DNA from: Patescibacteria group bacterium
GTDB taxonomy: Bacteria; Patescibacteriota; Minisyncoccia; Minisyncoccales; UBA10102
Direction of reading: 5' to 3'
Length of the DNA: 64,000 nt
Assembly: GCA_024239055.1 (NCBI GenBank)
Contig: JANBVJ010000003.1
Location: forward strand, 504-64,503
The position numbers and the translations under genes were made by a program. The number at the start of each line of letters is the position of its first letter. Positions within the stretch are counted from its first letter, which is position 1. Below the pieces are notes generated by a model. The model made no database searches. It saw only the letters and a program-made list of their open reading frames with translations, and had not been told where the DNA came from. Shown one piece after another: positions 1 through 64,000 of this stretch.

Positions 1-67
1 GGTGGATTAGAAGCAGATTCGAAAACAACTGACAGTAACAAAGCATTGATTCTAGAGGGAAGTTGCT

Positions 68-259
68 ATGGTCATGAGTCTTAAAACAGTTCCAAGATAC
101 CAGATTGAAGATTGTGACATGTCAGCATTATTAATGTTAATTGAAGTTCATATTGATGAATTAAACAATAAAAAGAAAAAATCAGAAGGAGAAAAATTCA
201 TGCTTGAACGATTTATTAAATTACATAAGAGGTTGTATGATGAGTTCTTCTACTACTGA
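68..259 (+). CDS. hypothetical protein
   Basis: 63 aa ORF in the co-directional array; overlaps the next ORF. Confidence 0.4.
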   Translation: MVMSLKTVPRYQIEDCDMSALLMLIEVHIDELNNKKKKSEGEKFMLERFIKLHKRLYDEFFYY

Positions 260-584
260 ATACGGAATAGAATATCCAGATTTTGATGAGATAATCAAAG
301 TTTGTAAAAAAAAGATAGAAGAAAAATTTCCAAATTATAAAAATTCATGGAAAGATGAATTTACACCAATAAGTTTTTGGGAAAAAAGACTAAAGGGAGA
401 AATTGAAGAGATTTTTTCAGCAAAATCACCAAAAGAATACGCTAAAGAAATACCAGATGCCATTAACATTCTTGCAATGATGTACACAAATGTAGTAAAG
501 AAATGTACAGTATGTGAAAAATCTATAATAGAATGGCATTCATTGGATGGAAATATTGTATGTTTGGAGTGTTATCTTGGATAA
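237..584 (+). CDS. hypothetical protein; possible all-alpha MazG-like NTP-pyrophosphohydrolase fold plus C-terminal zinc ribbon
   Basis: Start moved to ATGATG at 237 (AGAGG 8 nt upstream). Motif LKGEIEEIFS...EIPDAINILAMMY resembles MazG EExxE...D helices. C-terminus CTVCEK...CLEC. Confidence 0.45.
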   Translation: MMSSSTTEYGIEYPDFDEIIKVCKKKIEEKFPNYKNSWKDEFTPISFWEKRLKGEIEEIFSAKSPKEYAKEIPDAINILAMMYTNVVKKCTVCEKSIIEWHSLDGNIVCLECYLG

Positions 585-810
585 AAGATCATTTCAAATA
601 GCATTTGCAATATATTCATTTATTCTTATAACCTCAGTATTTTTTCTGATTTCATTCTTGGATGGGTATGAAAAGTCAGGGGATTTACTTTTTTTATTGT
701 TAGTAATTTTTAATTCATTAGTAATTGGATATTGTGGAATGAGACTTGGTAAGTGGTATAAAAAATGGATTATATATCAAAAATTTGGAGTTAAAGGTAC
801 TTGGGAATGA
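547..810 (+). CDS. small membrane protein
   Basis: 87 aa with two long hydrophobic segments (FAIYSFILITSVFFLISF, LLFLLLVIFNSLVIGY). Confidence 0.4.
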   Translation: MEILYVWSVILDKRSFQIAFAIYSFILITSVFFLISFLDGYEKSGDLLFLLLVIFNSLVIGYCGMRLGKWYKKWIIYQKFGVKGTWE

Positions 811-950
811 AATTAGATTTAGATGAAAAAAAAATAAAGGATCTTCATTTTGTATTAAGACATGATGTAATAGGTGGATTACTTCCGAGTGATTGCAGAA
901 AATCAATTGAGAAGATCCTAGAAGAACTAGAACTGGAGATAAACAAATGA
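807..950 (+). CDS. hypothetical small protein (47 aa)
   Basis: ATGA overlap with the upstream stop; below the 60 aa track cutoff; translated by hand (MKLDLDEKKIKDLHF...). Confidence 0.35.
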   Translation: MKLDLDEKKIKDLHFVLRHDVIGGLLPSDCRKSIEKILEELELEINK

Positions 951-984
951 GTAGTTTGTTCGTTCGTATTACTAAGGTGAGATA

Positions 985-1206
985 TTGACAACTCTTGAAA
1001 GAAAGTTCTATCCAATAGTTTACATTCTCTTAATTTTCTCATTTGGAACAATAATTACTGGATTAGTTTTTCAAAATATTTTATTTTCATCAATAGGGCT
1101 TTTTGTTTTAGGTATAGGATTTGGTCTAATGATGATGAAGATGAATACAAGGATAAACAAAATAATTAATGAATATGATACACAAAAAAAAGAGAGTATA
1201 GAATAA
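985..1206 (+). CDS. small membrane protein (2 TM)
   Basis: TTG start; hydrophobic YPIVYILLIFSFGTIITGLVF and IGLFVLGIGFGLMMM. Confidence 0.5.
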   Translation: MTTLERKFYPIVYILLIFSFGTIITGLVFQNILFSSIGLFVLGIGFGLMMMKMNTRINKIINEYDTQKKESIE

Positions 1207-1207
1207 A

Positions 1208-1342
1208 ATGATTAGATTTAATCGACCACACACTGAAATTGCAGAATGGTATTGGAATACAGAATACTTGGATTACTCTAATCTAACATTTCCAACAATA
1301 ACAAGTCAGTTAATATCTGAATGGATAAAGTATCATGAGTGA
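1208..1342 (+). CDS. hypothetical small protein (44 aa)
   Basis: ATG 2 nt after the upstream stop; hand translation MIRFNRPHTEIAEWYW...; fills an otherwise empty gap. Confidence 0.3.
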   Translation: MIRFNRPHTEIAEWYWNTEYLDYSNLTFPTITSQLISEWIKYHE

Positions 1343-1457
1343 ACCAAAAGATTCAGTTTGTGAGATATGCGGAAAAATGGCATTAAAATATTACAGGGGA
1401 CAAACGCTTTGTTTAGATCATCATAAGGAACAGGTAGAGATCAATAATGACTATTAA
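1335..1457 (+). CDS. small Cys/His protein (40 aa)
   Basis: Hand translation MSEPKDSVCEICGKMALKYYRGQTLCLDHHKEQ...; overlaps both neighbours. Confidence 0.35.
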   Translation: MSEPKDSVCEICGKMALKYYRGQTLCLDHHKEQVEINNDY

Positions 1458-1662
1458 CAAAGTTAGAAGAACAATTCTCATTGATGAAATTACTGATAAA
1501 AAAATTAGAGATTACCAAGCAGATGCCATAAAATTAACCAGTCATAGTGTAAGTTATTCAGAGATCATTAATCTTTTAGTTGGAATGACACTTACAGATA
1601 CTAAAAAAATGGATCTTGTTTTTGCCAAAATAATAGAAAAAAAAGAGATCAAATCAAAATGA
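1447..1662 (+). CDS. possible ribbon-helix-helix DNA-binding protein
   Basis: N-terminal beta-strand-like RTILIDE followed by two helices (DKKIRDYQADAIK, SYSEIINLLVG), an RHH-like pattern. Confidence 0.45.
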   Translation: MTINKVRRTILIDEITDKKIRDYQADAIKLTSHSVSYSEIINLLVGMTLTDTKKMDLVFAKIIEKKEIKSK

Positions 1663-2072
1663 ATGTTGCAATTGTAGGAACAAGTATTAACTTAACTGAA
1701 AATGAAGAAAGAGACATTAGACAATTCATATCACTAATTTTAAAAAGTCGATATTCAAGTGATGATACGACAGTAATTAGTGGTGGTGCTAAAGGAGTGG
1801 ATTCTTTAGCAATAGAAGTTGCTCAGGGTTTAGGATTCAAAACAAAAATATATCATCCAAAAAAGCAACAATGGGAATATTTCAAAAGAAGAAACTTACA
1901 AATCGCAAATGACTGTGACGAATTACATTGTATATCAGTACCAGTTCACAACAATGAATGTTATCATCATGAAGAACCTGAACCACATGAAAAAACTGCT
2001 GGATGTTGGACTTTGAATAAAGCAAAAGAACTGGATAAATCGACTCAACTAATAGTTACATTAGAAAGATAA
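1659..2072 (+). CDS. SLOG / DprA-like Rossmann-fold protein
   Basis: VAIVGTS...VISGGAKGVDSLAIEVAQGLG matches the GGAxGxD signature of the DprA/LOG/DUF2493-type SLOG fold; ATGA overlap at start. Confidence 0.55.
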   Translation: MNVAIVGTSINLTENEERDIRQFISLILKSRYSSDDTTVISGGAKGVDSLAIEVAQGLGFKTKIYHPKKQQWEYFKRRNLQIANDCDELHCISVPVHNNECYHHEEPEPHEKTAGCWTLNKAKELDKSTQLIVTLER

Positions 2073-2149
2073 TAGAAAAATTTTTACAGATATGGTCAAA
2101 ATTGATGAATGTAGAGTAGTTAAACAATACAACTTCAAACCGCAAGGCA

Positions 2150-2347
2150 ATGGGAGATTACGAGATGTATAAGGAGAACGCAGAACGATGGCAGATAAAG
2201 GAGGCTTTTGATAGTTTCTTTATAGAAAAAGCAAGTCCATATCTTCGTATGAGAAATGATAATAAATTTAACAATGAAATTCACTATATAATGGATCTAA
2301 TATGGAAAAAACAGTTAAAGAATCCATCACAATTTTTCAGTTGCTAA
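2150..2347 (+). CDS. hypothetical protein
   Basis: 65 aa ORF in the co-directional array. Confidence 0.4.
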   Translation: MGDYEMYKENAERWQIKEAFDSFFIEKASPYLRMRNDNKFNNEIHYIMDLIWKKQLKNPSQFFSC

Positions 2348-2399
2348 TCAATATTTTTCAATATTTCAATACAAAAATTAGTAAATATTTGAATGATCG

Positions 2400-2645
2400 T
2401 TGGCTTGTAGAGGAATATGCGATCAGTTCAGAGTAGAGAATGTAGATGTTCGATATTGGACTTACAAACCAGAGTTAATGAGATGTTCACTTTGCGATGT
2501 AATAATTCACAAAGATAATTGGATTAAAAGAGAATCTGGAAGAATTACTTGTCCTTGCTGTGGTATGCAATTAAAGAGAAATTCAACTGGTAAAAGAGCA
2601 AGGGAAAAACGACAGCGAGATTATCTTGAAAAAGTTAGTGCCTAA
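2400..2645 (+). CDS. zinc-ribbon protein (paralog of 8682..8927)
   Basis: TTG start; CRGIC...CSLC...CPCCG..L+R basic tail; same Cys pattern as 8682..8927. Confidence 0.55.
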   Translation: MACRGICDQFRVENVDVRYWTYKPELMRCSLCDVIIHKDNWIKRESGRITCPCCGMQLKRNSTGKRAREKRQRDYLEKVSA

Positions 2646-2913
2646 TAATGTTATCAGATTCAAAGTAAAGAAGGGTAGGCTATCTAAAGATAATATACCG
2701 ATCATACATCTTAGTTATCAAAAAGCAGGTAGAGTAATCAATCTAGTTAGAAAATACAAAGAGATTGGGTTCACAGACTATAACATGGTTGACTTGGCAG
2801 AGATGAGTCAGTCACAATGGAGGCGCAGAGAGTTTCCAATTCCAAAGGGTTACAGGCTTAATTGGGTTAAGATTCTAGTCAAATTAAAGCCAATAGATCT
2901 AATTCATTTGTGA
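2626..2913 (+). CDS. hypothetical protein
   Basis: 95 aa ORF; overlaps the upstream gene end. Confidence 0.45.
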   Translation: MKKLVPNNVIRFKVKKGRLSKDNIPIIHLSYQKAGRVINLVRKYKEIGFTDYNMVDLAEMSQSQWRRREFPIPKGYRLNWVKILVKLKPIDLIHL

Positions 2914-2938
2914 ATTTTTGTTATCCTTTCCAATTATG

Positions 2939-2958
2939 AAGGTGGACAAGTCCACCTT
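2939..2958. promoter_or_regulatory. 20 bp near-perfect palindrome AAGGTGGAC-aa-GTCCACCTT
   Basis: Intergenic, about 45 nt before ATG 3004; contains GGAC/GTCC half-sites. Confidence 0.45.
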
Positions 2959-3003
2959 ATTCGTGTTGAATGCCAATTCCCCTAATGGAAGGGATCTAGT
3001 TTT

Positions 3004-3681
3004 ATGGTAAAAGAAACAAAATATGCAGTTTTAACGACTGATGGATCAGCATTTGTTTGGGATTACAAAGAGAAAGAGATGGTTCAATTACAGAAAGATA
3101 GGATTCCAGCGATCTCAGCAATGAACGATCCAGAGTTAATTCAAAATTCAGATTCAGTAGTGTTTCCTGAAAATCTTGATGATATTAATCCAGAAACTGA
3201 GAAACAAGAGACAGATGAAAAAATATCTTTAGGTTCCAAAACTATTGAAGAAGAAAAAGTTACTGATGATGATGACGATGAACAGTCAATATTAATTCAA
3301 AAGTTACGAGAACATGTAATTAGATTTGAAAGATTACTTGGCAAATTTCTTGATCCAGACTTACCAACATCAAGAAAACTTAGAAAAAAATACATGGAAG
3401 AAAGAGATTTGTTTAGAAAGGAAGGTTACAAGGAATTCATTGATGCAATTGAACTAAAGATTGATGCCCTTTGTATCTATGAAAGTAAATACAACTTAGA
3501 TCAGTTCAATGGAATTGACAGTGAAGATAAAATTAGAGAAGGATACTTTAAGAAAAAAATTGAAGATGCAAAGAAGGGTGATTTCCATTCAGCACAAGAA
3601 GTTGTAAACTCTGTAATGCAAATTGTAATTGAAGAAGAATACGGAGTTCCAAGAAGAAGATTGGTAACTAAGATAAGATGA
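3004..3681 (+). CDS. acidic hypothetical protein
   Basis: 225 aa, D/E-rich (TDDDDDEQ); follows a 20 bp palindrome. Confidence 0.65.
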   Translation: MVKETKYAVLTTDGSAFVWDYKEKEMVQLQKDRIPAISAMNDPELIQNSDSVVFPENLDDINPETEKQETDEKISLGSKTIEEEKVTDDDDDEQSILIQKLREHVIRFERLLGKFLDPDLPTSRKLRKKYMEERDLFRKEGYKEFIDAIELKIDALCIYESKYNLDQFNGIDSEDKIREGYFKKKIEDAKKGDFHSAQEVVNSVMQIVIEEEYGVPRRRLVTKIR

Positions 3682-4196
3682 GTTCTAAAGAACAAGTAAC
3701 AGAAAAAGACTGGAAGTTTTTGAAAATTACTTTGTATGTAAATATAATTTTATTTACATTAGTATTTGCATTATCATTTTTTATTCCAGATGCAGAGGCA
3801 TCTTATCACGATGTTGCATTAGTAGGAGACTTTGAAGGAAAGTTTGATCACAAATCAATCTATGCAGAAGGAGATTATAGAATAAGTAGTGACAAACAGA
3901 CATTTACTTTACTTGGTGATTTTGAAAAAGATGGAAGAGATATGACTTACAACATTAACTGTATAACAATTGTTGGAAAATTAGTTTTAGATAGTAAAGA
4001 AACAAAAGTGTATCTTGACTTTGATGGAAAAAAATGTGAGTATGGCTACATGTCTTTTGTGTTTGGTACATTTGAAACCACAGACTCTACAGGAAAATTT
4101 GCTGGTGTTACAGGTGAAGGAAGAATAAATTTCTACACTAATCATTATGCAAACAATGTCTATGGCACACTACAAGGAACATTCAGATTATTATGA
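3678..4196 (+). CDS. membrane-anchored / exported protein
   Basis: ATGA overlap; N-terminal hydrophobic anchor ITLYVNIILFTLVFALSFFIP, then a beta-rich domain. Confidence 0.65.
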   Translation: MSSKEQVTEKDWKFLKITLYVNIILFTLVFALSFFIPDAEASYHDVALVGDFEGKFDHKSIYAEGDYRISSDKQTFTLLGDFEKDGRDMTYNINCITIVGKLVLDSKETKVYLDFDGKKCEYGYMSFVFGTFETTDSTGKFAGVTGEGRINFYTNHYANNVYGTLQGTFRLL

Positions 4197-4292
4197 TCTC
4201 AAAAAAGCATCCATGCATAGTAAAAGGTTGTCCTATACTTGCAGACGGTTATCAGGAATATTGTATGAAACATTTAGAAATGGTGATTAATA

Positions 4293-5096
4293 ATGAGCAT
4301 GGAAGATAATCCAGAAGGTCATCCTAAATCAGTTGTTTCTCATTCATTAGATCCTGTTGAAAGATTTCAAAGAACAATGGGATGGATAAATTTCATGAAT
4401 TTATCAGACAAGTTTTTCGTTGCTGGAAATGCATTCATGGATCTAATTGGTGAAATTGATGTCTGGTTAAACGACATTAAAGACTTGAATTTGGGAAGAG
4501 ATAATGTTACCAGATTCAAAATACCAGATAGGCTACCAGCAAAAACAATCAAAGAAATAAAACAAATTTGGTATGGCAATTGTTATCTTTATCAAAAAAG
4601 AAACAGGCATCAAGAGATTATTGAACAGAAAGTAATCTATAATCCATTCGTGAAATTTGAAGGTTATGAAACCGTTTTAGATGTTAATGGCAAAGGATCT
4701 TTACCAGCATTAATGCATTTGAATCCTAGATCAAAAACAAAAGACGATGAAGATCCTAGAGTGTTAATTCAAGAACCATTAAGATTTGATGTTGCATACG
4801 ATGGATTTGATGCTGATCAGTTATCACAAGTGTTTGGTTTCAAGTGGGTATTCGCAGATGGAGAGGTACAGATGTTCAATTCTGATGAACAAATTATGAC
4901 ATCAGATGCATTGGTAATGGAAATATCAAGAGAGGCTTACCATAAAATCATTCGATTATTAGTATTAGAGTTCAAGCCACGTAGATACTATATCTATAAT
5001 GTAATTACAAACATCTTAAAGACATACAGAAAGACAATGGATCTTAAATCCCTTCAAGGAATTACTCCATCAAGTGATTATGTTGCTAAGTATTAA
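4293..5096 (+). CDS. hypothetical protein
   Basis: 267 aa ORF; no motif recognised. Confidence 0.65.
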   Translation: MSMEDNPEGHPKSVVSHSLDPVERFQRTMGWINFMNLSDKFFVAGNAFMDLIGEIDVWLNDIKDLNLGRDNVTRFKIPDRLPAKTIKEIKQIWYGNCYLYQKRNRHQEIIEQKVIYNPFVKFEGYETVLDVNGKGSLPALMHLNPRSKTKDDEDPRVLIQEPLRFDVAYDGFDADQLSQVFGFKWVFADGEVQMFNSDEQIMTSDALVMEISREAYHKIIRLLVLEFKPRRYYIYNVITNILKTYRKTMDLKSLQGITPSSDYVAKY

Positions 5097-5325
5097 ACCA
5101 AAAGAAGTAGATGGGTTCGAAATGGTATGCGAAGAGTGTGGTGAAGAATTTGGTGTCACATATTTTGAATACACAGTAGATCAACCAATGTGTAAAATAT
5201 GCAATGATGGTGATGAACCATGTCCAGAGTGTGGAATTGCTCCTAGTCAAGATATTCGAGTTAAGCATATTTGTAAAAATTGTCAAATGAAAAAAGCAAT
5301 TGTTGTTAGTGGTAAGGCTACATAA
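5074..5325 (+). CDS. multi-CxxC zinc-ribbon protein
   Basis: CEECG, CKIC, CPECG and CKNC pairs; true start may be ATG near 5122. Confidence 0.5.
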   Translation: MIMLLSIKPKEVDGFEMVCEECGEEFGVTYFEYTVDQPMCKICNDGDEPCPECGIAPSQDIRVKHICKNCQMKKAIVVSGKAT

Positions 5326-6911
5326 TGGCACAAGAGTATCAACATCTAAGAAACATTAAACGAAAGTCAAAGAATCCAGATGCATTCATTGATCCATTCA
5401 TGGCAAGTATTACATTCTGTCAAGGAAATCGTGGGAGTGGGAAAAGTTCTGTTGATGAGTTAATTGCAGAAGAACATTTCAAAATGGGACATACAGTAAT
5501 CGATCTTCATAGCGCAGGAAACTATGAGTCATTATACTGGTGTATCAAACATGATTGCAGAAAGTTTTGGGATAAATGGAGAGCAGAGCAAGAAAAACTC
5601 CCCGATAACATGATCAAACAGGATGAACCATTACACTGTGATTGTGATACACGTTACAAGATAATCCTAGTTGTACCAGATTATGTTGAATTTGATGAAA
5701 GTGCTTTGGATGAATTCAATGGAAGATTCTACTCAAAGAGTGAATGGTCAGATTTGGGACACATAGATTACGGAAAATTAGTCACAAAATCAACAGGTGA
5801 GAAGGTAAGAGAACTACCAGTTAGATCAGATTATGTAGAATGGATTAAGGTAAGAAAATTAACTATCCCAAACAAAGGATACAAGAACAGAGATCAGTTT
5901 GTCTCAGAATTAACAAACATTATGTTAATGGGACAGAGAGAAAAAAGAATTGTAGTATTAAATCCAATTTTTTACAAAGACATTCCTCATAAATTAGTTA
6001 CATTAGAGAAGATATTAAGAGAAATTCCTGCAATAGTTCAAACTAATTTCAAAGCCATGACACCACGAACTGTAGCCGAACTGCGTGGCGTTGATGAACC
6101 TGTACCGTTCGGTAAATGGACTCCTCAAGAAGAAAATAGACATCGTGTAACAATTTTAATGAGGGAATTCGGATCACTGGTATCATCACAACTAACAGAA
6201 GAAAGAAACCAAGTAATTGTGAAGAAAGCAATCTTTGCATTGGTAAAGGTTCTTAGGCACTTCCATTTATCGCTTGTCGGAGATTTTCAAAGGGCTAACG
6301 ATATTTATTCTGGAGTGCGTGAACAAAGGGACTACTTCGTATGGAAGTGTTCTAACATAGACATCGTATCAGAAGATTATCAGTGGTTACGTACTGACAT
6401 CAAGTTGAGGCGTGATGAAATAATTGAAAAGGGATTACCAGCACAAGCATACGCATTGTTTCCTAACATTGAAGATCTAAAACCAAATCAAATGTATGTA
6501 TTGTATCCACAAAAAAATGAACTAGGAAACCGTTACAAGTTATTCACTGTAAAGATGCCATCATTCCATCATCACCAAGCAGACGATGACTTTGAAGTAG
6601 AGACTGGAATAATAAAAGAGACAGTGAATAGAAAGGGGACATGGAGACATATCATTAAGACAAAGGAAGGAGAGATGGTTGAGAGTGAACGTGACAGATT
6701 AAACGAAGATAAAAAAGTCAGGGAAGCAAACATGACTAAAGTATTTGATATTGCTAATGCACTAATGCATCCAAGTGATCCAACAAAGAAAAAAATGAAA
6801 GCGTTAGAAGTATTCAGTCATCTTGGAGACTTGGGTATTAGACCTGATGGATGGACAATGAGTGCATTTCGTAAGTGGTTGCAACGAGAAAGAAATAAGA
6901 GAGGATTATAG
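5325..6911 (+). CDS. P-loop NTPase (candidate genome-packaging or translocating ATPase)
   Basis: 528 aa; Walker A GNRGSGKSS near the N-terminus; candidate Walker B IILVVPD; family not assignable by eye. Confidence 0.6.
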   Translation: MAQEYQHLRNIKRKSKNPDAFIDPFMASITFCQGNRGSGKSSVDELIAEEHFKMGHTVIDLHSAGNYESLYWCIKHDCRKFWDKWRAEQEKLPDNMIKQDEPLHCDCDTRYKIILVVPDYVEFDESALDEFNGRFYSKSEWSDLGHIDYGKLVTKSTGEKVRELPVRSDYVEWIKVRKLTIPNKGYKNRDQFVSELTNIMLMGQREKRIVVLNPIFYKDIPHKLVTLEKILREIPAIVQTNFKAMTPRTVAELRGVDEPVPFGKWTPQEENRHRVTILMREFGSLVSSQLTEERNQVIVKKAIFALVKVLRHFHLSLVGDFQRANDIYSGVREQRDYFVWKCSNIDIVSEDYQWLRTDIKLRRDEIIEKGLPAQAYALFPNIEDLKPNQMYVLYPQKNELGNRYKLFTVKMPSFHHHQADDDFEVETGIIKETVNRKGTWRHIIKTKEGEMVESERDRLNEDKKVREANMTKVFDIANALMHPSDPTKKKMKALEVFSHLGDLGIRPDGWTMSAFRKWLQRERNKRGL

Positions 6912-7106
6912 TATCCCAATACCCCACCTATTTTGCTAAAACTTTTGCCAACAAACAATGTTTCAATGAAAACATAGAGTCTAACTAAGCAACAAAACAT
7001 TACAAAATAGTTGGTGATCTGATCATCAAATGATCTATGATGCAATTAACAGATTCAATTGCACTACGTAGCAAATTGAATTTTGAGACTGGTTCGGTCT
7101 AAAACA

Positions 7107-7226
7107 TGTCCCAATGCCTGTCCAAGTTGTCCAAAAATATAAAATTGCAGAACAGGATCTGCGACTTGGACATGCGACAGGATCACCATATCTTATCCCG
7201 AAACTTGTCCAATGTCCAAAGTCCAA
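7107..7226. repeat. GTCC(C)AA iteron array
   Basis: TGTCCCAA 7107-7114, TGTCCAA 7119-7125 and 7128-7134, inverted TTGGACA 7166-7172, tandem GTCCAAn x3 at 7207-7226. Confidence 0.6.
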
Positions 7227-7309
7227 AAGGGAAAAAAGAAAAAAAAGAGTTGCTAATAGTGAACCAGACTTATCTATCCGATCGCACCTGCGCAAGAAAA
7301 ATTTTTTTA

Positions 7310-7346
7310 ATTGTTCAGATCATTAGTTGATCTCTATTAGATCAGT
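7310..7346. repeat. Four GATC-centred repeats at exact 11 bp spacing
   Basis: GATC at 7310, 7321, 7332 and 7343 (cAGATCAttag / tTGATCTctat / tAGATCAgtag / tAGATCAaact). Confidence 0.6.
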
Positions 7347-7461
7347 AGTAGATCAAACTAACTAAAATGCAATTTGTCTGACCATTGATCCTCTCAAGAA
7401 AATTAAAATTTTCTAGTTAGTTAAATAAAGTTGTCATGCCACCTTTATCAGAACGAAGTTT

Positions 7462-8388
7462 ATGGATTGGCTAATGTCAGCAGAACAACAATCAGTAGAG
7501 AATCCACTGGAAGGAAAGTATGCAAGAATCACAGATCAAAAACTGATCGAAGAACTAGATAAGACAGAACTATGGATTGCACCAAACGAAACTGATGAAA
7601 CATTCGATATGAAAATCATTTCAGGTCAGTCACATAATTTAAAAAAATCAGCAGAGAATGTAGGACAGTTAAGACCAATTGAAGTAGCAGTTTGGAAAGA
7701 AGATCCTAATGCAAAGAGTGACAACTCACCAGAAAGAATTCACATGCGAATCATCAATGGTAGACATCGTTACAGACAGAATCCAAATTGGAGAAGAGAG
7801 TATTATGACTTTGGTGTTTACGAGAAAGATAAAGTAGATCCTGTATTGGAATACTATCTTGCAAGGGGACACTTCGATATGCAGAAGAAAGCATCAAGAG
7901 AAGAACGAAGAGTCCTTGTCATTGACATGGCAACAAGAATGATGAAACAAGGAAAACCTGCACCAGAATGTTGTGGTGAGATTGTAAAGGTGATGGAGAA
8001 TCAAGGAATATCAAATGAAAATTCCATCAGAGAAGTTTGTCCAAGAGAGTTCAAGGATCAAGAACATGCTGAAAGAAAAGCAGGTAAGACTTTTGAAAAA
8101 GCAGGAAGAGACACTAAAGAAGTTGTCAAACTCAAAAAGGTCGCAGGAGAAAAATACAAAGACATGGAGGACAAGAAAATTCTCTTAGAAACTGAGTACA
8201 CTAAAATCCAAAAAGAAAACATTGACTTGTATTCTGATCTAAAGAAACAACATGATACATTAGATGAAGTGGAATCAAAGTTGAGAGTTCTTGGTGAGAT
8301 GGGTACAAAGATAAAGTGTAAGTGCGGTAATGAAATTCCAGTGAAAGTAGATGTAACATCTTCAAAGATCATTGCAGAAAAGCAATGA
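7462..8388 (+). CDS. ParB-like nuclease-domain protein with coiled-coil C-terminal half
   Basis: LRPIEVAVW...RIINGRHRYRQN resembles the ParB/Srx core (xGxHR); K/E-rich coiled coil; lies just downstream of the iteron region. Confidence 0.55.
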   Translation: MDWLMSAEQQSVENPLEGKYARITDQKLIEELDKTELWIAPNETDETFDMKIISGQSHNLKKSAENVGQLRPIEVAVWKEDPNAKSDNSPERIHMRIINGRHRYRQNPNWRREYYDFGVYEKDKVDPVLEYYLARGHFDMQKKASREERRVLVIDMATRMMKQGKPAPECCGEIVKVMENQGISNENSIREVCPREFKDQEHAERKAGKTFEKAGRDTKEVVKLKKVAGEKYKDMEDKKILLETEYTKIQKENIDLYSDLKKQHDTLDEVESKLRVLGEMGTKIKCKCGNEIPVKVDVTSSKIIAEKQ

Positions 8389-8585
8389 CTCAAACCTTTT
8401 TTTCTGGTCAACGATTGATTATAATTTTAATTGGTTTAGCATTTCTTGGATTATTCTTAAATGGATTTTTAATAGAAAGTATGTTAGTCAAAGGATTCAT
8501 TACTGCATTAATTATTCCTGCGTTTCTTTTTTCATTATATCTTGTTATGAAGGAATACGAAAAAGACTATGCCGAGATCAAGTGA
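8385..8585 (+). CDS. small membrane protein (2 TM)
   Basis: ATGA overlap; LIIILIGLAFLGLFLNGFLI and FITALIIPAFLFSLYLV. Confidence 0.5.
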   Translation: MTQTFFSGQRLIIILIGLAFLGLFLNGFLIESMLVKGFITALIIPAFLFSLYLVMKEYEKDYAEIK

Positions 8586-8681
8586 TTGTGAAATTTGGTT
8601 GTGCAATAAATGTACAGATGAGAATTGTGATCATTACTGTCATCAGCAAAAAAGTCCAGATAAAAAATTAGTTGAAGTTTA

Positions 8682-8927
8682 ATGGCGAAAACAACTTCAC
8701 AGAATAAACATTGTCGAGGAATATGTGTAAGACACAAAGTAAGGAAAACAAAGTTAGCACAATCTTGGTACTCAATTGAAGGAGCAAAATATTGTTCAAG
8801 GTGTGGTGAGTTCATCAAGTGGGAAGGTTTTCACTGTCCTTGTTGTGGTGGTAGGTTACGATCAAGACCAAGAACAAATCTTGCAATTGATAAATATAGG
8901 CAAAGGAAAAAGGTCGTGTACCAATGA
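8682..8927 (+). CDS. zinc-ribbon protein (paralog of 2400..2645)
   Basis: CRGIC...CSRC...CPCCGGRLRSRPR; same architecture as 2400..2645. Confidence 0.6.
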   Translation: MAKTTSQNKHCRGICVRHKVRKTKLAQSWYSIEGAKYCSRCGEFIKWEGFHCPCCGGRLRSRPRTNLAIDKYRQRKKVVYQ

Positions 8928-9487
8928 AAGTGGATATTCATAAGACAAAGAAAAAATATCATGTGTTGATGGCAGATCCACCACACGAATACAAAAATCA
9001 AAAAACAGGTGGAGGAATGAAGTCAGGTGTTTCAAGTAAATATAAAACAATGTCATTAGATCAGATTTGTGGTTTACCAGTAAGAAAAATTGCTAACAAG
9101 AATTCAGTTTGCTTCTTATGGATTACAACTCCACTTATGGATAATGGATTTAGGATATTAGAAAGATGGGGATTCAAATACAAGACTCTAATTGTTTGGG
9201 ATAAGAGTGATAGTGGAGGATGGGGATTCTGGACAAGAACAGCAACAGAATTTCTACTAATAGGAGTTAAAGGAAAAGTAAAAGCATTCATGTCAAAGAG
9301 AACAAATGTAATCAGACACAAAAGAATTGGTCATTCTGTAAAGCCTGATGTGTTTAGGGAGATCGTAGAGGAATTAACAAAACAATTTGGTAAAAATAAA
9401 AGAATGATTGAACTTTTTGCTCGCAAACATCCATCTAAAAAACACTATGCGACAAAATGGGACTATTTCGGTAAAGAGTATTACTAA
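8924..9487 (+). CDS. MT-A70-family N6-adenine DNA methyltransferase
   Basis: ADPPHEY (DPPW-type motif IV variant), YKTMSLDQI, FLWITTP, WGFKYKTLIVWDK, HSVKPD and ELFAR match the MT-A70 pattern. Confidence 0.8.
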   Translation: MKVDIHKTKKKYHVLMADPPHEYKNQKTGGGMKSGVSSKYKTMSLDQICGLPVRKIANKNSVCFLWITTPLMDNGFRILERWGFKYKTLIVWDKSDSGGWGFWTRTATEFLLIGVKGKVKAFMSKRTNVIRHKRIGHSVKPDVFREIVEELTKQFGKNKRMIELFARKHPSKKHYATKWDYFGKEYY

Positions 9488-9547
9488 AATACTAAGATCA
9501 ATTTTTAATTTATTTTTCAAGCGATCTAATCAATCTTTAATTATCCC

Positions 9548-9570
9548 TAGTATCAAAAGATTTGATACTA
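9548..9570. promoter_or_regulatory. 23 bp palindrome upstream of the HNH gene
   Basis: TAGTATCAAA-aga-TTTGATACTA, a perfect 10 bp inverted repeat. Confidence 0.4.
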
Positions 9571-9675
9571 AAGGGGAAATAGAAAGAATTGAAAGAGGAA
9601 GGGATAACATGACTAAATATCTAAAAACCATGCCTGATGAATGTATAATTGACCTTTCAAATAGGTGGTATTGCA

Positions 9676-10272
9676 ATGCCTAAAAGAATAACTCAAAAGT
9701 ACAAGAGAATAGTAGATCCACTAATAACTAAAAGAGATGGAAATGTTTGTTTTTTTGATAAAATGCCTTTTGTTCCAGAGGTATTAAAATGGAGTAAAAC
9801 ATATCATCATTTGAATAAAAACACTGAGGATAATCATCCTGTAAATTTAGTTTTTGCTCATGAAGAATGCAATAGACTTTGTGAAACAAATCCAGAGTAT
9901 CAAACAATGTCAAGTCAAAAATTAAATGATAACCAAAAATATCATCAAGGTTTAGAGATTGAAGTTGTTGCGCATAATGATGAAGATAAAGAAACAAACG
10001 TAGAGATAGATACTAATGAATTATACAACAAGTTTGCTAATTCAGAACTTTTAGAAAAATTAACATCTCAAGGTGGAAAACCAGCACCGCATGAATCAAT
10101 TTCGTTTAAGGAAACATCTCTTGACATTGCGTATATGGTAAGGGAAGTTGTAGGACATGGATCGCCAATAACAGCAGGGAGAGCATTGGATACAGAATGT
10201 TCAAGTAAGGGAGAATTTGATAAATACAAAGAGCAGGGTGGAAAATGGAGAATAAGGAAGAAACAGACATAG
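9676..10272 (+). CDS. HNH endonuclease-domain protein
   Basis: Start set at ATG 9676 (MPKRITQ). HHLNKNTEDNHPVNLVFAHEECN fits H-N-H spacing. Confidence 0.6.
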   Translation: MPKRITQKYKRIVDPLITKRDGNVCFFDKMPFVPEVLKWSKTYHHLNKNTEDNHPVNLVFAHEECNRLCETNPEYQTMSSQKLNDNQKYHQGLEIEVVAHNDEDKETNVEIDTNELYNKFANSELLEKLTSQGGKPAPHESISFKETSLDIAYMVREVVGHGSPITAGRALDTECSSKGEFDKYKEQGGKWRIRKKQT

Positions 10273-10472
10273 AAGATGAAGAGATCGCATTAGAAGATAA
10301 AGAAATTACTCCAGAAGAAGATCCAGAAAAAGTAATAGAGATCACAGAAGATGATCCAGAATGTAAAGAGACATCAGAAGGCGATCAAATTATAGGAGAA
10401 GGAAAATCTATCCTCAAACCAAATCCTAAAGCCAAAGAAAGTGGTCAAAGGTCATGGTTTGATCTCTCATGA
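10245..10472 (+). CDS. acidic hypothetical protein
   Basis: 75 aa, E/D-rich. Confidence 0.45.
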   Translation: MENKEETDIEDEEIALEDKEITPEEDPEKVIEITEDDPECKETSEGDQIIGEGKSILKPNPKAKESGQRSWFDLS

Positions 10473-10711
10473 GTCTTTTTAGAAAAAGAGATTACATTAA
10501 TGACACAATTAGAACTACAGGCAAAAAAGATAATAGAATCATTCAAAAAAAAGCAAAGTTACCTACTCAAGATAAGACAAAATACTCAGTTTGTCCAAGA
10601 TGTAGCAAGAAGGGTTATGTTAGATCAAAAGGTTATTGTAAACTTTGTAAATTCAGGTTTACTCCGAAGAAAAGGTTTACCTACGAAAAGTTTACCTATA
10701 AAAAATGTTAA
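10469..10711 (+). CDS. basic zinc-ribbon protein
   Basis: ATGA overlap; CPRC...CKLC, K/R-rich; preferred over the alternative frame 10500..10742. Confidence 0.45.
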   Translation: MSLFRKRDYINDTIRTTGKKDNRIIQKKAKLPTQDKTKYSVCPRCSKKGYVRSKGYCKLCKFRFTPKKRFTYEKFTYKKC

Positions 10712-10720
10712 CACACATAG
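10700..10720. repeat. 21 nt direct repeat, copy 1 (AAAAAATGTTAACACACATAG)
   Basis: Identical to 11029-11049. Confidence 0.8.
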
Positions 10721-11028
10721 GATCGTTTTTGTGTTAGTATGACATAATCTAGATGCCTTTTCCTAGATACGCAATGTCGAGGATTCGGTACATTCGGGCA
10801 TGGGATCGTTATGAAAACATTCCGTTTCATTATAACCCCGATCTCATGCCTTTCCATTTTATATTAGGTTGGGATCGAAGTTACTTGCATAAGTGGAATT
10901 CATTCTTTGGGCATGTTTATCTTGACATTTTCATGTCCAGATCCCAACTCACACACCTTCATTTCGACTTCATAACTGGACTGGTAATTACTATGAGAAT
11001 TGTCTATGTCTATTGTCCAAAAAATGTT

Positions 11029-11049
11029 AACACACATAGCAAGCAACCA
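11029..11049. repeat. 21 nt direct repeat, copy 2
   Basis: Identical to 10700-10720. Confidence 0.8.
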
Positions 11050-11090
11050 AAATATCCTTATTTTTCTGATCGGGGAGGCTATGTGTGTGT

Positions 11091-11141
11091 ATGTGTGTGT
11101 ATAAAAAACGCAGAGAGAGAGACAGAGAGACGACCATTTGC
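11091..11141. repeat. Purine/pyrimidine microsatellites: (ATGTGTGTGT)x2 then a GA-rich tract
   Basis: atgtgtgtgtatgtgtgtgtat (11091-11112) and cagagagagagacagagagac (11121-11141). Confidence 0.85.
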
Positions 11142-11424
11142 ACCATAGTAGTTGACTCAATAATTCTAAATACGTTGAATGAATGATGAAATTAGTGGGA
11201 TCTGTCCGATTCAGACATGTACGCCTCGTACTCCCCTAAAAATTTCTAGGACAGACCTACTACTTTTTAATAAGTTTAAAACCTAGACTACCTGATCCAT
11301 ATTGGATTTGGCATAGCAGGGTTTTATTTTTGTTGTAATGTATGATTACCCCAAAATGTCCAATTGAATTCTGATGTGCCAAATTCTTTTTTCTAAATGA
11401 CTACGTAGGCATTTTAAATTGTGG

Positions 11425-11490
11425 GTTGACATCAAAAAGTGTATGTGTTTTCATCTCGTCTCACATTTGCTGTAACCAGCAGATGTCAAC
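11425..11490. other. 9 bp perfect inverted repeat GTTGACATC / GATGTCAAC
   Basis: Arms at 11425-11433 and 11482-11490; follows CTACGTAG at 11401-11408. Confidence 0.6.
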
Positions 11491-11677
11491 TCACTTTAAT
11501 TTGAATCAAAAAAACATTTACTACAAATACATTCAGTAGGATCGATCAAGAGAGTATTACATAGACTACAATGTTTTTCCAAGAATTGCTACGATTTTTT
11601 CTTACATATTAACCTAAAGCCGATCAAACGTTAATCAAAACAAACCTTATCAACGATTTCATCTATGTAGAATTGTG

Positions 11678-11734
11678 TCGGGAAAGTTTGGGATTCAGAC
11701 AGCAATGTTAGTTTCTCATTTGCTACTTTCCCGA
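11678..11734. other. 10 bp perfect inverted repeat TCGGGAAAGT / ACTTTCCCGA
   Basis: Arms at 11678-11687 and 11725-11734; about 120 nt upstream of the 11851 gene. Confidence 0.6.
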
Positions 11735-11850
11735 TCAATTAAGTCGGAGCAAAGCGAGTTACGATGAAGATTATCTCATTGTGAGGCATTTACTAGAGCA
11801 ATGATCTGAGTAACTAAATTTTTATCCCTATTTTAGAATAAGAAAGGAAT

Positions 11851-12903
11851 ATGGTATCAAAAGTCTTAATCTTAGCAGGAGTCATCGTAGTTGCTTTTGT
11901 TTTAGCAGGTGGTATGGGATTAATTAATTTTGGTGGCGCACCATCAGGTGGAGTTCCACAGCAAGTAGTTACTACTGTAGCAGGAACAGCGTTTTCAGGA
12001 GAATTAGATGTTCTATTACGACATGCTAATTCATTAGATAATTCCGATCAATTCCAAGAAGGAGCAAATAGTGACATTCACACAGTTTTCTACAAATCAC
12101 TTGACGGAGTACAATTTAGTTCAATAGGAGAAGGAGCATTAGGAACAGGTGGAGCATCGAGAGTAACAATTACACCAGACATGAATAGCATCCTATATGC
12201 AACAATAAATGTAGCAGGAATGTCACAACTTTATTCTGATCCAGAATTTACACAAGCAACCAATTCTAGAATAACAGAATTTACGTTTGAAGATGTCACA
12301 AATAACGGAGTTAAAGAATGGCTTTACAAAATAGGTTTACGTGGAATTTCAGTTCCTATTGCTGGACAAGATGCAAGTTCATTATCAATTATTGATCAAA
12401 CATGGGTTATGGCATTTCCAGTAACAATCAATTCACCAGCAAACATTCTAAATATTGGAAATCAAGCAGGAACTGTTAACTTCATCAGATGGGAACTAAC
12501 AACACCACAAGGTACAGCAACAGCACAAACTGAATATACAATTCAAATTGATAAGGTCGGTGGTCAAGCAGGAACAGAGTTTTGGGATGTAGGTCTAACC
12601 ACACTCGAAATTCCAAATATCGGTATAAAATCACTTACAGAATTTGATGAACAATTGCTTAGTGCCACAGAAACCCTCTATAAATTCAAAGTAGGTGATT
12701 CAGCAGATTTCGCAAATGCAAATTATGTAATAACTCCACAAAACGCAAACAATGTACATCCAATACCAGCAAAGATTGTTACAAGCCTATCAGATAACGG
12801 ACAAAACGATAATCTTGATGTGACATTGACTATAAAATGGCTAGATCAACGTGGTGGATCTCTTACACCAATAACAGATACAGTTCGATTAGACGAATCT
12901 TAG
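11851..12903 (+). CDS. putative major structural / surface protein with N-terminal membrane anchor
   Basis: 350 aa; N-terminus KVLILAGVIVVAFVLAGGMGLI; T/G/N/A-rich, Cys-free. Preceded by the longest noncoding region and followed by two strong stem-loops. The structural role is inference. Confidence 0.55.
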   Translation: MVSKVLILAGVIVVAFVLAGGMGLINFGGAPSGGVPQQVVTTVAGTAFSGELDVLLRHANSLDNSDQFQEGANSDIHTVFYKSLDGVQFSSIGEGALGTGGASRVTITPDMNSILYATINVAGMSQLYSDPEFTQATNSRITEFTFEDVTNNGVKEWLYKIGLRGISVPIAGQDASSLSIIDQTWVMAFPVTINSPANILNIGNQAGTVNFIRWELTTPQGTATAQTEYTIQIDKVGGQAGTEFWDVGLTTLEIPNIGIKSLTEFDEQLLSATETLYKFKVGDSADFANANYVITPQNANNVHPIPAKIVTSLSDNGQNDNLDVTLTIKWLDQRGGSLTPITDTVRLDES

Positions 12904-12938
12904 CATCAAATTTTTATAATTTTATAGTGATGGGTATG

Positions 12939-13011
12939 TGTTGATGATGAGAGAGGTTCTTGATGTAGTCATTAATATCAGGCTAATCCTCCTGCAAACT
13001 CATCATCAACA
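12939..13011 (+). other. 13 bp perfect stem (TGTTGATGATGAG / CTCATCATCAACA) with 47 nt loop
   Basis: Read directly; lies just after the 11851..12903 stop. Confidence 0.6.
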
Positions 13012-13013
13012 TT

Positions 13014-13067
13014 TTGTGTGACCAGTAAGCCCTAATGCCCAATTAGTGTAATCTCAAAGTCACACAA
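13014..13067 (+). other. 9 bp perfect stem (TTGTGTGAC / GTCACACAA)
   Basis: Read directly; second hairpin before the ATG at 13081. Confidence 0.55.
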
Positions 13068-13080
13068 CCCATTTTGTTAC

Positions 13081-13260
13081 ATGGTAAAGTACAACTGGTT
13101 CCAAATTACTACCATAATTATCGGACTTTATCTAATTTTCGAAGGTATTGGTTCATTTGTAATATTTGACGATCAAAACGACTTCTTCCAAGCAGGAAGA
13201 ATATTTAGGGTTATTGCTGGATTCTTCTTAGTGTTTGTAGTATCGAGGATGTTGAAGTAA
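13081..13260 (+). CDS. small hydrophobic 2-TM protein (59 aa)
   Basis: Just under the track cutoff. MVKYNWFQITTIIIGLYLIFEGIGSFVIF...RVIAGFFLVFVVSRMLK. Confidence 0.45.
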   Translation: MVKYNWFQITTIIIGLYLIFEGIGSFVIFDDQNDFFQAGRIFRVIAGFFLVFVVSRMLK

Positions 13261-13263
13261 CTA

Positions 13264-14721
13264 ATGGTTAGAGCAGGAGTAATAGCAGTAATTGTATTTT
13301 CTGTAGTTATAGTAGCAATGGTAGGAATATTCTCCCCATTCTTATTTCCACCAAACAACCTAATGGTTGATGACGATTCTACGATCAACTCTTTGTATGC
13401 ACAGTATGACAAAGCAATACGAGAGTTACTTGGTCAGGACTTTGAGAAACTAACAATTCCAGAAAAAGATGAGATAATGGAGATGGTAAAAGATCTTAAC
13501 GAAGAACTTGAGAAGGACATAATGGATAACAATCTAAACCAGACAGATCCTATTGACTTAGAAGATGATAACTCACTTGTTGAACCATGTGTTGGAGAAT
13601 GTCTGGATGCATTAGCAATAATAAATCCATGTGAAGAAGGTTTCATCTTTACTGACAATCTAGGTTGCATTCCTGAAACACTTGAAGGACTAGCAGACAT
13701 TCTAGACTTTGATCCATTAGATCCAGCAACAGAGTTCAAAGTAATATCAAGTATAGATTTAGTAGATTCAAACGGACAAAAATTCACTAACATAGTAGAA
13801 ACTGATCTTCCACTAACATCACTACTTACAAGGACAGGAGAAATTCTTGACTTGGGAAGAATTGACATTAGATTGATTGGAGAGTCAGACTCTAGAAATC
13901 CAATAGAGGCAGACGGATTGTTAGACATTGTATTGAACGGAGTTTCACAAAGACAGTTCAATCTAAAGCAAGTTGCAACACCAAACGAAATAACTAGCGC
14001 ATTTGAAATCAAGATTGCAGGAAAGTCACAGGAATCATTTAGTTTTGCAGGATTGCAGGACTTGGTAAGCGGTGACTTTGCAAACAACCTACAAGTTAAC
14101 TTGAGAGATTTCTCAGTAAAACAAGCAAATTCAACATTCTTCTCCCCACAAGATCTAACATTGTATGAATTAGACTTTGATTTTGATGCAGGACTAAGAA
14201 CAGTAACTGGTTCAACAGGAACAATAGGAGTAGTTGCAATTGCAGACGGAACAATAGAATTGTGTGCAGATGCAAGACAAACATTAGTAAACGGAGTTCA
14301 AGTAGATGTTCAACCAGATGTTCCAAGATCTGTTACAGTTCAGGTTCCAATGTTAGATGTAAATGGAAATCAAGTTCTAATGGATGGAGTTCCTCAGTTT
14401 AGTAATATAGTAACACCATTCTCAGTAGACATAAACTTACAAAGTATTGGTACAACGAGAATCAACTTACCAACATTTTGTGAGAAATCAGATGCAGTAA
14501 TACCAAGATCATCTATGGTTCAGATTGTAGTTTCAGGAATAAAATGTGGAACTGGTACAACTCCGACATGTGTAGACCTTCCACCACAAGTATTCCCACA
14601 AATAACTGCTGAAAATTCTGGAGTGCAATGGAAGATTGAATGTTTCATAGGAGGAATTGAAGTTATCAACCATTGGTGTACATCAAACTTTGTACCTGAT
14701 TATTCTTACAATAGGGGATAA
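13264..14721 (+). CDS. membrane-anchored large protein (putative virion/surface protein)
   Basis: 485 aa; N-terminal anchor VIAVIVFSVVIVAMVGIF; acidic linker; Cys-containing beta-rich region. Confidence 0.65.
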   Translation: MVRAGVIAVIVFSVVIVAMVGIFSPFLFPPNNLMVDDDSTINSLYAQYDKAIRELLGQDFEKLTIPEKDEIMEMVKDLNEELEKDIMDNNLNQTDPIDLEDDNSLVEPCVGECLDALAIINPCEEGFIFTDNLGCIPETLEGLADILDFDPLDPATEFKVISSIDLVDSNGQKFTNIVETDLPLTSLLTRTGEILDLGRIDIRLIGESDSRNPIEADGLLDIVLNGVSQRQFNLKQVATPNEITSAFEIKIAGKSQESFSFAGLQDLVSGDFANNLQVNLRDFSVKQANSTFFSPQDLTLYELDFDFDAGLRTVTGSTGTIGVVAIADGTIELCADARQTLVNGVQVDVQPDVPRSVTVQVPMLDVNGNQVLMDGVPQFSNIVTPFSVDINLQSIGTTRINLPTFCEKSDAVIPRSSMVQIVVSGIKCGTGTTPTCVDLPPQVFPQITAENSGVQWKIECFIGGIEVINHWCTSNFVPDYSYNRG

Positions 14722-14722
14722 G

Positions 14723-15469
14723 ATGGCTAAAGGATTCACTGACGACAAGGGAAGATTTAGACCAACAGGAAACAAAGGGGTTAGTTCCAGAACTAAATCA
14801 ATTTCTACAGAAGGACTTGAAATGTCAAAAATACAAAGTGACGTAGATATAACTACAGAAGAGATTGAATTTCAAGATAAACTAATTGAGATTGAGGCAG
14901 ACATAGAGGCAAACTTTGATGATATTTTATTCAAAACAGCATTAAACAAAAGATGTGATTTTAAAGAAGGAAAATTAATCAGAACTAAATTAACGAAGGA
15001 TGATCAAGGATTGCTACCAGAGGGAACTCAGATAGAAGAGTTTTGTGGAGCAGTTACTGATGAGTTAGGAAAATTCATTACCAAAAAATATGGAAAAGGA
15101 ATTGCATGTGAAGAAAGAGGAGTCTACACTGGTGATGACAAGGAAAATAGTGCTGGTTTCAATAGAATCGCAGGAGAAGTTCAACACGAATGGATAAGAT
15201 TACCAGATGGTACAATTATTGATGCATCAGCAGGACAATTCGTTGAGGATAAGGATTCTGTTACAAACGAAGATAGACTACGAATAATTTCTCCAGAAGA
15301 TCCAAGACAGGATTGGTATAATCCTAATTCAAAAATGTGCAATCTATGTGGTGCAAGATTAATTGCTGGTAAGTGTCCAAGTCCTGATGTTGATGCAATA
15401 ATGAAGTTAGTTAACACTGGATTAACCGTAGACGAAGCAAAAGAAAAAATTGCAAGTGAGGGATCGTAA
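14723..15469 (+). CDS. KGF-leader family member 1/15; C-terminal papain/transglutaminase-like Cys-His-Asp signature plus zinc ribbon
   Basis: Start set at ATG 14723: MAKGFTDDKGRFRPTGNKGVSSRTKSISTEGLEM. FCGAVTDELGKFI...QHEWIRLPDGTIIDAS resembles the transglutaminase-like core. CNLCG...CPSP follows. Confidence 0.7.
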   Translation: MAKGFTDDKGRFRPTGNKGVSSRTKSISTEGLEMSKIQSDVDITTEEIEFQDKLIEIEADIEANFDDILFKTALNKRCDFKEGKLIRTKLTKDDQGLLPEGTQIEEFCGAVTDELGKFITKKYGKGIACEERGVYTGDDKENSAGFNRIAGEVQHEWIRLPDGTIIDASAGQFVEDKDSVTNEDRLRIISPEDPRQDWYNPNSKMCNLCGARLIAGKCPSPDVDAIMKLVNTGLTVDEAKEKIASEGS

Positions 15470-16176
15470 TGGTAAAAGGTTTCAAAGATTCAAAAGGAAA
15501 GTTTAGACCTACTGGAAACAAAGGGGTTAGTTCCAAACAAAAAACAATTACATCAACTGGAATGAAATTAAAACCTAGAGTTGATCCTACTTACGGTTTA
15601 ATCGTAGCAAATGGTTATGATGATTTGAAACACAATCCAAACGATCCAGAAGTAAAAAAAGCCTATAACATATTCATTAAAGAAACTTTGGAACAAGCAA
15701 GAGAATTACAAAAGAACGGTGTAAAATTCCAGAGTGAACAATACAAAGATGCAAATGCGATGTTCAAAGATGTTGAAGAAAACAAACATTTGGTGTACAG
15801 ACCATCAGACAAAGATTACAAAGGTGTAGAGGATCATCCAATGTTCCAATTAACAGACATTCGAAACACAAACGGTGATAGGATGCGAGTAAATGATGTT
15901 TTTCGTGCAGTTCATGACATCAATGGTCATAAAAAGGCAAAGGCACAATTTACACCAAATGGAGAACTAGGTTCATACAACGAACATAAAAAATTGTATA
16001 GTAAGAATGCTACCAGAGCATTGTTCACTGAAACTCAAGGTCAAGGCATGTGGGTTAACTTTAACAAAAGATCAGGAACGAAAAATCGACACTTGCAGGA
16101 AATAGGAGATTTCAATGAATTAGACTTTGCTACACAAAAGGCAGATTTGTTTCCAGATTCTATAATTTTTAGATGA
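15469..16176 (+). CDS. KGF-leader family member 2/15; unknown C-terminal domain
   Basis: MVKGFKDSKGKFRPTGNKGVSSKQKTITSTGMKL; TAATG overlap; contains FRAVHDINGHKK. Confidence 0.75.
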   Translation: MVKGFKDSKGKFRPTGNKGVSSKQKTITSTGMKLKPRVDPTYGLIVANGYDDLKHNPNDPEVKKAYNIFIKETLEQARELQKNGVKFQSEQYKDANAMFKDVEENKHLVYRPSDKDYKGVEDHPMFQLTDIRNTNGDRMRVNDVFRAVHDINGHKKAKAQFTPNGELGSYNEHKKLYSKNATRALFTETQGQGMWVNFNKRSGTKNRHLQEIGDFNELDFATQKADLFPDSIIFR

Positions 16177-16182
16177 TAAGAA

Positions 16183-17049
16183 ATGGTTAAAGGATTTACT
16201 GACGAGAAAGGAAAGTTTCATCCAACTGGAAACAATGGAGGAAAGAATGCACCAGATGGCAAGTCAATAGAACCTACTGGAATGAAAATAGAAAAACAGG
16301 AAGAAGAGATTGATCTACGTCATGATAGAAGAAAGCATATTCTAACAACAGGAGAAATACTTCCTAGCAGATTATCATTGACGGTTGAAGAACAACAAGA
16401 GAACATGGAAAGGGGAGAGAAGATTATTGATCAATTTCAACAAGCAATAGATGAGAGAGACGATGATTTTTTTAATGGAAGATCAGTACGTAGTTTTATT
16501 GATACACATGGAGTAGATGTTTCAGATAAATGGATAGAAAATTTAGGAAGGGATGAAGATCAGTTCAGAGAGTTTCTTGATAACAGACTTGAAAAAAGAA
16601 AAGGAGAATGGAATCTTGCAGTACCAATACCTACAGATGGAGCATTTGAAGATCAATTAGCATCAAATTATACAACAAAGTCATACAAAGGAAGAATCTG
16701 GTGGGCAAAAATTAAACCAGAGGTTTTTCTTGAACTTGCATCACCAGTTGGTACATTTACAGAAGATGCAGTTAGTAAATACCAAAATAGTATTCAAACT
16801 GCACAACCAGTAAGCACACCACAATTAGATCTTAGTTGGGATGATGATTCAAAAAAATGGAAAGTTTCTTCACATGAAGGCAGACATCGTTCTCAGGCAT
16901 CAGTAAAAGAAGGTTTAAGTGAAATTCCAGTATGGCTTGAAACTAGAAGAGAGATATGGGAAATGACAGAAGAACAAGAAAACCAACTAAAAGACATAAT
17001 TGCAAATGGAATTACATCAGATTCATTCATTCCAGAACCAATTAATTAA
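16183..17049 (+). CDS. KGF-leader family member 3/15; C-terminal ParB-like domain
   Basis: MVKGFTDEKGKFHPTGNNGGKNAPDGKSIEPTGMKI. WKVSSHEGRHRSQASVKEGLSEIPVWLE resembles the ParB/Srx xGxHR core. Confidence 0.7.
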   Translation: MVKGFTDEKGKFHPTGNNGGKNAPDGKSIEPTGMKIEKQEEEIDLRHDRRKHILTTGEILPSRLSLTVEEQQENMERGEKIIDQFQQAIDERDDDFFNGRSVRSFIDTHGVDVSDKWIENLGRDEDQFREFLDNRLEKRKGEWNLAVPIPTDGAFEDQLASNYTTKSYKGRIWWAKIKPEVFLELASPVGTFTEDAVSKYQNSIQTAQPVSTPQLDLSWDDDSKKWKVSSHEGRHRSQASVKEGLSEIPVWLETRREIWEMTEEQENQLKDIIANGITSDSFIPEPIN

Positions 17050-17058
17050 CAATTCAGA

Positions 17059-17068
17059 GGACATGTCC
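17059..17068. promoter_or_regulatory. Perfect palindrome GGACATGTCC
   Basis: Intergenic, 10 nt after the 16183..17049 stop; shares the GGACATG half-site with 7168-7174 and 18830-18836. Confidence 0.4.
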
Positions 17069-17151
17069 ACTTTTAGAGATCTAATTTTTCACTAAATAGC
17101 ATACTTTTGTTACATAACTAATTTCAAATACACTAACCTAACGAAGAGATC

Positions 17152-18072
17152 TTGTTGTCAAGCCCTCAAATACAAGTACATCAGGAATTCCTTAATCAGT
17201 ATAGAGATAACTTTGATGAGACTGTCAAAAAAGCGATTAAACTAAGTGGAATTAATATTCAAAAAGAAGTTTCTCCACAAGAATTTCATCAGATGCAAAT
17301 GTATATGAACGGAGAAATGGATTGGAAAAAATTACAGAGTCTCATTTCTAGAATGGGAGATAAAACAGTTTGCAACATTTTTTGTAATGCTAATTTAGCA
17401 GAATATAATGACTGGAAAATTGCATTAAAGGCAATTGAAGAAGATATGGAAAAGGCAAAGTTAGAAGAAAGCCCAAAATATGTTTCAGAGGATATAGGAA
17501 AAGTAATGCAGGATCATAGCACAGGTGATCACGCACCAACTCACGCAACTCACTTGAATAACGGTCTAGGAGACAACGCTGGATTTGTTTCAAGATACAA
17601 CACTGGTTATGTATGGAGACTGTTTGCAGACGGTTACATAAGAAATATTGATGGAATAATGGTAAAGAAATTATTTTTTGAAAGATATGACATCATTCCA
17701 TCAGAGTTAGAGGCAAAATCAATTTCAGATTTAATGAATAAGGAAAGAAGAATATTTGAAGGACAGGTTCTACAGGGAGAAATTGGTGACAGTCCAATGG
17801 TCAAAGATGCAGTTAGCATTGTTACTAACGAAGGAAAGAAGAAAGGTTTGTCTTATCAAAGAACAGATGCAATGGGTAGAGAAGTAAGAAAGGCTTGTGA
17901 AAAAATTGAAAGAGATGCAGGTAAAATTATCGGTAAGGCTAAGGTTCAAGGCGCAACACCAGAATTAGAACAGAAATATGCAAAGATGGTTTCAAATGTC
18001 ATAGATGAAACTAACATGGGATGGGATAACTTCATTGCTTGTCTGTTCAAAGTCAAGAGGAAAAACAAGTAA
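17152..18072 (+). CDS. hypothetical protein
   Basis: 306 aa, TTG start; no motif recognised. Confidence 0.6.
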   Translation: MLSSPQIQVHQEFLNQYRDNFDETVKKAIKLSGINIQKEVSPQEFHQMQMYMNGEMDWKKLQSLISRMGDKTVCNIFCNANLAEYNDWKIALKAIEEDMEKAKLEESPKYVSEDIGKVMQDHSTGDHAPTHATHLNNGLGDNAGFVSRYNTGYVWRLFADGYIRNIDGIMVKKLFFERYDIIPSELEAKSISDLMNKERRIFEGQVLQGEIGDSPMVKDAVSIVTNEGKKKGLSYQRTDAMGREVRKACEKIERDAGKIIGKAKVQGATPELEQKYAKMVSNVIDETNMGWDNFIACLFKVKRKNK

Positions 18073-18090
18073 TTTTATGGTGTAAAGAAA

Positions 18091-18414
18091 ATGGTTCATC
18101 ATGGAGGAACAGGTTCTCAAACATTTTGGTTAGTTTTCGGTTTCTTTTTAGTGTTCTTAGGTTTTCTTAGCATCTTTACAGGTATTGCACAAATTGTAAC
18201 TGCACAAGATGTTACATTTCTAATTCAAATTGAGGACATGTTCTTTGTACAGGAAACCTTAACACAGTCAACTATGATTTTTAGCGGATTGATTAGGATA
18301 CTCTTGGGATTCTTCTTTGTAGTAATTGGTAATTCATTTTTCTTGAGAGGAGGAATGCATCACCATATATGCCATCCAAGAATGGGAGACTTTCATAATA
18401 GATTTGATCGATAA
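18091..18414 (+). CDS. membrane protein
   Basis: Hydrophobic FWLVFGFFLVFLGFLSIFTGI and LIRILLGFFFVVIGNSFF. Confidence 0.5.
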   Translation: MVHHGGTGSQTFWLVFGFFLVFLGFLSIFTGIAQIVTAQDVTFLIQIEDMFFVQETLTQSTMIFSGLIRILLGFFFVVIGNSFFLRGGMHHHICHPRMGDFHNRFDR

Positions 18415-18638
18415 TGTCAAAACTAATTGGTACAATAATTATTTTTGTAGGAATTCTGGTATTCTTTAGCGGAATAAATACCGCAATTCAGTTTGAAATT
18501 TTAGGACAAATTCCAATCATTGGAGGACTAATCACAATGATTGCATCAGATGATATTCAAACTGCAATGCTACATGTATTGCTTGGTTTGGTACTGATCT
18601 TTTTTGGTGTTCTATTAGTAAGGAGAAAGAAAAATTGA
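18414..18638 (+). CDS. small membrane protein
   Basis: 74 aa; three hydrophobic segments; TAATG overlap. Confidence 0.55.
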   Translation: MSKLIGTIIIFVGILVFFSGINTAIQFEILGQIPIIGGLITMIASDDIQTAMLHVLLGLVLIFFGVLLVRRKKN

Positions 18639-18754
18639 GTACAACTGAGAAAGAAGATGATCCAGTTCTAAAGAAGATCAATATTGTCTGTTTAGGAATA
18701 GTTTCCCCAATCATAATTTCTGTCTCAATTTTAATAGGATTAGGCGTACTTTAA
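18635..18754 (+). CDS. small C-terminally anchored membrane protein (39 aa)
   Basis: TTGA overlap; MSTTEKEDDPVLKKINIVCLGIVSPIIISVSILIGLGVL. Confidence 0.35.
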   Translation: MSTTEKEDDPVLKKINIVCLGIVSPIIISVSILIGLGVL

Positions 18755-18763
18755 TTCAAATCC

Positions 18764-18858
18764 CTACGTACTTAGTTTGAATCTGTTCACTGAATAGTCT
18801 ATTTTTCTATTTAGATATTGACTTACGGAGGACATGGCGACAGGTGGACAAGGCGACA
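18764..18858. promoter_or_regulatory. Operon-head regulatory region
   Basis: AATTCAAA-tcc-CTACGTAC-ttag-TTTGAAT palindrome, a TGTTCAC half-site, an AT-rich box, then tandem GGACATGGCGACA / GGACAAGGCGACA (18830-18842, 18846-18858). Confidence 0.5.
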
Positions 18859-19116
18859 TTAATGGATAGGGATTCGATTAAGGTATATCGAAAGTTTTGG
18901 GATCACTTTAAGTGGATTTTAGCGAGTCCTACTTCTCCGATCAAATCACTTAGTCAACTTGTTACTCTATGTTCAATGAAATGGATAAAAGAATACGAGT
19001 CAGCAAGTCCATCTCAAAAAAAGAGAATGATTGAGGAGATGAAAAATTTACAAAAGGAGGCAGAAAAAAAAGAATTTCTTCATAACTCAAGGGAGATTGT
19101 TGACAATGAAGAATGA
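18844..19116 (+). CDS. hypothetical protein
   Basis: GTG at 18844, or more likely ATG at 18862. Confidence 0.45.
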   Translation: MDKATLMDRDSIKVYRKFWDHFKWILASPTSPIKSLSQLVTLCSMKWIKEYESASPSQKKRMIEEMKNLQKEAEKKEFLHNSREIVDNEE

Positions 19117-20635
19117 GCAACTATCAGCAAAAGATCAACTGTATTATGTTTTTGTTGGTGTTGGAATAGGAGTTGTTTATGTAATATTTTTTATGCTCAT
19201 TACTGGAGTAAATTTAGATTTTATCATACCAATACCAATGGCTTTTGGACAAGTTCAACCATTCGAGTTACAGTTAGAACAGATTAGAAATCCAGAGGCT
19301 TGTACAAGAAAGGTACTTCAAAGTTCAGGAGCATACATACCTTTTACTCTAAAAGTTTTCTACGATACAACTCAGGATAGAAGTTGGGATGTAATTTCAA
19401 AGGCAGAAACATTTCCAGTTGCTCAACAAACTGCACAGGTAGCAACATTCTTCACTCAAGAAATAGATCAATATGAAGTCCATTTAGAAGTTAATTACGA
19501 TAGACCACAAAAAAGACAGGCATACATAGAAGTTCTATCAGAAGGAAGAACAGTTACAAGTTGGCAGGAAAAGTTTGATGATCAAAAGTTTTGTATGACA
19601 TTTTTCATTAATACAAACGAACCACCAACATTTCCAACTAGAGAAGAACTAATTGGTGATCTTCTCACAAATGTAGATAAAATTCCAGAAATGATAACAT
19701 CATTTAACATTAACACGATTACTTGGAATACAAGCATCTCATACATGTGGACTTTGATATTTGCATCAATAGTATTATCAGTTCTAACACTTCTTGGCAC
19801 ATCAATTGTTAACAGAAATGTAAAGTCAAAGATGAAGGATATGGATGATGCAGTAGACCTTGTTGATAAATCAGCAAGAAAAATTGATGAAATGAAGGAA
19901 CCATTCGATCAAATAATTAAAAATCAAAACAAAATTCTAAAGAATCAAGACCTAATACTTGCAAAATCACCAGTTCCAATAGTTGAACCAGAAAAGAAGT
20001 CAAAACTAAGTCAAATATTCAAGAAGAAAACAGAAGATAAGATCGAAGTAAGTGAACATGTAACTAAAGGTTTGAAACCAAAAGGGAAAAGCAGATGGAG
20101 TTTTCTAAAACGAAATAAAGATGAGGATGAGGAATACGAAGAAGAAAAAGACGATGAAGATAACGAAAATGTTTATGATAATGGCAAGATCGAAGTTCCT
20201 CCAAAGGAAGTAAAGGAAGAGAGTGCTAAATTAGTAGAGGTAATTGAAAAGTTAAAACCTGATGTAGAAAAAGATGTTGAAGAGGAATTAGAAGGTGGTT
20301 TTATACAAACATCTAAAGAAGAAAAGGTTCCCCCGACACCCCCTCCAAAAGAAGAAATGCTTCCACCAGTAGAACAAAAGCCATCAAGATTCAAAGAAAT
20401 TTTACGTGCAATTGATTTCAAAAATAATGCATTCAAGGAAGGAGAGTTTGATAAATTCACTTACAATGAACTAAACAACATGTACGGATGGATAGTTCAC
20501 TACAAAAAACGCAAACTAATGTTAAAGGAGTGGGAAATGCTACCAAAAGTGGTACGAGAAAAACAAGACGTTGCTGAGAGAGTAATCTATTATGCAATAT
20601 TTCAAAAAATGGATAAGAGGTTGAAAAATGATTAA
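19097..20635 (+). CDS. membrane protein with long K/E-rich C-terminal region
   Basis: 512 aa; TM segments YYVFVGVGIGVVYVIFFMLITGV and WTLIFASIVLSVLTLLG; charged low-complexity tail. Confidence 0.7.
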   Translation: MLTMKNEQLSAKDQLYYVFVGVGIGVVYVIFFMLITGVNLDFIIPIPMAFGQVQPFELQLEQIRNPEACTRKVLQSSGAYIPFTLKVFYDTTQDRSWDVISKAETFPVAQQTAQVATFFTQEIDQYEVHLEVNYDRPQKRQAYIEVLSEGRTVTSWQEKFDDQKFCMTFFINTNEPPTFPTREELIGDLLTNVDKIPEMITSFNINTITWNTSISYMWTLIFASIVLSVLTLLGTSIVNRNVKSKMKDMDDAVDLVDKSARKIDEMKEPFDQIIKNQNKILKNQDLILAKSPVPIVEPEKKSKLSQIFKKKTEDKIEVSEHVTKGLKPKGKSRWSFLKRNKDEDEEYEEEKDDEDNENVYDNGKIEVPPKEVKEESAKLVEVIEKLKPDVEKDVEEELEGGFIQTSKEEKVPPTPPPKEEMLPPVEQKPSRFKEILRAIDFKNNAFKEGEFDKFTYNELNNMYGWIVHYKKRKLMLKEWEMLPKVVREKQDVAERVIYYAIFQKMDKRLKND

Positions 20636-21854
20636 CATTTCACTCTTTCTACAAACGATCTTCCTTCAAACAGGAAATCCAATACTAGATACATTCAATG
20701 CATTCACCAATCCACAGACAACAGCACAAGGACTTGCAGTAACTCCAAACTATGTACCAGTGATAAGTTTCATACTTGTAGCATTTCTTTTGATTGTAGG
20801 ACTAAGATACATAGTAAATGCACGTAGATCTCCCAATGCAGAAGAACCAATTGGAATTATACAATTCGTTATCCAACGTCAAGGATTGCTAGAGGGATTT
20901 GTAAACAAATATGATGCGCCAGTAAGGGCATCAGTAATTCGTGCATTAAAGAACAACAAAAAATTTGCACCAGCAGTAAAAAAAATTATTGAGTTAAAAG
21001 AGGCAGGACATCTTCACTTTTATCAAATGTTTTACAGGGATACAAGAGATCTGCTCACTTCAACTGTCAGAAGAAGTAGAACACCATCATTAGTAATATC
21101 AACACTACCACTAGACGATCCAGACGTAGCATACTCACAGTCAGAGGCAAAGTTTTCTTGGGCTACACTTGGATGGGAACACATGAAAACTGTACTCTGT
21201 CATGTATCATCTGAAAAGTTTGAGGTAGATACCGTTGGCAATAAAGTAATGGATGTTTGGATAATTGCACCAATGCCTATTGTAGAGGAAAAAACTTCGT
21301 ATGATAGAAAACAAGGTGGGGATACAGAAACAACTTCTGAGGACTTTAAGATTTGGGGAGAAGATCTCAGTTTAGAACCAGCAGTAATGCAGGTAAACGT
21401 ACTTCCTTATGATGAGGATCTTGCAAAAACCTCATCATCATTTGTCATGGCATCAAAGCAGGTTGATTACATTGGTGACTTGGAGGATCACATGGAAACT
21501 CAGCAAGAAGAACTACAGCAACGAGACAAGGTGGTTAACAAGCAGAAACAGGTCATAAACATGCTAAAACTTGCACTAGGACAGAAGAAACTAATTGGTA
21601 CAGAACTTCCATTTGGATTTGGCAGACCGAAGGACTTTATCACTTGGATTGTGTTAGGTTCTCTTGGTGGTCTACTTGTTGGAGAATTGCCAAGATTTAT
21701 TCCACAACTTGCAGGAATTGACCGTTTGTTTATGGGAGCAATGGGTACAATGATCATAGTAGCAGTTTACATGATGACAAGGAAATCAACATCTAACACA
21801 CAAAGAGACTTGTTAGAAGAGGAAGGAATCAATCAGGATCAACTTAACATGTGA
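20628..21854 (+). CDS. membrane protein
   Basis: 408 aa; TM VISFILVAFLLIVGL and C-terminal TM pair (WIVLGSLGGLLVG, MGAMGTMIIVAVYMM). Confidence 0.7.
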   Translation: MINISLFLQTIFLQTGNPILDTFNAFTNPQTTAQGLAVTPNYVPVISFILVAFLLIVGLRYIVNARRSPNAEEPIGIIQFVIQRQGLLEGFVNKYDAPVRASVIRALKNNKKFAPAVKKIIELKEAGHLHFYQMFYRDTRDLLTSTVRRSRTPSLVISTLPLDDPDVAYSQSEAKFSWATLGWEHMKTVLCHVSSEKFEVDTVGNKVMDVWIIAPMPIVEEKTSYDRKQGGDTETTSEDFKIWGEDLSLEPAVMQVNVLPYDEDLAKTSSSFVMASKQVDYIGDLEDHMETQQEELQQRDKVVNKQKQVINMLKLALGQKKLIGTELPFGFGRPKDFITWIVLGSLGGLLVGELPRFIPQLAGIDRLFMGAMGTMIIVAVYMMTRKSTSNTQRDLLEEEGINQDQLNM

Positions 21855-22111
21855 TGATTATGAATGGAATAGAGGCAAAAAAAGTTGAAAGAAGGTATAA
21901 GAGAAGATTAACAGAGTTAGATTCACTTTGTTCCAAACAAATAGTTCTCCTTTGGAAAAAGCACGACAGTTTGAAAGGTACAAAGTCAAATCTTTTAAAA
22001 AAAGGAATTTTAGGTAAAATAGTTGGTATCGAATGGGTTATGAATACATTGAGTAATTTACAACATAAAGAAGATAGGGAAATGGATCAACATGAAGCAC
22101 GAAAATACTGA
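21851..22111 (+). CDS. hypothetical protein
   Basis: 86 aa; GTGA overlap. Confidence 0.45.
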   Translation: MMIMNGIEAKKVERRYKRRLTELDSLCSKQIVLLWKKHDSLKGTKSNLLKKGILGKIVGIEWVMNTLSNLQHKEDREMDQHEARKY

Positions 22112-22174
22112 AAAAAAATGTGAGTGTTACTATTGTATAAGATGTAGGATCAACAAAATGAAAGAGGTATTTGA

Positions 22175-22948
22175 TTGAGTAGTACAACTAAGGAAGAATT
22201 ATCTGACTTTTCTCAGATCTTCCAAGAAAATTTTGATAGAATAGACAAAGAGATTAACAGTATTCAAGAGAGTTTCAAAAATTTAAACGATTGGTTACGA
22301 AAACCAATGCCAAAAGAAATGCAAGATGCTAATGAAAAACTAAACAAACCACATCTAACCTATCAGTATTCACCTGAGACTCAATCAGAGTTCATGGAAT
22401 TACAGAGTAAGATCTCCCAAAAACTAGAGGCAGTTTTCCAAGTAGTTAAAGACGTAAACGAGATAAGCGCAGTTGGTACTTCTACATTCAAGAATTCTGC
22501 TAAAGTGTTAGCAGAGGGACAGGTTCCTACTGGACAACCAGTAAATATCACTCAACAACCAAAATCCATTCTTAGAAATCCATTCAAGTCACAAACCGAA
22601 ACTAATATTCCAAAGTCAGTTGAGGATTTCTGGATTAGGAGTGAGAATTGGAAGGAAGAGATAATGAATTATCCCAATATTTGGGGAAAATTAATCACAT
22701 ATCATCATTATGGAGTGATAAGACAGAAGGTTTTCGATGGTGAAGGAATGGAATACTACTTAGAAAACGAGGTTGTTTATCTCAATACAAGAGTTGAACC
22801 AAATCTCTCAAGGATAATGAAACGTGCATTAGAACTAACTAGGATTGATGCAATGTCTAATCTCCAAGCAATTTACACCACAACTCAACAGGCAGAAAAA
22901 GAGATTGAAACTGCAAAATTAATGGCAGGACAGACAGGTAATGAGTAA
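22175..22948 (+). CDS. hypothetical protein
   Basis: 257 aa; TTG start. Confidence 0.6.
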   Translation: MSSTTKEELSDFSQIFQENFDRIDKEINSIQESFKNLNDWLRKPMPKEMQDANEKLNKPHLTYQYSPETQSEFMELQSKISQKLEAVFQVVKDVNEISAVGTSTFKNSAKVLAEGQVPTGQPVNITQQPKSILRNPFKSQTETNIPKSVEDFWIRSENWKEEIMNYPNIWGKLITYHHYGVIRQKVFDGEGMEYYLENEVVYLNTRVEPNLSRIMKRALELTRIDAMSNLQAIYTTTQQAEKEIETAKLMAGQTGNE

Positions 22949-23006
22949 AGATCTTTGAGCAAGTTCACTTTAATACCGAAAAAAACCTATTTTTATACGT
23001 AGAGCA

Positions 23007-23936
23007 TTGGTTAGAGGATTTAAAGATGAAACTGGAAAGTTTCACCCCACTGAAAGGACATTAGGAAGAACTAGGGCTAATCCTCGACTTCATGACAAAA
23101 CTCTCCAAGTTGGTATTCAAGGTTCTCAAATTGCAATGACAATTGCAAAACAAGCAAAAGATTTTGCAAAGAGAAAAACAAATGAACAGATTGTAAGAAT
23201 CCAAACTACAAAGGAACGCCAAGCAAGGGAATTACAATTACGTAGAGACTTTGAAAAAAGACTGATTAGTTCTTTCAAACGTTCTAGATCATTACAGATT
23301 AAAGATCCAGTTTTATTAAAAAATCAAATTTTAATTGATGTACCTGAGATAAAGGACAATTCCGAAAATCTTAGATTCATTGAAAACATTCTAAATGACT
23401 TTCTCAAACGTGAAAAGAGGAAGGAAAAAGCAATTAAGAAAGCAAAAACTCCAGAAGAAAAAGATCGTATTGAGGCACAGTTTGATAGAGCAGAATTGTT
23501 AGAAGAGGCAGATGTTAAGAAACAATTAGGTAAATCAGAATCACAGTTAAAGAAAAAACAACAAGAAGAGTTAGCAGATTTAAAATCAGAAAAACAAGCA
23601 TTCAAGAAAAAAGAAGAGTTCATCAAAGAAGAGGCAATACAAGACTTTGTTGAAGAAGAAGTTGAGGCAACACTTGCAGAAGATGACCGAATAGTAGCAC
23701 AAGCAACTGTAGATAAAAAAGCAGAAGAACTATCAAAGGTGGCAGAAAAAACAAAAGACGAAAAGGAATTAAGAACTACTGAGGCTTTCATTGACTTTGT
23801 TGAGGCACAAAGCGATGCTCTTGATGCAATTAACACAGAGAGTGCAGAGAAAAAAGATGCAGAAGAGGCAAGGGAAGTCGCTGAAACTTTACTAGGTGAA
23901 CTTGACACAGGATTTCCACCAGAGATTGTAGGGTAG
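23007..23936 (+). CDS. KGF-leader family member 4/15; long K/E-rich coiled-coil C-terminus
   Basis: TTG start: MVRGFKDETGKFHPTERTLGRTR; remainder is E/K/A-rich and heptad-like. Confidence 0.7.
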   Translation: MVRGFKDETGKFHPTERTLGRTRANPRLHDKTLQVGIQGSQIAMTIAKQAKDFAKRKTNEQIVRIQTTKERQARELQLRRDFEKRLISSFKRSRSLQIKDPVLLKNQILIDVPEIKDNSENLRFIENILNDFLKREKRKEKAIKKAKTPEEKDRIEAQFDRAELLEEADVKKQLGKSESQLKKKQQEELADLKSEKQAFKKKEEFIKEEAIQDFVEEEVEATLAEDDRIVAQATVDKKAEELSKVAEKTKDEKELRTTEAFIDFVEAQSDALDAINTESAEKKDAEEAREVAETLLGELDTGFPPEIVG

Positions 23937-23945
23937 TGAAGAAGT

Positions 23946-24653
23946 TTGGGAGTCGCCTCATTCTTAATAAAAAGTTTTTTGGGGGTAATAATTCTCATAA
24001 TTATAATTGTAGCACTTGGAACAGTTGGAACATCATTGATAGGTGCATTAGCAGTTGATACTTCTGATGACTTTGAATCAATCATAGAACTACTAACAAA
24101 AGGTTCGCAACCGAAACCGAAACCTACAGCAAGTGAGTTGTTATGTGATCTAAAACTAATAGTACATGCAGAGTATGATCAAACTCTTCCATTAAGCGAT
24201 TTCTTTATTAGAATTATTTCATCAGGAAATGTAGATGCAATTCACGATTCAGCAAAAGAATACCAATGGAGAGACTGTCATCAATCAACTGAGGTTCCAA
24301 TTGCATCATTACTTGACTTTTCTATAGGGGATGGACAACCATTGTCATTGTTTCCAGTTTTCATAGGTGAAGGCGAAGCAGTAATTACAGAAATTGTTCT
24401 ATTAGATCCAAATACAGGACTTACAATTGATAAAAGTAACGATAGGACTTTACGTAGAAGTATAGATCTTCCAGCAGGAATAGCGATAAATCTTCCTCTG
24501 GATTTGACTCAGACCTATATAATAAAAAATATTCCTCACAGGGATTATGAATTACAGATTTTCTTTCCAGATCATGAGATAAACAGAATGGGTAAAGGAC
24601 AACCATTCATAGATGAGGTTTGTGAGTTCACAAAAATGACATGTTTCAATTGA
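23946..24653 (+). CDS. membrane-anchored protein, tandem paralog A
   Basis: N-terminal TM; shares ELLCDLKLIVHA..., PHRDYELQIFF and PFIDEVCEFTKMTC with 24675..25340. Confidence 0.65.
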   Translation: MGVASFLIKSFLGVIILIIIIVALGTVGTSLIGALAVDTSDDFESIIELLTKGSQPKPKPTASELLCDLKLIVHAEYDQTLPLSDFFIRIISSGNVDAIHDSAKEYQWRDCHQSTEVPIASLLDFSIGDGQPLSLFPVFIGEGEAVITEIVLLDPNTGLTIDKSNDRTLRRSIDLPAGIAINLPLDLTQTYIIKNIPHRDYELQIFFPDHEINRMGKGQPFIDEVCEFTKMTCFN

Positions 24654-24674
24654 CAGGAGTAAATAGGTGATATA

Positions 24675-25340
24675 ATGGGAGCAGGAGGAACAATAATCGG
24701 ACTTTTGATTCTGATTATTATAGTTGTAATAGCATGGGGATATATTCAAAATTTCATAGTAGAGATTCTTCTTACAGGGGATAGACTAGGTACTGCAATT
24801 TTTACTTCGGAGGAATTAGAGGCAACACCTACATCTGAGGAAATGGTTTGTGATCTAAGAGTTACAGTTTTTGCTACAGTTGATGAACGGTTTCCGTTTG
24901 ATGTCTTTGTAAGGGTTCCAGATAGTTCAGGAGAAGTAAAAAGATATTTCTGGACTGACTGTTCACCAGCAAAGGCAACATCATTGTTTTCATTGTTAGA
25001 TATTTCTGAAAACCTAAATGAAGCACTTGGGAATCTAGGTCAACTAGCATTTTTCAGTGAAGAAGATGTAATTACAGTGAACATTAGATTAACCGATCCA
25101 AAGACAGGTGACATCATTGATAAATTCAACAGGGGAAATCTTGAAAAACAAATCGGTGATTTACAAAACAAAAACACACCATTTGATATTCAACAGCAAT
25201 TTTTCATTCCTAATGTTCCTCATAGAGATTACGATCTTGAGATTTTCTATGGTAGAGCAATAAACGAACTACCTATAGGAACACCATTTGTTGATGAAGT
25301 ATGTCAGTTCACAAAGACAACATGCCTAGTTATTAGATAG
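24675..25340 (+). CDS. membrane-anchored protein, tandem paralog B
   Basis: N-terminal TM; EMVCDLRVTVFA..., PHRDYDLEIFY and PFVDEVCQFTKTTC. Confidence 0.65.
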   Translation: MGAGGTIIGLLILIIIVVIAWGYIQNFIVEILLTGDRLGTAIFTSEELEATPTSEEMVCDLRVTVFATVDERFPFDVFVRVPDSSGEVKRYFWTDCSPAKATSLFSLLDISENLNEALGNLGQLAFFSEEDVITVNIRLTDPKTGDIIDKFNRGNLEKQIGDLQNKNTPFDIQQQFFIPNVPHRDYDLEIFYGRAINELPIGTPFVDEVCQFTKTTCLVIR

Positions 25341-25385
25341 AGATCTGAAAAACGCTTTTATTCTCAGTGTTTTATTTCTAATTCT

Positions 25386-25577
25386 ATGACGATGCAAGAG
25401 AAAGACGACTACAAGTTCAAGGAATTACACTGTGATAACTGTGATAAATACATGGGATACATCAATGCAATACATCAATCGTTTCCTCATGATTTCTTTT
25501 GTACATTAAAGTGTCTAGAAGATTGGGCTACGAAGAACAAGATTAAAAATATTAAGATGGAAAAACTCAAAAAATGA
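25386..25577 (+). CDS. small zinc-finger protein (FCS/MYM-like)
   Basis: HCDNCDKYMG...FFCTLKCLEDW. Confidence 0.5.
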   Translation: MTMQEKDDYKFKELHCDNCDKYMGYINAIHQSFPHDFFCTLKCLEDWATKNKIKNIKMEKLKK

Positions 25578-25584
25578 ATGAATA

Positions 25585-26178
25585 ATGGATTCTTGTCAAT
25601 ATGTTAACGTATTCAAAGCAATAGATGATAAAGGAACTCAGAGTGAAAAGAGACAAAAATGTGGTCTTAGAATTAGTTTAAGAACTGTTGAGTTCAGACA
25701 TCCCGAATACAAAGATCTATCAAAAGAGTTTATTCTATGTGAAACTCATTACAGAGAGGTTTTTGGTGTAATTGAAGATGAAGAACGTCAGGCTTGGAGA
25801 TTTAAAGAAAATGCATTTTACAGATACAAGGGTGATTTTGCAAAGGCAAAAAACTTAATGGAAACAGGAGTTGGTTATTTTAACGCAGTTGAATACAAGG
25901 GAAATCATTATCGAAAAGTTGAAGATGCAATAAGAAATTGGATGAATATTAGAAAAAACAAATGCAGATTGGAATTATGTAATACAGATCTCAGATCAGT
26001 GAGAAAAGTATTCTCTGTTAGAGCATTTGCTCCAAGTGGAAGAGATTATAAAATGATGTATTTTTGCTGTGAAAATCACTGGAAAAGAAAAATGTACGCA
26101 GTTGAACCAAAAAAACAGGAGGATAATAAAGTAAAACCAATGACACTAGATGATTATCAGGAAGAAATCAAAGCATGA
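25585..26178 (+). CDS. Cys/His-rich hypothetical protein
   Basis: 197 aa; ILCETHY and MYFCCENHW motifs. Confidence 0.6.
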   Translation: MDSCQYVNVFKAIDDKGTQSEKRQKCGLRISLRTVEFRHPEYKDLSKEFILCETHYREVFGVIEDEERQAWRFKENAFYRYKGDFAKAKNLMETGVGYFNAVEYKGNHYRKVEDAIRNWMNIRKNKCRLELCNTDLRSVRKVFSVRAFAPSGRDYKMMYFCCENHWKRKMYAVEPKKQEDNKVKPMTLDDYQEEIKA

Positions 26179-26651
26179 CAAAAAAAGTACAGACCTATAG
26201 ATGTGTTATGGGAGACTTTCCTCCAAACAAAATAAAATACCTACAAGCAATTTCAAGCAGAAAACTCGGAACTTGGATAGGTCACTGTGAAGGAGATGAA
26301 TTACATGAAGAACATCTTGTAATGATTAAAAATCAACAGGATTGGTTCATAAAATATTCAAAAACAAACATCTTCGCTACCAGATGGGAAGAGATCAATA
26401 AATTGACTTCAAAAAGATTGTTCCCAAGACAAAAAAAATTGAGATGTCCAGTAGGGAAAGTACCAATGAATTTGCAAAAAAAACCCACAGATCTAATTAA
26501 TTTAAAAAATACAGAAATCTACAAATGTACAGGTAATTTTCAAGGAAAAGGTCACAAAGAACATCTAGTTAGAATACAACATGGCGCACTAGAAGTCAAG
26601 ATAAATAAAAAAGAGTTGGGTGTTCTGATCGTTACAATTCAATCAGAATAG
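26175..26651 (+). CDS. hypothetical protein
   Basis: 158 aa; ATGA overlap. Confidence 0.55.
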   Translation: MTKKVQTYRCVMGDFPPNKIKYLQAISSRKLGTWIGHCEGDELHEEHLVMIKNQQDWFIKYSKTNIFATRWEEINKLTSKRLFPRQKKLRCPVGKVPMNLQKKPTDLINLKNTEIYKCTGNFQGKGHKEHLVRIQHGALEVKINKKELGVLIVTIQSE

Positions 26652-26652
26652 A

Positions 26653-26775
26653 TTATCTTCGTCTTTTTCTAGCACTTTTTCGTGCAGATGCTTTTCGTTT
26701 AGCCTTTTTCGCTTTTCGAGTTCTAGCACCTTTTTTTCCTGCCTTTACTCTAGAGGCATGAGATTGTTTAGCCAT
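26653..26775 (-). CDS. 40 aa extremely basic protamine / histone-H1-tail-like peptide
   Basis: Hand translation of the reverse strand: MAKQSHASRVKAGKKGARTRKAKKAKRKASARKSARKRRR*. ATG is the complement of 26773-26775, stop the complement of 26653-26655. The only convincing minus-strand gene I found. Confidence 0.5.
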   Translation of the reverse strand: MAKQSHASRVKAGKKGARTRKAKKAKRKASARKSARKRRR

Positions 26776-26923
26776 TGATCTAAAATGGGTTAACATTCAG
26801 TACAAAACAGTAGTAAGTCGATCAAAACTGACCAAAACAAAAACATTTATCAATAAAATTAGTTTAAACTTTTTGATAATCGGACAAATCTCTTTAGGGG
26901 AAACTGAGGCGATGCGATTATTC

Positions 26924-26958
26924 CAACTTGAGAGATGGAGAAATCCACTCCCAAGTTG
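26924..26958 (+). other. Imperfect 14 bp hairpin capped by a GAAA tetraloop
   Basis: CAACTTGAGAGATGGA-GAAA-TCCACTCCCAAGTTG: 7 bp, an A-C mismatch, 3 bp, a 1 nt bulge, 4 bp. Lies in the divergent region between 26775(-) and 27016(+). Confidence 0.45.
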
Positions 26959-27015
26959 AAAAAAGTTCAGCGATCATCTTTAAAACGTTCCTAAATCATG
27001 CAATTTTAGAATATA

Positions 27016-27780
27016 ATGGTAAAGGGATTCAAAGACTCTAAAGGTAATTTTCATCCAACAGGTTCCTCTAAAGAGGAATTTGGAATTCCAAGAAGAAGAT
27101 CAACAAAAAGACGATCTGTAGAAACTGGAGTTGGAAGAACTCTAGAAATCCAGATGCGTAGAACCCAAAAAAAATTTCCAAATGACAACCCACAACCAGA
27201 TCCAATTGGAAATATTTCTTCAACAGAGAGATGGTTAGCAGAAAAAGAAGTTGATTCAATGATAGATGAAGTAGGCTTTGATGACAATCTGTTTGAATTT
27301 GAAAATAAACAAGAGTGGTGGATCTTTGACAAGTTTGAAGATGCAAAAGAAAAAGCAATTGATCAAGAAAGAAATCTTTTAGAAACTGAGGAATCAATTG
27401 TCAGTGACCTTGCACAAAGATTTCCCAATGAAGATTTTGTTTTCATTACTGAAACAGATAAGAGAATTATTGCTAATGAAGATGCAGATAGTATTGCAAG
27501 GAACGATGGCTTGTCAGATTCTCAACGAGACAAACTTACAGATGAGATTGCAGAAAAATTAGAATCAAATCCAGTAGATTATTTTGTTAATGAACGAGGA
27601 ACGCACACAACAGAAAATCTTCTAAATGAAAGTTTCATTAGAAAAGATATTGATAAGATGGCAGAATTTGTAGTGAAAACAGATGGTGTTGGTCATACAC
27701 TTGCTAGTTATGATGGTAATGAAAAGATTGTAAAGGACAAGAAGGGCGATGAACGACTGTATTTGTATAGAGCAAACTGA
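27016..27780 (+). CDS. KGF-leader family member 5/15
   Basis: MVKGFKDSKGNFHPTGSSKEEFGIPRRRSTKRRSVETGVG; acidic middle; C-terminal DGVGHTLASYDGNEKIV. Confidence 0.75.
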   Translation: MVKGFKDSKGNFHPTGSSKEEFGIPRRRSTKRRSVETGVGRTLEIQMRRTQKKFPNDNPQPDPIGNISSTERWLAEKEVDSMIDEVGFDDNLFEFENKQEWWIFDKFEDAKEKAIDQERNLLETEESIVSDLAQRFPNEDFVFITETDKRIIANEDADSIARNDGLSDSQRDKLTDEIAEKLESNPVDYFVNERGTHTTENLLNESFIRKDIDKMAEFVVKTDGVGHTLASYDGNEKIVKDKKGDERLYLYRAN

Positions 27781-27781
27781 C

Positions 27782-28099
27782 ATGGTTAAGGGTTTTAAAG
27801 ACCGTAAAGGTCGTTTCAGACTTTTAGGAAGAAAAAAAGGCAAGTCTGGAAAAGAAAAATCATTAGAGATTCAAAGAAGTGAATTTAGTCCAGTTGATGT
27901 AGCAACTGCAAGGGGAGTAGACTTTGCATTAATGAAAGGAAGGTTACGAGGAAGTAAGAAAGATGCTTTATCAAATGTAGAATTAACATTTGAAACACAG
28001 ATACAAGCAGGAGTTCCAACGGAACTTGCAAAAGTAGAAAGAAAGATTGCACTTAATGAAGTCAAAAGAGAATTTGGAGTTAGTGAAATAGATGGCTAA
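27782..28099 (+). CDS. KGF-leader family member 6/15
   Basis: Start set at ATG 27782: MVKGFKDRKGRFRLLGRKKGKSGKEKSLEIQ. Confidence 0.65.
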   Translation: MVKGFKDRKGRFRLLGRKKGKSGKEKSLEIQRSEFSPVDVATARGVDFALMKGRLRGSKKDALSNVELTFETQIQAGVPTELAKVERKIALNEVKREFGVSEIDG

Positions 28100-28691
28100 G
28101 GGATTCACTGACGACAAGGGAAAATTCAGACCGACAGGAAATAATGGTGGACAAAGTTCTAGAGAAAAATCTATTGAAACAGAAGGTGTTCCTCTAGAAG
28201 AACTTGGAAAAGGAACCGTTGCTCTAAACGTTGATGATCCATTAGCAGAATCTAAAACAAAAAGAAGAAAACAAGCAATGATTCTAAAATTGGATGATAC
28301 TGAGGCAATTATTACTAAACCAGAAATAGAGTGGATGAGAAAATGGTTGAACAATTCATTTGGAAGTGGAACTGATGTTACTGATCAAGAATTTATTGAT
28401 GTAGTAAGAGAAAAAGTTCCAGAAAATCCAGAGGGATTCAGAATTACTCCCGAACAAACAACTCAAGGAATAGAGTTTCTAAGAAAGGCTACAAGAAGAT
28501 CACCTAACAAAGATAGATTTGGAGAAAGGGAGAGAGACATTATTGAAAACTTTAAAGAATTTAGAATAATTGATTGGTTCGATGCAAATCCAAATGTAAC
28601 ATTTTTCGTACCATTGTGGCGAGTTGAATCAGATGACGGTGACACATTCGAATATTATTTCTCTGGTGGGGAAGTGAACATAACTGGCTAG
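28092..28691 (+). CDS. KGF-leader family member 7/15
   Basis: MAKGFTDDKGKFRPTGNNGGQSSREKSIETEGVPLE; ATGGCTAA junction overlaps the upstream stop. Confidence 0.75.
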   Translation: MAKGFTDDKGKFRPTGNNGGQSSREKSIETEGVPLEELGKGTVALNVDDPLAESKTKRRKQAMILKLDDTEAIITKPEIEWMRKWLNNSFGSGTDVTDQEFIDVVREKVPENPEGFRITPEQTTQGIEFLRKATRRSPNKDRFGERERDIIENFKEFRIIDWFDANPNVTFFVPLWRVESDDGDTFEYYFSGGEVNITG

Positions 28692-28698
28692 TGGATTT

Positions 28699-28962
28699 AT
28701 GAAAGATGGAAAGTTTATTCCAACAGGTAGAAGATTCAAGAAAGGATCCAAAGTTCAATCTGTAATAGTAAACAAGAATGACTTTACTGAAAGAAAAGCA
28801 AGAGACAAAGTAAAAGAACTAGGTTTCAAATCTTCAAAGGTTGATAGAACAGCAAATACATTTCGATTCAGACAAATTGATCCATCTAAATGTAAACAAG
28901 GACAGTTTGCTACAATACCAATTACAAACGGAGTACAAGCAGTAATCTGTGAACCGATATGA
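28699..28962 (+). CDS. KGF-leader family member 8/15 (degenerate leader)
   Basis: MKDGKFIPTGRRFKKGSK. In-frame upstream codons read L-A-S-G-F just after a stop, so the leader start is decayed or uses CTG at 28684. Confidence 0.5.
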   Translation: MKDGKFIPTGRRFKKGSKVQSVIVNKNDFTERKARDKVKELGFKSSKVDRTANTFRFRQIDPSKCKQGQFATIPITNGVQAVICEPI

Positions 28963-29345
28963 CTAGAGGTTTCAAAGATCAAAGTGGAAGTTTTCATCCA
29001 ACAAACAGAAACAATGCAGGACAAAGTTCTAGAGAAAAATCTGTTGAACCAGAAGGTATGAAAATGAAACATGGAGTATGCGAAGCATTTTTAGAAAATC
29101 CACCAAGTCATAGAGGAGACGATAAAGAACACACAAATCAAGTTATGTACTCACTTGGCGATGAGAATTGTGCAAGTGTATTAACCGATGAAGAATTTTC
29201 AATGTTGCTTACAGATGATCAAGTTGCAAATACTTTTTCACCGATTGGGGAAACTGCCAAAAAATGGGAGGAGGATGAAAAGTTTCGTGCAAAAATTATA
29301 GATCGTACACAGGAATTAATTAAGGAAAAAGAAAAAAATGGCTAA
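28959..29345 (+). CDS. KGF-leader family member 9/15
   Basis: MTRGFKDQSGSFHPTNRNNAGQSSREKSVEPEGMKM; ATGA overlap. Confidence 0.7.
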   Translation: MTRGFKDQSGSFHPTNRNNAGQSSREKSVEPEGMKMKHGVCEAFLENPPSHRGDDKEHTNQVMYSLGDENCASVLTDEEFSMLLTDDQVANTFSPIGETAKKWEEDEKFRAKIIDRTQELIKEKEKNG

Positions 29346-29790
29346 AGGTTTCAAAGACTCTAAAGGAAATTTTCGACCAACTAGAAGTAATGGTAGAAAA
29401 TCTTCAAGAAAGAAAACAACAACTACAGGAGGAATTGAACCTAGAGAACCATTTGCAATAAGAGAAAGAGTCAGACTGTTAAGTGAAGATGAGTTGTCAA
29501 GAGACTTTTCTTTTAATGAATTAGAACAAGCAAGATCTGAAATTGATGATCTTCTAAAAAATAGATATTTTGATTTGAATCCAGACAGTGATTTCTTTAG
29601 TGAGACAGTAGCATTTGATTATGCAGAAGAACAAGGTAGTAATTTAGATCCTGATTTTGATATTCTACTCACTGAGTTAAGAAAAGTAAACAGAGCAAGT
29701 ACAAACAAAGTATTACGAGGTTTAGGAGGCGCACAAATTACAGATCCTGAACCAACAGGATTTCCAGAAGTAGATGAGATGATGCGTTAA
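29338..29790 (+). CDS. KGF-leader family member 10/15
   Basis: MAKGFKDSKGNFRPTRSNGRKSSRKKTTTTGGIEP; ATGGCTAA junction. Confidence 0.7.
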   Translation: MAKGFKDSKGNFRPTRSNGRKSSRKKTTTTGGIEPREPFAIRERVRLLSEDELSRDFSFNELEQARSEIDDLLKNRYFDLNPDSDFFSETVAFDYAEEQGSNLDPDFDILLTELRKVNRASTNKVLRGLGGAQITDPEPTGFPEVDEMMR

Positions 29791-30173
29791 TGGCTAAAGG
29801 TTTTAAAAAAAAAGGAAAATTCATTCCTACAGGTAACAAGAAAAAGAAATCATCAAAGTCAAAATCAACAGGAACGTTTGGAATTAAATTATTTAAAGAA
29901 AAAGAACCAGTGAGTGCAAGTAAAGTTACATCTAGAATTAAAGCAGATCTTAATGCAAGGAAAAACTTGAGAGAGAAAAACACAATGTTAGTATCAGAGA
30001 TTGAGGATAATCCAGAATCAGAGTTTAACATTCCTAGACGACAGAAGATAAAAACAAATAATTCTGAAATCAAACGTTTAAACAAAGACATTAAGAATAA
30101 TTTCAAATCACTTAGTAAGGAACAGCAACAAAAACTTCCAGTTGAAGTACAGTCAAGATTGAGGACAGGATGA
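29790..30173 (+). CDS. KGF-leader family member 11/15 (K-rich)
   Basis: MAKGFKKKGKFIPTGNKKKKSSKSKSTGTFGIKL; TAATG overlap. Confidence 0.65.
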   Translation: MAKGFKKKGKFIPTGNKKKKSSKSKSTGTFGIKLFKEKEPVSASKVTSRIKADLNARKNLREKNTMLVSEIEDNPESEFNIPRRQKIKTNNSEIKRLNKDIKNNFKSLSKEQQQKLPVEVQSRLRTG

Positions 30174-30835
30174 TGGCAAAGGGATTCAAAGACAATAAAG
30201 GAAAATTCAGACCAACAGGACAACCAGCAGGAAGGTCAAAGAAAGAAAAAACAATTGACACCACAAGTGGTACACTGATAACAGAAGGAATTTTCGAGTT
30301 TATTCCTAGAGAAACAGGAGTTTCTTTTGATACTGCAAGTGAAAGATTTATTGAATTTAGAGAAATGAATGAAGATTTGGAAGGATTTAGTTTTGATCCA
30401 GTAATAAATCAGGGATTTGATTTCAACAATAATATTCAAGCAAAAGAGTTTCATGATCTGTTTGTAGAAGGAGGAGACGAAAATCCTGTATTTGTAATTG
30501 GTGTTCAAAATCAGTTAGGAAAAAATCCAACTAGAGCAACTCAATCAGCATACGAGGAAGTAAAAAATGATGGAAGAAATCCATTGATTGGAGGTTCGAT
30601 AGATGGATTGACAGGAGAACCACTTACAGATGTAGCATTTCCAGTTTCAGGAATTAACAGAGAGGAGGCATTTGAATTAGCAGATGAATATGCTCAAGAT
30701 TCTATTGCAACAATATTCAATAGTGGTCAATTCAGAGTTGAAAATGTAAATCCAGAAGAACCATTCGTGACCTCAACTATAGAATCAATTTCTGCATCAG
30801 AACTAATTGCAATGCAAAGGAAACCAAAACCATAG
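30170..30835 (+). CDS. KGF-leader family member 12/15
   Basis: (M)MAKGFKDNKGKFRPTGQPAGRSKKEKTIDTTSGTL; ATGA overlap. Confidence 0.75.
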   Translation: MMAKGFKDNKGKFRPTGQPAGRSKKEKTIDTTSGTLITEGIFEFIPRETGVSFDTASERFIEFREMNEDLEGFSFDPVINQGFDFNNNIQAKEFHDLFVEGGDENPVFVIGVQNQLGKNPTRATQSAYEEVKNDGRNPLIGGSIDGLTGEPLTDVAFPVSGINREEAFELADEYAQDSIATIFNSGQFRVENVNPEEPFVTSTIESISASELIAMQRKPKP

Positions 30836-31014
30836 AAAATTGTACGTTGAACAAAACTTACAACTACTTATATACAAATTATTAGAGAATTAGGAGGAAG
30901 AGTATTGAACCGAGCACGAATCTACATGTGTGGATTAGAGTATATTCCTATTTTTATCTGGACACGATACTGTGCTTACATGATACGAAACGAGTTGAGG
31001 TCAAATTATCAATA

Positions 31015-31209
31015 ATGTATGGCGATCCAGAAAAGAGCAATATTAAGAATACATTCGTGCCTAATTGTACGAATGAAACATTTTCAGTAAACAATCTTGT
31101 ATTTATGCTCAAGCAAGGATTTGTCAAATTGAGTATGATTCCAGAGGATGTTAAGTTCAGGGTAGAGGCAGAAATCATCAAAAGACATCCAGAAATTAAG
31201 ACCAAATAG
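31015..31209 (+). CDS. hypothetical protein (non-family insert in the array)
   Basis: Start set at ATG 31015 (MYGDPEKSNIKN...); the track start at 30928 lies in a promoter-like AT-rich region. Confidence 0.4.
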   Translation: MYGDPEKSNIKNTFVPNCTNETFSVNNLVFMLKQGFVKLSMIPEDVKFRVEAEIIKRHPEIKTK

Positions 31210-31265
31210 ATCGCAAAACCTCACACAATAACCTAATATCACTTGAATTGCCATTTTATTGCGTA

Positions 31266-31724
31266 TTGGCAAGAGGATTCAAAGATGAAACTGGTAAGTT
31301 TCATCCAACAGGGAACTCTGGTATCAAAAAAACTCCTACTCTCAAGTCTGTAAAAACAGAAGGAGTTAAGATGGAAAAATTAGAAACAGTAGAAAAAGAA
31401 GAACCAAAATTAGAAATTGATAGAATTAGAGCAAAATTATCTGAGAATCAAATTGAAGAATGGGAAGATGTAGCAAGGTCAGAAGTTATTGATGTAAAAC
31501 AAGAACATGTTGATGGAATGCCTGTTCTAACTGTTTTATTCCAGAATGGTGATGAATGGTTTGAGTTTGATCAGGTCAAACATCAGGAGAGGTTCATTGA
31601 CAATAATGAATTAACAAAAAGTGATGCAGTTGGCAAATTTATCAAAGTAGATCATCCAATGATTGAAGGTTACATTAACTTAATCACTGGAAAATCATTG
31701 TTTGAAACAAAGGAGAAAGTATAA
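31266..31724 (+). CDS. KGF-leader family member 13/15
   Basis: Start set at TTG 31266 by family alignment: (M)ARGFKDETGKFHPTGNSGIKKTPTLKSVKTEGVKME. Confidence 0.7.
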   Translation: MARGFKDETGKFHPTGNSGIKKTPTLKSVKTEGVKMEKLETVEKEEPKLEIDRIRAKLSENQIEEWEDVARSEVIDVKQEHVDGMPVLTVLFQNGDEWFEFDQVKHQERFIDNNELTKSDAVGKFIKVDHPMIEGYINLITGKSLFETKEKV

Positions 31725-32161
31725 TGGCAAAAGGTTTCAAAGACAGAACTGGTTCATTTCATCCAATGAATAAAAACAGTAGTGGAAAAAGTTCTAGAAA
31801 CAAATCAGTTGAACCAAAGGCAGTTTTACTAAAAGATTTCAAAGTTTTTGAAACATTTTCATTTCCAGATTCAGGAGCAGACTTTGAAAGAACTCATGTA
31901 GATACTATTGAAGCACTAGATTTCGAAGATGCAGAAAAGAAAGTTGCAGAACTATTCAAGATTGAGCAATCAGATTTAGAGGAACAAGGAGACTTTGGAG
32001 AAAACATAGTTAGTTATAGTTTTGAAACAATTCCTCACGATGGAAGAACTGGTGAAAAGATTACAGAACAACAAGCAGACAGACTAAGAGATCAAGATGA
32101 AGAATTAGTTTCTGATGTTATTCATGGTGTAGATGTAGAGTTAGAAGAGGAGTCAGAGTAA
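31724..32161 (+). CDS. KGF-leader family member 14/15 (acidic C-terminus)
   Basis: MAKGFKDRTGSFHPMNKNSSGKSSRNKSVEPKAV; TAATG overlap. Confidence 0.7.
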   Translation: MAKGFKDRTGSFHPMNKNSSGKSSRNKSVEPKAVLLKDFKVFETFSFPDSGADFERTHVDTIEALDFEDAEKKVAELFKIEQSDLEEQGDFGENIVSYSFETIPHDGRTGEKITEQQADRLRDQDEELVSDVIHGVDVELEEESE

Positions 32162-32162
32162 A

Positions 32163-32384
32163 ATGGTTAAAGGTTTCAGAGATGCAACAGGGAGATTTAG
32201 ACCTACTGGAAAGAACAAAGGTAAGTCAAAGAGACGTAAGAGTTTGGGAGTAGAGATAGTTTCAGTTACTCTTGAACCAAAAACTATCAACAAAGTAAAA
32301 CAAAGACAGGTAAAGAACATCAAGAAAGGAACACCAAATCCTTCATTCTCTCAGGCAATCAATCAATTAGTAGATCAGGCATAG
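32163..32384 (+). CDS. KGF-leader family member 15/15; C-terminal RHH-like module
   Basis: MVKGFRDATGRFRPTGKNKGKSKRRKSLGVEIVSVTLEPKTINKVKQRQV...SFSQAINQLVDQA (strand-helix-helix pattern). Confidence 0.65.
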   Translation: MVKGFRDATGRFRPTGKNKGKSKRRKSLGVEIVSVTLEPKTINKVKQRQVKNIKKGTPNPSFSQAINQLVDQA

Positions 32385-32403
32385 AAAGCCAACTGCGATC
32401 ACG

Positions 32404-32420
32404 TTTTTTTCAAACTTTTT
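32404..32420 (+). terminator. Oligo-T tract after the leader-family array
   Basis: T7 at 32404-32410 and T5 at 32416-32420, about 20 nt after the last array gene; archaeal terminators are oligo-T. Confidence 0.35.
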
Positions 32421-32527
32421 GCAGTAACTAGAGTAATTTAGTCTCAATGTCTTGAAAGTGTACGTGTCAGTGGGGAAAGATTAGATCAAAAGATAGTTTT
32501 TATACCTAAAATATTGCAAAATCGCTA

Positions 32528-33769
32528 ATGCTAGAAAATAACAGGCGCACAGAAAAACGTGCGCATCAAAAGAAGGGCGCAAAAGAAAGCCAAACAAAAG
32601 CGGTAACGTTAATGGAAAAATATGTCGAAACACCAAAAACTGCACAACCACCAAAACTATACCTCAAAGGTCTGAAAAAATGTCATGCCTTTATGACGTA
32701 TTATACAAGCAAACAACTCTATGAACTACACAAGAAAAAGAAACTAAAAATTCCACCAATCCAAAGACCAGAAGGACAATGGAAAAAGGATCAGGATCAA
32801 GCATTGATAAAATCAATGTTGAAGGGGTTTCCAATTATGCCAATGCTATTTCAATTAGCAGATGGAATACTTTGGGTACTTGATGGACAACAACGACTAT
32901 ACAGCGAGAGATTATTCAGAGAAAACAAACTGAAAATTTCTAAATCCATATCAGAAGAGTTGGAAGGAATGAAGTGGAATGAACTAACACCAGAAACTCA
33001 AAGGTCATACAACAACATGCCAATTCCTGCCTTCGTTATTCAAGGAAAAAATGGAGATGCAACATTGACGAAGAAGTTGGGTGTAGAAGCATACATCTTA
33101 GAACACAGTGGTTTACCATTGGTAGCACCACAAATCCGTAGAGCAAAATTCAACGACTCTGCATTTCACAAGTTGGTAATGAAGGTCAGAAACCAAATGC
33201 TCCAATTCTATGTGTCTAACGGAATTGTCTCAAAAACAAGTATGCTGAGATCTAGAGAAGAAGAAATAATCGCAGAAAACATTCTTCTTGTTACATCAGG
33301 AGTTTCTGATGGTAGAGACATCGATAAGAAATACACTGAACGAAAAACTACTGCAAAGTTGAATAGTTATCTTGATGGAAAAGATCCAATAAGATTACTA
33401 CAAGGATATTTTGGTACAATCAACAGTATGTTTAATGAATTTGACAAAAAAGGCAAATGCATTGGTGGTGGCTTGAAAGGAACTGGATTTGATAATCCAA
33501 ACAACTTCTATGGATTACTTGGTGCAGTAAAGAAAGCACTTGATGAAGGTATAATGCCTAGTAATCATAAAGACGTAGTACAAATAGGAAACAAGATGAA
33601 GAAACTCGTACTTGAAGTTAAAACAACCTTACAAGACATAAGGGACAACCCTTCGAAAGTACCTCCTCAAGTATTGAAGTATCATACGACAATAAGTAGA
33701 GGAACAAGAGATCTACAAAATAGAGAAGATAGAATCAACATTCTATTTGATATAATCAAACGGAACTAG
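32528..33769 (+). CDS. DUF262 (GmrSD N-terminal, ParB-superfamily) domain protein
   Basis: IPPIQRPEGQWKKDQDQALIKSMLKGFPIMPMLF...VLDGQQRL is the DUF262 hallmark (QR...DGQQR). TATA-like TTTTTATA sits about 27 nt before the ATG. Confidence 0.75.
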   Translation: MLENNRRTEKRAHQKKGAKESQTKAVTLMEKYVETPKTAQPPKLYLKGLKKCHAFMTYYTSKQLYELHKKKKLKIPPIQRPEGQWKKDQDQALIKSMLKGFPIMPMLFQLADGILWVLDGQQRLYSERLFRENKLKISKSISEELEGMKWNELTPETQRSYNNMPIPAFVIQGKNGDATLTKKLGVEAYILEHSGLPLVAPQIRRAKFNDSAFHKLVMKVRNQMLQFYVSNGIVSKTSMLRSREEEIIAENILLVTSGVSDGRDIDKKYTERKTTAKLNSYLDGKDPIRLLQGYFGTINSMFNEFDKKGKCIGGGLKGTGFDNPNNFYGLLGAVKKALDEGIMPSNHKDVVQIGNKMKKLVLEVKTTLQDIRDNPSKVPPQVLKYHTTISRGTRDLQNREDRINILFDIIKRN

Positions 33770-33812
33770 ATTCTACCCTCATGGTCATCTCGGCAAAGTT
33801 GACCAAATCCTC

Positions 33813-33861
33813 TTTTTTTCCACTATGATTTAACTCTTTTTTTGTACAATCCAATTTTTTT
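33813..33861 (+). terminator. Three T7 tracts after the DUF262 gene
   Basis: T7 at 33813-33819, 33837-33843 and 33855-33861; overlaps an 11 bp inverted repeat TTTTTTTGTAC / GTACAAAAAAA (33837-33847, 33869-33879). Confidence 0.35.
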
Positions 33862-34012
33862 CAGTATAGTACAAAAAAATATCTATATGGTAGAAACTAG
33901 GAATAATAATAGAAAAGGGAAAGGGATCTGAGAAAGCCGATCTCTTGTTGATTAAAAACGAAGGCAGATTACCTTCGGGCAAGAACTAGGCTACCACTTG
34001 TAATCTCAGCAA

Positions 34013-34450
34013 GTGCCTGAGTACCAAATGAATTTTTATTACACTTTTTTAAGATTACGATACTTGCCACCTTTTGCAGTAACTTGTTTGAAATGCTCAC
34101 CTAAAGATCTAGACTATCTAAACAAGCATCCAAAGTTATATCATCACAAATTATTCTTATGGGCATTAGCAGTAAAGATTAGAGATCATCACAAATGCAT
34201 AATATGTCAAGCATTAAACTGGCAGATGGAACCAAGAGAAAAAGGTGAGATACAAGCACATCACATTTTCCCATTAGATCTTTTTCCAGACTTGATGTTT
34301 GTTATTGAAAACGGAATGACTTTGTGTAACTTGCATCACAAGAACTTACATTACAAACAGTTTAACAAAATAAAAAATGTTATTTTAGAGTTTGGAGACG
34401 TACCAAATCCATTTGAAAAACAAAATGAAAAAGAAAGTTTCATACTTTGA
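34013..34450 (+). CDS. HNH endonuclease
   Basis: CIICQ...HHIFPLDLFPDLMFVIENGMTLCNLHHKNLH; start GTG 34013 or ATG 34028. Confidence 0.6.
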   Translation: MPEYQMNFYYTFLRLRYLPPFAVTCLKCSPKDLDYLNKHPKLYHHKLFLWALAVKIRDHHKCIICQALNWQMEPREKGEIQAHHIFPLDLFPDLMFVIENGMTLCNLHHKNLHYKQFNKIKNVILEFGDVPNPFEKQNEKESFIL

Positions 34451-34516
34451 TCACTGATTAAAGCAAATTTCAAACTTTATTTTTTTAGGTTTCGTGTGGC
34501 GTGGGCGAAATTTACA

Positions 34517-34568
34517 AAAAACTTTTGTGTGTAAAAACTTTTGTGGACTTTGACAAAAAACTTTGTCA
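34517..34568. promoter_or_regulatory. Repeat/operator cluster upstream of 34631
   Basis: AAAAACTTTTGTG x2 (34517-34529, 34533-34545), AAAAACTTTGTC (34556-34567), and inverted repeat TGACAAA-aaac-TTTGTCA (34551-34568). Confidence 0.45.
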
Positions 34569-34630
34569 GTCATAAAATGATTTTATACATCCGATTTTCA
34601 GATCATGTGATCACAAAGGAGGTGATGTAA

Positions 34631-35347
34631 ATGAGAATAGCAAGAAAACTTAGAACGGACAAACGTTCAAAGATGAGAGTCAAGGCAGACGTACTTGCAA
34701 CAAAAGTAATTCTGCAAATTGACAACCTATCTTTGAAACTGTCTCACGTAGAGGCAAGAAGAGTAGCGACAACGCTGGAGAAGGCAGTTAACATACAGTT
34801 AACTCACAGGGAGAAAACAATCTCTTCCTCTTCTTCTACTCAACAGGTTCTAGTAGAACCAGAACAGAAAGAAGAGTTACCAGTGTTGACAACACTGGAT
34901 AGAAGATTGGAGATATGCAGATACATCTATCAAGTAATCAAGGAGAAACATCAAGACATACCAAAATACAAAGTATCAAAGATAAATCCATTCAGAGCAG
35001 AAAAGACTTGTAACAGCACATCATTAGGACATGCATTCGCACACTGTCACAATCAGAGTAGAGGAAAATACAAGTACAGAATCTGTATCAAGCAGAAAAT
35101 GTTACTTAATCCATTATACAGACAACAACCAAGATACCCAATTCAAGGAACAAATCTCAATGATGTATTTGAAAACTTGGCAGATATGATGTCACATGAA
35201 ATGGCACACTTGAAAATAACTAGGTGTAGTCACTGTAAAAAGTGGAGAGCAAGGTATGAACAACTGCATAAGACGATCATCACATCAATTCGAAATGGAG
35301 AATTCTTCAAAAACATGCCTGATAACTTGAAAGAATCCAAGACGTAG
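34631..35347 (+). CDS. HExxH zinc metallopeptidase-like protein (SprT-like arrangement)
   Basis: ADMMSHEMAHLKITRCSHCKKW: HEMAH followed by a Cys/His cluster. Confidence 0.55.
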   Translation: MRIARKLRTDKRSKMRVKADVLATKVILQIDNLSLKLSHVEARRVATTLEKAVNIQLTHREKTISSSSSTQQVLVEPEQKEELPVLTTLDRRLEICRYIYQVIKEKHQDIPKYKVSKINPFRAEKTCNSTSLGHAFAHCHNQSRGKYKYRICIKQKMLLNPLYRQQPRYPIQGTNLNDVFENLADMMSHEMAHLKITRCSHCKKWRARYEQLHKTIITSIRNGEFFKNMPDNLKESKT

Positions 35348-35362
35348 AGGTAGAGGTAGAGG
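35345..35362 (+). repeat. (TAGAGG)x3 tandem repeat
   Basis: Read directly; starts at the stop codon of 34631..35347, about 57 nt before the MscS-like gene. Confidence 0.7.
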
Positions 35363-35418
35363 TAAAAGTGCGATCAACATAACTCTTTTATCCTCCTACT
35401 TTCAATTCACTACTACCA

Positions 35419-36429
35419 ATGGAATACAGGGGACTAGGCATAATCTTTATGGCAATAATGTTATTTGCACTCTCCCCTGTGGGGTTAGCATTCGGGCAAG
35501 ATTCAGTTGTTGTTCTTGAAAAAGAACCTGTATCCGAATATTCTGTCGAGGAAGTAATCGAACAGTACGGTATAAGAATTCTCTACGAACCAACGTTAGA
35601 AACTTTCACCGCACTAGGAACTGGTCTTGCTCAAAGTGCAACTCTTATCGCTGGATTCTTAATTACAATTTTCATTGGATGGTTAGCAGGAAGATTTGCA
35701 AGTGGTGTACTCAGACGAATTATTAAAAAATGGTTTGAACATGAAAAACTTCTCAAAGCAATTGGAATGAATAAAGAAGAATTTGCAGAATCAAGTTGGA
35801 GACAAGTACACAACTTAATTCCATTTACAGTAAAGTGGTTTATCTGGTTAGCATTCTTTATTGTTGCAATTGATCTGTTACAAATTCCACAAGCAACTGG
35901 TGCGCTTACAGAACTATGGGCTTGGATACCAAGAATAGTTGTTTTCATAATTCTAGTTTCTGTTGGATTCATCATTGCAAGAATTGCATTAAAGTGGATG
36001 AGTGATACAAAACCAGAATTATTTGGTAAGGAAGGAACAGTACAACTTGCAAAGGGACTTGTGCAAGGAATAATATTCGCAATAATTTTCGGCATAGGAA
36101 TAACAACATTAGGCGTTGGAGAGGATATAATTCCAATTCTGTTTTGGGTTATCTTAGCAGGATTCATGGGTATGGCAATTGCAATTGCAGTTGGATTAAG
36201 ACATACTGCAAGATACTGGAGTGCAGGAGAAGCAATCAAACGAGACATTGAGGGAGGCGAGATTGAAATTGGAACACACAAAGGAACTGTTGTTAAAGTT
36301 GGAATCACACATACAAAACTTAAAGAACAAAATAAAACTGTATTATTACCAAACGAATCATTCGAAGCAAATGCAATTACAATAACTAAAGATCCACCAG
36401 ATAAAGAAGAGAAGAAAAAAAATGCCTAA
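35419..36429 (+). CDS. MscS-family mechanosensitive channel-like protein
   Basis: Signal-like N-terminus and multiple TM helices. C-terminal GGEIEIGTHKGTVVKVGITHTKLKEQNKTVLLPNESFEANAITI matches the MscS beta-domain pattern (GxV..I..R.T.L...D...v.iPN). Confidence 0.65.
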   Translation: MEYRGLGIIFMAIMLFALSPVGLAFGQDSVVVLEKEPVSEYSVEEVIEQYGIRILYEPTLETFTALGTGLAQSATLIAGFLITIFIGWLAGRFASGVLRRIIKKWFEHEKLLKAIGMNKEEFAESSWRQVHNLIPFTVKWFIWLAFFIVAIDLLQIPQATGALTELWAWIPRIVVFIILVSVGFIIARIALKWMSDTKPELFGKEGTVQLAKGLVQGIIFAIIFGIGITTLGVGEDIIPILFWVILAGFMGMAIAIAVGLRHTARYWSAGEAIKRDIEGGEIEIGTHKGTVVKVGITHTKLKEQNKTVLLPNESFEANAITITKDPPDKEEKKKNA

Positions 36430-36583
36430 AGCAAAACCATTCGGTGGTTACAACATAAAATTTGAAAACTGTCCAGAAAGTATGGAAGATGTTTTCGGAA
36501 AAAAACCACTTAGTCCATCAGAGATGACAAAGGTTCTCTGGAAGTTTATAAAAAAACATAGACTGTCTGGATACAATGATTAA
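36422..36583 (+). CDS. SWIB/MDM2-like fragment (53 aa)
   Basis: Hand translation: MPKAKPFGGYNIKFENCPESMEDVFGKKPLSPSEMTKVLWKFIKKHRLSGYND. Resembles the first half of SWIB (G..P.sR.Ev.K.lW.YIK.h.Lqd) and then ends. Confidence 0.45.
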   Translation: MPKAKPFGGYNIKFENCPESMEDVFGKKPLSPSEMTKVLWKFIKKHRLSGYND

Positions 36584-36807
36584 GCACCAATAATCCACTC
36601 TGGTACTAATCTCAATTTAGAACCACATGTTTTACAGAAGATACGACCATCAATTTCATAGGCATCATTAACTCCATGTGATTCACAACAGAATTTTTTC
36701 AGAACTACCTTGTCATAATTACCAAACACGAAGTTGAGACGGAGAGGCTATTAACATATTAGGATAACAAGAAAAATTGACTTTGGAGTGGAAATAAAGG
36801 GGTAAAC

Positions 36808-36856
36808 GGTCAGGTTTTTTGAGTTTGGTCAGCAATACATGACCGCATCTGGTCAG
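36808..36856. repeat. GGTCAG x3 direct repeats plus one inverted copy
   Basis: GGTCAG at 36808, 36827 and 36851; CATGACC at 36838-36844; noncoding. Confidence 0.5.
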
Positions 36857-37020
36857 ATTTATCACTTTTTTTTTCTAGGCGATATATATACAAAAACTAC
36901 CAGAAAATCCTCAGAAAAAACTAAGATTTTACAAGGGTTGTTTGTGATGCCATTTTTCATTCACAAGTGATTTTGTTGTGATATAACTTTGAGATTTTTT
37001 ATTAATTTACGAATAAGAAA

Positions 37021-37112
37021 AATTTCAAATCACTACGTAGTATATTTGAATTGTTCGTTTATGTGAACAAACAATAAAACATATACTACTACTACTACTA
37101 ATTTACTTAATG
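37021..37112 (+). promoter_or_regulatory. Promoter/operator cassette A
   Basis: AATTTCAAAT-ca-CTACGTAG-ta-TATTTGAATT; TTGTTC-N8-GAACAA (37051-37070); ACATATA box (37079-37085); (ACT)x5 (37085-37099); ATG 37110, about 28 nt from the box centre. Confidence 0.65.
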
Positions 37113-37268
37113 GTAGCAAACAAAAATCGAGTTAGCAACTCACAAAAATCGGAAGAGAAAAAATTTAGTATGAATGAAACTGAATTATTAGAATCTAGTA
37201 GATTAAGAAAAATATTTTCTGAGCAAAATTTAGAATCAACCAAACTAGGAAAGAGGTTTTACGTTTGA
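37110..37268 (+). CDS. first-gene small protein of cassette A (52 aa)
   Basis: MVANKNRVSNSQKSEEKK...; N-terminus and its DNA are near-identical to those of 40140; TTGA junction to the next gene. Confidence 0.45.
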   Translation: MVANKNRVSNSQKSEEKKFSMNETELLESSRLRKIFSEQNLESTKLGKRFYV

Positions 37269-38029
37269 GTCAAAAAACAAAAAGAAAGAGAACAAGAAAT
37301 TGCGGTAAAAGAGCAAAATTAAATTCTCAAGGTTTTAAGACTTACAAAAATTTTAGAATATACATTGCTGAGACATCTAATGGAGGCTATAGTAGAAATC
37401 CTAAACCAGCACCTAGATCACAAATTGTAGATATAGTTAGAGATCTATGGAATAATGACAAGTCAGTAAAAGCAATGCGTAAACACATTAAAGAAATTAG
37501 TATTAGATATACACAAAACGGTATTGCTGGTACATGGTTTAAAGAAAAACAAAAAATAGTTGTTAACGATAACGGAAGAGATACAATTCCATTTTACAAA
37601 TCAGTTTTAATTCACGAAATAGTTGGTCACACATTTTGGGATTTTTCAAGAAAATATAGAAGATTAGAATTAATTGAATTTAACAAACTTGCAAATAAAT
37701 TATCTCCAGTTAGCACCTATGTAAAAAAACATACTGATGAGTGGAAAAAAATTAATGATGAATATGACGACTTAGAACAATTTGAAAAGAGTATTGAACA
37801 TATTCCAGACTATGATGCATCCGAAGAGTTAACTAAAGAATATCAAACAAAACAAGAATCATTTGATGAAAATAGAAAAACAAACGGTCATGATTTAATG
37901 ACACGTTATGCTAATGAACAACATAGCGCAATTACTGAAATTGTTTATGGATCAAACGGTCATGACACTATACTAGATCAAGAGAACATTGATAAATTAA
38001 TCAAACTGTGGGAAGGTTTACACTATTGA
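37265..38029 (+). CDS. HExxH metallopeptidase-like protein
   Basis: TTG start; KSVLIHEIVGHTFWDF. Confidence 0.55.
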   Translation: MSQKTKRKRTRNCGKRAKLNSQGFKTYKNFRIYIAETSNGGYSRNPKPAPRSQIVDIVRDLWNNDKSVKAMRKHIKEISIRYTQNGIAGTWFKEKQKIVVNDNGRDTIPFYKSVLIHEIVGHTFWDFSRKYRRLELIEFNKLANKLSPVSTYVKKHTDEWKKINDEYDDLEQFEKSIEHIPDYDASEELTKEYQTKQESFDENRKTNGHDLMTRYANEQHSAITEIVYGSNGHDTILDQENIDKLIKLWEGLHY

Positions 38030-38538
38030 AAATTAAGAGAGGATTATTTTCAAGGCATTCAATAACATCTCATACGTTTGGAGATGGCATTGAAGATAAA
38101 ATTGAAACTTACGAGTCTCCAACTATTGAAGGCGTTATTAAAATGGCAAAAAAAGGATTTATTGAACATTTTAAAAAACTAAAGTATGAAGAGAATTATA
38201 TTATAATTGATCTCGAAGGTTCAAACGATAAAGTTGAAATCTTTAAGGAAAAAGAATTTTCCGATGGCTTTGAAGATTCTAGTAAAACTGTCAAAACATG
38301 GTTAGTAACAAGAAGTAAAAAACAAAATAGAGAAATTATAAGTCAACTTAAAAATTTTAGAAATCCAAAATATGAAAATAATCCAGAATGTGAGTTTTGT
38401 TACAAAAAAGTTACTCAGGTATTCAAGGATCATTTACTCAATGATGCAAAAACAGAAAAAATGGTGTGTGCTAAATGCAAAAAAGATTTAGCAATAATGA
38501 GAACTTTAGTTGAAAAAAGTGAGGCAAAAACAAAATGA
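38026..38538 (+). CDS. hypothetical protein with C-terminal zinc ribbon
   Basis: Start set at the TTGA junction 38026; CEFC...CAKC. Confidence 0.55.
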   Translation: MKIKRGLFSRHSITSHTFGDGIEDKIETYESPTIEGVIKMAKKGFIEHFKKLKYEENYIIIDLEGSNDKVEIFKEKEFSDGFEDSSKTVKTWLVTRSKKQNREIISQLKNFRNPKYENNPECEFCYKKVTQVFKDHLLNDAKTEKMVCAKCKKDLAIMRTLVEKSEAKTK

Positions 38539-38759
38539 ATTTAAGTACACGAAGGAAAAAATTTATTTTAAATGCTAATCTTAGTGATTATAAATTAGCA
38601 AGATTTCATTTAAACAAATACTACGAATCAATAATAGCATGGGATAAAAGATACGGTAATAATCATACTTTAGATGAATTATTATCGTATGGTGATAAGT
38701 CATTTATCAAAATGTTTGAAATAGCAGAAAAGAAATTTTTAGAGGGATTAAAAAATTGA
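38535..38759 (+). CDS. hypothetical protein
   Basis: 74 aa; ATGA overlap. Confidence 0.5.
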   Translation: MNLSTRRKKFILNANLSDYKLARFHLNKYYESIIAWDKRYGNNHTLDELLSYGDKSFIKMFEIAEKKFLEGLKN

Positions 38760-39217
38760 GTTTTAAAAAGATTGTACCATGCACAGAAGAGATCAAACAA
38801 AAAGCAATTCACTTTGATAACATGATAAACGAAAAACCTTTGCGACTCTATACAATCAGACCAAATAATTTATTTGGATTAAAAGGAGGGTTAGTATTTA
38901 CTGGAAATTCATTAGATAAGGCAGTTGAAAAAGTAATTGATAACGCATTGCCTTTAGCATTCTTTAAAGTTGACGATCAAGAAGAGAGAATAAAAATTTT
39001 AAGAAAAATAAAAAATGTTGCTAAAGCATTAACCCTTGATAATGTTATAATTGGATTAAACGGAAAAAAGAGATCTGAGGCATGGATTGAAACTGCTTAT
39101 GATGTTGAAAAAGGAGATACATTAAGGTATGACGATCTAGATTTTGATAATAAATTAAATGAATGCTATTTCTATTGTCTAGAAAAAAACGAAGAAAAAT
39201 GGGTGAATGAAGATTGA
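38756..39217 (+). CDS. hypothetical protein
   Basis: 153 aa; TTGA overlap. Confidence 0.55.
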   Translation: MSFKKIVPCTEEIKQKAIHFDNMINEKPLRLYTIRPNNLFGLKGGLVFTGNSLDKAVEKVIDNALPLAFFKVDDQEERIKILRKIKNVAKALTLDNVIIGLNGKKRSEAWIETAYDVEKGDTLRYDDLDFDNKLNECYFYCLEKNEEKWVNED

Positions 39218-39402
39218 TCGTTAAATGTATGAATACTTCATGTAATAAGATCATTGATGTAAGAGAAAAAGAAATTCATCTCAAAGTTTTTCATCCTAAC
39301 TACATTAGTTTAGTTAGAACAACAAAAAATTATCCAGATCTAAATAGATTCATGACTCCAAAACAAATTATCCAAAGTGTTTTTGAGGTAGTAACAAACT
39401 GA
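39214..39402 (+). CDS. small Cys2-His2-like protein
   Basis: TTGA overlap; KCMNTSCNKIIDVREKEIHLKVFHP. Confidence 0.5.
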   Translation: MIVKCMNTSCNKIIDVREKEIHLKVFHPNYISLVRTTKNYPDLNRFMTPKQIIQSVFEVVTN

Positions 39403-39641
39403 CTTTATCAACAAGTACAATACAAAAAGCAAAAACTCTAGTTAAGAAGGGATTTGTTAAGGTAGATCAAGATTCAGACTTTGTATTTTATGTTAGATCG
39501 AGTAGTGGTGGACATTACAAAGTAGAATACTTAAAAAATAATAACAAGTTTGATCTTTATTGTGAGTGTGACGGATGGAAATATAATCAAGATTGTTCAC
39601 ACTGTCATGCAGTTAGGATATTCAAAGGAGGCAAAAAATAG
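39399..39641 (+). CDS. SWIM zinc-finger protein with no canonical start codon
   Basis: Hand translation: (L)TLSTSTIQKAKTLVKKGFVKVDQDSDFVFYVRSSSGGHYKVEYLKNNNKFDLYCECDGWKYNQDCSHCHAVRIFKGGKK*. CxC-x9-CxH = SWIM. The open frame begins at 39387 with no ATG/GTG/TTG; CTG at 39399 forms a CTGA junction. Confidence 0.55.
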   Translation: MTLSTSTIQKAKTLVKKGFVKVDQDSDFVFYVRSSSGGHYKVEYLKNNNKFDLYCECDGWKYNQDCSHCHAVRIFKGGKK

Positions 39642-39771
39642 ATTGAATCTCAATATTTTCAATACTTTATGTTGTACTTTGATCTCTATGATAGTTGGAG
39701 GATCAATTAGTGTCTCAATGTTAGGAGTTTTTCAATAATTCCTAAAATTTTCAATATTCTCTAAATTTATG

Positions 39772-39843
39772 AAAAAACTCAAAAAAAGTAAAAAAATCTA
39801 AAAAAAGTTAAAAAAACCAAAAAAACCAAAAAAACCAAAAAAA
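39772..39843. repeat. Eight phased A-tracts (A6-A7 every 9-10 bp)
   Basis: A-runs start at 39772, 39781, 39790, 39800, 39810, 39819, 39828 and 39837, including (AAAAAAACC)x3. Confidence 0.85.
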
Positions 39844-40051
39844 TCCAGATTTTCAAGTTTTTGCGCCAAAACCTCAAAACACTCAGATCGTGACTGTATA
39901 GAGGCTATTTTGGCTAAACCTTCAAAAATCCCTCAAATCTCAAAAAACTGGTTATTTTTTCTTTATTTTTAGAAAAAAAGTAAAATTTGGGTTATTTTCA
40001 TTTTTTTAAGGAAATTTGGGATTTTTCTTAGTATTTGGCAATTTAGGCAAA

Positions 40052-40142
40052 AATTCAAAAACCCTACGTATAGGAATTGAATTGTTGTTCAAATTGAACA
40101 AACAATGCTTAATAACTACCACTACTACCAATTATGTTAATG
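40052..40142 (+). promoter_or_regulatory. Promoter/operator cassette B
   Basis: AATTCAAAAacc-CTACGTAT-aggAATTGAATT; perfect 17 bp palindrome TTGTTCAAATTGAACAA (40085-40101); TTAATAA (40109-40115); ACTACC/ACTAC repeats; ATG 40140. Confidence 0.65.
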
Positions 40143-40484
40143 GTAGACAAACAAAATCGAGTTAGCAACTCACAACAAATCTTTCAAACGAAAGAAGATC
40201 GAACAGAGTCAATAACTTTGTTAAAGAATGCAACAAATATTGTTGAAAAACCTTTTTCAGAGCAATTAGACTTGGTTGAATCTCTTAGCATTCTAAACGA
40301 TGAAGAGAGAAAAATAGTTGATCTTAGTGCATGTTGGTTTATCCAGTATGATAATAACACATACTTGGTACAATCAAACAAACTAAAAGATCAGTTAATT
40401 CCTAAAGGATCAACTGCAATTCGATCAAATCAAAGTGGACAACTACTTAGAATCTCAGCAGTTTCAGGAGGTTCAGGACTGTAG
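40140..40484 (+). CDS. first-gene protein of cassette B
   Basis: Start set at ATG 40140: MVDKQNRVSNSQQIF... (paralogous N-terminus to 37110). Confidence 0.55.
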   Translation: MVDKQNRVSNSQQIFQTKEDRTESITLLKNATNIVEKPFSEQLDLVESLSILNDEERKIVDLSACWFIQYDNNTYLVQSNKLKDQLIPKGSTAIRSNQSGQLLRISAVSGGSGL

Positions 40485-40700
40485 ATGTCTCTACCAACTT
40501 TTTTTACTAATCAAATCTATTATTGTATAGAAAATCACGATAACGAAAATCCTTTGAATGAAGGTAAACACAATTTTATTTATGTAGAGAATTTTGGCTT
40601 ATCATGTGAATTTTGTTTTTTACCAACTGAAAAAGCAAATTATAAACCAATGAAAAGAAAATCTAACAATAAATTTTATTTTGTTGAGGTAGAAAATTAA
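40485..40700 (+). CDS. hypothetical protein
   Basis: 71 aa; ATG directly after the upstream stop. Confidence 0.5.
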   Translation: MSLPTFFTNQIYYCIENHDNENPLNEGKHNFIYVENFGLSCEFCFLPTEKANYKPMKRKSNNKFYFVEVEN

Positions 40701-43085
40701 ATGACTGTAGAAAAATATACTCCAACTATTAGGAAGGAAAAAGTTTTAGATATTCAAGGTACAAACTACGAATCTAAATTAGATTCAATTATGAATAAAG
40801 AGGGATTTATCAAAACAAGATTGAATGAAGAGGTAATTATTCAAGCGGTATCTCACAAATTGTATAAAGATCCAGAGTCAGGATTAAGAGAACTATACAA
40901 TAATGAGGCTTATCATGGTTGTTTAGTAGCAAAAACAAAACACAATGAAAAAAACGCATACATCAAAGTCTCATTAAACACAACAACTAGAAAATTAATC
41001 ATTCAAGGTTTTAACTCATTAGGAATTACGGAAGAGGTTTTTACAGAAATTTTAACTGAATTAGGTACATCAGGTAATAAAGACAGAACTAAAACTGGTA
41101 AATTCGGTATGGGTTTTGCATCATACACAAAGTTATCAGACATTATGATTTTAGAGACTGAATGTATTAATGGAGATTGTTATGCAGTATTGGCTAAAGG
41201 AGGATTAGGATTTCAAAAACTTCCTAAACCAAAATTAGAAAAGACTGGTACACGATTAACTTTAACACTACGAAAAGATGTTAACTTTGAAAAATTAGTT
41301 AGCATGTTATCTAATCTTGGAATGACATCTGGAATTACAACTTACTTTGAATTAGAATCTCCAAAATCAATTAATGAATTCAAATCTGGAATATACACAC
41401 TTGAACAATTTAGTTACAAACAAATTTTTGACAATATGAATAATGCAAGTTCAGATCATTATTCCTATTTAAAATCAAGTCTAGTAAATGACCAAGTTGA
41501 AGTTCATTTAAGTTTAGCAGTTGATAGTAACGGTTCATTAAAAAATGACAGAAATAAGAAATTTTATCTTTGTAATAGTCCTATTCAAGTTCTATTAGAT
41601 GAAGATTCAACAAGTGACAGAGCATACAATCTTGATGAGGATGAAGATTCAGACGAATACAAATTAGCAGAACAAGAAAGAGATAATTATAAAACAACTA
41701 GAATTGATGAAATTGAATTTGCAAATTTAGTTGTTAACATGAAGGATGAGGATCTTTTTGAACCTATGCAAGATCGAGAAAGAACAACTAAAGATGCGGA
41801 AAAAAGATTAAGAAAAATTATAGTTGATTTGTATAATGAGACTTTGAAAAAAATAAAACCATGTGAGAGTTTAGATTCATGGTTCAATCATGAACACAAA
41901 TATTTTATTTCATCTAGTGAGGCAGATATAGTTTCAATTCTAGATGACAAGTCAAAAACAATTCAAAAATTCCTTAACACTAAAGTTATGGAATATGATC
42001 TCGATGGTAGAATAAAATATGATACTAAAGAATTAAAAGACATTATTGAAAATTCTGAAAATTACTTTTACGTAAACAAAAAAGATAAGAGAGTAACAAC
42101 TCTACTTGAAGAAAACTTTGAAGATTTCTTTTTAGTTATGGTACATCCAGATAAGGAACCATATTTTGAAAACAAAACTCTATACAATGACACAATTAAG
42201 ACTTTGAAATATTTCAAATTCAATGAGGCAAAACAGTATTGTAAAGATCATGACTTTAAGGCAAAAAGAGTTCTTGGAGAAAAAGAAGATCGAACAAGTG
42301 AGGATATAGTTCTGCATTATTCTGATACAAATAATTCTTATTCTGGTTATGGACATTCAGACACATACGGAGAATACACAAAAACGGTTAGATTAGGATC
42401 AGATGACTTTGAAGATCATAAAAGTCTAATTATTCAAGTTGCTCCATTCTCTTGTTACAGAGATGTTTTAAAACAATTCAAAACTGATTATTATCTTGCA
42501 AGTGAAAAAAAGAATATAGATGCACAAACTTTAATTGAACTTCAAAAAAATCTAAAAGAAAAATTTGCAAAATGGGAGTCTAATCATGAATTTGTAACAC
42601 TTGAAAAAATTCTAAAGTACAAACAAGTTACATTAAACTTTGAGTGTTTTGAAAATAGCCATGAAGATTCAACTAAAGGATTAAGTGAAATTCCAAAAAA
42701 TAAATTGTATATTGTTGGAGGATCTAAAAGTCTGTTTGAGTTAGCATTAATTCTAATTTATAATGGTGTTGACTACGAAATAACCAATGAGTCTTTAGAT
42801 GGATATTACAAACCTAAAGTAAAGGCTTTAGAAAAAACTCTAAACTTAATTGGTGAGGATCTTTATGAAGGAAAATTTGACGATATATTTCTGTATGAAA
42901 AGTATCTACTAAAGGTTAGATCATTTGAAATTAAAGTTCAAGATCCAATTCTTAGGAAATTATTCAAGTTAAGTCATGATGAAAAGAATCTAAAAGAAAT
43001 TTCAAACGACATTATAACTCTAAACGAAAAATACAAAATTGAAAAACCAGTCCTTAACAGAAAAGAATCGGAGTATATATCATAG
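40701..43085 (+). CDS. GHKL (Hsp90/MORC-like) ATPase-domain protein
   Basis: 794 aa. LRELYNNEAYHG (N-box-like), KLIIQGFNSLGITEEVFTEILTELGTSGNKD (compare Hsp90 LxIxDxGIGMTxxEL..NLGTIAxSGT), GKFGMGFASYTKLSD (compare GQFGVGFYS). Confidence 0.6.
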   Translation: MTVEKYTPTIRKEKVLDIQGTNYESKLDSIMNKEGFIKTRLNEEVIIQAVSHKLYKDPESGLRELYNNEAYHGCLVAKTKHNEKNAYIKVSLNTTTRKLIIQGFNSLGITEEVFTEILTELGTSGNKDRTKTGKFGMGFASYTKLSDIMILETECINGDCYAVLAKGGLGFQKLPKPKLEKTGTRLTLTLRKDVNFEKLVSMLSNLGMTSGITTYFELESPKSINEFKSGIYTLEQFSYKQIFDNMNNASSDHYSYLKSSLVNDQVEVHLSLAVDSNGSLKNDRNKKFYLCNSPIQVLLDEDSTSDRAYNLDEDEDSDEYKLAEQERDNYKTTRIDEIEFANLVVNMKDEDLFEPMQDRERTTKDAEKRLRKIIVDLYNETLKKIKPCESLDSWFNHEHKYFISSSEADIVSILDDKSKTIQKFLNTKVMEYDLDGRIKYDTKELKDIIENSENYFYVNKKDKRVTTLLEENFEDFFLVMVHPDKEPYFENKTLYNDTIKTLKYFKFNEAKQYCKDHDFKAKRVLGEKEDRTSEDIVLHYSDTNNSYSGYGHSDTYGEYTKTVRLGSDDFEDHKSLIIQVAPFSCYRDVLKQFKTDYYLASEKKNIDAQTLIELQKNLKEKFAKWESNHEFVTLEKILKYKQVTLNFECFENSHEDSTKGLSEIPKNKLYIVGGSKSLFELALILIYNGVDYEITNESLDGYYKPKVKALEKTLNLIGEDLYEGKFDDIFLYEKYLLKVRSFEIKVQDPILRKLFKLSHDEKNLKEISNDIITLNEKYKIEKPVLNRKESEYIS

Positions 43086-43094
43086 GTTATTATC

Positions 43095-43760
43095 ATGTTA
43101 CTTGAAGATAGAGAAGATCAAATTATTGTTCTTGATTTAAACGGTAAGGTAGATACTTTTCCTAAAACTGATTACTTTATTCTAAAGTTCAAGGATTTTG
43201 ATGGTGACAGAATTTTTTATCAATTCGATAAAGACTCATACGTTCAAGAGACTTACAATGATGGGATCTTTAACTGCATTTACAAAAAAGAAAGAATGCA
43301 GATAAGACAGGCAAATAAAATTGCATTTAGTATTAATTGGCATAAAAATAATAAAAATCCAGTATTAGGATTAAAACCATTTGAAGAGTTATTCAAGAAA
43401 AACTTTGCACACAACATTCAGTTAGATGTTTTAAAATCAATTCTAAAACCATTTGAACATAGACTAAAGTTTGTTGACGATGGAATAGAGATTGATGAAA
43501 GATTTTTTGTAAACAAAAATGCTCAGGCGCATTTTAAAAATCAAGGAATCTATGAACCACTTTGTATTGTTGCTAAAGGTTATTTAGAAAATTTTGATGT
43601 CGATTCAAAAATAGGTGAAATTGAGATTAATGCAAAGTCATTAGAAATTGTTGCTAAAGTAATGTTTTTGATAAAACCAAACATGAAGGATAGTGTTTTT
43701 ACAGATCAGATTGAAAAAGGAAATCCAGAATTGTTTGAAGAGTTAAAGAGGGATTTTTAA
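43095..43760 (+). CDS. hypothetical protein
   Basis: 221 aa; same operon as the GHKL gene. Confidence 0.6.
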   Translation: MLLEDREDQIIVLDLNGKVDTFPKTDYFILKFKDFDGDRIFYQFDKDSYVQETYNDGIFNCIYKKERMQIRQANKIAFSINWHKNNKNPVLGLKPFEELFKKNFAHNIQLDVLKSILKPFEHRLKFVDDGIEIDERFFVNKNAQAHFKNQGIYEPLCIVAKGYLENFDVDSKIGEIEINAKSLEIVAKVMFLIKPNMKDSVFTDQIEKGNPELFEELKRDF

Positions 43761-44200
43761 TGAAAACTAAATTCAAAAATTATCATAATGTAAAAACAAT
43801 AGAACAAGCAATAAATCATAATGATATACAAACTAGAAAAATCAATAAAGATGAATCAAAAATTAAAATTAAATATCAAAAAATTGAAAATCTAAAAAAC
43901 GTAATTAAAAAAATTGAAAATGAAATTACAGATTTAGAACATCACCCAAATTTAAGAGAAAGTTATGTACTTGATGAAAATAATCATTATGGATATAATC
44001 AAGTTTTAGAATTATCCAAAGTTGAAAAAGTTGCTATTTGTACCGATCGAAGTGGCAGTATTCATTATGCAATGACAATTTTTAAATTAAATGGTAAATG
44101 GTTCAAAGTTGAAACTCGAATCATTGATCCTAATGATCACAATTCAAAATACACGAACAAGTTACTACAATTAACTAATGAGGAGTTGTATTGGTCATGA
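43760..44200 (+). CDS. hypothetical protein (coiled-coil N-terminus)
   Basis: 146 aa; TAATG overlap. Confidence 0.55.
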   Translation: MKTKFKNYHNVKTIEQAINHNDIQTRKINKDESKIKIKYQKIENLKNVIKKIENEITDLEHHPNLRESYVLDENNHYGYNQVLELSKVEKVAICTDRSGSIHYAMTIFKLNGKWFKVETRIIDPNDHNSKYTNKLLQLTNEELYWS

Positions 44201-44490
44201 AGGCAATACTCGAAGGGAATCAAATTTCACTTAGTTTTTTTCATAAAGTTAGTTTCCATAAGCATGTAAAATATAGTACAAAGTACAAAAATTTAGATAA
44301 AAATCCTCATTGGGATTCAGAAAATTTCTATATCAATCCATTTTATTATAACGGAAAATTACACTTAATTATTACTCCAAAATTCTTAATGAGTGCTAAA
44401 TCAAAATTTTATTTCATAAAGAAAAACCATTTCAGAGCAGTATCTAGTCATGGCATAACAGACTTTGAGATTTTGGAGGATTTATCTTGA
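44191..44490 (+). CDS. hypothetical protein
   Basis: 99 aa; TTG 44191 or ATG 44197. Confidence 0.5.
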   Translation: MVMKAILEGNQISLSFFHKVSFHKHVKYSTKYKNLDKNPHWDSENFYINPFYYNGKLHLIITPKFLMSAKSKFYFIKKNHFRAVSSHGITDFEILEDLS

Positions 44491-44520
44491 TTACTGTTAC
44501 TAACCTATTAACTCTCGACT

Positions 44521-44580
44521 GTTTGTTCACTTTGAACACACAACTCTTTAATACTACAACTACTACTACTACTACTAATG
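44521..44580 (+). promoter_or_regulatory. Promoter/operator cassette C
   Basis: TTGTTC-acttt-GAACA (44523-44538); CTTTAATA box (44546-44553); (ACT)x6 (44559-44576); ATG 44578. Confidence 0.6.
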
Positions 44581-45171
44581 GAAAACAACCAAACCATGAC
44601 CGTAGAATCGGAGGCAGAAAAATTGAATAGAAAAGAAAGGAAAAATCAAATCTCAGAAATTTGGAGAGAATTACCATTAAATTATAGAAAATATTTTGCT
44701 CTTTGTGATGACTGTGGTGTTATAGAAAGATACGGTTCAATGTTCTATGCGGAAAGAGCATCAAAAAAACATGAAGGATATAAAAAATACGCTGGTCATA
44801 TAGCACATGCAGAATGTAAACCACAATTCATTAAGACACATCAAATTCAAGGTTCAAAACCAAACATACAGAGAAATTGTGACTTAGAAAGATTACTAGA
44901 AGATCCAGAAAATCAAAAATTATTTACTTTACACACTTCGGATCTTATCTTAGCAAATTTTGTTGACGAAATATCATACCAGTTAAGAAAGAAAAAAGAT
45001 CCAAACTTTTTTGGTTCAAAATATTGGTATGACATTATAGAAAGAGGAGATTCAGTAGAAAGAGAACTACAGAGAAGGAAAAAAGAAGATGAGGTTGCAG
45101 TTTCATCTTTAGCATTCCCAATACAACTTTCAAAAACGATCAAGGCTTTACCAGAGGTAATTGTAAGATGA
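44578..45171 (+). CDS. first-gene protein of cassette C
   Basis: MENNQTMTVESEAEKL...; shares the 23 nt block GACCGTAGAATCGGAGGCAGAAA with 52973; CDDCG motif. Confidence 0.6.
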   Translation: MENNQTMTVESEAEKLNRKERKNQISEIWRELPLNYRKYFALCDDCGVIERYGSMFYAERASKKHEGYKKYAGHIAHAECKPQFIKTHQIQGSKPNIQRNCDLERLLEDPENQKLFTLHTSDLILANFVDEISYQLRKKKDPNFFGSKYWYDIIERGDSVERELQRRKKEDEVAVSSLAFPIQLSKTIKALPEVIVR

Positions 45172-45707
45172 AAGCACAATTAGCAAAGTCAGAATTAGTT
45201 TATGATAATGCAGATGAAAATCATTATAAAATTCGAGTTCAATCTTTACCAGATCCAACTAGAGTTCGTTTAATTATCAATCCAATTAAAGATCAACTTC
45301 AAGAAGAGCATCAAGATCAATATAGATATTGGATTAGTTTCAAAAAAGCATCATTAACAAGTTTAATTGATTCAGTTGATGACTTAACAAAAAAAGATGT
45401 TGTTAGAGATATTATGACCGTTAAGAATGCAATTTGTTTTACTAGAGACGGAGTTTTGTTTTGTAAACATTATGATACGATTATTTTTGCATACGAATTA
45501 CAAAGTAAAAAGGTTTTAGAGTTATATGCTAATTGTTCACAGACTACAAACAGACAATTAGATTATATCGTGTCTTGGTTAAAAAAACAAGGACATATTG
45601 ATCAGAATAGATGGGATTGGATAAGAGAAAATCATACAAAGTATGAACCAACAACCAGAGGCGTAAAAAACAAGTTTTGGGATTCTGAATATGGAGGCGG
45701 ATTTTAA
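45168..45707 (+). CDS. hypothetical protein (conserved phage/plasmid-type family, unnamed)
   Basis: ATGA overlap; motif HYDTIIFAYE...NCSQTTNRQLDYI. Confidence 0.6.
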   Translation: MKAQLAKSELVYDNADENHYKIRVQSLPDPTRVRLIINPIKDQLQEEHQDQYRYWISFKKASLTSLIDSVDDLTKKDVVRDIMTVKNAICFTRDGVLFCKHYDTIIFAYELQSKKVLELYANCSQTTNRQLDYIVSWLKKQGHIDQNRWDWIRENHTKYEPTTRGVKNKFWDSEYGGGF

Positions 45708-45709
45708 AA

Positions 45710-46039
45710 ATGAATCAAAAACAATTCCTAGAATCAGGAAATTATTTAATTGATGAAGTCAAAACAAGAGCAGAAAAAGGATCACCATACTTTTTCAGTC
45801 CTGCAACAATGAGAGGATTTTCAAGTCGTTTAAGTGAACTGTGCTGGCGTTCAGGCGAAAAAATTTACTTCATAACAAGTGAAGCCGATAAAGATTACAT
45901 AAAACATTCTGGATCGGTTCGTCAATGGACTGTAAGATATATTTCATTAGACGGAAATATTGAAACATTAGGAAAATTCCAAGAACATCAAAATCTTAAC
46001 GATGCAAGAAGAGCAGTAAAAGAGGCTTTAGTACATTGA
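45710..46039 (+). CDS. hypothetical protein
   Basis: 109 aa; motif GSPYFFSPATMRGFSSR. Confidence 0.55.
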   Translation: MNQKQFLESGNYLIDEVKTRAEKGSPYFFSPATMRGFSSRLSELCWRSGEKIYFITSEADKDYIKHSGSVRQWTVRYISLDGNIETLGKFQEHQNLNDARRAVKEALVH

Positions 46040-46608
46040 CAATTTACAAAACTTTCAAACACAAAAAAGATGCAAATAGATTACTTGAAATTCATTATGA
46101 TGAAAATCCAGAGTCACCTAGAGAATGGGATGCACATAACGGAATTATGGTTTGTTGTCATAATAGATATAATTTAGGCGATAAACAATTTGAGGATGCA
46201 CAAATTTTAGTTGAACATATCAACGAAATAAAACCTTTAGTAAAATTACCATTATATCTTCTTGATCATTCAGGTATTACAATTTCAACATCAGACTTTA
46301 ATGATAAATGGGATTCTGGACAAGTTGGTTTTATTTACACAACTAAAGAAAAATTAAAAAAATTAGGACATAAAAAAATTCCTACAAAGAAAAAACTTAT
46401 TGAATGGTTAAAGAGTGAGGTTTCAGTTTATGATGATTATCTTAGGGGAAACGTTTTTGGTTATATAGAATACAAAATTGATCAATGCAATTTAGATCAT
46501 GATCATAAAGAACAGATTGATAGTGTTTGGGGATTTTACGGATCAGACTTTGATGAAAATGGAATTTTTGATGGTGAGTTAGATAAAAAAGATTGGGAGG
46601 AAATTTAA
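46036..46608 (+). CDS. hypothetical protein
   Basis: TTGA overlap; motifs ENPESPREWDAHNGIMVCCHNRYNLGD, LLDHSGITIS, WDSGQVGFIY. Confidence 0.6.
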   Translation: MTIYKTFKHKKDANRLLEIHYDENPESPREWDAHNGIMVCCHNRYNLGDKQFEDAQILVEHINEIKPLVKLPLYLLDHSGITISTSDFNDKWDSGQVGFIYTTKEKLKKLGHKKIPTKKKLIEWLKSEVSVYDDYLRGNVFGYIEYKIDQCNLDHDHKEQIDSVWGFYGSDFDENGIFDGELDKKDWEEI

Positions 46609-46773
46609 TTGGCAATTGAGATTTATTCTACAAATCCAAAATATCTTAAAAAATTATTTGCAGAAAAAATTCTAGTCTTAATGAATGGAAATCCTATTGA
46701 TGACTATAACGAAGTTTTATCGTTTAGAAAGTTCTCAAAAATTACTAGACGACTAAAGGAGGAAGGATATTAA
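46609..46773 (+). CDS. hypothetical small protein (54 aa)
   Basis: TTG immediately after the upstream TAA; hand translation MAIEIYSTNPKYLKKLF... Confidence 0.4.
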   Translation: MAIEIYSTNPKYLKKLFAEKILVLMNGNPIDDYNEVLSFRKFSKITRRLKEEGY

Positions 46774-46774
46774 A

Positions 46775-46996
46775 TTGAGTTTACAGAGATTAAAAGAACA
46801 AGAAGATCAACTTTGTGATTCAAAATTTGATTTAGAGTTTGATATTTTTGAAAAACTTGGTTCTTTAATTCAAGCAAAGTGGGATTCAAATTCATTAAAG
46901 TTTGATCTTTCAAAAATGTTATCTGAACATGAAAAAATTTCTGTAGATCTCTATGATGTATGGGATGAAATAAAAGTTTTGGAGGATAAAAAATAA
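46775..46996 (+). CDS. hypothetical protein
   Basis: 73 aa; TTG start. Confidence 0.45.
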   Translation: MSLQRLKEQEDQLCDSKFDLEFDIFEKLGSLIQAKWDSNSLKFDLSKMLSEHEKISVDLYDVWDEIKVLEDKK

Positions 46997-47130
46997 TGTG
47001 TGACATCAGAAACTGTTTGAGATTAGGACATCATATAACCGTAAAATTTCCAAACCAAAAAGACACTATGGAGATCTGTGATTTCCATTGTGACGATTCC
47101 ATAAAGCAGTATGAGGTAGTTGAAAATTGA
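46996..47130 (+). CDS. small Cys/His protein (44 aa)
   Basis: TAATG overlap; MCDIRNCLRLGHH...EICDFHCDDS. Confidence 0.4.
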   Translation: MCDIRNCLRLGHHITVKFPNQKDTMEICDFHCDDSIKQYEVVEN

Positions 47131-47456
47131 CTCAAGGTTATTGGGATGGAGAATTAGATGACATTTTTGAAGAGTTTAATGAAAAAAATCTTACAAAATA
47201 TATCAAAGTAATTCTAAAAGATATAAAATTATTCAAAAAAGGAGATGAGATTCAAGTTAGAAATCTTGAATATAATCCAGAGCAAAAAGGAGATACAACT
47301 TCATACTTAGGATGTGATTTTCAAATACTTAACAAGTTAACAAATAACATAACACAAGGATTTTGTTCTGGTCATGGAACAACACTTGGAGATCCAGATT
47401 CAGATTCTTACTATGAAGAGATTCTAGACTTATCAGTTGAGGTAGATCAAAATTGA
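47127..47456 (+). CDS. hypothetical protein
   Basis: 109 aa; TTGA overlap. Confidence 0.5.
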   Translation: MTQGYWDGELDDIFEEFNEKNLTKYIKVILKDIKLFKKGDEIQVRNLEYNPEQKGDTTSYLGCDFQILNKLTNNITQGFCSGHGTTLGDPDSDSYYEEILDLSVEVDQN

Positions 47457-47695
47457 CATACAAAGGACAACAAATCAGACCAGCAAAAACTTTCATCTTT
47501 AGATTTGAACATACTGTTACAGAAAGTGATTTAGAAACCGCTAAAGACATACTTGATGAAAATCCAATTTTCTTACGTGCTGACGACTACAAATTAGTTG
47601 GTACAAGAAAACCAACATCAGAAGAGTTGTCTTACTATAACGAATTTGAAAAAGAAGTTATTGATGACATGGAGGCAAGTGGAGAATTAAAATGA
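47453..47695 (+). CDS. hypothetical protein
   Basis: 80 aa; TTGA overlap. Confidence 0.5.
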   Translation: MTYKGQQIRPAKTFIFRFEHTVTESDLETAKDILDENPIFLRADDYKLVGTRKPTSEELSYYNEFEKEVIDDMEASGELK

Positions 47696-47997
47696 ATCAA
47701 TTTGTAAAACACTGTGAACAATGCGCAGAGTTTAATGAATCAGTGGATAAAGCAATTAAGCAATGGGGTTATTGTAATGATGAAAAAATACAAGAATGGT
47801 ATAATTTCAAAGATGTAACATTTTTTCCTAAAGTAAATCAGATTGAAACTTTTGAAGATGGATCAACTATACATCAACAAGCACCAGACAGATACTATTG
47901 TAAAGACTGTATTGCATCATGGGATAATGATGCTTATGACGATTATTCCTACGAAGAGTTACCAGAACAACCAATTAAAGTGGAGGTTTTGAAATGA
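47692..47997 (+). CDS. zinc-ribbon protein
   Basis: ATGA overlap; CEQC...CKDC. Confidence 0.55.
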   Translation: MNQFVKHCEQCAEFNESVDKAIKQWGYCNDEKIQEWYNFKDVTFFPKVNQIETFEDGSTIHQQAPDRYYCKDCIASWDNDAYDDYSYEELPEQPIKVEVLK

Positions 47998-48401
47998 GTT
48001 TCAGTTGGAGAGAGAGATTAAAGAGAGCAAAAAAAAGAATACTTGAAGGTTTAGAGATCGAAGAGTCTCAAAAAGATGAGGTATGGAAATACATTTGGGA
48101 TAACATCGGATCATTTTGTAGAGAGTCAGACGAACAGGTAAAATTAGTTTATGGAGATAGATGCAACATTGACGAAGAGGTAGAAAAACTCTATCAAAGT
48201 GAATTCGATGAGATGACAATAGATATTGTTGAAAAAATCCTTGAACGACTTGGATATAAGTTAAAGAAAAAGAAAAAAGCAAAAAAGAAAAATAAAAATG
48301 CAGAGCAGACAGAAGAGCAAACTGATTCTGATTCTGATTCAGATTCCGATACTGATTCAGAAATTGCAGAGGAGCAACAAACAGAGGTAGTTACACATTG
48401 A
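47994..48401 (+). CDS. hypothetical protein with K-rich and (DS)n tail
   Basis: ATGA overlap; KKKKKAKKKNK then DSDSDSDSDTDS, encoded by a GATTCN hexamer repeat. Confidence 0.55.
   Translation: MSFSWRERLKRAKKRILEGLEIEESQKDEVWKYIWDNIGSFCRESDEQVKLVYGDRCNIDEEVEKLYQSEFDEMTIDIVEKILERLGYKLKKKKKAKKKNKNAEQTEEQTDSDSDSDSDTDSEIAEEQQTEVVTH
48324..48359 (+). repeat. Hexanucleotide coding repeat (GATTCT/GATTCA/GATTCC/GATACT)
   Basis: Six tandem hexamers encoding DS/DT dipeptides. Confidence 0.8.
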
Positions 48402-48637
48402 GAAATTACAGTAGTTGTTTGGCTAATTATGTACCAATGAGAAGAGATTCAGAATTAGTTAGGATTGAAAGTTCATTATCAGATATTAGAGATGTAAAAA
48501 AATCATTCCAATTCAGACTTCAATATGGTAAAGGAAAATTAAATGAAGGAATTATTCAAACTCAAATTTATGAACTAGAAAGAATTGAAAATGGAATTGT
48601 AAGAGTTCTACAAAAATTAGAGAGGGTACAAAGTTGA
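48398..48637 (+). CDS. hypothetical protein
   Basis: 79 aa; TTGA overlap. Confidence 0.5.
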   Translation: MRNYSSCLANYVPMRRDSELVRIESSLSDIRDVKKSFQFRLQYGKGKLNEGIIQTQIYELERIENGIVRVLQKLERVQS

Positions 48638-49089
48638 CTAGAAAAAATTATGATCAACCAATAATTGACGGATCTTTATTATCAGAAAATTATACTCCAA
48701 CTATGAAAGGAGCAATGGCAATAATAGAATACATTGGAAAAATTGTTCTTGGAGTTTCAGAACAAGATTCGATCGTAAAGATCCAGAAAAAAGAAGGTTT
48801 ACCAAATTTCCTTAAAGAGAGAGACAGAATTGAAAAACTTGAGAACAAAAAATTAACTCCCGATGAATTAGAGAACTTAGAAAATAAAATTCGTTATGAA
48901 ATATTTCCTTCAAAAATTGGCAATAAGACAGAGATAATGAGATTACTATTCATGACTGTATGTACTGAGGAAAATCCATTCTGGAAAAAGATTTCTGAAC
49001 AACTTAGAAAAGAATCAGCAGACATTGCTCAGAAAGTTTTCAGGATTGAACAAGCAACTAACGACAACGATGACAGGGATCACTTATGA
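48634..49089 (+). CDS. hypothetical protein
   Basis: 151 aa; TTGA overlap. Confidence 0.55.
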   Translation: MTRKNYDQPIIDGSLLSENYTPTMKGAMAIIEYIGKIVLGVSEQDSIVKIQKKEGLPNFLKERDRIEKLENKKLTPDELENLENKIRYEIFPSKIGNKTEIMRLLFMTVCTEENPFWKKISEQLRKESADIAQKVFRIEQATNDNDDRDHL

Positions 49090-49099
49090 GGTTAATAAC

Positions 49100-49810
49100 A
49101 TGGCTTTAGAAACAAATCTATTAAAAAAATTACTCGAAGATGATTGGGTTTTAGTTACCTACGACATTAAAGGTAGACACTACTCGGATGAAGATGCAAG
49201 ACAGGCAAGAATAAGAAAAGAAAGAAGGCAAGGAGCAACAGCAGAAGAGGCTTTAGAGACTGTTAGTTGTGAAAAGAGAAATCTCTTTAGAGAAAAACTT
49301 GAATATCGATTTGGTGCGGTTAAACAAAATGATTCTGTTTACTTTGTACCAGCAAAACTTGCAAGTAAGAGAGAAGAGTTAATTGAGACTTTGAAATATT
49401 GGGCAGGACAATATGGAGTTGACATTAAGGCAGTTGGAGTTAACATTGACGATCAAGAACAAGTAGAAAATTTATCAAATCAATATACTAGAAATCTAAA
49501 AAATTTGTTAAAGGAGATGAATGATAACTTGAAAGAGTCTTGGAAAAAGATAAAAGATCTTGAAGATGACGTTGCTAAAGATCCAAAAAAGAAACTTACA
49601 GGTGCATACAGAATAATTGAGGGAGTATCAACTGAGTTTACAGACGTACAAGCATTGATTAATCGTTGGGGAAATGAGGATGACCAATGGGATCTTGATT
49701 CTTTAAAGTACAAAGTCATTCAATTAATTCAAAGATGGAATAGTATTAGAAAAAGTAGAAAATTAGAAGAACAATCATTCGACTTGAAGGATAAGGGGAT
49801 TAGAAAATGA
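49100..49810 (+). CDS. hypothetical protein (weak Cas2/VapD-like beta-alpha-beta N-terminus)
   Basis: Start set at ATG 49100 (GAGGT 8 nt upstream). WVLVTYDI...LEYRFGAVKQNDSVYFV loosely recalls the Cas2 YDI...G..vQ.SVy pattern; not reliable by eye. Confidence 0.55.
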   Translation: MALETNLLKKLLEDDWVLVTYDIKGRHYSDEDARQARIRKERRQGATAEEALETVSCEKRNLFREKLEYRFGAVKQNDSVYFVPAKLASKREELIETLKYWAGQYGVDIKAVGVNIDDQEQVENLSNQYTRNLKNLLKEMNDNLKESWKKIKDLEDDVAKDPKKKLTGAYRIIEGVSTEFTDVQALINRWGNEDDQWDLDSLKYKVIQLIQRWNSIRKSRKLEEQSFDLKDKGIRK

Positions 49811-50145
49811 GTTCGTGGGAAGATAAAGTTAATGAGATTTCAAACAATCGTCATATAGATAATTCAAAGATAAGGATTAATGCAGTAATGGAAATTAGGA
49901 AAAACTTGAATATTCTTGTTAAATATTTGAGAAAAAAGAATTTGACAATGGATGAATTAAGACTTTATCTTGAAAACGAAGTTATCGAATACTTAGATCA
50001 GTATGAGGCATGTGATAAAAAAGGACATGATATAAGAAATTTTAATCTTGATAAAGATGAATTTCCATGTTTTCTTTGTGATGAAAAAGTTGGTCTTGAT
50101 TTCGTAAAAGGTAATGATGGCAATTACAGGAGAAGAAAAAATTGA
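49807..50145 (+). CDS. hypothetical protein
   Basis: 112 aa; ATGA overlap. Confidence 0.55.
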   Translation: MSSWEDKVNEISNNRHIDNSKIRINAVMEIRKNLNILVKYLRKKNLTMDELRLYLENEVIEYLDQYEACDKKGHDIRNFNLDKDEFPCFLCDEKVGLDFVKGNDGNYRRRKN

Positions 50146-50315
50146 AAATTACAATTAAAATTTGCTCTCAATGTGAGGATAATTTTAATATTGAAAATGC
50201 AAAATATAGAAATTTTTGGCAGTTACCACTTTGCGATAATTGTTATGATAAAGGTTTGAAACCTTTAGGATTTCCTAAACATTGGATTTGGAAAAAGGAG
50301 ATGTTAACAAATTGA
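50142..50315 (+). CDS. small zinc-ribbon protein (57 aa)
   Basis: TTGA at both ends; MKITIKICSQCEDNF...LPLCDNCYDKG. Confidence 0.4.
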   Translation: MKITIKICSQCEDNFNIENAKYRNFWQLPLCDNCYDKGLKPLGFPKHWIWKKEMLTN

Positions 50316-50578
50316 CTAGAAGTAAAAGACATGATTACATACTTGTAAATCTCGATTTAACTCCAAGAAATCTTTGGAGAATACATTGGGATGAACAGTT
50401 TGAATATACAGACAAAAAACATGATGGATATGCAGTAGAGACAGATGATGATCAAATACCAGACTCACAGTTAATCCGTTATGGCGCATCGGTTCATGAT
50501 TACTTAGAAGAACATGGAATGGAATGTGAAGAGGTAAATGGAGACGATATAATTTTCTGGAGGAAACAAAATGATTAA
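50312..50578 (+). CDS. hypothetical protein
   Basis: Start set at the TTGA junction 50312, in frame with track ORF 50282. Confidence 0.5.
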   Translation: MTRSKRHDYILVNLDLTPRNLWRIHWDEQFEYTDKKHDGYAVETDDDQIPDSQLIRYGASVHDYLEEHGMECEEVNGDDIIFWRKQND

Positions 50579-50825
50579 GAAAGTAAAATTAGAACAAGGT
50601 GAATCTTCTGGAAAATGCGGAAACTGTGAAGTAAGATACATTTGGAAATACAAACCAAGAGTAAGTGAAGCATATTGCCCAAAATGCAAAGCAAAACTAT
50701 TTCCTACAACATGGCAGTTAAGATACAAAGTAAGTAGAAGAAAGATTCTCACAGGTAAAAGACTTCCAAACAACGAGTTTTGGGAAGGAAAGAAATGGGA
50801 GAAGTTAGAGGAGATTCAACTATGA
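50571..50825 (+). CDS. zinc-ribbon protein
   Basis: CGNCEVRY...CPKCKAKL. Confidence 0.5.
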   Translation: MIKKVKLEQGESSGKCGNCEVRYIWKYKPRVSEAYCPKCKAKLFPTTWQLRYKVSRRKILTGKRLPNNEFWEGKKWEKLEEIQL

Positions 50826-50923
50826 TAGACAAACAAGTTATTCTAACAATGTTAGATGAGATATTAGAAAGAATGGAAAAGACAGCGATTAAAATCGAAA
50901 TACTAAAGGAGAAATTAAAATGA
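50822..50923 (+). CDS. hypothetical small protein (33 aa)
   Basis: ATGA at both ends; helical MIDKQVILTMLDEILERMEK... Confidence 0.3.
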   Translation: MIDKQVILTMLDEILERMEKTAIKIEILKEKLK

Positions 50924-51117
50924 GTAAGACTCCAGAAATTCCAAAAGAATTTGAACTTGCTATTGCCAATGCTATTCGTCAATTAGTGGAAGAGGGTAAA
51001 GTCAAAATGTGTTTGGATAAAAAAACCAGAGAGACATCATATTATCTTACTGAACGTGAACATGAGGTTGATCTCGAAAACGTTGATCTATTGGATGGAG
51101 AGGAGAAATTAAAATGA
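50920..51117 (+). CDS. hypothetical protein
   Basis: 65 aa; ATGA overlap. Confidence 0.45.
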   Translation: MSKTPEIPKEFELAIANAIRQLVEEGKVKMCLDKKTRETSYYLTEREHEVDLENVDLLDGEEKLK

Positions 51118-51215
51118 TTACTTTTGATTATAAAAAACATTTACTGAATTGCCATTGGTCAAATTGTTCAACGTGCAAAAAAGCGTATGAAAAAATGATG
51201 GAGAGAAAAAATTGA
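51114..51215 (+). CDS. small Cys/His protein (33 aa)
   Basis: ATGA start, TTGA end; NCHWSNCSTCKKAY. Confidence 0.35.
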   Translation: MITFDYKKHLLNCHWSNCSTCKKAYEKMMERKN

Positions 51216-51400
51216 TTAAATGTTCTCTATGTGAACAAGAATTTAATGAGAATGATCCGTTAATTGAACAAAGAAAAAAACGACACGAATTAGGCAGACA
51301 TACACATCATACAGTAATTAGTCAAAGAGACGGATCAATTTGTTCAAAACCAATGGGAAATTTGGTTTATGGAAAAGTAGAATGGAGAAATGAAAATTGA
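51212..51400 (+). CDS. small zinc-binding protein
   Basis: TTGA overlap; KCSLCEQEF...RHELGRHTHH. Confidence 0.45.
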   Translation: MIKCSLCEQEFNENDPLIEQRKKRHELGRHTHHTVISQRDGSICSKPMGNLVYGKVEWRNEN

Positions 51401-51597
51401 CATTCATTCAAAAATTTAGTGAGGCAAAAATTGTATATAGAAAAATTGCTAAAGAATTCAACATCAAAAATCCTAATGACTGGAATAAATTTGTAAAGAC
51501 AAAAGACTTTAAACAATACAAAAATCTTCTACCAAAAAATCCAGAAGTTTACTATTCAAAAAAGAATGTAATTAAGAGAATGGGGATTAAAAATTGA
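51397..51597 (+). CDS. hypothetical protein
   Basis: 66 aa; TTGA overlap. Confidence 0.45.
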   Translation: MTFIQKFSEAKIVYRKIAKEFNIKNPNDWNKFVKTKDFKQYKNLLPKNPEVYYSKKNVIKRMGIKN

Positions 51598-51643
51598 GTA
51601 AAGATAACAAGTTAATAACCATACAGTTAGAGGTAGAGAACTA

Positions 51644-51754
51644 ATGAGTTGTAATACTTGTAGAAGAAGTGATCCTCACTGTCATCATTTCTTTGATAAA
51701 TCTAAATGTGTTTTTTGTGGATATGAACCATTTAAAGATGAGGTAGAGAACTAA
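51644..51754 (+). CDS. mini-gene b: 36 aa Cys/His peptide
   Basis: MSCNTCRRSDPHCHHFFDKSKCVFCGYEPFKDEVEN*; flanked by GAGGTAGAGAACTAATGA junctions. Confidence 0.35.
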   Translation: MSCNTCRRSDPHCHHFFDKSKCVFCGYEPFKDEVEN

Positions 51755-51918
51755 TGACAGATAGAAACAAGACAGGAGATGCAAGACAAAGACCACGAAA
51801 GAATCTAAAAAGCAGAAAATTAACGAAGGAAGAATTTGAAAAGACAATAAAGAACAATCACATGGTTTTAGGAAAGGATAATGTTTGGAGATTTCCAAGT
51901 GAGGTAGAGAAAAAATGA
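51754..51918 (+). CDS. mini-gene c: 54 aa basic peptide
   Basis: MTDRNKTGDARQRPRKNLKSRKL...FPSEVEKK*; same junction motif. Confidence 0.35.
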   Translation: MTDRNKTGDARQRPRKNLKSRKLTKEEFEKTIKNNHMVLGKDNVWRFPSEVEKK

Positions 51919-52046
51919 GTTTTCAAGCACCATTATGCAAAAGTTGTTTTCACACTGATCCAGATTACTCTTCACTTGGAGTCAACGAAAAAGGAATAAT
52001 CAAGTTAAAGTGTGTACACTGTGGAGCAGTTTCGGAGAAAGATTAG
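51915..52046 (+). CDS. mini-gene d: 43 aa zinc-ribbon peptide
   Basis: MSFQAPLCKSCFHTD...KCVHCGAVSEKD*. Confidence 0.35.
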   Translation: MSFQAPLCKSCFHTDPDYSSLGVNEKGIIKLKCVHCGAVSEKD

Positions 52047-52080
52047 ATTGAAACAAACTTCATCCGATGGGAACAGAAAA

Positions 52081-52314
52081 ATGAAATTTTACGATTACGA
52101 TATTGTTCAATGCAGATGGTGTTACAAAAATATTCCAAGACAAGATGCCAAATTAAGTCAATCAGATGAAGATAAACCAGAACATTATGAGTTGAATCCA
52201 CGAAATGAAAAAGATGTTTATTTTGACGAAAACGGTAAAAGATTATGGGTTTATTGTAGTGACTGTGATAAAGAGATAATTGAAGCAAATAGGGATGATT
52301 TTTCAATTGAGTGA
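52081..52314 (+). CDS. zinc-ribbon protein
   Basis: Start set at ATG 52081 (MKFYDYDIVQCRWCYKN...CSDCDKE); the track GTG start overlaps mini-gene d. Confidence 0.45.
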   Translation: MKFYDYDIVQCRWCYKNIPRQDAKLSQSDEDKPEHYELNPRNEKDVYFDENGKRLWVYCSDCDKEIIEANRDDFSIE

Positions 52315-52513
52315 AAAGAAAACTAAAACAGAGATTTTGGAGGATATAGATCAATACATGGAGGAATGTTGCATTAACATCTTTGAAAACCTTCAAGCAA
52401 ACGAAGTCACCCTAAATGGAGAGGAGATCCTCCGATCAGCAGATGAGTTCTATAAGAAATTAGATCATCAAAACAACAAAGTCATCGTTACAGGAGACGG
52501 TAAATTTGCCTAG
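52307..52513 (+). CDS. hypothetical protein
   Basis: Start set at in-frame TTG 52307 (MSEKKTKTEILEDID...). Confidence 0.45.
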   Translation: MSEKKTKTEILEDIDQYMEECCINIFENLQANEVTLNGEEILRSADEFYKKLDHQNNKVIVTGDGKFA

Positions 52514-52582
52514 TTTGTTCATAAGTTATAGAGAAAACAATATAAGATATACTACTACTACCAAAGGTGTAGAATTACTATG
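52511..52582 (+). promoter_or_regulatory. Promoter cassette D (degenerate)
   Basis: GTTTGTTC half-site, TATAAGATAT box, (ACT)x3, AGGTG SD-like, ATG 52580. Confidence 0.45.
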
Positions 52583-52711
52583 AGTCAGGTACATGAAAGA
52601 AAGGTGCATTGTGATAACTGTGGCTACTCTTGGGTATCAAAGTCAGATATGATTATGATTACATGTCCAAGTTGTATGCGCAAAGTCAATACTGAGAAGA
52701 AACGTAAGTAA
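52580..52711 (+). CDS. 43 aa zinc-ribbon protein (paralog of 57799..57918)
   Basis: MSQVHERKVHCDNCGYSWVSKSDMIMITCPSCMRKVNTEKKRK*. Confidence 0.45.
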   Translation: MSQVHERKVHCDNCGYSWVSKSDMIMITCPSCMRKVNTEKKRK

Positions 52712-52800
52712 ATTCGGTCAACTAACTGTTTAGGTGGAACAGGGGAAATGCTTCTTTCGGATAACGAAATTTTTTGTTAATTTACGCCCAATATTTTTTC

Positions 52801-52975
52801 TAAACCGCTACGTAGCATAATTGAAATTCAATCAGGCATCAAAACAGGAAAAAACTAAAGTCGATTTTTGTCGTTACCTGCACCTGCTGGATAACGCTGA
52901 GTCACGAACAGAAGGTGTTCAGCAAAAAGCACATACAATACTTTATAACTACTACTATAACTACTACTACCAATG
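52801..52975 (+). promoter_or_regulatory. Promoter/operator cassette E
   Basis: CTACGTAG (52808-52815) + TTGAAATTC; GAACA-gaagg-TGTTC (52906-52920); CTTTATAA box (52941-52948); ACT repeats; ATG 52973, about 28 nt from the box centre. Confidence 0.6.
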
Positions 52976-53068
52976 GCTAAGAACAACCATAAGACCGTAG
53001 AATCGGAGGCAGAAATCAGCATAGTGATTCTTGACGAATCACAGACCATAAGAGGTCAGAAAAATTGA
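52973..53068 (+). CDS. first-gene small protein of cassette E (31 aa)
   Basis: MAKNNHKTVESEAEISIVILDESQTIRGQKN*; N-terminus paralogous to 44578; TTGA junction. Confidence 0.35.
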   Translation: MAKNNHKTVESEAEISIVILDESQTIRGQKN

Positions 53069-53505
53069 GTGATATGAAATTAGCATTCAAGGTAGTAAAC
53101 CAAATTGGTATTGACAGACTTTGTGCTGAAACAAAGGATGGAGATGATTTGTTTACTATTGAACCATACTTGAATTGCAGAGAAAAAGGTTTTGCAATTA
53201 CTCAGAATGTATTACCAAACGGAAAGTTCGTTCATCCATTTGAAGAATGTAAAACAGTAGTGTTTTCACAACATAGGAGAACAGATGAACTTGTAGTTTT
53301 TGTAGGAACAAGAAAATGGTTTGATGACGGTAAACAATTCTTACCTTGTGGAGACAAACACTTCGTTCCTAGTAATGAGACTTGGGAAAGACAAGATCCA
53401 ACAAATAGATTTTCACCAACAAAATTACAAGATGCAGTAAAATTCATTGAGAATGAATTAGGATTGCCTCAAGTGTTAGAAGTATTGGAGGTTAAACAGA
53501 ATTGA
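53065..53505 (+). CDS. hypothetical protein
   Basis: 146 aa; TTGA overlap. Confidence 0.55.
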   Translation: MSDMKLAFKVVNQIGIDRLCAETKDGDDLFTIEPYLNCREKGFAITQNVLPNGKFVHPFEECKTVVFSQHRRTDELVVFVGTRKWFDDGKQFLPCGDKHFVPSNETWERQDPTNRFSPTKLQDAVKFIENELGLPQVLEVLEVKQN

Positions 53506-54011
53506 CTTTAGATTATCTTCATTGTAAGAGACACTTCAACAGTTCAGTAAAGTTAGATCCAGTAGTAGCAGAAATGTTTGAAGATAACGAAAAAGAAGGT
53601 CGTATAGAATACATTCCAAAGGGTAAAGGATGCGATATTGTTATTGGTGGAAAAAACGGAAAGGAATGTGGTAAACAACCATTTGCTATAATCAAGTACA
53701 AAATAGATTATGAGGCAAGTGAACAAGGAGAAATGTATCCTATTGATTCATTAAGATGGTATGATGGTAAACCAATAAAACTAACAAAGAAAGAGGCAAA
53801 AAATATTGATTATGATGTATTTTGTGATTTATGTAAAAAGGTAATACCATTCAAAAAGGAAAAAGAAAATAAAATTGACGAAGGAAAACTAATTTTCCAT
53901 TTAGTAACGGTTCATCATGATGACATACCAAAGAAAAAACATATTCATTTGAGTCCACTGGTAAGAAAGCATTTCCAATTCTATGAAAAAGGCTTGGAGG
54001 TTTTATGTTAA
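53502..54011 (+). CDS. Cys/His-rich hypothetical protein
   Basis: 169 aa; TTGA overlap; FCDLCKK...HLVTVHHDD. Confidence 0.55.
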   Translation: MTLDYLHCKRHFNSSVKLDPVVAEMFEDNEKEGRIEYIPKGKGCDIVIGGKNGKECGKQPFAIIKYKIDYEASEQGEMYPIDSLRWYDGKPIKLTKKEAKNIDYDVFCDLCKKVIPFKKEKENKIDEGKLIFHLVTVHHDDIPKKKHIHLSPLVRKHFQFYEKGLEVLC

Positions 54012-54167
54012 ATGTTTGGTTTTGGTAAAATATTACTTGGAATATTGATTGGAGTTTTTGTTCTTCCATTCATATTTGCTGATCCACTTGGTACATTTGA
54101 AACAATTCAAGGTGTAATAGAAAAATTAAGTGAACTTGGTGGCGCAATAGGAGGTTCTACAGATTGA
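54012..54167 (+). CDS. small membrane protein (51 aa), paralog of 54709
   Basis: MFGFGKILLGILIGVFVLPFIFADPLGTFETIQGVIEKLSELGGAIGGSTD*. Confidence 0.4.
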   Translation: MFGFGKILLGILIGVFVLPFIFADPLGTFETIQGVIEKLSELGGAIGGSTD

Positions 54168-54280
54168 TTAACGAAATAATTGGAACAATTTGTTACTTTA
54201 TCATGAAGAGAACAGATCCAGAATGGACAAAACAGGAAGAAGAGAAGTACAAGTTCAAGGAGGAAAAACAATATGACTAA
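54164..54280 (+). CDS. hypothetical small protein (38 aa)
   Basis: TTGA overlap; hand translation MINEIIGTICYFIMKRTDPEW... Confidence 0.3.
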   Translation: MINEIIGTICYFIMKRTDPEWTKQEEEKYKFKEEKQYD

Positions 54281-54551
54281 ACAATTAACTCATCTTGAAT
54301 ATGTAATTAATAACATAAAAGACAAAGACGATGCTTTTCATATTAAACAATTGATTAGTCTAGCAGATAGAGTAAAACTACATACAGGAACATTGAACAA
54401 TGGAAAAAAGTTTTATGAAGATAAACAAGCACTTGAAACTTTACAATATGCGGTTGATGAAATAGATCGATATTGTGTTGCGTTAGTTAAGTTAGGTAAA
54501 TTCATCGATTACATACCAAATAGACAACATTATGGGGAGGAATACGATTGA
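54273..54551 (+). CDS. hypothetical protein
   Basis: 92 aa; AGGAGG upstream. Confidence 0.5.
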   Translation: MTKQLTHLEYVINNIKDKDDAFHIKQLISLADRVKLHTGTLNNGKKFYEDKQALETLQYAVDEIDRYCVALVKLGKFIDYIPNRQHYGEEYD

Positions 54552-54712
54552 CTGTAATAAAAATAGAAGAAGGAGATAAATTAATTGCTGATGAAGGTAT
54601 ATCTGAATGGATTGTAAAAAGAGATTATGATTTCAATCCAGTCTTAGAACTGTTACCGTTTGATGAGAAAGCACATCAAAAGAGATTGAAGAATGGAGAT
54701 TATGAAAATTGA
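54548..54712 (+). CDS. hypothetical small protein (54 aa)
   Basis: TTGA at both ends. Confidence 0.4.
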   Translation: MTVIKIEEGDKLIADEGISEWIVKRDYDFNPVLELLPFDEKAHQKRLKNGDYEN

Positions 54713-54867
54713 GTTTCTTAGGATTTTTCAGTCCATTTAGAATTCTAACTGGAATGATCTTAACAGCATTCATAATTACACCAGTAATTGCTGATCCAGC
54801 AGAAACATTCACGACAGTTTCAGAATTTATTGCGAAACTGTCACCAATTTTTGAGGGTGGTGTTTAG
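54709..54867 (+). CDS. small membrane protein (52 aa), paralog of 54012
   Basis: MSFLGFFSPFRILTGMILTAFIITPVIADPAETFTTVSEFIAKLSPIFEGGV*. Confidence 0.4.
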   Translation: MSFLGFFSPFRILTGMILTAFIITPVIADPAETFTTVSEFIAKLSPIFEGGV

Positions 54868-55035
54868 ATGGGATTAAGAAGTGCTTGGAAAGAAGATGGA
54901 ATTCGCAGACTTGAAGATGAACTGGAATTCAATCAAGACATGTTTGATACATACGGAGATCAAGAGTACAAAGACATGATTATAAGAATTAAACAAGAAC
55001 TTGACGAAGAAAGAGCAGACTTGGAGGAATTATAA
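54868..55035 (+). CDS. hypothetical small acidic protein (55 aa)
   Basis: ATG directly after the upstream TAG. Confidence 0.4.
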   Translation: MGLRSAWKEDGIRRLEDELEFNQDMFDTYGDQEYKDMIIRIKQELDEERADLEEL

Positions 55036-55037
55036 AG

Positions 55038-55196
55038 TTGAGTATTTGTGATTTCTGTAAAAACGAGAATGCTACTTGGTTGTCAGCAAGTGTACATGCA
55101 GACTGTTTGAATTGGGGAGATGGAGAACACATCAATCCAATAGATCAAAGAGAGTGCGATTGTAATTGTTGTTATCCACAGGAGATAAGAAATTGA
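55038..55196 (+). CDS. small Cys-rich protein (52 aa)
   Basis: TTG start; MSICDFCKNENATW...ECDCNCCYPQ. Confidence 0.4.
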   Translation: MSICDFCKNENATWLSASVHADCLNWGDGEHINPIDQRECDCNCCYPQEIRN

Positions 55197-55345
55197 ATTT
55201 AGAAATAAGAATCAGTTTATCAGAAAAGGAACAAAAGAAAGTATTCAGTTTCTTGAGAGGACTTGATGCAGAATTTATGGTTTATAATGCAGTAGGAGAT
55301 CGAATTTACTCTACTTATGAGGGAGATAAAATTGATCATAGGTAG
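55193..55345 (+). CDS. hypothetical small protein (50 aa)
   Basis: TTGA overlap. Confidence 0.35.
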   Translation: MNLEIRISLSEKEQKKVFSFLRGLDAEFMVYNAVGDRIYSTYEGDKIDHR

Positions 55346-56420
55346 AGACATTACAAAGGAAGATCAGAGTGTTAGAGAAGGATACTTAAAGAAAGTAGAC
55401 TTTGAATTAGATGTTCCAACATTCTTGAAAACCCATTCATTCCTACAATCAATAACAGGACATGGAAAAACAAATCTAATCTTAAATATTGTAGACGGTT
55501 TAATTCAAGAAAGACCAGACATTCAATTAGTATTCCTAGATGATCAAGAAGAGTTTACATTCATTCCAAGAAAATACAAGAACGTAATTCTAATTTCAAA
55601 GGACAGAACTCCGAATATATTTACAACAAAACATGCATTTGAGTTAGGAAAACAATCAAGAAAGAACGGACAGTCATTAGTTCTCAAACTTTCAGACTTT
55701 GCAAAAAGTGAAGATAAAGAATTGTTTGTAGCGAATTTTCTTGACGGATTCAAGTCAGAAGGAAAGAAGATTGGTACACCATGTTTATTGATAATTGATG
55801 AGGCAGATCTATTTGTTCCAACAAGATCAAAACGAAAGAACGTTGTTTCAAGGGATCCTATTATTTGGTATTGTAAGAGGGCTAGAAAATTAAATATTTC
55901 AGTCTTACTTGCAACACAATACTCATCGGCAGTTGATATTGATGCAAGAAGAGAGATGGAAAATTACTTCATTGGTAAAACAAAACAAAGAACAGATAGA
56001 AATGCAGTTTGTGAGATGTTAGGAGATAATTCAATCTTTGACAACTTAGGATGGGGATTAAAGAAAGGTCAGTTCTATGTTAGAGGAGATGCATTATCAA
56101 AGGATCTGACATTATTACTAACTAAAGAAACTAAAATAGAAAAAAGACTTGCAGGAGTTGACGAAGAGAAATCTTATTCAGACTTGTCAAAGATCTATGA
56201 AGAATCTATCACAGGACATCAAAATCTATCTCTAATTGAAATGTTACAAAAGAAAATTAACGACTTGGAAAAAGAATTGACTGTAACAAAGTCAAAGGAA
56301 TTGACAGACGAAATACGTAAACACTTGATTGACATGGGATTCAATGATGGACTAAGGAAAGCAAAGGAACAGTACGAGACAGACAAAGGAAAGTTCACTA
56401 GATTTGTGGAGAAGTTGTAA
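55317..56420 (+). CDS. HerA/FtsK/VirB4-type P-loop ATPase
   Basis: Walker A SITGHGKTN; Walker B CLLIIDEADLFVP; LLATQYSS. The true start may be TTG 55332 (GAGGGA upstream). Confidence 0.65.
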   Translation: MREIKLIIGRDITKEDQSVREGYLKKVDFELDVPTFLKTHSFLQSITGHGKTNLILNIVDGLIQERPDIQLVFLDDQEEFTFIPRKYKNVILISKDRTPNIFTTKHAFELGKQSRKNGQSLVLKLSDFAKSEDKELFVANFLDGFKSEGKKIGTPCLLIIDEADLFVPTRSKRKNVVSRDPIIWYCKRARKLNISVLLATQYSSAVDIDARREMENYFIGKTKQRTDRNAVCEMLGDNSIFDNLGWGLKKGQFYVRGDALSKDLTLLLTKETKIEKRLAGVDEEKSYSDLSKIYEESITGHQNLSLIEMLQKKINDLEKELTVTKSKELTDEIRKHLIDMGFNDGLRKAKEQYETDKGKFTRFVEKL

Positions 56421-56613
56421 ATTGGTTCTTTATTACCAAAATTTCAACTGTGCTGAATGTAAACAAGATTTTGGTTCATGTAAGGCATCAACTTGTAGAC
56501 TTAATCGTTATGGAAAAGTCATTTGTAGTTGTTGCACTTGGAATATTGAAAACATGGATGATTACAAATCATTCAAAGAACGAGAAAAGATAGGAGTTGC
56601 TAATAGGTTATGA
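56404..56613 (+). CDS. Cys-rich small protein
   Basis: NCAECKQDFGSCKASTC...CSCCTWN. Confidence 0.45.
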   Translation: MWRSCKLVLYYQNFNCAECKQDFGSCKASTCRLNRYGKVICSCCTWNIENMDDYKSFKEREKIGVANRL

Positions 56614-56741
56614 ACATTAAGCCAATAACAAAACCAGTTGATCAAAAGAAACTTTTGGATGATGATTTCAAAGAACTAGACGAATCAATTGACAATCTAA
56701 GAAAAAAAATGCAAAAATGGAAGGAGACTAGATCACAATGA
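56610..56741 (+). CDS. hypothetical small protein (43 aa)
   Basis: ATGA at both ends. Confidence 0.35.
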   Translation: MNIKPITKPVDQKKLLDDDFKELDESIDNLRKKMQKWKETRSQ

Positions 56742-56935
56742 AAGTAAAACGAAAGATAATTCCAGAAGATCAAACCAGATTGATTGACGACAATACAGCA
56801 ATTGTAAAGTTTAGTGACTTGACTAATCCAAAACTAAATCCAACTTTAAGATTAGATGCAGACTTTGCAATTAAACTTGCAAAGAAAATAGAAAAACAAA
56901 ACAAAAAAGACATTGTAGGAGAGGAAGGATATTGA
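56738..56935 (+). CDS. hypothetical protein
   Basis: 65 aa; ATGA overlap. Confidence 0.45.
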   Translation: MKVKRKIIPEDQTRLIDDNTAIVKFSDLTNPKLNPTLRLDADFAIKLAKKIEKQNKKDIVGEEGY

Positions 56936-57039
56936 CAGGAAAGTATCCACAACAAATTGTTGAAGAATACAAAGAAGAAATTGCATCTAGACTTACTGCA
57001 CAGAGACTTCGAAATTTAATTTGGGAGGAAATAAAGTGA
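56932..57039 (+). CDS. hypothetical small protein (35 aa)
   Basis: TTGA start; GTGA end. Confidence 0.3.
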   Translation: MTGKYPQQIVEEYKEEIASRLTAQRLRNLIWEEIK

Positions 57040-57575
57040 CTAGAAAGATTGCAAGAAAAAGCAGAATACTCCAAATGGAAGAGATGAAACTAAAGTTATT
57101 TGAAAAGAATGGTAAGAACAAGGAGAATAGACATTATCTATACCAAAAGTGGTTTCTTGATAAAGCAAAGTTATACACAGTAGTAAATGAAGAATTATCA
57201 AAAAAGGTTTCAGATAACATTAATGCAAAAATAAAACAATGCTATCATAACTGTTGGAATGCAGTTAATTCATTTCCAGACTTGGAGTATTGTGAAGGTT
57301 ATTCATTCAGTGAAGATATTCCGATTCCAATAGAACATAGTTGGTTACTAAATTCAGGAGGAAATGTAATTGATCCTACTTTGGTCATTAATGGAAAATC
57401 ATTAGAAAAACAATTAAAAAAATACGGTGTTAATAATTCAACAGAAAGAGAAAGAAGAATTGGTTCAGAGTATTTGGGAATAAAGTACACACTAAAACAG
57501 TTAAACAAATTTGCATTAGAGACAAAGAAAACAGGATCTTTTCTCTATCTATTATACAGGGAGGAAAACAAATGA
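57036..57575 (+). CDS. papain/transglutaminase-like Cys-His-Asp signature protein
   Basis: Start set at the GTGA junction 57036. QCYHNCWNAV...CEGYSF...IPIEHSWLLNSGGNVIDPT resembles the C...H-x-W...D core of transglutaminase-like peptidases. Confidence 0.5.
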   Translation: MTRKIARKSRILQMEEMKLKLFEKNGKNKENRHYLYQKWFLDKAKLYTVVNEELSKKVSDNINAKIKQCYHNCWNAVNSFPDLEYCEGYSFSEDIPIPIEHSWLLNSGGNVIDPTLVINGKSLEKQLKKYGVNNSTERERRIGSEYLGIKYTLKQLNKFALETKKTGSFLYLLYREENK

Positions 57576-57802
57576 CAGGAATAATTATCTGTGATGGTTG
57601 TGGAGTTCCATTCTTTGCGCATGGTAGTGAAAAAAACTTACCAGATTATCTCAAAGGACTTCCATTGTTTATGGGAATAAGAAAACTAAAAGCAACTGAG
57701 GTTCAACGTAAAGGTCAAAGCGGTTACAGTAGAACAGCATACACAAGATTCCTTGATCTTTGTCAAGAGTGTGAAAGAAAAGAGAGGTTAGAAAAAAGAT
57801 GA
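57572..57802 (+). CDS. zinc-ribbon protein
   Basis: ATGA overlap; CDGCG...CQECERK. Confidence 0.5.
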   Translation: MTGIIICDGCGVPFFAHGSEKNLPDYLKGLPLFMGIRKLKATEVQRKGQSGYSRTAYTRFLDLCQECERKERLEKR

Positions 57803-57918
57803 GAGTACACTGTAAACATTGTAATTATGAATGGGATACTAAAGTTACCAAAGTCTTTGTGACTTGCCCAAGTTGTTTGAGAAAAATTAAACTCGAAGAG
57901 TCGGAGGTTACAGTATAA
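57799..57918 (+). CDS. 39 aa zinc-ribbon protein (paralog of 52580..52711)
   Basis: MRVHCKHCNYEWDTKVTKVFVTCPSCLRKIKLEESEVTV*. Confidence 0.4.
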   Translation: MRVHCKHCNYEWDTKVTKVFVTCPSCLRKIKLEESEVTV

Positions 57919-57919
57919 A

Positions 57920-58201
57920 ATGTTAGAATGTGCATTTTGTGGCAATGCAAATGTAGAAAAGATTACAGACGAACATTACAACTGTTCTATCTGTGGATTT
58001 GGATGGAACGGTAAACAACCAGCAAATATGACTAAGCATTTACAGAGAATTATAAATTTAACAAAGTATTTGATAGTTCAAAACCCTACAAAGTCTAGAG
58101 ACGAGATAACAAATATTGTAATGGAAAAATTACATGCAATAGAAAATCATCCAGTAGATAAATTTGGATATTGCGAGTATTGCAATACGAGGTTCGAGTA
58201 A
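57920..58201 (+). CDS. zinc-ribbon protein
   Basis: CAFCGN...CSICG...CEYC. Confidence 0.5.
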   Translation: MLECAFCGNANVEKITDEHYNCSICGFGWNGKQPANMTKHLQRIINLTKYLIVQNPTKSRDEITNIVMEKLHAIENHPVDKFGYCEYCNTRFE

Positions 58202-58240
58202 AATGCTTAATAACTACCACTACTACCAATACTTAATGAT
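58202..58240 (+). promoter_or_regulatory. Promoter cassette F
   Basis: The 29 nt AATGCTTAATAACTACCACTACTACCAAT (58202-58230) is identical to 40104-40132. ATGATG at 58236 lies about 28 nt from the TTAATAA centre. Confidence 0.55.
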
Positions 58241-58287
58241 GATACAAAGTCACCCAAAGATTTTATCTATTTCAGATACTCTACCGT

Positions 58288-61200
58288 ATGGGTTGTGCTT
58301 GTCAAGATTGTTGGAGGGCGAAAAAATTGTCTAAAAAGAATGATAAAAATGAAATCAAAGTAAATGTAAGTAATGACTCACTGAGAAACGCCACAACCAA
58401 ACTAAGAGCAGGTCAAGGAAATAACTTTGGACAAGGAATTTCAGATAGGAGAAATGACAAGGTATCTGTAAATAGAGGAATGAAAGGCACAAAAAAATTC
58501 AGGATTTCTAAAGGAGAATTTATTGAAGATGGTTTTGGAGTTTGTGATGGATGTAACAAAAAATTTGAATCGTTAGTTAGAGTTGAAGGAAATAAAAATG
58601 ACACAGTTTGTTTTGATTGTTTTGGATCTAGATTTGGTGCTTTTGAATTAACTGATCTAATGAAAAAATTGTCACCTGATACATTAAAAAGATGGCAAGA
58701 TCCAATTATGCAAGTTCATGATTTTGTTGACTTTGATGAATTATCAGTTCCTCAATTGATTGAAGAAAGAGAAAGGATCAAGTTAGAATTAGATAAAGAT
58801 AGTTCAAGACTTTATGATAAAATTAGTAAAGAAGAATTAGATAAATTAAAACACATTGATCAAAAAAAGAAACAACAATATTTAGATCACGATTCTACCA
58901 TTGGTCAAGTCTACACTGATACACATGGACATCTTCAACACTTAATGAGAGAACGACCTTATTCAATTGCAATTGACAATGCACAAGAAGAGTTCAACGA
59001 ATATCTCGATACAATTACAGATGAAAACGGTTATCTCGATAGAGATGATGCACTTGCTTATGCAAAAAAGACACTAAATGCAATAGATAGATCAGACTTT
59101 GGTGTTGGTGAGGCAGAAGGCTTAGACCAATTCACTGATAAAATTGAACAAACAATTTTCAATGACAAAGGAACAAGAAAAAGATTCTGTCCTAGATGTG
59201 AAAAGAACGAATTAAAATATCCATTACCTCTTAACGCAAAATCCAGATATGACAAAGATACTTGGGTTTGTTCTGAATGTGGAAACGATGAGGCACTAGA
59301 AGGATATGATAAGGCATTAAAAATGAATAAAAAAACATTTCAGATATTTCTTGATGATGTTCTTCCAAAAGATATTCCACATGAGAATATTGATTTAATT
59401 ACAGATTGGTTAATGGTTCAATACCTAAGTAAAAAACCAGATCCTACATTTATGAAATACTTTAAAGAATGTGGAGGAAACTTAGACCAATTCAATAAAT
59501 TAACAGAAGAATTACAAAAAGGTGATGAAGAATACGTTAATGCGTTCAGAAAAGCAATATTTAATGAAAATATTAAAGCACTAACAGCAGTTGGAATTGA
59601 ACCAATATCAGATGGTAATGTTGTTTATGAAAAAATAGTTGATGAGAGACATATACCAAAATCAGGAATAAAACAATACGATTCAAGAATTAAAAAAGAA
59701 AAGAAACTTGATCCAAAATACATTTCATTCGAAGAGGCAAGAGTATGGGCATTAGATCAAAAATGTCATAGCAGACAAGACTGGATCAACATAACAAAGA
59801 CGGATGACTTTCCAGAAAACATTCCAATTCATCCAGAAACAAAGTATTCAGAGTTTCAAGAACTTGGAGGATTTCCAAATTTCTGTGGTTACACACAAAA
59901 AGTAAGACGAGCATCATTAACAAAAGAAAGAGTAAAAGAGATTCTCAAAGAATTTGAAAGAAGGTGGGAGTTTTACGCAGAATATTCAACTGGAATGGTA
60001 ACAAACTGGTTTGACACTCAAGGTTTGTTCAGTGTAAAAGATCCGTATGTACAAACATTACTTACAAAATTAACTTCTTGGCAGTTAGATCCAGACAGCA
60101 TTGAGGCATTGCGTTACTGGTGTAGAACTGGTGACTTTGAGAAAAAAATTGGAAAGTATTCACTTCAATCAAAAACAGAAGAAACTACAATAGATTACCT
60201 AGACAGACAACCAACACAGGTTTCAGAAATGTCAATCACAGGACTCTTAGAAGATTCTGTAACAATAGGAGTTGAAAGGATAATGATTAATGCAAGAATG
60301 GTTGTACCAGATGAAACTGACAAGGCTTGGTATGATCAACAAGTAGTTTTTTGTGTCAGAAATATTATGCTTAGATTCTGTGATCCAGATAGAGAAGAGG
60401 TAGAATACAAGAGTCTTAAAGCAGAACCCATGAACGGAAACAAATTTCATGATGAGATTCTCAAGACAGCATTAAAGGAATATGAATATGTTAAAAATAT
60501 CAATTACGATAAACAATTTTATACATTCCCTCATCCTCCAACATTTTTACAAAAATATCATGCATACAAAACTAGAGAAAAGAATTCATTTTTCAATATG
60601 AGTGGTACAGGTCAAAAGAAAACAGGCGCATCAGTAATTGGCGCAATTGCTAACAAATGTACACACATCCTAGTCGTTGTTCCAAACAATATAGTTCCTC
60701 AATGGGTTACTAATATTCGAAGATTCTACAGTAATGCATTTGTTTTCTCTGGAAAGGATCTTCACAATAACTATTTTATTAACAGTGGTAAACACATTCC
60801 AAAGTTCCATGTAATTAATTATGACAAGTTTGGAAGGAGTGACTTAGCAAAGAGATTCATTGATCAAATTGGTAGTAACAAAATTGACATGGTTATTTTC
60901 GATGAAGGTCAGTTAGTAAAGACAAGAGATGGAGATCCAAACTTTTATTCAAACAGAAGAAAGAACATAGAAACTCTTGTTGATCATCTTAGAAATGTAA
61001 ACAGAAAACTAAAGGTAAACATACTCTCTGCAACTCCTGTAATTAATAACATTAGAGAAGGTAAATCATTATTAGAATTATTAACTGGAACAAAATACGG
61101 ATTCTCAACTAGAAATACTTTAAGAAATGCAAACAAATTACACACTGAATTTATTCCATTTTCAGTTGTGTATTCCAAAAGACCAGATCTAAAAGAAGTT

Positions 61201-62010
61201 GGTAGAGATAAACCAATTTCAGTTGATGCTTTCTTACCAGAACATCTTACTGACGAAGAGATCATGAAATTAAACTGGAATGAACTTGAACAAATTGCTA
61301 CACGTTACAGAATTCCAAAGATACTTGAAATTTTAAGCAAGAGTGAAGGCAAGACAGTTATCTATACAGACTATGTAACTGGAATTGTAAGTCAATTAAG
61401 AAAAGCATGTATTGATGCTGGTTATCGAGTAGGGGAATTTACAGGTGATGACAAATCAGGAATGATTGAAAAGACTGGATTTCAAGACCAAGAAGGCAAT
61501 AACGAAGTTGTAAACAAATTTGTTCATGGAGACATTGACGTTTTAATTGCATCAAGACCATTCCAACTTGGAATTGACGAGGTTCAGTTTGCTTGTCCAA
61601 ATTTAATTTTTAATGGTTTGGTATGGACTTATGCAGAGTTTGAACAAATTATTGGAAGAGTTTCAAGAGAAGGTTCACACTTTGATCAAGTAAATATCCA
61701 TGTAATTATGGCAAACATCAACGGTTATGAATATGACAGAAACATAAAGTACAATAGAATTCTAAAGAAAAGAGCAATAGGTGACTGTGTAAGATACGGT
61801 ACACTACCAGATGAACTTGATATTCCAGATACAAAAGGAGAAAGACTTAGAGCATTAAAGGCAATGATTTCAAACAAAGAATCAGGATTTCCAGAAAAAG
61901 AACTCATTGAACAACGTCATCAACTTGAGGCAGATCAAGAGATTGAAGTAAAAATTGATGAATTGAATGAAAAGTTCTCAGAGATTGAAGGAGAGAAGAA
62001 ACTTGGTTAA
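58288..62010 (+). CDS. SNF2-like superfamily-2 helicase with N-terminal zinc ribbons
   Basis: 1240 aa. SGTGQKKTGAS (I), LVVVPNNIVPQW (Ia), MVIFDEGQLVK (II), ILSATPVINNIREGKSLLELL (III), QIIGRVSREG (VI). N-terminal CxxC pairs. Confidence 0.8.
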   Translation: MGCACQDCWRAKKLSKKNDKNEIKVNVSNDSLRNATTKLRAGQGNNFGQGISDRRNDKVSVNRGMKGTKKFRISKGEFIEDGFGVCDGCNKKFESLVRVEGNKNDTVCFDCFGSRFGAFELTDLMKKLSPDTLKRWQDPIMQVHDFVDFDELSVPQLIEERERIKLELDKDSSRLYDKISKEELDKLKHIDQKKKQQYLDHDSTIGQVYTDTHGHLQHLMRERPYSIAIDNAQEEFNEYLDTITDENGYLDRDDALAYAKKTLNAIDRSDFGVGEAEGLDQFTDKIEQTIFNDKGTRKRFCPRCEKNELKYPLPLNAKSRYDKDTWVCSECGNDEALEGYDKALKMNKKTFQIFLDDVLPKDIPHENIDLITDWLMVQYLSKKPDPTFMKYFKECGGNLDQFNKLTEELQKGDEEYVNAFRKAIFNENIKALTAVGIEPISDGNVVYEKIVDERHIPKSGIKQYDSRIKKEKKLDPKYISFEEARVWALDQKCHSRQDWINITKTDDFPENIPIHPETKYSEFQELGGFPNFCGYTQKVRRASLTKERVKEILKEFERRWEFYAEYSTGMVTNWFDTQGLFSVKDPYVQTLLTKLTSWQLDPDSIEALRYWCRTGDFEKKIGKYSLQSKTEETTIDYLDRQPTQVSEMSITGLLEDSVTIGVERIMINARMVVPDETDKAWYDQQVVFCVRNIMLRFCDPDREEVEYKSLKAEPMNGNKFHDEILKTALKEYEYVKNINYDKQFYTFPHPPTFLQKYHAYKTREKNSFFNMSGTGQKKTGASVIGAIANKCTHILVVVPNNIVPQWVTNIRRFYSNAFVFSGKDLHNNYFINSGKHIPKFHVINYDKFGRSDLAKRFIDQIGSNKIDMVIFDEGQLVKTRDGDPNFYSNRRKNIETLVDHLRNVNRKLKVNILSATPVINNIREGKSLLELLTGTKYGFSTRNTLRNANKLHTEFIPFSVVYSKRPDLKEVGRDKPISVDAFLPEHLTDEEIMKLNWNELEQIATRYRIPKILEILSKSEGKTVIYTDYVTGIVSQLRKACIDAGYRVGEFTGDDKSGMIEKTGFQDQEGNNEVVNKFVHGDIDVLIASRPFQLGIDEVQFACPNLIFNGLVWTYAEFEQIIGRVSREGSHFDQVNIHVIMANINGYEYDRNIKYNRILKKRAIGDCVRYGTLPDELDIPDTKGERLRALKAMISNKESGFPEKELIEQRHQLEADQEIEVKIDELNEKFSEIEGEKKLG

Positions 62011-62032
62011 CAAATCTTATTACAAGAAAAAA

Positions 62033-62236
62033 ATGTTGAAACTTAAAAAGATTGAAAGGGATCTAAACTCTGCTAAGAGAAAGATCTTAGGAAATGGAAA
62101 TTTCTCAAACGGAACAAAACTAAAAGCATTGGATGCCACAATAGGATATTTGGTTAGAAACGGAAAAGATTCTGGTATTCAAATGGATGTTCTAATTGAC
62201 ATTGCTAATGAATATCAAAAGAAGGTGAACACTTGA
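62033..62236 (+). CDS. hypothetical protein
   Basis: Start set at ATG 62033, in frame with track ORF 61967, which would overlap the helicase. Confidence 0.45.
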   Translation: MLKLKKIERDLNSAKRKILGNGNFSNGTKLKALDATIGYLVRNGKDSGIQMDVLIDIANEYQKKVNT

Positions 62237-63105
62237 TGCAAACAGAAGAACTAACAATGCACATGATAATAACAGGCGATGCAATTCAAACATTTGCTAG
62301 AAATGCATTACATAGAGGAAAACTTACAGAAATTGGTGTAAAGTATTCACCATCAAAAAGACTTGGTAAAGCAAGATATGTTCTCAATTCATTGAAACCA
62401 AAATTAACAGAGGAACAACAAGATAAAATTCTGTCTGGTGATGCATATCTAAAAGGAGAATCAATTTGTGATAAACCAGAATGTGATCAATGCAAAGGAA
62501 AAGAACCGATAACTTTTGTTGATGAAGAAGATTTCAATTTCAAACTTGAATTAAAAGACATTGAAATTGAAAAGAAAGACGATGAAATCAAAGAAATTCA
62601 AGATGAGTTCTATATTGATGAAGATTGGAAAGAACGAAAACAAAAACGTGAAGAACAAATCAAAGAAGAAAGAAAGGAAAAAAAGATATTCAAAGATGCA
62701 ACTACATCAAAAGCATCAGGCAAAATAAAAATTGGAAACTATATGGTTTCTAAGAAACTTATCGAAGAATACGTAAAATTAATCGAATGGCAAAAACATG
62801 CATCTGTAATATCATTCAGTAGAACTGATCCTGCTATTAGTGCAAATGCACTTGCATTAAGAATTACAAAACATAAAGAACTCTTCAAAGATGCAGGGCT
62901 TTCATATCATGGTGATGACGAACTAAGAAAACGTGACTTTACAGATCCAGAATACACAAAATCAAGAGAGTTCTATGACGAAATTGAAAAATATATTGAG
63001 AAAAACCATCCAAAGTTATCTCAAGAAAACAGAGCAAAGAGATCAGGAGAAACATCTGATATGATTAGGATGATGAGGAGTCTTGAAGGTGAAAAAAGTG
63101 AGTAA
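62233..63105 (+). CDS. hypothetical protein (K/E-rich middle)
   Basis: 290 aa; TTGA overlap. Confidence 0.6.
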   Translation: MMQTEELTMHMIITGDAIQTFARNALHRGKLTEIGVKYSPSKRLGKARYVLNSLKPKLTEEQQDKILSGDAYLKGESICDKPECDQCKGKEPITFVDEEDFNFKLELKDIEIEKKDDEIKEIQDEFYIDEDWKERKQKREEQIKEERKEKKIFKDATTSKASGKIKIGNYMVSKKLIEEYVKLIEWQKHASVISFSRTDPAISANALALRITKHKELFKDAGLSYHGDDELRKRDFTDPEYTKSREFYDEIEKYIEKNHPKLSQENRAKRSGETSDMIRMMRSLEGEKSE

Positions 63106-63241
63106 AAAATTGTTAGAAGAGAGAACTAAGCAGTTAGATGAACAGATGAAAAATTGCAATCATCCTCCTAAACAAAGGATGAATTTATCATCAGGAAAAA
63201 ACAATCAAGTCTGTGGACTTTGTGGAATGGTATTTCACTGA
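63098..63241 (+). CDS. small zinc-binding protein (47 aa)
   Basis: GTG start; MSKKLLEERTKQLDEQMKNCNHPP...VCGLCGMVFH*. Confidence 0.35.
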   Translation: MSKKLLEERTKQLDEQMKNCNHPPKQRMNLSSGKNNQVCGLCGMVFH

Positions 63242-63597
63242 TGCCAAACTTTATGGATGAAGATCTTGATTCAACAAAAGATCTTGCAAAGATTTACGAA
63301 AATACTCACAGCATAGAGGAAACCTTACTAGAATATGTTGAAGATGAACTGTTAAATCCAGAAAAACCTAACCTAGATCAGTTTGAAACAGCAGTTGAAA
63401 GCATAAAGAAATTTGCAATAGGTTGTTTTGATAATCATCCCAAGTGTAAAAGATCTAAAAATGATATTGAAATGGCAGTTATTATTTGGGTTTCAGAAGA
63501 GAAACAAAATAATCTAACCAAGAGTGATTTGTTAAAGAGGCTAGACATTCTTGGTGACTTTGTGATTGAAGAGGCAAAGAAGAGGTTGAGACAATGA
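63241..63597 (+). CDS. hypothetical protein
   Basis: Start set at ATG 63241 (TGATG overlap), in frame with track ORF 63220. Confidence 0.5.
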   Translation: MPNFMDEDLDSTKDLAKIYENTHSIEETLLEYVEDELLNPEKPNLDQFETAVESIKKFAIGCFDNHPKCKRSKNDIEMAVIIWVSEEKQNNLTKSDLLKRLDILGDFVIEEAKKRLRQ

Positions 63598-63995
63598 AAG
63601 ATGCAATTCTAAATGCACATTCTTACGACAAGGTTGAAACTAAAAATCTAAGAATACCAATGATAAATACAAATATTATAGATCCACCAAAACCCACAAA
63701 CGCAACAAAATTACTAATAATAGTTCAAGCAAAAAAGGGAAAGCCAAGTGACAATCTAATAAGAGGAACAAATGATTTTATCAAAACAAAAAGACCTATC
63801 TATGTTCTACAATTTAATGACGACTTTGTAAAATATTTTAATGATTTTAAACCAAGAAGATTAGATTACTTTGAACCAAACGAAGTGACTGAACCAAACG
63901 GTGAAATATCCTATAAACCTGATCAATATTTTCTTGAATCATACTTTAAAACTGTAAATGATGATTGCTTAAAATTTTACATGGAAAAAAAATGA
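63594..63995 (+). CDS. hypothetical protein
   Basis: 133 aa; ATGA overlap. Another ATGA-coupled gene starts at 63992 and runs off the window. Confidence 0.55.
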   Translation: MKDAILNAHSYDKVETKNLRIPMINTNIIDPPKPTNATKLLIIVQAKKGKPSDNLIRGTNDFIKTKRPIYVLQFNDDFVKYFNDFKPRRLDYFEPNEVTEPNGEISYKPDQYFLESYFKTVNDDCLKFYMEKK

Positions 63996-64000
63996 GTAAG

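Follow-up and report, generated by a model that had tools for sequence, protein, structure and literature searches.

The closest described counterparts of the sequence reported here are the operators of archaeal-virus ribbon-helix-helix (RHH) regulators, namely SvtR of SIRV1, AvtR of AFV6 and F55 of SSV1; these are short repeats, imperfect and either inverted or in tandem, found at several promoters per viral genome, including those of structural genes and of the regulator's own gene. Class-specific phage promoters, such as those of the T7 type, are likewise long conserved sequences (~23 bp) repeated ahead of transcription units. The stoperators of mycobacteriophage L5, a bacterial phage, are reportedly (Brown et al., in 1997) sites for the gp71 repressor, an HTH protein, and are said to be 13-bp asymmetric sequences occurring in many copies genome-wide that lie mainly within short gaps between genes and keep a single orientation with respect to transcription, such that a single repressor silences the whole genome.

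We analysed a 64,000-nt stretch of DNA (the window) in which a ~31-bp sequence, here termed site A, recurs ahead of gene blocks. Similar to the SvtR, AvtR and F55 operators, site A is an imperfect repeat present at several promoters, and its element also encodes an RHH protein; moreover, its upstream distance of ~70 nt is comparable to that of the high-affinity SvtR site, ~80 nt upstream of the TATA/BRE of SIRV1 gp30 (PMC5569661). It differs from these systems in that neither operators nor proteins are related in sequence, in its length (three blocks over ~31 bp, with binding here predicted from sequence), in its number of copies (8-9, in a single orientation) and in its presumed host, a mesophilic ammonia-oxidising archaeon where theirs belong to the Sulfolobales. 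Site A resembles the L5 stoperators in being dispersed, multi-copy, intergenic and of one orientation, yet it is quasi-palindromic, spans 31 bp and is set among archaeal-type promoters; neither a lysogeny module nor an integrase turned up in the element. Like T7-type promoters, it is one long sequence serving several transcription units in a single orientation; unlike them, it has dyad symmetry and usually precedes a canonical TATA box distinct from it, and the element showed neither a viral RNA polymerase nor a sigma-like factor. Site A is well conserved, yet ordinary as a kind of feature.

Occurrence and architecture of site A

The window holds six copies, listed here with their orthologues in related contigs (L numbers):

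7050..7084, plus strand: copy 1, CAGATTCAATTGCA-CTACGTAG-CAAATTGAATTTT, exact core; ~410 nt of strongly conserved noncoding DNA downstream; orthologous copy L009:792
11387..11421, plus strand: copy 2, TTTTTTCTAAATGA-CTACGTAG-GCATTTTAAATTG, bordering a conserved noncoding block on its 5' side, conservation beginning at the left arm; orthologues L019:3888, L021:2597, L009:4976
18750..18784, plus strand: copy 3, TTTAATTCAAATCC-CTACGTAC-TTAGTTTGAATCT, ATGG at 18834, 70 nt from the core start; retained in L006, L007/8/9, L019, L020 and L021 despite an unalignable upstream flank
37019..37053, plus strand: copy 4, AAAATTTCAAATCA-CTACGTAG-TATATTTGAATTG, ATGG at 37110, 77 nt from the core start; orthologues L022:6465, L023:1721
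40050..40084, plus strand: copy 5, AAAATTCAAAAACC-CTACGTAT-AGGAATTGAATTG, ATGG at 40140, 76 nt from the core start; orthologues L022:9406, L023:5262
52794..52828, plus strand: copy 6, TTTTTTCTAAACCG-CTACGTAG-CATAATTGAAATT, exact core

The recurrence of site A is real and non-random. Its core CTACGTAG is exact at 7064, 11401, 37033 and 52808, four occurrences in the window compared to 0.10 expected, and none of 100 shuffled windows attained this number, so that the recurrence noted in the first-pass annotation holds against shuffled controls. The two one-mismatch copies it reported, 18764 (CTACGTAC) and 40064 (CTACGTAT), carry the flanks of the exact copies and are genuine, though two of its flank ends were slightly off (37050 and 40084, corrected to 37052 and 40083). 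Outside the window we found two more exact copies (window coordinates -363 and 66150) and, at 71084, a degenerate one. Within 73.9 kb rebuilt from the 79-kb parent contig, which is the scope of our genome-wide count, CTACGTA occurs eight times on the plus strand (Markov expectation 0.62), and all eight match the full pattern TTC-N6/7-CTACGTA-N5/6-TT[GT]AA (Markov expectation 0.0). All eight are noncoding, though noncoding DNA makes up 14% of the sequence; the copies are intergenic, as first described, and the motif is not equally frequent inside genes. TACGTA by itself also occurs eight times in coding sequence. The eight copies all point in the direction of the genes, and across the full length of the genome one copy follows another at 3-15 kb.

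The site does recur ahead of gene blocks, as had been proposed, but many block heads lack any copy (for instance 27016, 32528, 34631, 35419, 44578 and 58236). Because site A marks only around one in three heads of transcription units, the 'dimeric master regulator' previously envisaged is not established.

The consensus of site A is a near-palindrome, TTCAAA..C.CTACGTA..TTGAATT, its parts being, in order, a T-rich stretch, TTYNAAA, C-N-CTACGTA with a variable eighth base, and TTRAATT(G). A position matrix built from 21 distinct sites shows mirrored arm positions at +/-10, 12, 13 and 14 about the palindromic TACGTA; the blocks lie ~10-13 bp apart, and 17-18 positions are fixed while the within-site spacer positions are randomised; the C at -6 and -4 is invariant, without a mirrored G. 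The eighth core base varies among orthologues (G, T, A or C). Hence, of the 8-bp palindromic core originally described, the TACGTA centre and the mirrored arms stand, whereas the conserved unit is CTACGTA with a variable eighth base and an unpartnered upstream C. Site A is a directional quasi-palindrome and not truly symmetric; an invariant unmirrored C and a single orientation are unexpected for a simple homodimer site, suggesting a directional function. The copies form weak hairpins (-1.5 to -9.1 kcal/mol, z mostly > -1), which, together with arms mirrored about TACGTA, would fit a multimeric DNA-binding protein.

Promoter context and conservation in relatives

Several elements accompany the copies:

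18800..18834, plus strand: TATA-like TATTTTTCTA, 24-nt spacer and ATGG of a putative short upstream ORF
36583..36723, minus strand: uncalled ORF for a zinc ribbon, reading away from the promoter region of copy 4; L022 and L023 have it at 71-74% identity
36995..37011, plus strand: T6-ATTAATTTACG box, ending 21 nt ahead of the core (TTAATTTA ends 23 nt ahead)
37051..37070, plus strand: element B, inverted repeat TTGTTC..GAACAA, between site A and the TATA-like box
37078..37110, plus strand: the presumed promoter that follows copy 4, leaderless and of archaeal type, with TATA-like AACATATAC, a 23-nt ACT-repeat spacer and ATGG
40084..40103, plus strand: element B, GTTGTTCAAATTGAACAAAC, between site A and the TATA-like box
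40108..40140, plus strand: presumed promoter downstream of copy 5, with TATA-like CTTAATAAC, a 23-nt spacer and ATGG
52770..52786, plus strand: T6-GTTAATTTACG box, at equal spacing ahead of copy 6

A TATA-like box ~23 nt ahead of ATGG is a geometry repeated across the genome, and pattern scans found no sigma-70-like pattern at the site A copies. In four contexts, the distance from the core start to a leaderless ATGG is 73 (-363), 70 (18764), 77 (37033) and 76 nt (40064), and in L022 and L023 it is 74-77 nt; since 37033 and 40064 belong to paralogous modules (37018-37103 pairs with 40049-40133), their matching spacing is not independent evidence. No recognised start lies at 70-77 nt from 7064, 11401, 52808 or 66150, and two of these copies (7064 and 11401) are followed by ~400 nt of conserved noncoding DNA. 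The short ORF from 18834 would terminate on the start of a conserved 84-aa gene at 18862. The T6 box of copy 4 recurs at 52770-52786 and around window coordinate ~66113; it could serve as an upstream TATA box, placing the transcription start on the core. Only three minus-strand loci were found, each facing a site A copy.

Relatives with 56-90% protein identity retain site A in the corresponding intergenic places while their upstream flanks diverge completely, and so the site is not missing from related elements; it is missing from relatives at ~40-46% protein identity. One such distant relative, L024 (NCBI assembly GCA_029460335.1, contig JARPAM010000089.1), lacks site A and carries a different dyad, TTATCACTA / TAGTGATAA, in 18 copies (half-sites), 17 of them intergenic. 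Like site A, these GTTATCACTA..TAGTGATAAC dyads are multi-copy and intergenic and precede a B-like hairpin and a TATA-like box, B-like elements being found in L022, L023 and L024; they are unlike it in their unrelated sequence and in having 10-bp arms ~20-24 bp apart with no central palindrome. Such a swap would look like what is expected of lineage-specific operator-regulator pairs.

Competing readings of site A

The NCBI bin of the contig is Patescibacteria, and the copies had been described as lying at operon heads. From the TATA-box, leaderless promoter geometry and one gene shared with Nitrosopumilaceae viruses, we infer instead that the carrier of site A is probably a ~79-kb virus-like element whose hosts are ammonia-oxidising archaea. 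The earlier joining of its left and right halves is upheld, as both lie on one contig and homologues of one gene from each half occur together on a relative's 47.5-kb contig.

We lean, if only slightly, towards reading site A as a double-stranded DNA operator or upstream site for a multimeric sequence-specific regulator that controls many blocks. This regulator would probably be virus-encoded and possibly an RHH protein; TTYNAAA, C-N-CTACGTA and TTRAATT, about one helical turn apart, would lie on the same DNA face and be bound by a dimer or by cooperating dimers. At least eight copies stand ahead of rightward gene blocks, with the site centre ~66-73 bp upstream of the transcription/translation start in four contexts and thereby some four turns ahead of the TATA box, and the bound protein may repress the adjacent promoter by spreading or looping, as is reported for SvtR of SIRV1, or may activate it, bringing many gene blocks under coordinated control.

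It is possible, though in our view rather unlikely, that site A alone constitutes an archaeal promoter of a specialised kind. The left arm TTYNAAAT, often following GCAAAA or AGAAAA, would then serve as a variant BRE/TATA, with C-N-CTACGTA at about -22..-14 and TTGAATT as the part that melts, and transcription would start at the T-G ~17 nt right of the dyad centre, with a virus factor or one host TBP/TFB paralogue reading the invariant core. The geometry suits (left arm at -30..-23 from a conserved T+16/G+17), as do the shared co-directional orientation and the asymmetric conservation; at 11401, the left arm opens the conserved block, and a stem of 13 bp retained with G-U-compatible changes begins exactly at +17 (position 11421), and the long conserved noncoding stretches after 7064 and 11401 could be RNAs. 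However, in at least four contexts a canonical TATA box is already present 28-38 nt downstream, with core-to-ATG fixed at 70-77 nt, and a stand-alone promoter would not need it. The left arm also holds a conserved C where the genome's TATA boxes (TTTTTATAC, CTTTAATAC) carry T/A, a T-run rather than a purine-rich BRE lies upstream in half of the copies, +17 is not consistently the beginning of predicted 5' structures, and the mirror symmetry of the arms is unaccounted for. The same fixed spacing to leaderless starts indicates transcription and makes improbable a DNA-transaction site, whether for loading of a partition, condensation or packaging protein, for replication, or as a hotspot of module exchange between related genomes. 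Such a role would suit the genome-wide spacing of copies, the GTCCAA iteron-like repeats and GATC clusters of the block containing 7064, the ParB-fold (GmrSD_N) protein encoded at 32528-33769, and the differing neighbouring gene blocks (L019 lacks the 350-aa gene that follows 11401; L022 has ~4.5 kb of additional genes ahead of the 37033-type copy); yet indels near intergenic regions are expected regardless, synteny across copies is otherwise preserved, and no ParA/ParB pair, integrase or recombinase was detected, including by Pfam annotation.

That the copies are functionless relics of a duplicated promoter cassette or small mobile repeat is very improbable. Duplication is evident in the 32 nt that are 100% identical between -377..-346 and 52794..52825, in the paralogous modules of copies 4 and 5 and in the similarity of 52767-52830 to 66107-66171, but positions stay fixed beside randomised spacers over 21 sites, orthologous copies are retained at ~60% protein identity, and there are neither target-site duplications nor copies within coding sequence. 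We give least credence to a function as RNA, be it an intrinsic terminator, a processing site or an inter-operon stabilising stem-loop: although a near-palindrome lies between gene blocks, 7064 and 40064 fold moderately (z -2.7 and -2.2), and a T6-T7 run, oligo-T being an archaeal termination signal, occurs in the left arm of 5 of 9 parent-contig copies, this run is ahead of the stem and not after it, most copies fold at -1.5 to -4.4 kcal/mol, no better than shuffles, arm changes are uncompensated (e.g., TTCTAAA opposite TTGAAT), and both the terminator scan at every copy and the Rfam search were negative.

Candidate regulators

Taken as a whole, the initial interpretation is supported in part: it stands for a non-random, intergenic and conserved site with mirrored arms on one element, and needs correction as to the operon setting, the true palindrome, the master regulator and the RHH candidates. 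For the favoured reading, that of a regulator-binding site, three genes are of interest:

1447..1662, plus strand: RHH-like candidate of the first-pass annotation, assignment unconfirmed
32163..32384, plus strand: second such candidate, assignment unconfirmed, with a shared N-terminal MxKGF..G.F.PTG tag
70465-70932 (window coordinates, outside the window), minus strand: the only profile-supported RHH protein, from a profile search

Neither in-window candidate found support in Pfam, PHROGs, PDB sequence search, hhalign or Foldseek. The AF2 model of the first consists of a coil followed by helix-helix-helix (pLDDT 69), and that of the second of an N-terminal beta-hairpin, a coil and two helices (pLDDT 78), the predicted secondary structure of both being merely compatible with RHH. 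The profile-supported RHH gene at 70465-70932 lies ~150 nt from the degenerate site A copy at 71084.

Occurrence and anatomy of site A

The window corresponds to the reverse strand of a 79,121-bp ENA metagenome scaffold (ZHAO22-1_SAMN11268109 scaffold_156) from subsurface sediment of the Arctic Mid-Ocean Ridge (PMC7768721), and our genome-wide counts cover 73.9 kb of joined sequence of this scaffold, reaching to ~5 kb before its end. At window ~11090-11144, the public scaffold (L003 12956-13165) has a gap of 100 N between the two copies of a ~55-nt duplication; the window is a gap-closed version of it and is 155 nt shorter there.

Site A is a recurring, near-palindromic intergenic site whose copies we name by the start of their core. 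The four exact cores, CTACGTAG, that the first-pass annotation had reported at 7064, 11401, 37033 and 52808 were recovered, against 0.10 expected in the window, and 0 of 100 dinucleotide-preserving shuffles reached four copies. The two copies said to carry one mismatch (18764 and 40064) were confirmed as well, with flanks matching those of the exact copies; they belong to a total of 16 one-mismatch matches (4.7 expected). All six were also correctly described as intergenic, sitting in the largest gaps between plus-strand genes. Two further exact copies and a degenerate one were found in the parent contig, outside the window.

Copies of site A by core start (window coordinates), with the distance from core start to a leaderless-type ATGG and the relatives (L numbers, protein identity in brackets) that keep a site of that type
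-363: exact core; 73 nt
7064: exact core; kept in L009
11401: exact core; kept in L019, L021 and L009
18764: one mismatch; 70 nt (to 18834); kept in L019/L020 (90%), L021 (75%), L006 (72%) and L007/8/9 (60%)
37033: exact core; 77 nt (to 37110); kept in L022 (67%) and L023 (70%)
40064: one mismatch; 76 nt (to 40140); kept in L022 (67%) and L023 (70%)
52808: exact core
66150: exact core
71084: degenerate copy, GTACGTAG
Five copies in L022 and L023: 74-77 nt
Copies in L021 and L006, with small insertions: 83-88 nt

On the plus strand, CTACGTA occurs eight times in the 73.9 kb, where a first-order Markov simulation expects 0.62. All eight copies fit the full pattern TTC-N6/7-CTACGTA-N5/6-TT[GT]AA (0.0 expected), and all eight are noncoding, noncoding DNA making up 14% of the sequence; the similar frequency in coding regions that would have spoken against an operator was thus not seen. 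As expected of an operator-class sequence, site A is over-represented and confined to noncoding DNA near promoters.

A position matrix built from 21 distinct sites, numbered from the dyad centre, reads T-14 T-13 Y-12 N A-10 A A (T) C-6 N C-4 T A C in its left half and G T A, variable +4, T+10 T+11 R+12 A+13 A+14 T+15 T+16 (G+17) in its right half. TACGTA is palindromic, and the arms contain mirror pairs at +/-10, 12, 13 and 14. C-6 and C-4 never vary and have no counterpart in the right half; the eighth core base is variable. Since, in addition, the orientation is constant, with the T-rich side upstream in every copy, site A is a directional quasi-palindrome of ~31 bp with three conserved blocks. 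These are centred near -12, 0 and +13, about one helical turn apart, a spacing that suits the sub-sites of a ribbon-helix-helix (RHH) protein. The extent of the site is delimited by a 32-nt identity between -377..-346 and 52794..52825.

Conservation in relatives of the element

Relatives of the element, the ~79-kb virus-like contig, were gathered via two protein families.

19097-20635: 512-aa protein
40701-43085: 794-aa protein

A related-locus search in IMG/VR and GTDB genomes returned nothing, and the relatives came only from JGI metagenomes and exact-protein look-ups. The first-pass annotation had held that absence from related elements would count against the motif, yet L006-L009 and L019-L023 keep site A, L022 with an extra copy before an MscS-like gene. 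Upstream of the 18764-type site the sequence is unalignable between relatives, and site A is conserved at orthologous positions amid diverged flanks, as expected of an operator. Relatives at ~40-46% identity (L010-L017 and L024) are without it. Scanning with the full pattern gave one match in IMG/VR and 12 in GTDB genomes, all single, bacterial and at about the chance rate, so site A is not a host-wide motif in those collections; by tblastx, these matches show no relation to the element.

In L024, a distant relative, TTATCACTA/TAGTGATAA half-sites occur in 18 copies, 17 of them intergenic (L024 2850-14020), and precede a hairpin-plus-TATA arrangement resembling that of this element; we read the L024 dyad as a lineage-specific replacement of site A. 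The half-sites often form 10-bp inverted repeats ~20-24 bp apart, and the locus that carries them also encodes Ku and an ATP-dependent DNA ligase. TTCTAGAA, over-represented in L013 and L016, was rejected as an analogue of site A because it lies in coding sequence.

Two further observations concern L022 and L023. At L022 9065-9400 and L023 4980-5250, A5-7 tracts recur every ~9-10 nt (aaaaaatcc aaaaaaccc aaaaaaatct ...), constituting phased, intrinsically bent DNA just before the 40064-type copy and the 794-aa gene. The window genes at 37110-37268 (52 aa) and 37265-38029 (254 aa) match, in position and summed length, one 309-aa gene of L023 (1797-2726); the pair could reflect a frameshift or a split gene.

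Promoter context and host of the element

The contig is deposited at NCBI in a Patescibacteria MAG/bin (locus tags KJI69_...). At 11851, 25386, 32528, 35419, 37110, 40140, 44578 and 52973, ATG(G) is preceded by a TATA-like box (TTTTTATAC, CTTTAATAC, CTTAATAAC and similar) whose end lies 22-24 nt away, with the distribution of distances peaking at 22-23 nt; the boxes were read directly, a PWM having been dropped as circular and prone to miss obvious variants. Leaderless archaeal transcripts have a TATA-to-ATG distance of this size. For the DUF7447 protein (45710-46039), the best annotated match lies in two putative Nitrosopumilaceae spindle-shaped viruses (52% and 46% identity), with which the element has only this gene in common, and whose records are apparently the ones that PMC10866085 describes. 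Because of the leaderless promoter geometry and the DUF7447 gene, the host is probably archaeal, likely an ammonia-oxidiser, and the contig is probably a mis-binned archaeal virus-like element, which the work on site A serves to flag. To our knowledge, the viruses that infect ammonia-oxidising archaea have hardly been characterised, and we know of nothing on the timing of their gene expression.

A bacterial sigma-70 promoter or operator was rejected, with no sigma-70-like match aligning with the site A copies; such matches were at or below shuffle level (22 vs 19.6; 35 vs 47.1 +/- 5.7). L025, a 1.13-Mb contig on which the 794-aa protein has a distant homologue, was discarded as a host clue, its locus being an uninformative defence island.

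The surrounding element is unusual and almost wholly unannotated, ~95% of its proteins being without annotation. Megablast of 8 kb against GenBank phages, a tRNA scan, and an Rfam scan of the window at gathering score returned no match, as did a tblastn search of phages with the ATPase and the 794-aa protein. PHROGs and Pfam gave almost nothing for the ten largest proteins, with no terminase, portal, capsid or polymerase match, and in the phage search the MT-A70 methyltransferase matched only assorted bacterial phages.

Among the promoters, a recurrent module was observed, consisting of a TATA-like box, an ACTAC(T/C)ACTAC repeat spacer and ATGG (35386-35419, 37078-37110, 40108-40140, 44546-44578, 52535-52561, 52941-52973 and 58202-58236). 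Its copies form a family of near-identical leaderless-type promoters, 58202-58230 being 100% identical to 40104-40132.

With 70-77 nt from core start to ATGG, the centre of site A falls near -70, which leaves about four helical turns between it and the TATA box downstream. Copies of the 37033/40064 type are separated from the promoter by element B, a short inverted repeat. A T6-NTTAATTTA(C/G)G box is also present at 37033, 52808 and 66150, where exactly 23 nt separate the end of TTAATTTA from the core, a spacing that would make the core itself the place of a second transcription start. The element has three minus-strand loci, each of which faces a site A copy.

36583-36723, minus strand: zinc-ribbon ORF
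Ending at ~66004 (window coordinate), minus strand: ORFs
70465-70932 (window coordinates), minus strand: RHH gene

The plus strand carries almost all other genes. The zinc-ribbon ORF is missing from the deposited gene calls and is 71-74% identical in L022/L023.

The 7064 and 11401 copies precede ~400 nt of noncoding DNA that is better conserved than the proteins (86% identical to L009, against ~60%). The noncoding block at 6912-7473, in which indels rule out coding, contains GTCCAA repeats (7120, 7129, 7207, 7214, 7221), GATC clusters and an A-rich tract, and may serve as a replication origin or form a structured RNA. A 49-nt repeat, aatttgtctgaccattgatcctctcaagaaaat..., at 7373-7421 recurs with 90% identity at window coordinates 70970-71016 (L005 22683-22729), where it has the minus-strand RHH gene on one side and the degenerate copy of site A on the other. 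At 11421-11494, four relatives retain a 13-bp stem (GTGGGTTGACATC / GATGTCAACTCAC) in which two single changes are compatible with G-U pairing; the stem may mark a structured noncoding RNA, and in L009 it is directly followed by a 76-nt insertion. At 18822-18862 and at the equivalent places of L006-L017, GGACA(T/A)GG(C/A)GACA repeats lie directly before a conserved 84-aa gene, in every relative, including those at 40% identity; in this genome the repeats make up an upstream ORF of 10 codons, with a stop that overlaps the ATG of the 84-aa gene.

Readings of site A and candidate regulators

Site A is a real cis-element, strongly conserved but ordinary in kind, and its best-supported reading, judged from sequence, is a protein-binding operator or upstream site. 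A regulator would bind it as such, and one regulator could couple many rightward transcription units through its copies. The archaeal-virus repressor SvtR has its high-affinity site ~80 nt upstream of TATA/BRE and represses by spreading (PMC5569661), a precedent showing that upstream-site geometry is workable in an archaeal virus. The main rival holds that site A is itself a regulated promoter, its left arm being a variant TATA box at -30..-23 of a start at the conserved T-G +16/+17. In an archaeal core promoter, the TATA box is centred ~26-27 bp ahead of a start at a pyrimidine-purine step. The single orientation of all copies and their asymmetric conservation suit this, as does the 13-bp stem that starts at +17 of the 11401 copy; yet the 'TATA' would contain a conserved C, unlike this genome's own TATA boxes, a separate canonical promoter is present at a fixed distance, and the 5' structures are inconsistent between copies, the idea of conserved stems always starting at +17 having failed across sites.

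An intrinsic terminator or RNA hairpin, which the dyad might suggest, does not agree with the folding energies (-1.5 to -9.1 kcal/mol, mostly no better than shuffles), with arm changes that go without compensation, or with the lack of a terminator-like pattern at the copies. A parS-type centromere was rejected, since the sole ParB-fold protein is of GmrSD_N nuclease type and the sites are dispersed rather than clustered, and so was a MITE or small mobile repeat, positions being orthologous across relatives and the collection scans giving no relatives elsewhere.

We consider it unlikely that site A is a genome-wide switch in an undescribed ~80-kb AOA virus family, whether through single-repressor silencing or as a distinct promoter class. 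Under the former, one divergently encoded repressor would silence nearly all rightward operons via the oriented sites, which would then be the archaeal equivalent of 'stoperators' in phages; under the latter, one particular host TBP/TFB paralogue would read the sites, and a virus would, if this is true, be exploiting promoter selection of a sigma-factor-like kind.

For the preferred operator reading, the sharply defined 31-bp site, with its 8-9 copies, offers a handle for a regulator search by DNA-affinity capture, EMSA or DAP-seq, and can also serve to delimit transcription units and spot relatives in metagenomes. The two RHH regulators proposed earlier (1447-1662 and 32163-32384) gave no match in Pfam, PHROGs, a PDB sequence search, hhalign or Foldseek, but the secondary structure of their AF2 models is compatible with a strand(coil)-helix-helix order, RHH-like in order only. 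The element does encode an RHH protein, outside the window: the 156-aa product of 70465-70932 matched NikA-like at 27.7 bits (cut-off 27), as well as DUF6290 and TacA, and is the only profile-supported RHH of the element.

The 32163 gene is also one of at least 12 that start with the N-terminal peptide M[AV]KGF[KT]D.KG.F[RH]PTGN, 60-77% conserved at the DNA level (14723, 15469, 16183, 23007, 27016, 28092, 28959, 29338, 30173, 31266, 31724 and 32163). The peptide may be a targeting or propeptide tag of virion proteins, and AF2 models it as a beta-hairpin in the 32163 product (residues 4-14, pLDDT ~87).

Follow-up and report, generated by a model that had tools for sequence, protein, structure and literature searches.

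The window (the whole stretch of DNA that was analysed, 64,000 nt) belongs to an uncultivated, low-GC, single-strand-coded mobile element of virus- or plasmid-like character, and several features suggest an archaeal host for this element. Since the long ORFs of the window are all found on the + strand, + strand transcription is expected across the locus described here. Downstream of a gene for a basic zinc-ribbon protein, a gene-free stretch of ~1.1 kb leads up to the ATG at 11851; judged by its sequence, it appears to be a conserved, hairpin-rich control region that separates two gene blocks (Table 1). The same block (a ~200-aa HNH-like gene, a ~80-aa gene and the zinc-ribbon gene) is followed by a gene-free gap of 1.0–1.3 kb in seven other lineages. 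The gap measures 1090 nt in L005, 992 nt in L007, 1053 nt in L010, 1330 nt in L025, 1171 nt in L026 and 1214 nt in L027, and in L029 it is divided into 780 and 649 nt by two inserted genes. Comparison of these lineages indicates that the region is built of two conserved modules with a hot spot for cargo insertion between them.

Table 1. Positions of the features in and around the gene-free region, numbered from the first nucleotide of the window
Feature	Position	Strand	Description
Upstream gene	10469–10711	+	80-aa basic zinc-ribbon protein, eL37-like; stop and last codons within R1
5' module	10700–11392		R1:R3' pairing, S-left, S-right, C1, C2
R1	10700–10720	+	First 21-mer; core ACACACATAG at 10711–10720 is the 5' strand of R1:R3'
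S-left	10771–10852	+	Two-tier hairpin; stem 10796–10808/10839–10851 and inner stem
S-mid	10853–10946	+	Dispensable middle segment; holds TATA-like CATTTTATATTA
S-right	10947–11018	+	Conserved block; its end abuts the R2 start exactly
R2 and spacer	11019–11077	+	Second 21-mer (11019–11039) and 37–38 nt spacer
R3'	11078–11102	+	GCTATGTGTGT and TATGTGTGTG; inverted complement of R1/R2
(AG)n purine tract	11112–11130	+	Sequence and length vary among lineages
Conserved box TTGACTCAATAATTCTAAATAC	11152–11173	+	~22 nt upstream of the C1 hairpin; common to all eight lineages, including L027 and L029
C1	11195–11268	+	Stem 11195–11207/11249–11260; loop CTCCCCT 11231–11237; T5 11264–11268
C2	11304–11392	+	Long, terminator-like hairpin with lineage-specific interior, then T6 11387–11392; at the cargo-insertion hot spot
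3' module	11399–11850		Hairpin 1, unstructured spacer, hairpin 2, promoter-like box
Box CACTACGTAGGCATTTTAAATTG and hairpin 1	11399–11494	+	Arms 11421–11433/11482–11494; inner stem GCTG/CAGC 11465–11476
C4	11495–11677	+	A-rich, conserved, unstructured spacer
Hairpin 2	11678–11734	+	TCGGGAAAGT with ACTTTCCCGA around a variable loop; arms 11678–11687/11725–11734, 10 nt, 100% complementary
Promoter-like box GAGTAACTAAATTTTTATCC...TAGAAT	11808–11850	+	Box at 11808–11839; directly before the ATG at 11851
Cargo gene	11851–12903	+	350-aa protein; predicted N-terminal TM helix and Ig-like domains, pilin/adhesin type

The product of the upstream gene has L37e/eL37 as its top match in Pfam, NCBIfam and a PDB profile search, below the curated cut-offs (16.8 bits in Pfam for a cut-off of 27.6, and 16.8 in NCBIfam for a cut-off of 71). 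In the PDB profile search the best E was 0.0047, and eL37 accounted for 12 of the 14 matches including the top eight. We read these scores as a zinc-ribbon resemblance to eL37 and not as membership of the family. The gene is conserved in L025, L026 and L027; L005, L010 and the window have upstream proteins unrelated to one another. The first-pass annotation had found no credible ORF between 10712 and 11850. An ATG ORF of 131 aa does exist at 10753–11148, and the statement holds in the sense that this ORF is non-coding. It was rejected as a gene, with no homologue or called self-copy among 5.8 billion proteins; it is frameshifted in L007 by a 110-nt deletion and meets an early stop in L005, and all substitutions between the window and L005 that were read (by hand, off the alignment) alter the amino acid. 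The open frame across the S segment shows faint amino-acid-level similarity in L027.

Two copies of the 21-mer AAAAAATGTTAACACACATAG, and no more, are present in the 64-kb window (chance expectation 0.02), and this pair was the sole match when the region was compared for self-similarity with the rest of the window. The region is not unconserved filler, nor is the 21-mer a common repeat. Its first copy overlaps the TAA stop of the upstream ORF, as originally reported; the second lies at 11019–11039 and not at 11029–11049, which gives a start-to-start distance of 319 nt with 298 nt in between. The higher GC that had been described for the enclosed segment is marginal (37.5%, vs 31–39% in the flanks and ~33% in the window). 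In the window, two 15-nt units inside the ORF precede the single R1. In L025, L026 and L027 the zinc-ribbon gene ends in the R1 core, which is conserved there. R2 is missing in L026, L027 and L029, and the sequence from ~11025 to 11065 is mostly extra relative to L026. An analogous second copy, in each case of the lineage's own repeat type, is found in L005 and L010, and in both lineages three to four tandem 13-nt units AAGCGCATAGGTC are accompanied by two further copies, one distal and direct, the other inverted.

The first-pass annotation overlooked that the repeat core recurs in inverted form: CTATGTGTGT at 11079–11088 is complementary to ACACACATAG of both 21-mers and explains the TG ‘microsatellite’ noted there. 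The simple-sequence tracts themselves were confirmed, with TATGTGTGTG repeated 2.3 times at 11080–11102 and (AG)n following it. R2 and R3' form a local hairpin of 11 bp. Six lineages retain the long-range complementarity between R1 and R3', which lies 190–360 nt downstream of R1. The helix exists in two mutually unrelated sequences, ACACACATAG/CTATGTGTGT and CACTCGCATAGGTAC/GTACTTATGCGAGTG, and the four mismatches are all G in R1 opposite T in R3'. In these six lineages the cognate duplexes have energies of −19 to −29 kcal/mol (z −2.9 to −5.0), whereas type-1 R1 segments bind the R3' of L005 weakly (−6.5 to −11 kcal/mol). R1 and R3' switch type jointly while the intervening segment remains ~95% identical; the analogous pairing in L029 is non-significant (z −1.3). 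The long-range pairing is the older feature; the 21-base repeat is a secondary copy of one of its strands and no insertion scar.

In the + strand MFE fold, the (AG)n tract pairs with a U-rich run after R1. Relatives vary in these repeat tracts, and L001, which was assembled independently, has a break at 11089/11090 and an overlap of 55 nt that spans 11090–11144. A simple-sequence contingency locus, with phase variation by slippage, was considered and rejected: the tracts are short ((TG)4–5, (AG)5) and lie 700 nt from the gene at 11851, which itself is optional.

Within the 5' module, S-left carries an ATTCCG loop (10819–10824) and an unpaired ACCCC (10835–10839). RNAalifold gave −20.3 kcal/mol for the + strand and −15.5 for the − strand, and variation in the helix consists of G·U only. 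The identity of S-left to L027 is 0.89–0.97 vs 0.56–0.64 at four-fold sites. In L029 the fold is kept via three double substitutions, as seen in a hand alignment of MFE folds, and a covariance model of S-left scored this copy weakly (12.7 bits). It should be underlined that the compensatory changes in S-left and C2 rest on single-sequence folds because MAFFT misaligns L029 and L026 there. S-mid is deleted or replaced in L007 (110 nt), L010, L025 and L029 and retained in L005 and L027, and S-right can be found in L029 (23 nt at 91%) and partially in L026.

The conserved box upstream of C1 may be a promoter or a protein-binding site, and C1 itself is a candidate small RNA or terminator. C1 is single copy; its identity to L026 is 0.81–0.91 vs 0.47–0.67 at four-fold sites, 96% of the cells are paired, and its variation is limited to exchanges between GC and GU with zero double changes. 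Its covariance model recovered the L029 copy, on which it had not been trained, on the + strand (35.5 bits, E 1.3e-6). A run of T4–6 follows C1 in five of seven lineages. Stable hairpins occupy the C2 position in the window and in L005, L007, L010, L026, L027 and L029, the closing stem shows two double substitutions in L026 (hand alignment), and the T-run after C2 is seen in the window and its closest relatives. In L025, C2 is replaced by a 54-aa ORF, and two genes are inserted downstream of C2 in L029. Both C1 with its T5 and C2 with its T6 are stems with long or branched loops; a scan for consensus terminators returned no sites, and a combined sigma-70 promoter and terminator scan was at or below chance. 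A C/D-box sRNA around ATGATGA (11183) was also considered and discarded, as L007 and L005, inspected by eye, have not kept the box.

Turning to the 3' module, both inverted repeats of the first-pass annotation were recovered, that of hairpin 1 being longer than stated. Its arms of 13 nt are 92% complementary, 89% of the cells are paired, and five pairs are altered on both sides; the covariation score was 0.236 vs 0.147, reached by none of 500 shuffles. The palindrome CTACGTAG was confirmed at 11401–11408, and CACTACGT is its sole conserved part. If CATTTTAAATTG were a TATA box, the transcript start would be placed within hairpin 1, an observation that counts against the RNA model set out below. 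The spacer C4 is 82–96% identical among close relatives and partly recognisable in L026, and its folding z-scores are ~0 or positive. Hairpin 2 is present in L005, L006, L007 and L025 (one G·U) and missing in L010, L026 and L027, and it is dispensable. The 10-mer GATTCAGACA does occur at 11208 and 11692 as described; neither copy is conserved in relatives, and the pair is at chance level by our own estimate of ~0.6 exact 10-mer pairs per 1150 nt. The promoter suggested for the gene at 11851 is supported in part by the promoter-like box, which is conserved in L005, L006, L007, L010 and L025 and takes a diverged form ahead of other genes in L026 and L029. Other block-initial ATGs have comparable TTTTAT(C/A)C boxes 24–33 nt before them.

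The gene at 11851 had been taken for a major structural gene. Its 350-aa product gave an AF2 model with pLDDT 84.8, and Foldseek matched this model to BcpA, SpaD, RrgB and CNA, that is, to Gram-positive pilins and CNA-type adhesin Ig domains. The protein found no capsid match in the viral library and no PHROG or Pfam matches. It is thus predicted to be a pilin/adhesin-like, N-terminally anchored cargo protein. No relatives were found in IMG/VR, and those in GTDB genomes were confined to one short contig binned as Anaerolineaceae. The gene is fast-evolving. Judged by the alignments, cargo is inserted at two sites, between the two modules and right after the promoter box.

Searches against known families gave little. 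At the gathering score, Rfam yielded no matches in the whole window. With Rfam 15 at E ≤ 10, the matches in 10600–11900 reached 16–24 bits vs gathering scores of 38–219 and were exclusively eukaryotic snoRNA/miRNA models, so that no credible family match was obtained. A tRNA/tmRNA scan detected none, blastn against the GenBank phage collection returned no match, and neither the 21-mer nor the conserved gapped pattern TCTCATTTGCT...GTCGGAGCAAAGCG was matched in IMG/VR, JGI metagenomes or GTDB genomes. We found no description of this mobile-element family in the literature.

The initial proposal of an ncRNA locus is upheld in part, by several conserved hairpins with compensatory and + strand G·U changes and by signs of purifying selection. 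S-left and C1 are 0.8–0.97 identical to L026/L027, whereas the four-fold sites of three flanking genes are at 0.47–0.67, and both hairpins thus appear to be under purifying selection. For C1, hairpin 1 and S-left taken together, the ratio of pair columns containing G·U to those containing A·C is 18:3 on the + strand, compared with 11:9 for the helices predicted on the − strand; the tally is biased since RNAalifold favours G·U, a bias that the − strand control limits. The domain 10695–11145 folds better than its shuffles on the + strand (z −2.53, reached by 0 of 100) but not on the − strand (z −0.18). Folding z-scores for the + strand were −2.2 to −3.4 in seven relatives, in three of which the − strand fold was equal or better. 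Covariation counts are low-powered because the lineages are few and recombining, and much of the region is weakly constrained, as it is indel-rich. Conservation, complementarity, strand-biased G·U variation, covariation and the presence or absence of cargo are shown directly. The reading that we prefer, to which we give about an even chance, is that the region consists of + strand RNA structures (a 3' UTR, terminators or small RNAs) together with a promoter.

The opposite view would be that the region is largely non-functional, made up of decayed gene remnants and slippage-prone repeats in which the proximal promoter alone has a function and the hairpins are chance or template-switching by-products. 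Close relatives do diverge faster here than at neighbouring four-fold sites (region identity 0.76–0.90 vs 0.93 at four-fold sites of the adjacent 350-aa gene), with many indels; S-mid, hairpin 2, C2 and R2 are each lost in some lineage, the short repeats GATTCAGACA and CTACGTAG either do not exceed chance or are unconserved, and the faint amino-acid similarity to L027 through S fits an old pseudogene. We nevertheless find this view distinctly unlikely, as at deeper divergence S-left and C1 stay far above the four-fold sites, R1:R3' complementarity persists in two sequence types, and the changes are compensatory and strand-biased. The recovery of the untrained C1 copy and the lack of a homologue for the ORF at 10753–11148 also argue against it. 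A DNA-level element, such as a replication origin, a single-strand origin/oriT, or a partition or packaging site, is unlikely in our judgement. On this view it would be the DNA itself, with its direct and inverted repeats and strand-specific hairpins, that is recognised, the neighbouring small zinc-ribbon protein being one possible binder. A strand-specific DNA hairpin would yield an equal strand bias, because G·T is the most tolerated mismatch in single-stranded DNA, and G·T-only mismatches thus fit this reading too. The gene-free region is long and conserved in position, the tandem 13-nt units of L010 and L005 with their distal and inverted copies look iteron-like, and the element encodes an MT-A70 methyltransferase 1.2 kb upstream as well as a HerA/Zot-type ATPase and a DprA-like protein. 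The region has GATC sites at two times the mean density of the window (top 2.7% of windows); as an origin or pac signal this was rejected, the enrichment being 2x only and the window maximum lying elsewhere. On the other hand, GC skew is positive over all 64 kb without a sign change at the region, no initiator, relaxase or terminase was recognised near the region or among the 103 ORFs of the window, and tandem iterons of the 21-mer are missing from the window itself. A 13-nt tandem period is out of step with helical phasing, which also counts against iterons. Moreover, the repeats change type with the 3' end of the upstream ORF and not with a shared binding protein, and the region is split by cargo genes in L029. 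The packaging or terminal region proposed earlier has no support, and the contig of the window runs on without interruption here, as do four other contigs.

Recombination offers another explanation of the repeats, either as inversion via R1/R3' (an inverton or phase switch) or as excision via R1/R2, and the first-pass annotation had likewise suggested an att-like duplication around a small insert. Inverted repeats of 10–15 bp do enclose 190–360 bp in six lineages and co-vary, direct repeats enclose 298 bp, a fast-evolving pilin/adhesin-like surface-protein gene lies downstream, and the L001 assembly breaks just after R3'. This break falls at the second unit of a tandem 10-mer, and copy-number variation therefore explains it equally well. 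We regard a recombination substrate as highly improbable, given that the orientation is identical in all eight assemblies (the window, L001, L005, L007, L010, L025, L027 and L029), that the arm mismatches are all G·T, which is not a product of recombination, and that the segment lies 830 nt from a gene missing in four repeat-keeping lineages. No serine or tyrosine recombinase, invertase, integrase, resolvase or transposase (PF00589 and PF00239 included) was detected among the 103 ORFs of the 64 kb at E ≤ 1e-3, a threshold that divergent enzymes may escape. There is also no empty site in the relatives and no second copy of the insert in the window or other loci. An att-like duplication is further contradicted by the position of the conserved segment, which begins ~50 nt after R1 so that R2 abuts its right end only, and by L026, L027 and L029, which have no second copy and still carry S-left and/or S-right. 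Finally, a major structural gene at 11851 might have the entire 1.1 kb as its promoter and long leader, a role that the first-pass annotation listed and that the location directly upstream and the conserved box ending at the ATG might indicate. This is scarcely credible: the box stands 24–33 nt from the ATG and leaves little or no leader, L025, L026, L027 and L029 retain the region but lack the gene, gaps of 90–390 nt without any of the region's sequence precede more distant homologues of the gene (57–78% identity), and the fold is pilin/adhesin-like with no capsid-protein match.

If the preferred reading of + strand RNA structures with a promoter is correct, the 5' module would be the structured 3' end of the upstream operon. 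R1, comprising the stop and last codons of the eL37-like gene, would pair with the UG-rich R3' and thereby enclose S-left, and C1 (with its C-rich CUCCCCU loop) and C2, both hairpin-plus-U-run units, would serve as terminators and/or small RNAs. In the sub-lineage of the window, the R1 duplicate R2 adjoins R3' and would give a competing local hairpin. The 3' module (hairpin 1, spacer, hairpin 2 and promoter-like box) would drive any gene placed downstream. A ribosome terminating at the stop codon in R1 would open R1:R3', and the fold could in this way sense translation of the upstream gene. Transcription, the RNA ends, termination, the switch and binding by the eL37-like protein are what we infer here. 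Taken one step further, the region might represent an undescribed set of structured RNAs in an undescribed, probably archaeal (DPANN-type) family of mobile elements, acting as a translation-sensing and possibly protein-bound switch between early and surface-protein genes. We consider this extension rather doubtful. It would combine the long-range helix that uses the zinc-ribbon stop-codon region, the enclosed two-tier hairpin and a small RNA whose C-rich loop would be anti-Shine-Dalgarno-like, with the eL37-like zinc-ribbon protein as a putative RNA-binding partner.

The element family ranges from 65 to 115 kb, nearly all of its proteins are without recognisable relatives, and its hosts are uncultivated. 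Should the RNA reading prove true, conserved cis- or trans-acting RNA structures would be added to this family. The region is also a landmark for cargo acquisition, including that of the fast-evolving pilin/adhesin-like surface protein, and since it marks the acquisition site it is useful for annotating related contigs and for understanding surface-gene exchange. Three misleading labels (att scar, genome terminus and capsid-gene leader) can be removed.

Among known systems, the region resembles the structured inter-operon parts of polycistronic transcripts of phages and archaeal viruses, where terminator hairpins, processing stems and 3' UTR elements come before the next promoter, in its position between two co-oriented gene blocks, its hairpin-plus-U-run units, its long-range stem with the end of the upstream ORF and its 3' promoter box. 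It differs from them in its length of 1.1 kb, unusual in a genome that is otherwise dense, and in its conserved loop motifs AUUCCG, ACCCC and CUCCCCU and its internal cargo hot spot. As in the autoregulatory mRNAs of ribosomal proteins (the L1, S8 and L4 leaders), an eL37-like zinc-ribbon gene adjoins a structured domain that includes its own ORF end; here, however, the eL37 similarity is sub-threshold, the structure is at the 3' end instead of in a 5' leader, and L005 and L010 keep the architecture despite unrelated upstream proteins. Invertons such as fimS, hin and the invertible promoters of Bacteroides share with it the short inverted repeats that bracket a few hundred bp of DNA ahead of a fast-evolving surface-protein gene, but the present region has no detected recombinase, one orientation in eight assemblies, strand-biased G·T mismatches and an optional gene 830 nt away. 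Iteron origins and centromere-like sites are likewise gene-free, repeat-rich and GATC-dense, and the tandem 13-mers of L005 and L010 recall them; unlike iteron origins, the region has no initiator gene or skew switch, the window lacks tandem iterons, and the repeats track the end of the upstream ORF. GOLLD, ROOL, HEARO and RsaE/RoxS are comparable as structured ncRNA candidates in a mobile element. Unlike GOLLD, ROOL and HEARO, to which Rfam gave no match at E ≤ 10, the region contains small hairpins and not one large fold. As with the C-rich loops of the RsaE/RoxS type, GGAGG-type ribosome-binding sites might be pairing targets for its unpaired C-rich motifs.

The region occurs upstream of the gene for the 350-aa protein (11851-12903) in the close relatives L001 (99.9% identical DNA), L005, L006 (in part), L007 and L010, and we reached farther relatives through the upstream gene for a ~200-aa HNH-like protein (L025, 89% amino acid identity; L026, 76%; L027 and L028, 63%; L029 and L030, 64%). 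All relatives contain a long gene-free stretch (992-1330 nt) after the same block of genes, encoding a ~200-aa, a ~80-aa and a small zinc-ribbon protein, although in L029 it is cut into 780 and 649 nt by two inserted genes. The 350-aa gene is missing from L025, L026, L027 and L029, and its more distant homologues (57-78% identity) stand in another gene context, behind gaps of 90-390 nt from which the region's sequence is absent. Since four lineages keep the region without the gene, and distant homologues of the gene lack the region, the region belongs to the backbone of the element and the 350-aa gene is cargo set behind a promoter-like box. A long leader for this gene, as proposed in the first-pass annotation, is not supported; the proposed promoter has partial support, from the conserved box. 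In L025 and L026 a homologue of window 12891-13260 lies ~100 nt past this box. A 59-aa ORF (13081-13260) directly precedes a 485-aa gene; in the relatives the place ahead of the 485/505-aa gene is taken by a called gene of 58-59 aa, with counterparts at L025 5104-5280 (hydrophobic product) and L026 4725-4904, probably the first gene past the box in lineages lacking the 350-aa gene.

Alignments with the relatives resolved the region into the blocks listed below. The first gap of L029 carries the blocks up to C2 and the second the hairpin-1-like and promoter blocks; the region thus consists of two conserved modules with an insertion hot spot between them.

Blocks of the region in window coordinates and their occurrence among the lineages
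Block	Position	Occurrence
R1 (first 21-mer copy)	10700-10720	
S-left hairpin	10771-10852	present in window, L005, L007, L010, L025, L027, L029
S-mid	10853-10946	deleted in L007, L010, L025, L029
S-right	10947-11018	variable
R2 (second 21-mer copy) plus spacer	11019-11077	
R3' (inverted copy) and TG tract	11078-11102	
Purine tract	11112-11130	length and sequence vary
Box TTGACTCAATAATTCTAAATAC	11152-11173	all eight lineages
C1 hairpin followed by T5	11195-11268	all eight lineages
C2 hairpin followed by T6	11304-11392	position shared, sequence lineage-specific; 54-aa ORF instead in L025
Box CACTACGTAGGCATTTTAAATTG, then hairpin 1	11399-11494	conserved
Unstructured spacer C4	11495-11677	conserved
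Hairpin 2	11678-11734	absent from L010, L026, L027
Promoter-like box	11808-11850	conserved, in diverged form in L026 and L029

Among close relatives the region is indel-rich and no better conserved than the four-fold sites of the neighbouring gene. At greater distance, four-fold-site identity in the three flanking genes falls to 0.47-0.67 (window vs L026/L027) and to 0.28-0.57 (window vs L029), and S-left (0.89-0.97, window vs L027) and C1 (0.81-0.91, window vs L026) exceed these values, indicating that the conserved blocks are under purifying selection and the intervening stretches are not. We also compared L005 (3294-4145) and L010 (1127-1878) with window 9676-10711. Both are ~90% identical to the window in DNA from S-left through the 350-aa gene, whereas at the protein level their '~200-aa' genes upstream reach only ~30% identity and the small Cys-rich proteins show no relationship; a sharp recombination boundary therefore lies near 10771.

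The 21-mer AAAAAATGTTAACACACATAG occurs exactly twice in the window (0.02 copies expected by chance). As first described, R1 covers the TAA of ORF 10469-10711; R2 lies at 11019-11039, ten positions from where it had been placed. The TG (11080-11102) and AG tracts, CTACGTAG at 11401, the GATTCAGACA pair and the hairpin-forming inverted repeats (11421-11433/11482-11494 and 11678-11687/11725-11734) were likewise found. What had been overlooked is that the repeat core recurs, inverted and without mismatch, at the start of the TG tract (CTATGTGTGT at 11079-11088 versus ACACACATAG). The conserved 3' end of the zinc-ribbon gene forms the R1 core; in L026 and L027 the protein ends in NTHT, encoded by AACACACACACATAG. 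R3' is found in all lineages with the window-type repeat (type-1), whereas R2 is limited to the window, L001, L007 and L025; at the place of the ~42 extra window nt that include R2, L026 has TGTCC-AAAAAAATA-CTGATCGG. L005 and L010, with their unrelated upstream gene, carry 3-4 copies in tandem of another repeat, AAGCGCATAGGTC, and one further copy adjoins its own inverted complement GTACTTATGCG. Because R3' occurs in every type-1 lineage and R2 in few, and because L005 and L010 have their own repeat and complement, the inverted pair R1/R3' is the deep feature. The direct pair is secondary: R1 was duplicated beside R3', and the duplicate has either two separate origins or three losses behind it.

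A target-site duplication or att scar around a small insert is not supported: the enclosed segment predates the duplication, is single-copy and is conserved only from 50 nt past R1, and no recombinase was detectable among the 103 window ORFs. Nor is the segment visibly higher in GC, as had been stated (37.5%, scarcely above its surroundings). Contrary to the earlier statement that no credible ORF is present, a 131-aa ORF exists at 10753-11148; it is not a gene, however, since a search of 5.8 billion proteins gave neither a homologue nor a called copy of the ORF. A 110-nt deletion frameshifts the L007 version, the L005 version stops early, and the window/L005 substitutions, read off the alignment by hand, are all amino-acid-changing.

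Six lineages keep the R1:R3' complementarity, although the helix has one of two different sequences, and its mismatches, four in total, all place a G (R1) opposite a T (R3'). Cognate duplexes reach -19 to -29 kcal/mol (z -2.9 to -5.0 vs shuffles), whereas type-1 R1 segments pair weakly with the L005 R3'. In L005 and L010 both helix ends have changed type, and the intervening segment is ~95% identical to the window. Moreover, G·U versus A·C columns number 18:3 on the + strand (C1, hairpin-1 and S-left helices), compared to 11:9 for control helices that the same program predicts on the - strand. In hairpin 1, five pairs have changed on both sides, with a covariation score reached by 0/500 shuffles. 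C1 varies only between GC and GU; its covariance model nonetheless picks up, on the + strand of L029, a copy on which it was not trained (35.5 bits, E 1.3e-6), and no further copies elsewhere. As judged by hand alignment of single-sequence folds, the L029 S-left differs by three double substitutions that preserve both tiers of the fold, its AUUCCG loop and ACCCC bulge being the same, and the C2 closing stem shows two double substitutions between L026 and the window; the S-left covariance model scores L029 weakly. Domain 10695-11145 was more stably folded than its shuffles on the + strand (z -2.53) but not on the - strand (z -0.18); in the relatives the + strand gave -2.2 to -3.4 throughout, and in three the - strand was structured too. 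The suggested ncRNA locus has partial support from the conserved paired structures and covariation; the region has no match to a known RNA family. We rate the region, from its sequence, as a putative structured intergenic control region.

Most economically, a + strand transcript of the upstream operon would run into the region, and its end would fold by means of R1:R3' and S-left. The two units of hairpin and U-run, C1 and C2, would terminate the transcript, or be released or separately transcribed small RNAs, and the 3' module would supply regulatory sequences and a promoter to the downstream block. Since R1 holds the stop codon in 5/7 lineages, a ribosome terminating there would melt R1:R3', and R2 would be an alternative partner for R3' in the window's sub-lineage. 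Such a switch is inferred, and so is any part played by the eL37-like protein or the C-rich loops.

The same G·T bias would result from a single-stranded, strand-specific DNA function (origin, oriT or packaging), a less probable reading that has no support from skew, recognisable initiator genes or iterons in the window, and a packaging or terminal region, also proposed earlier, is not supported. Inversion or excision through the repeats is supported by nothing in eight assemblies; the sole hint of population heterogeneity is a break in the L001 assembly, from another sample, at 11089/11090, where 55 nt overlap. This scaffold has a 100-N gap (L001 9140-9239) exactly at the TG/AG tracts, flanked on both sides by the same 55 nt (window 11089/11090-11144). 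Such a gap is what an unresolved k=55 branch in the assembly graph leaves behind, and the population is probably heterogeneous at these tracts; copy-number variation of the tandem 10-mer explains the break as well as inversion or excision would. A transcribed control region remains our preferred reading.

The downstream gene had been called a putative major structural gene, but it cannot be recognised as one for a capsid protein. The AlphaFold model of its product (pLDDT 84.8, confident) has an N-terminal transmembrane helix and, after it, beta-sandwich domains of Ig-like type; the top structural hits were the Gram-positive pilins BcpA, SpaD and RrgB and CNA-type adhesins, and a viral library gave nothing capsid-like. 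Its amino-acid identity to the relatives (0.85-0.95) is not above four-fold-site identity (0.93), which suggests a fast-evolving surface protein under diversifying selection. The more distant element L003 has tandem paralogues (348, 353 and 344 aa), and such elements carry 2-3.

A 65 kb contig of an NCBI MAG labelled 'Patescibacteria group bacterium' encodes a protein identical to the 350-aa product. All long ORFs are on the + strand, and only about a dozen of 103 have Pfam matches (MT-A70, HNH, GmrSD, SNF2, HerA/Zot ATPase, DprA-like, MscS, DUF7447 and DUF7859 families); no capsid protein, terminase, integrase or resolvase was detected among them, and the GenBank phage collection and IMG/VR gave no match to the element. 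Four palindromes have zero copies in the 64 kb, AGCT (135 expected), GGCC (29), CCGG (19) and CGCG (7), while GATC is in excess (357 vs 235 expected). GGCC and CGCG are missing from all 30 related loci, and AGCT or CCGG return in certain lineages, a pattern of strong, lineage-specific restriction-site avoidance. Together with gene content and search results, it marks this as a mobile element, virus or plasmid, under restriction pressure. Further long gene-free gaps (60-aa ORF criterion) lie at 36430-37264 (835 nt), 54552-55316 (765) and 52514-53064 (551); they have no sequence in common with the region, and the genome is otherwise dense. Directly upstream of ATG codons (39772-39843, 44552-44577, 37084-37100) stand (TAC)n runs and an A-rich repeat with 9/19-nt tandem units (AAAAAACCA x7.7).

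Three observations suggest that the host is an archaeon and not a member of Patescibacteria: promoter boxes, the eL37-like zinc ribbon, and a relative binned in an unrelated phylum (as Anaerolineaceae). The ATGs of block-initial genes (11851, 25386, 32528, 35419, 44578 and 58288) are preceded at 24-33 nt by TTTTAT(C/A)C-type boxes, with no Shine-Dalgarno in between, whereas operon-internal genes carry GGAGG/GAGGT; this resembles the archaeal TATA-plus-leaderless pattern and speaks against the MAG label. The 80-aa basic zinc-ribbon protein (10469-10711; motif CxRCxxKxFxxxKGYCxxCxF) resembles archaeal/eukaryotic ribosomal protein eL37, its top match in Pfam, NCBIfam and PDB searches with every score under the cut-off, and an rRNA-binding-protein mimic, if carried by a mobile element, would be unusual.

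Follow-up and report, generated by a model that had tools for sequence, protein, structure and literature searches.

A shared basic leader on unrelated, mostly acidic cargo proteins: a possible delivery tag in a virus-like element

The stretch of DNA analysed here, 64,000 nucleotides long and referred to below as the window, encodes 15 members of a protein family. Each gene joins a basic N-terminal leader of about 36 amino acids to a single cargo; the cargos are unrelated to one another and mostly acidic. The first three genes occupy positions 14723-17049, directly 3' of the genes (11851-14721) for two large proteins that are conserved and anchored at the N-terminus, and their surroundings contain many small membrane proteins. 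All the motif strings quoted in an earlier interpretation of this DNA (the sequence-only reading) are found in plus-strand open reading frames (ORFs) where that reading had placed them. The features of the three genes are:

14723-15469, plus strand: member 1 ORF, containing FCGAVTDELGKFI, QHEWIRLPDGTIIDAS and CNLCGARLIAGKC
14723..14830, plus strand: member 1 leader, about 36 amino acids, MAKGFTDDKGRFRPTGNKGVSSRTKSISTEGLEMSK (leader logo and AF2)
14831..15469, plus strand: member 1 cargo, with a Cys-His-Asp domain (core about residues 98-203), a C-terminal CxxC-x8-C knuckle and helices (profile search)
15044..15046, plus strand: codon of Cys108 of member 1, candidate nucleophile (FCGAVT; conservation and AF2)
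15185..15223, plus strand: His155 to Asp167 of member 1, HEWIRLPDGTIID (conservation and AF2)
15338..15376, plus strand: C206-x2-C209-x8-C218 knuckle of member 1 (conservation in close homologues)
15469..15579, plus strand: member 2 leader (end coincides with the start of leaderless orthologues)
15580..16176, plus strand: member 2 cargo, a domain common to phage large polyvalent proteins (phrog_3170, tblastn, phmmer)
16183-17049, plus strand: member 3 ORF, containing SSHEGRHRSQAS and IPVWLE
16183..16290, plus strand: member 3 leader (leader logo and homologue conservation)
16384..16590, plus strand: member 3 N-terminal helical region, residues about 68-136 (AF2)
16690..17049, plus strand: member 3 C-terminal ParB/Srx-fold domain, residues about 170-288 (AF2, Foldseek, conservation, hhalign)
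16873-16890 and 16924-16935, plus strand: HEGRHR and IPVW of member 3, within the C-terminal domain

The leader is a modular tag. Its back-translated pattern has 11 matches in the window as against none in 100 shuffles. A harvest with a strict leader pattern returned 165 tagged ORFs with 128 distinct leaders in 38 sources, and the leader is found on at least 65 cargo clusters in 36 metagenome contigs; the proposal of a common tag on numerous small proteins is borne out, on a larger scale than had been claimed. In the logo of the 128 distinct leaders, residues G4, F5, F12 and P14 are strictly conserved and conservation fades at about residue 36-38. Leader codons vary synonymously, indicating that the constraint acts on the protein and ruling out a DNA-level repeat or recombination cassette. 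The AF2 model of member 1 shows a weak β-hairpin at leader residues 4-14, followed by disorder. In most members, the pI of the leader is 10-11.5, the exceptions being members 3 (8.1) and 7 (6.1), and that of the cargo is 4-5. Orthologues gain and lose the leader, as illustrated by two window proteins (37265-38029 and 45710-46039) that are untagged here and have tagged orthologues elsewhere; the first of these contains HEIVGH, a zincin-like HExxH motif, is tagged in two other elements (L001 and L010), and has no Pfam match. The leader DNA pattern has no match in IMG/VR or in GTDB representative genomes, and tblastn searches of GenBank phages with the leader returned only chance-level matches (best E = 9).

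The cargos are 37-270 amino acids long, most exceeding 90, and contain neither signal peptides nor transmembrane segments. Of the 15 members, only member 2 had a match in the Pfam and PHROG scans (phrog_3170), neither phages nor plasmids gave a match to member 1 or to members 3-15, and no known relative was found for nearly all cargos other than that of member 2. Elsewhere, one tagged cargo family matches a phage gene annotated as "restriction alleviation protein lar". A RiPP-like precursor family is ruled out by the size of the cargos together with the folded domains in the two that were modelled, and a polymorphic toxin locus by the absence of immunity genes interleaved with the cargos.

Member 2 connects the family to the large polyvalent proteins, to which the sequence-only reading had likened the locus as a "split polyvalent protein". 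Its cargo matches phrog_3170 (5.7e-10), and homologous segments (1e-27 to 1e-17) lie within two large phage polyvalent proteins, 2772 and 2986 amino acids in length. By tblastn and phmmer, it matches residues 861-1065 of the Pag-Yong1 "large polyvalent protein" (8.5e-20) and residues 806-993 of BD1 gp16 (3.3e-29), the gene of which sits between lysozyme and tailspike genes. Pfam confirms that both giants are polyvalent, with LPD38 in Pag-Yong1 and ART-PolyVal and LPD22 in BD1 gp16, elsewhere than in the matched segment. Member 2 also matches Rhodococcus phage E3 gp205, a virion "structural protein" adjoining a tail fibre gene; the domain is found on actinobacterial (linear) plasmids as well, and it has 53 metagenome homologues, none of its relatives being in GTDB representative genomes. 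PDB sequence and profile searches returned no match. NDxFRxxHDxxGH, GE, H, ETxGQ and WxN are invariant in the domain, and two leaderless orthologues (P0059 and P0064) begin exactly where the leader of member 2 ends. This homology, which the sequence-only reading did not contain, is the strongest support for the polyvalent-protein idea. The analogy holds in that member 2 shares a module with two polyvalent giants, but it extends to just one cargo family: when about 63 families were compared with GenBank phages, no other fell inside polyvalent proteins.

The ParB/Srx-like character proposed for member 3 is upheld by fold and motif alike. The AF2 model shows N-terminal helices (68-91, 102-107, 111-123 and 125-136; pLDDT 54-82), to which no family could be assigned, and a C-terminal domain (pLDDT 75-92). 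The first 22 Foldseek matches all belong to ParB, Srx, PadC, Osa or Atu1540. The targets include ParB 7bm8, sulfiredoxin (1xw3, 3cyi and 7lj1), PadC, Osa and Atu1540 at probabilities of 0.44-0.99, with a TM-score (target) against Srx of about 0.56 (rmsd 3.0 Å over 88-89 columns). The E-values are modest (6e-3 to 0.3) because half of the model is of low confidence. Residues H231, G233, R234, H235, R236, I248, P249 and V250 are invariant in nine sequences, and hhalign against human Srx places EGRHR on GGCHR and IPVW on IPAK in register, with a pairwise E-value of 0.02. Member 3 resembles the ParB/Srx superfamily in its strand-GxHR-helix-IPV arrangement, spaced as in Srx GGCHR...IPA, but differs from it in having its own N-terminal helical domain and no match to Pfam ParBc; indeed, the Pfam scan gave no match at E ≤ 1, PDB sequence and profile searches gave none either, and tblastn likewise fails to detect the domain. 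It also differs from ParB systems in that neither a ParA partner nor a parS context is present here. The domain is probably an NTP-binding or nicking-nuclease module. DdrB-like ParB domains, both solo and within polyvalent proteins, adjoin virion genes and are predicted to be injected (Iyer et al. 2017, PMC5512222).

Member 1 had been read as a papain/transglutaminase-like enzyme with a zinc ribbon. Its relatives were collected by profile search as 65 distant representatives clustered at 50% identity. Among the aligned domain instances, Cys108 is present in 44/44, His155 in 65/65 and Asp167 in 66/66, and Q172 is likewise unsubstituted wherever aligned (44 to 66 instances). In the AF2 model, Cys108 ends a short helix (104-108), four residues ahead of helix 112-123, and His155 and Asp167 fall in two strands predicted one after the other (152-159 and 165-167). 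The order of secondary structures is compatible with a papain-like fold, in a model of mean pLDDT just 67. Member 1 is like papain/transglutaminase-like enzymes in its Cys...His...Asp order, in the position of Cys before a predicted helix and in having His and Asp on adjacent strands, but differs from them in lacking any significant fold or profile match: the best PDB match in Foldseek, SpvD, is non-significant (E = 0.42, probability 0.06), Foldseek against BFVD found nothing, PDB sequence and profile searches gave no match, and hhalign returned probabilities of 0.6% against four E. coli NlpC/P60 proteins and 0.5% against the yeast PNGase core. The sole recurrent Pfam signal in the family is a weak one to the uncharacterised YunG (3/26 sequences, best 7.5e-5). 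As for the zinc ribbon, a CxxC-x8-C knuckle is indeed present and invariant in seven close homologues, but it comprises three local cysteines only and occurs in about 12 of 69 domain instances of the wider family.

What the invariant residues of member 1 do can be read in two ways. The papain/transglutaminase reading is plausible from the sequence pattern, and the cargo is probably a thiol-dependent hydrolase or transferase. Alternatively, Cys, His and Asp could bind metal at a structural or redox site and not form a catalytic triad, in which case "enzyme-like" would be wrong; the additional cysteines conserved in the close subfamily (C78, C206, C209 and C218) and the missing match to a thiol peptidase or transglutaminase fold or profile are as this alternative would have it. 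We nevertheless consider it rather unlikely, given the papain-like order and spacing, in which Cys falls close to where a predicted helix begins and twelve residues separate His from Asp on consecutive predicted strands, the invariant Gln five residues past Asp, and the identity of the best, albeit non-significant, Foldseek match, SpvD being a Cys-His-Asp hydrolase.

The remaining twelve members lie further downstream:

23007..23936, plus strand: member 4, leader (TTG start) and 270-aa E/K-rich cargo (ORF list, composition, orthologue in the related element L041)
27016..32384, plus strand: members 5-15, a near-contiguous array of 11 leader-tagged genes (ORF list, leader)

Member 4 is 43% charged and almost devoid of Pro and Gly over residues 40-296. 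Its E/K-rich stretch is, from composition, probably helical, but the long coiled coil suggested for it gains no support, as hydrophobic 3.5-residue (heptad) periodicity does not rise above shuffles (p = 0.11-0.75). The array of members 5-15, in which several stop and start codons overlap, is interrupted by a single untagged 93-aa ORF (30928-31209) and gave no match to Pfam, PHROG or GenBank phages. For member 15, a ribbon-helix-helix (RHH) end had been suggested; neither Pfam nor the PDB profile search supports it, and nor does hhalign against five RHH proteins (probability 0.2%), a weak test for a 40-aa motif. Members 9 and 14, singled out earlier as strongly acidic in the manner of DNA mimics, do have acidic cargos (pI 4.5 and 4.05, respectively), but acidity does not set them apart because most cargos share it (11 of 15, pI 4.05-5.2), and the analysis gave DNA mimicry no support.

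Tagged gene slots turn over rapidly between close relatives. In L041, a 76-kb relative of the window with flanking core genes 75-91% identical, two other tagged genes replace member 1, and members 3 and 4 are only 24% and 53% identical, respectively. A second element, L001, carries a tagged array of 21 genes that is not visibly beside structural-like genes. Both this array and that at 27-32 kb in the window adjoin replication-type genes, namely those for a DUF262 protein, a HATPase-like protein and an RPA-like OB protein. In 30 further window ORFs, PHROG and Pfam detected only MT-A70, SNF2, a HerA-like ATPase (HerA/FtsK-like, 55317-56420), GmrSD_N and a weak DprA/SLOG match. The Pfam/PHROG scans of window ORFs revealed no gene for a capsid, portal, terminase or secretion system, and no relaxase, VirB4, VirD4, pilus or tRNA gene was found in the window. 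No protease for the tag was identified, and two ATPases have no informative phage relatives. The only gene in common with a classified element is shared with a Nitrosopumilaceae spindle-shaped virus.

We propose that the tag may be a packaging or delivery address label for early-acting effectors of an uncultured deep-sea virus-like element, a reading to which we assign a probability of about 0.42. The tag would load the cargo proteins into a particle or transfer apparatus and might be cleaved; the tagged proteins would enter the next host cell alongside the DNA; and the delivered cargos, with the enzymatic activities that we infer for them, would act early against host defence and physiology. 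T4 internal proteins bearing the capsid-targeting sequence (CTS), and polyvalent proteins in phages and conjugative elements, fill such a role; in this element, a swappable set of separately tagged genes would fill it instead of one giant protein. We favour this reading because member 2 is homologous to virion-associated giant proteins, because member 3 has a ParB/Srx fold, domains of this type being predicted to be injected (PMC5512222), and because cargo slots turn over as in an arms race, as seen in L041. A more ambitious version is rather unlikely: a hitherto undescribed, portable tag of about 36 amino acids, present in a lineage of uncultured deep-sea and possibly archaeal virus-like elements, would load unrelated effector domains of at least 65 families into the particle together with the genome, as an independent invention of the T4 capsid-targeting principle and a "disassembled" counterpart of polyvalent proteins.

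Several observations count against the delivery reading: the 21-gene array of L001 has no visible structural-like neighbours, no structural or secretion gene was identified, the tag is unlike the T4 CTS, a single cargo family occurs inside polyvalent proteins, and the fold of member 1 finds no match.

Three other explanations of the tag were weighed. The opposite pI of leader (mostly 10-11.5) and cargo (mostly 4-5) and the position of the large arrays next to replication-type genes would also fit an intracellular localisation or nucleic-acid-binding arm, which would tether acidic cargos to viral DNA, to a replication compartment or to a hub protein, with no packaging or delivery involved. However, the strict conservation of G4, F5, F12 and P14 points to a specific protein-protein fit and not to generic charge, and homology to giant proteins associated with virions speaks for delivery; an intracellular arm is thus unlikely. 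The tag could instead be the virion anchor of structural or decoration proteins, its hairpin plugging into capsid, envelope or tegument and the cargos being exposed or tegument modules (for host recognition or stabilisation) that are not injected. Such an anchor would account for clusters lying among membrane-protein genes of structural look and for a member 2 homologue, E3 gp205, being annotated as structural and encoded beside a tail fibre gene, and slot turnover is also typical of host-recognition genes; it is nonetheless improbable, since the ParB/Srx and Cys-His-Asp domains resemble enzymes that work inside cells, the cargos are without signal peptides or transmembrane segments, and 65 unrelated cargo clusters are many for decoration. 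Finally, a plasmid or other non-viral mobile element, with the tag as an export signal for conjugation-like or other secretion of effectors or polymorphic toxins, is very unlikely: conjugative elements also carry polyvalent proteins (PMC5512222), actinobacterial linear plasmids carry the domain of member 2, a HerA/FtsK-like ATPase is encoded and no viral hallmark gene was found, but relaxase, VirB4, VirD4 and pilus genes were not found either, no immunity genes lie between the cargos, unlike in polymorphic toxin loci, and the sole gene shared with a classified element points to a spindle-shaped virus.

Should the tag serve packaging or delivery, as in the reading that we favour, it would for the first time extend such systems beyond T4-like phages, to an element in which no tailed-phage genes are recognisable, and "tag plus swappable cargo" and the single giant fusion would be alternative solutions for delivering early-acting effectors. 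As a candidate protein-loading signal, the tag also provides a sequence handle with which unannotatable candidate counter-defence proteins can be harvested from metagenomes, 65 cargo clusters having already been obtained. Whatever the mechanism, two domain families gain context, the Cys-His-Asp family with its weak YunG similarity and the NDxFRxxHDxxGH family of polyvalent proteins.

Two known systems invite comparison. The internal proteins of T4-type phages (IPI, IPII, IPIII and Alt) carry a short conserved N-terminal CTS on unrelated small proteins, are encoded in variable gene clusters, and are proposed to act against host defences (PMC3012670). The tagged family is alike in placing one tag on diverse cargos (at least 65 clusters) in slots that turn over. 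It differs in the length of the tag, about 36 amino acids as compared with about 10 in T4, with no detectable sequence similarity to the CTS; in its setting, which has neither recognisable tailed-phage genes nor an identified prohead protease; and in its much larger size, with 15 members in the window and 21 in L001. The large polyvalent proteins, known from phages and conjugative elements, string 2-15 effector domains together on a single chain (Iyer, Burroughs, Anand, de Souza and Aravind 2017, PMC5512222). No window protein matched the Pfam LPD, MPTase-PolyVal or ART-PolyVal models. The likeness lies in the domain of member 2, which is a module inside two such giants, in the ParB/Srx-fold module of member 3, and in components typical of polyvalent proteins that the window encodes, but as separate genes (a zincin-like HExxH protein, an SNF2 helicase and an adenine methylase). 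The difference is one of architecture: here, each polypeptide bears one cargo of 37-270 amino acids, and a shared tag replaces covalent linkage.

The interval 14723-17049 consists of three back-to-back genes, in which all the motif strings quoted in the sequence-only reading were found. They are part of a 15-gene family of the window, the members of which carry a common N-terminal leader, or tag, on differing cargos:

14723-15469, + strand: member 1
15469-16176, + strand: member 2
16183-17049, + strand: member 3
23007-23936, + strand: member 4
27016-32384, + strand: members 5-15

All 15 leaders start with M-[AV]-[KR]-G-F-[KT]-D-x-x-G-x-F-[RH]-P-T-G... and continue with a basic segment, rich in Ser and Lys, that ends in ...G-[VIM]-[KR]; their pI is 10-11.5 in most members, 8.1 in member 3 and 6.1 in member 7. 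The back-translated pattern matched 11 times in the window and not once in 100 shuffles. Conserved leader residues are encoded by synonymous alternatives (GGA/GGT, TTC/TTT, AAA/AAG, CCA/CCT/CCG), and therefore it is the peptide that is under selection, not a DNA repeat. Members 9 and 14, previously picked out as strongly acidic, are acidic, but so are the cargos of 11 of the 15 members (pI 4.05-5.2), and thus acidity is a family trait and does not single them out.

The tag behaves as a module. Its DNA pattern has no match in IMG/VR or among GTDB species representatives and is found on 36 metagenome contigs (deep-sea sediment WGS sets, Tara Oceans and JGI samples), frequently several times per contig. 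Together with L001, another contig from the MAG of the window, these yield 165 tagged ORFs, among which 128 leaders are distinct. With the first 38 residues trimmed off, the cargos group into 65 clusters unrelated to one another. In the column-wise leader logo, G4, F5, F12 and P14 are near-invariant and the information content drops sharply past residue ~36-38; orthologues of member 2 that have no leader start exactly at its end point. Two window genes, 37265-38029 (HEIVGH motif, zincin-like) and 45710-46039 (Pfam DUF7447), are untagged while their orthologues are tagged, the former in L001 and L010 (46-56% identity) and the latter in 5 loci (55-60%), indicating that the tag is gained and lost. 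L001 (ENA ERZ23499938 scaffold_78) contains at 375-15859 an uninterrupted array of 21 consecutive tagged genes, each beginning with the variant leader MKGF[KT]DSNNKFHPIT.YKKG.RKSRDQS.KT.GV[KR]; this sample therefore holds two lineages of the tag.

The strongest link of the family to polyvalent proteins, as judged by homology, is member 2, on which the sequence-only reading had not commented. It is the best conserved member (53 homologues in our search), with invariant N142, D143, F145, R146, H149, D150, G153 and H154 followed by GE, H, ETxGQ and WxN. It matches phrog_3170 (unknown function) and, by tblastn, 214 GenBank phage records. Residues 861-1065 of the 2772-aa 'large polyvalent protein' of Planktothrix phage Pag-Yong1 (Pfam LPD38 elsewhere in the protein) and residues 806-993 of the 2986-aa gp16 of Octadecabacter virus BD1 (ART-PolyVal and LPD22 elsewhere) align with it; the gp16 gene is flanked by lysozyme and tailspike genes. 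A further match is internal to the 858-aa 'structural protein' gp205 of Rhodococcus phage E3, which adjoins a tail fibre gene, and the domain is also found on actinobacterial linear plasmids. Thus, on sequence homology, one tagged cargo demonstrably serves as a module in genuine polyvalent proteins encoded amid virion genes.

Member 3, read as ParB/Srx-like, held up at the level of fold. H231, G233, R234, H235, R236, I248, P249 and V250 are invariant across its eight homologues, and an AlphaFold2 (AF2) model built on their alignment is confident only in the C-terminal part (residues 170-288, pLDDT 75-92). The top 22 Foldseek matches of this model in the PDB are all ParB/Srx-fold proteins, at modest E-values (6e-3 to 0.3): they include Caulobacter crescentus ParB (7bm8), PadC, Osa, Atu1540, and human and plant sulfiredoxin (1xw3, 3cyi, 7lj1, 6ky4; probability 0.97-0.99), the latter with a TM-score (target) of ~0.56 and an rmsd of 3.0 Å over 88-89 columns. 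Alignment of the family by hhalign with human sulfiredoxin paired TPQLDLSW with VPPIDVLW, EGRHR with GGCHR and IPVW with IPAK at identical spacing. Neither curated sequence models (Pfam) nor PDB sequence and profile searches detect the domain, and tblastn finds no relatives among GenBank phages. At fold level, these results make member 3 a divergent member of the ParB/Srx superfamily, for which nuclease or NTPase activity is expected (PMC5512222).

Member 1 had been assigned to the papain/transglutaminase enzymes. C108, H155 and D167, together with a CxxC-x8-C knuckle, are kept in its seven close homologues. Searching 1.84 billion representatives with a profile returned 65 proteins with the domain, several of them multidomain proteins of 500-1500 aa in which the match is confined to the core (residues ~98-203); some of these multidomain proteins (among P0080-P0125) carry Peptidase_M60, RelA_SpoT, CCA-adding nucleotidyltransferase or Phage_GPD domains. 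Cys108 (44/44), His155 (65/65), Asp167 (66/66) and Gln172 (66/66) are never substituted where aligned, and the knuckle is limited to a subfamily. The AF2 model (mean pLDDT 67) has Cys108 as the last residue of a short helix (104-108), helix 112-123 beginning four residues further on, and places His155 and Asp167 on two successive strands, as would be expected of a papain-like enzyme. The fold itself, however, was not confirmed: the best Foldseek match in the PDB is the Cys-His-Asp hydrolase SpvD (E = 0.42, probability 0.06), searches of BFVD by structure and of the PDB by profile returned nothing, Pfam matches were weak and confined to the uncharacterised family YunG (3 of 26 sequences, best E = 7.5e-5), and hhalign comparisons with four E. 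coli NlpC/P60 proteins and with a PNGase core were negative. Member 1 is probably a thiol enzyme; that it is papain-like is a reasonable hypothesis that falls short of a result, and a metal-binding site formed by the same conserved residues is a live alternative.

The ribbon-helix-helix proposed for member 15 has nothing positive in its favour: neither Pfam nor PDB profiles gave a match, and hhalign against Arc, Mnt, CopG, NikR and ParD gave a probability of 0.2%, these being weak tests for so short a motif. Charged residues make up 43% of member 4, in which Pro and Gly are nearly absent, and its cargo is probably a long helix; its hydrophobic 3.5-residue periodicity does not exceed that of shuffles and so lends no support to a coiled coil. 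For members 5-15 and for 48 representatives of the cargos on other contigs, Pfam gives DUF7447 only, alongside four PHROGs of unknown function. Beyond member 2, only two further families had matches when the cargos were compared with GenBank phages by tblastn. The DUF7447 cargos share 52-59% identity with ORF18 of a Nitrosopumilaceae spindle-shaped virus; the cargo of the tagged protein at L005:2879-3547 matches (1e-8) a 145-aa gene of uncultured podovirus MW202524, labelled 'restriction alleviation protein lar' by its depositors.

The tagged genes turn over rapidly. L041, a 76-kb relative from another AMOR-type sediment sample, has flanking genes collinear with those of the window (75-91% protein identity). 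Member 1 is missing and two other tagged genes stand in its place, one with its own ParB/Srx-like HQGRHR...IPV domain; identity is 78% for member 2, 24% for member 3 and 53% for member 4. Conserved scaffold genes with rapidly swapped tagged genes are the pattern of a conflict locus.

The contig is part of an NCBI MAG that bears the label 'Patescibacteria group bacterium' (locus tags KJI69_); the sample was subsurface sediment of the Arctic Mid-Ocean Ridge (BioSample traced to PMC7768721). GC is ~33%, the + strand carries every sizeable ORF (all >~90 aa with plausible coding character) over 64 kb, and the window has no tRNA genes. Small CxxC proteins are numerous. Although binned as Patescibacteria, the contig looks like a mobile element or virus. 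Other genes are:

5325-6911, + strand: P-loop ATPase, 528 aa, with no relatives among GenBank phages
7462-8388, + strand: 308-aa protein with an INGRHRY motif, possibly ParB-like; no BLAST similarity to member 3
8924-9487, + strand: MT-A70 adenine methylase, untagged
11851-14721, + strand: two large proteins with N-terminal hydrophobic anchors, 83-86% identical in L041
18091-18638, + strand: two small proteins (107 and 74 aa), each apparently with two transmembrane helices
23946-25340, + strand: paralogous pair of anchored proteins
32528-33769, + strand: DUF262/GmrSD_N (ParB-like) protein (Pfam 1.6e-14), immediately following the large leader array
55317-56420, + strand: P-loop ATPase, HerA/FtsK-like
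58288-62010, + strand: SNF2-type helicase, 1240 aa, N-terminal Cys clusters, untagged

With member 3, the window may thus encode three ParB/Srx-type proteins. The anchored and membrane proteins (11851-14721, 18091-18638, 23946-25340) have no family match and are possible virion or envelope components. The DUF7447 protein at 45710-46039 is 52% identical to ORF18 of BK067787, the Nitrosopumilaceae virus, which has this gene alone in common with the window and does not contain the leader motif; as the sole clue to the host, it hints weakly at a marine ammonia-oxidising archaeon instead of Patescibacteria.

The modular tag, the diverse cargos, the polyvalent module and the turnover suggest a tentative model, to which we give a probability of about 0.4, whereby the tag would steer proteins into a particle or transfer apparatus and the tagged proteins would enter the next host along with the DNA. 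Against it, no capsid, portal, terminase or secretion system was identified among the window ORFs, the one gene in common with the Nitrosopumilaceae virus is the only hint of the element's nature and host, and the tag resembles nothing known (GenBank phages searched). The remaining probability is shared by a structural anchor, an arm for intracellular localisation or nucleic-acid binding, and a signal for non-viral export. What the sequence-only reading observed was largely real: the ParB/Srx-like domain is confirmed, the papain-like fold is still a hypothesis, and neither the ribbon-helix-helix nor the coiled coil has support; its interpretation, a 'split polyvalent protein', is partly supported and is strengthened by the homology of member 2.

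The nearest functional precedent for the tag is the T4 capsid-targeting sequence, carried by internal proteins that are not otherwise related, the GmrSD inhibitor IPI* among them (PMC3012670). In composition, the family comes closest to the polyvalent protein, whose components, ParB/Srx domains included, also occur as solo genes adjoining virion genes (PMC5512222). An MT-A70 adenine methylase and an SNF2-type helicase are typical components of such proteins; the window has both as separate untagged genes. Tagged, delivered effector sets are a kind already known; the novelty is the tag itself, in an uncharacterised element.
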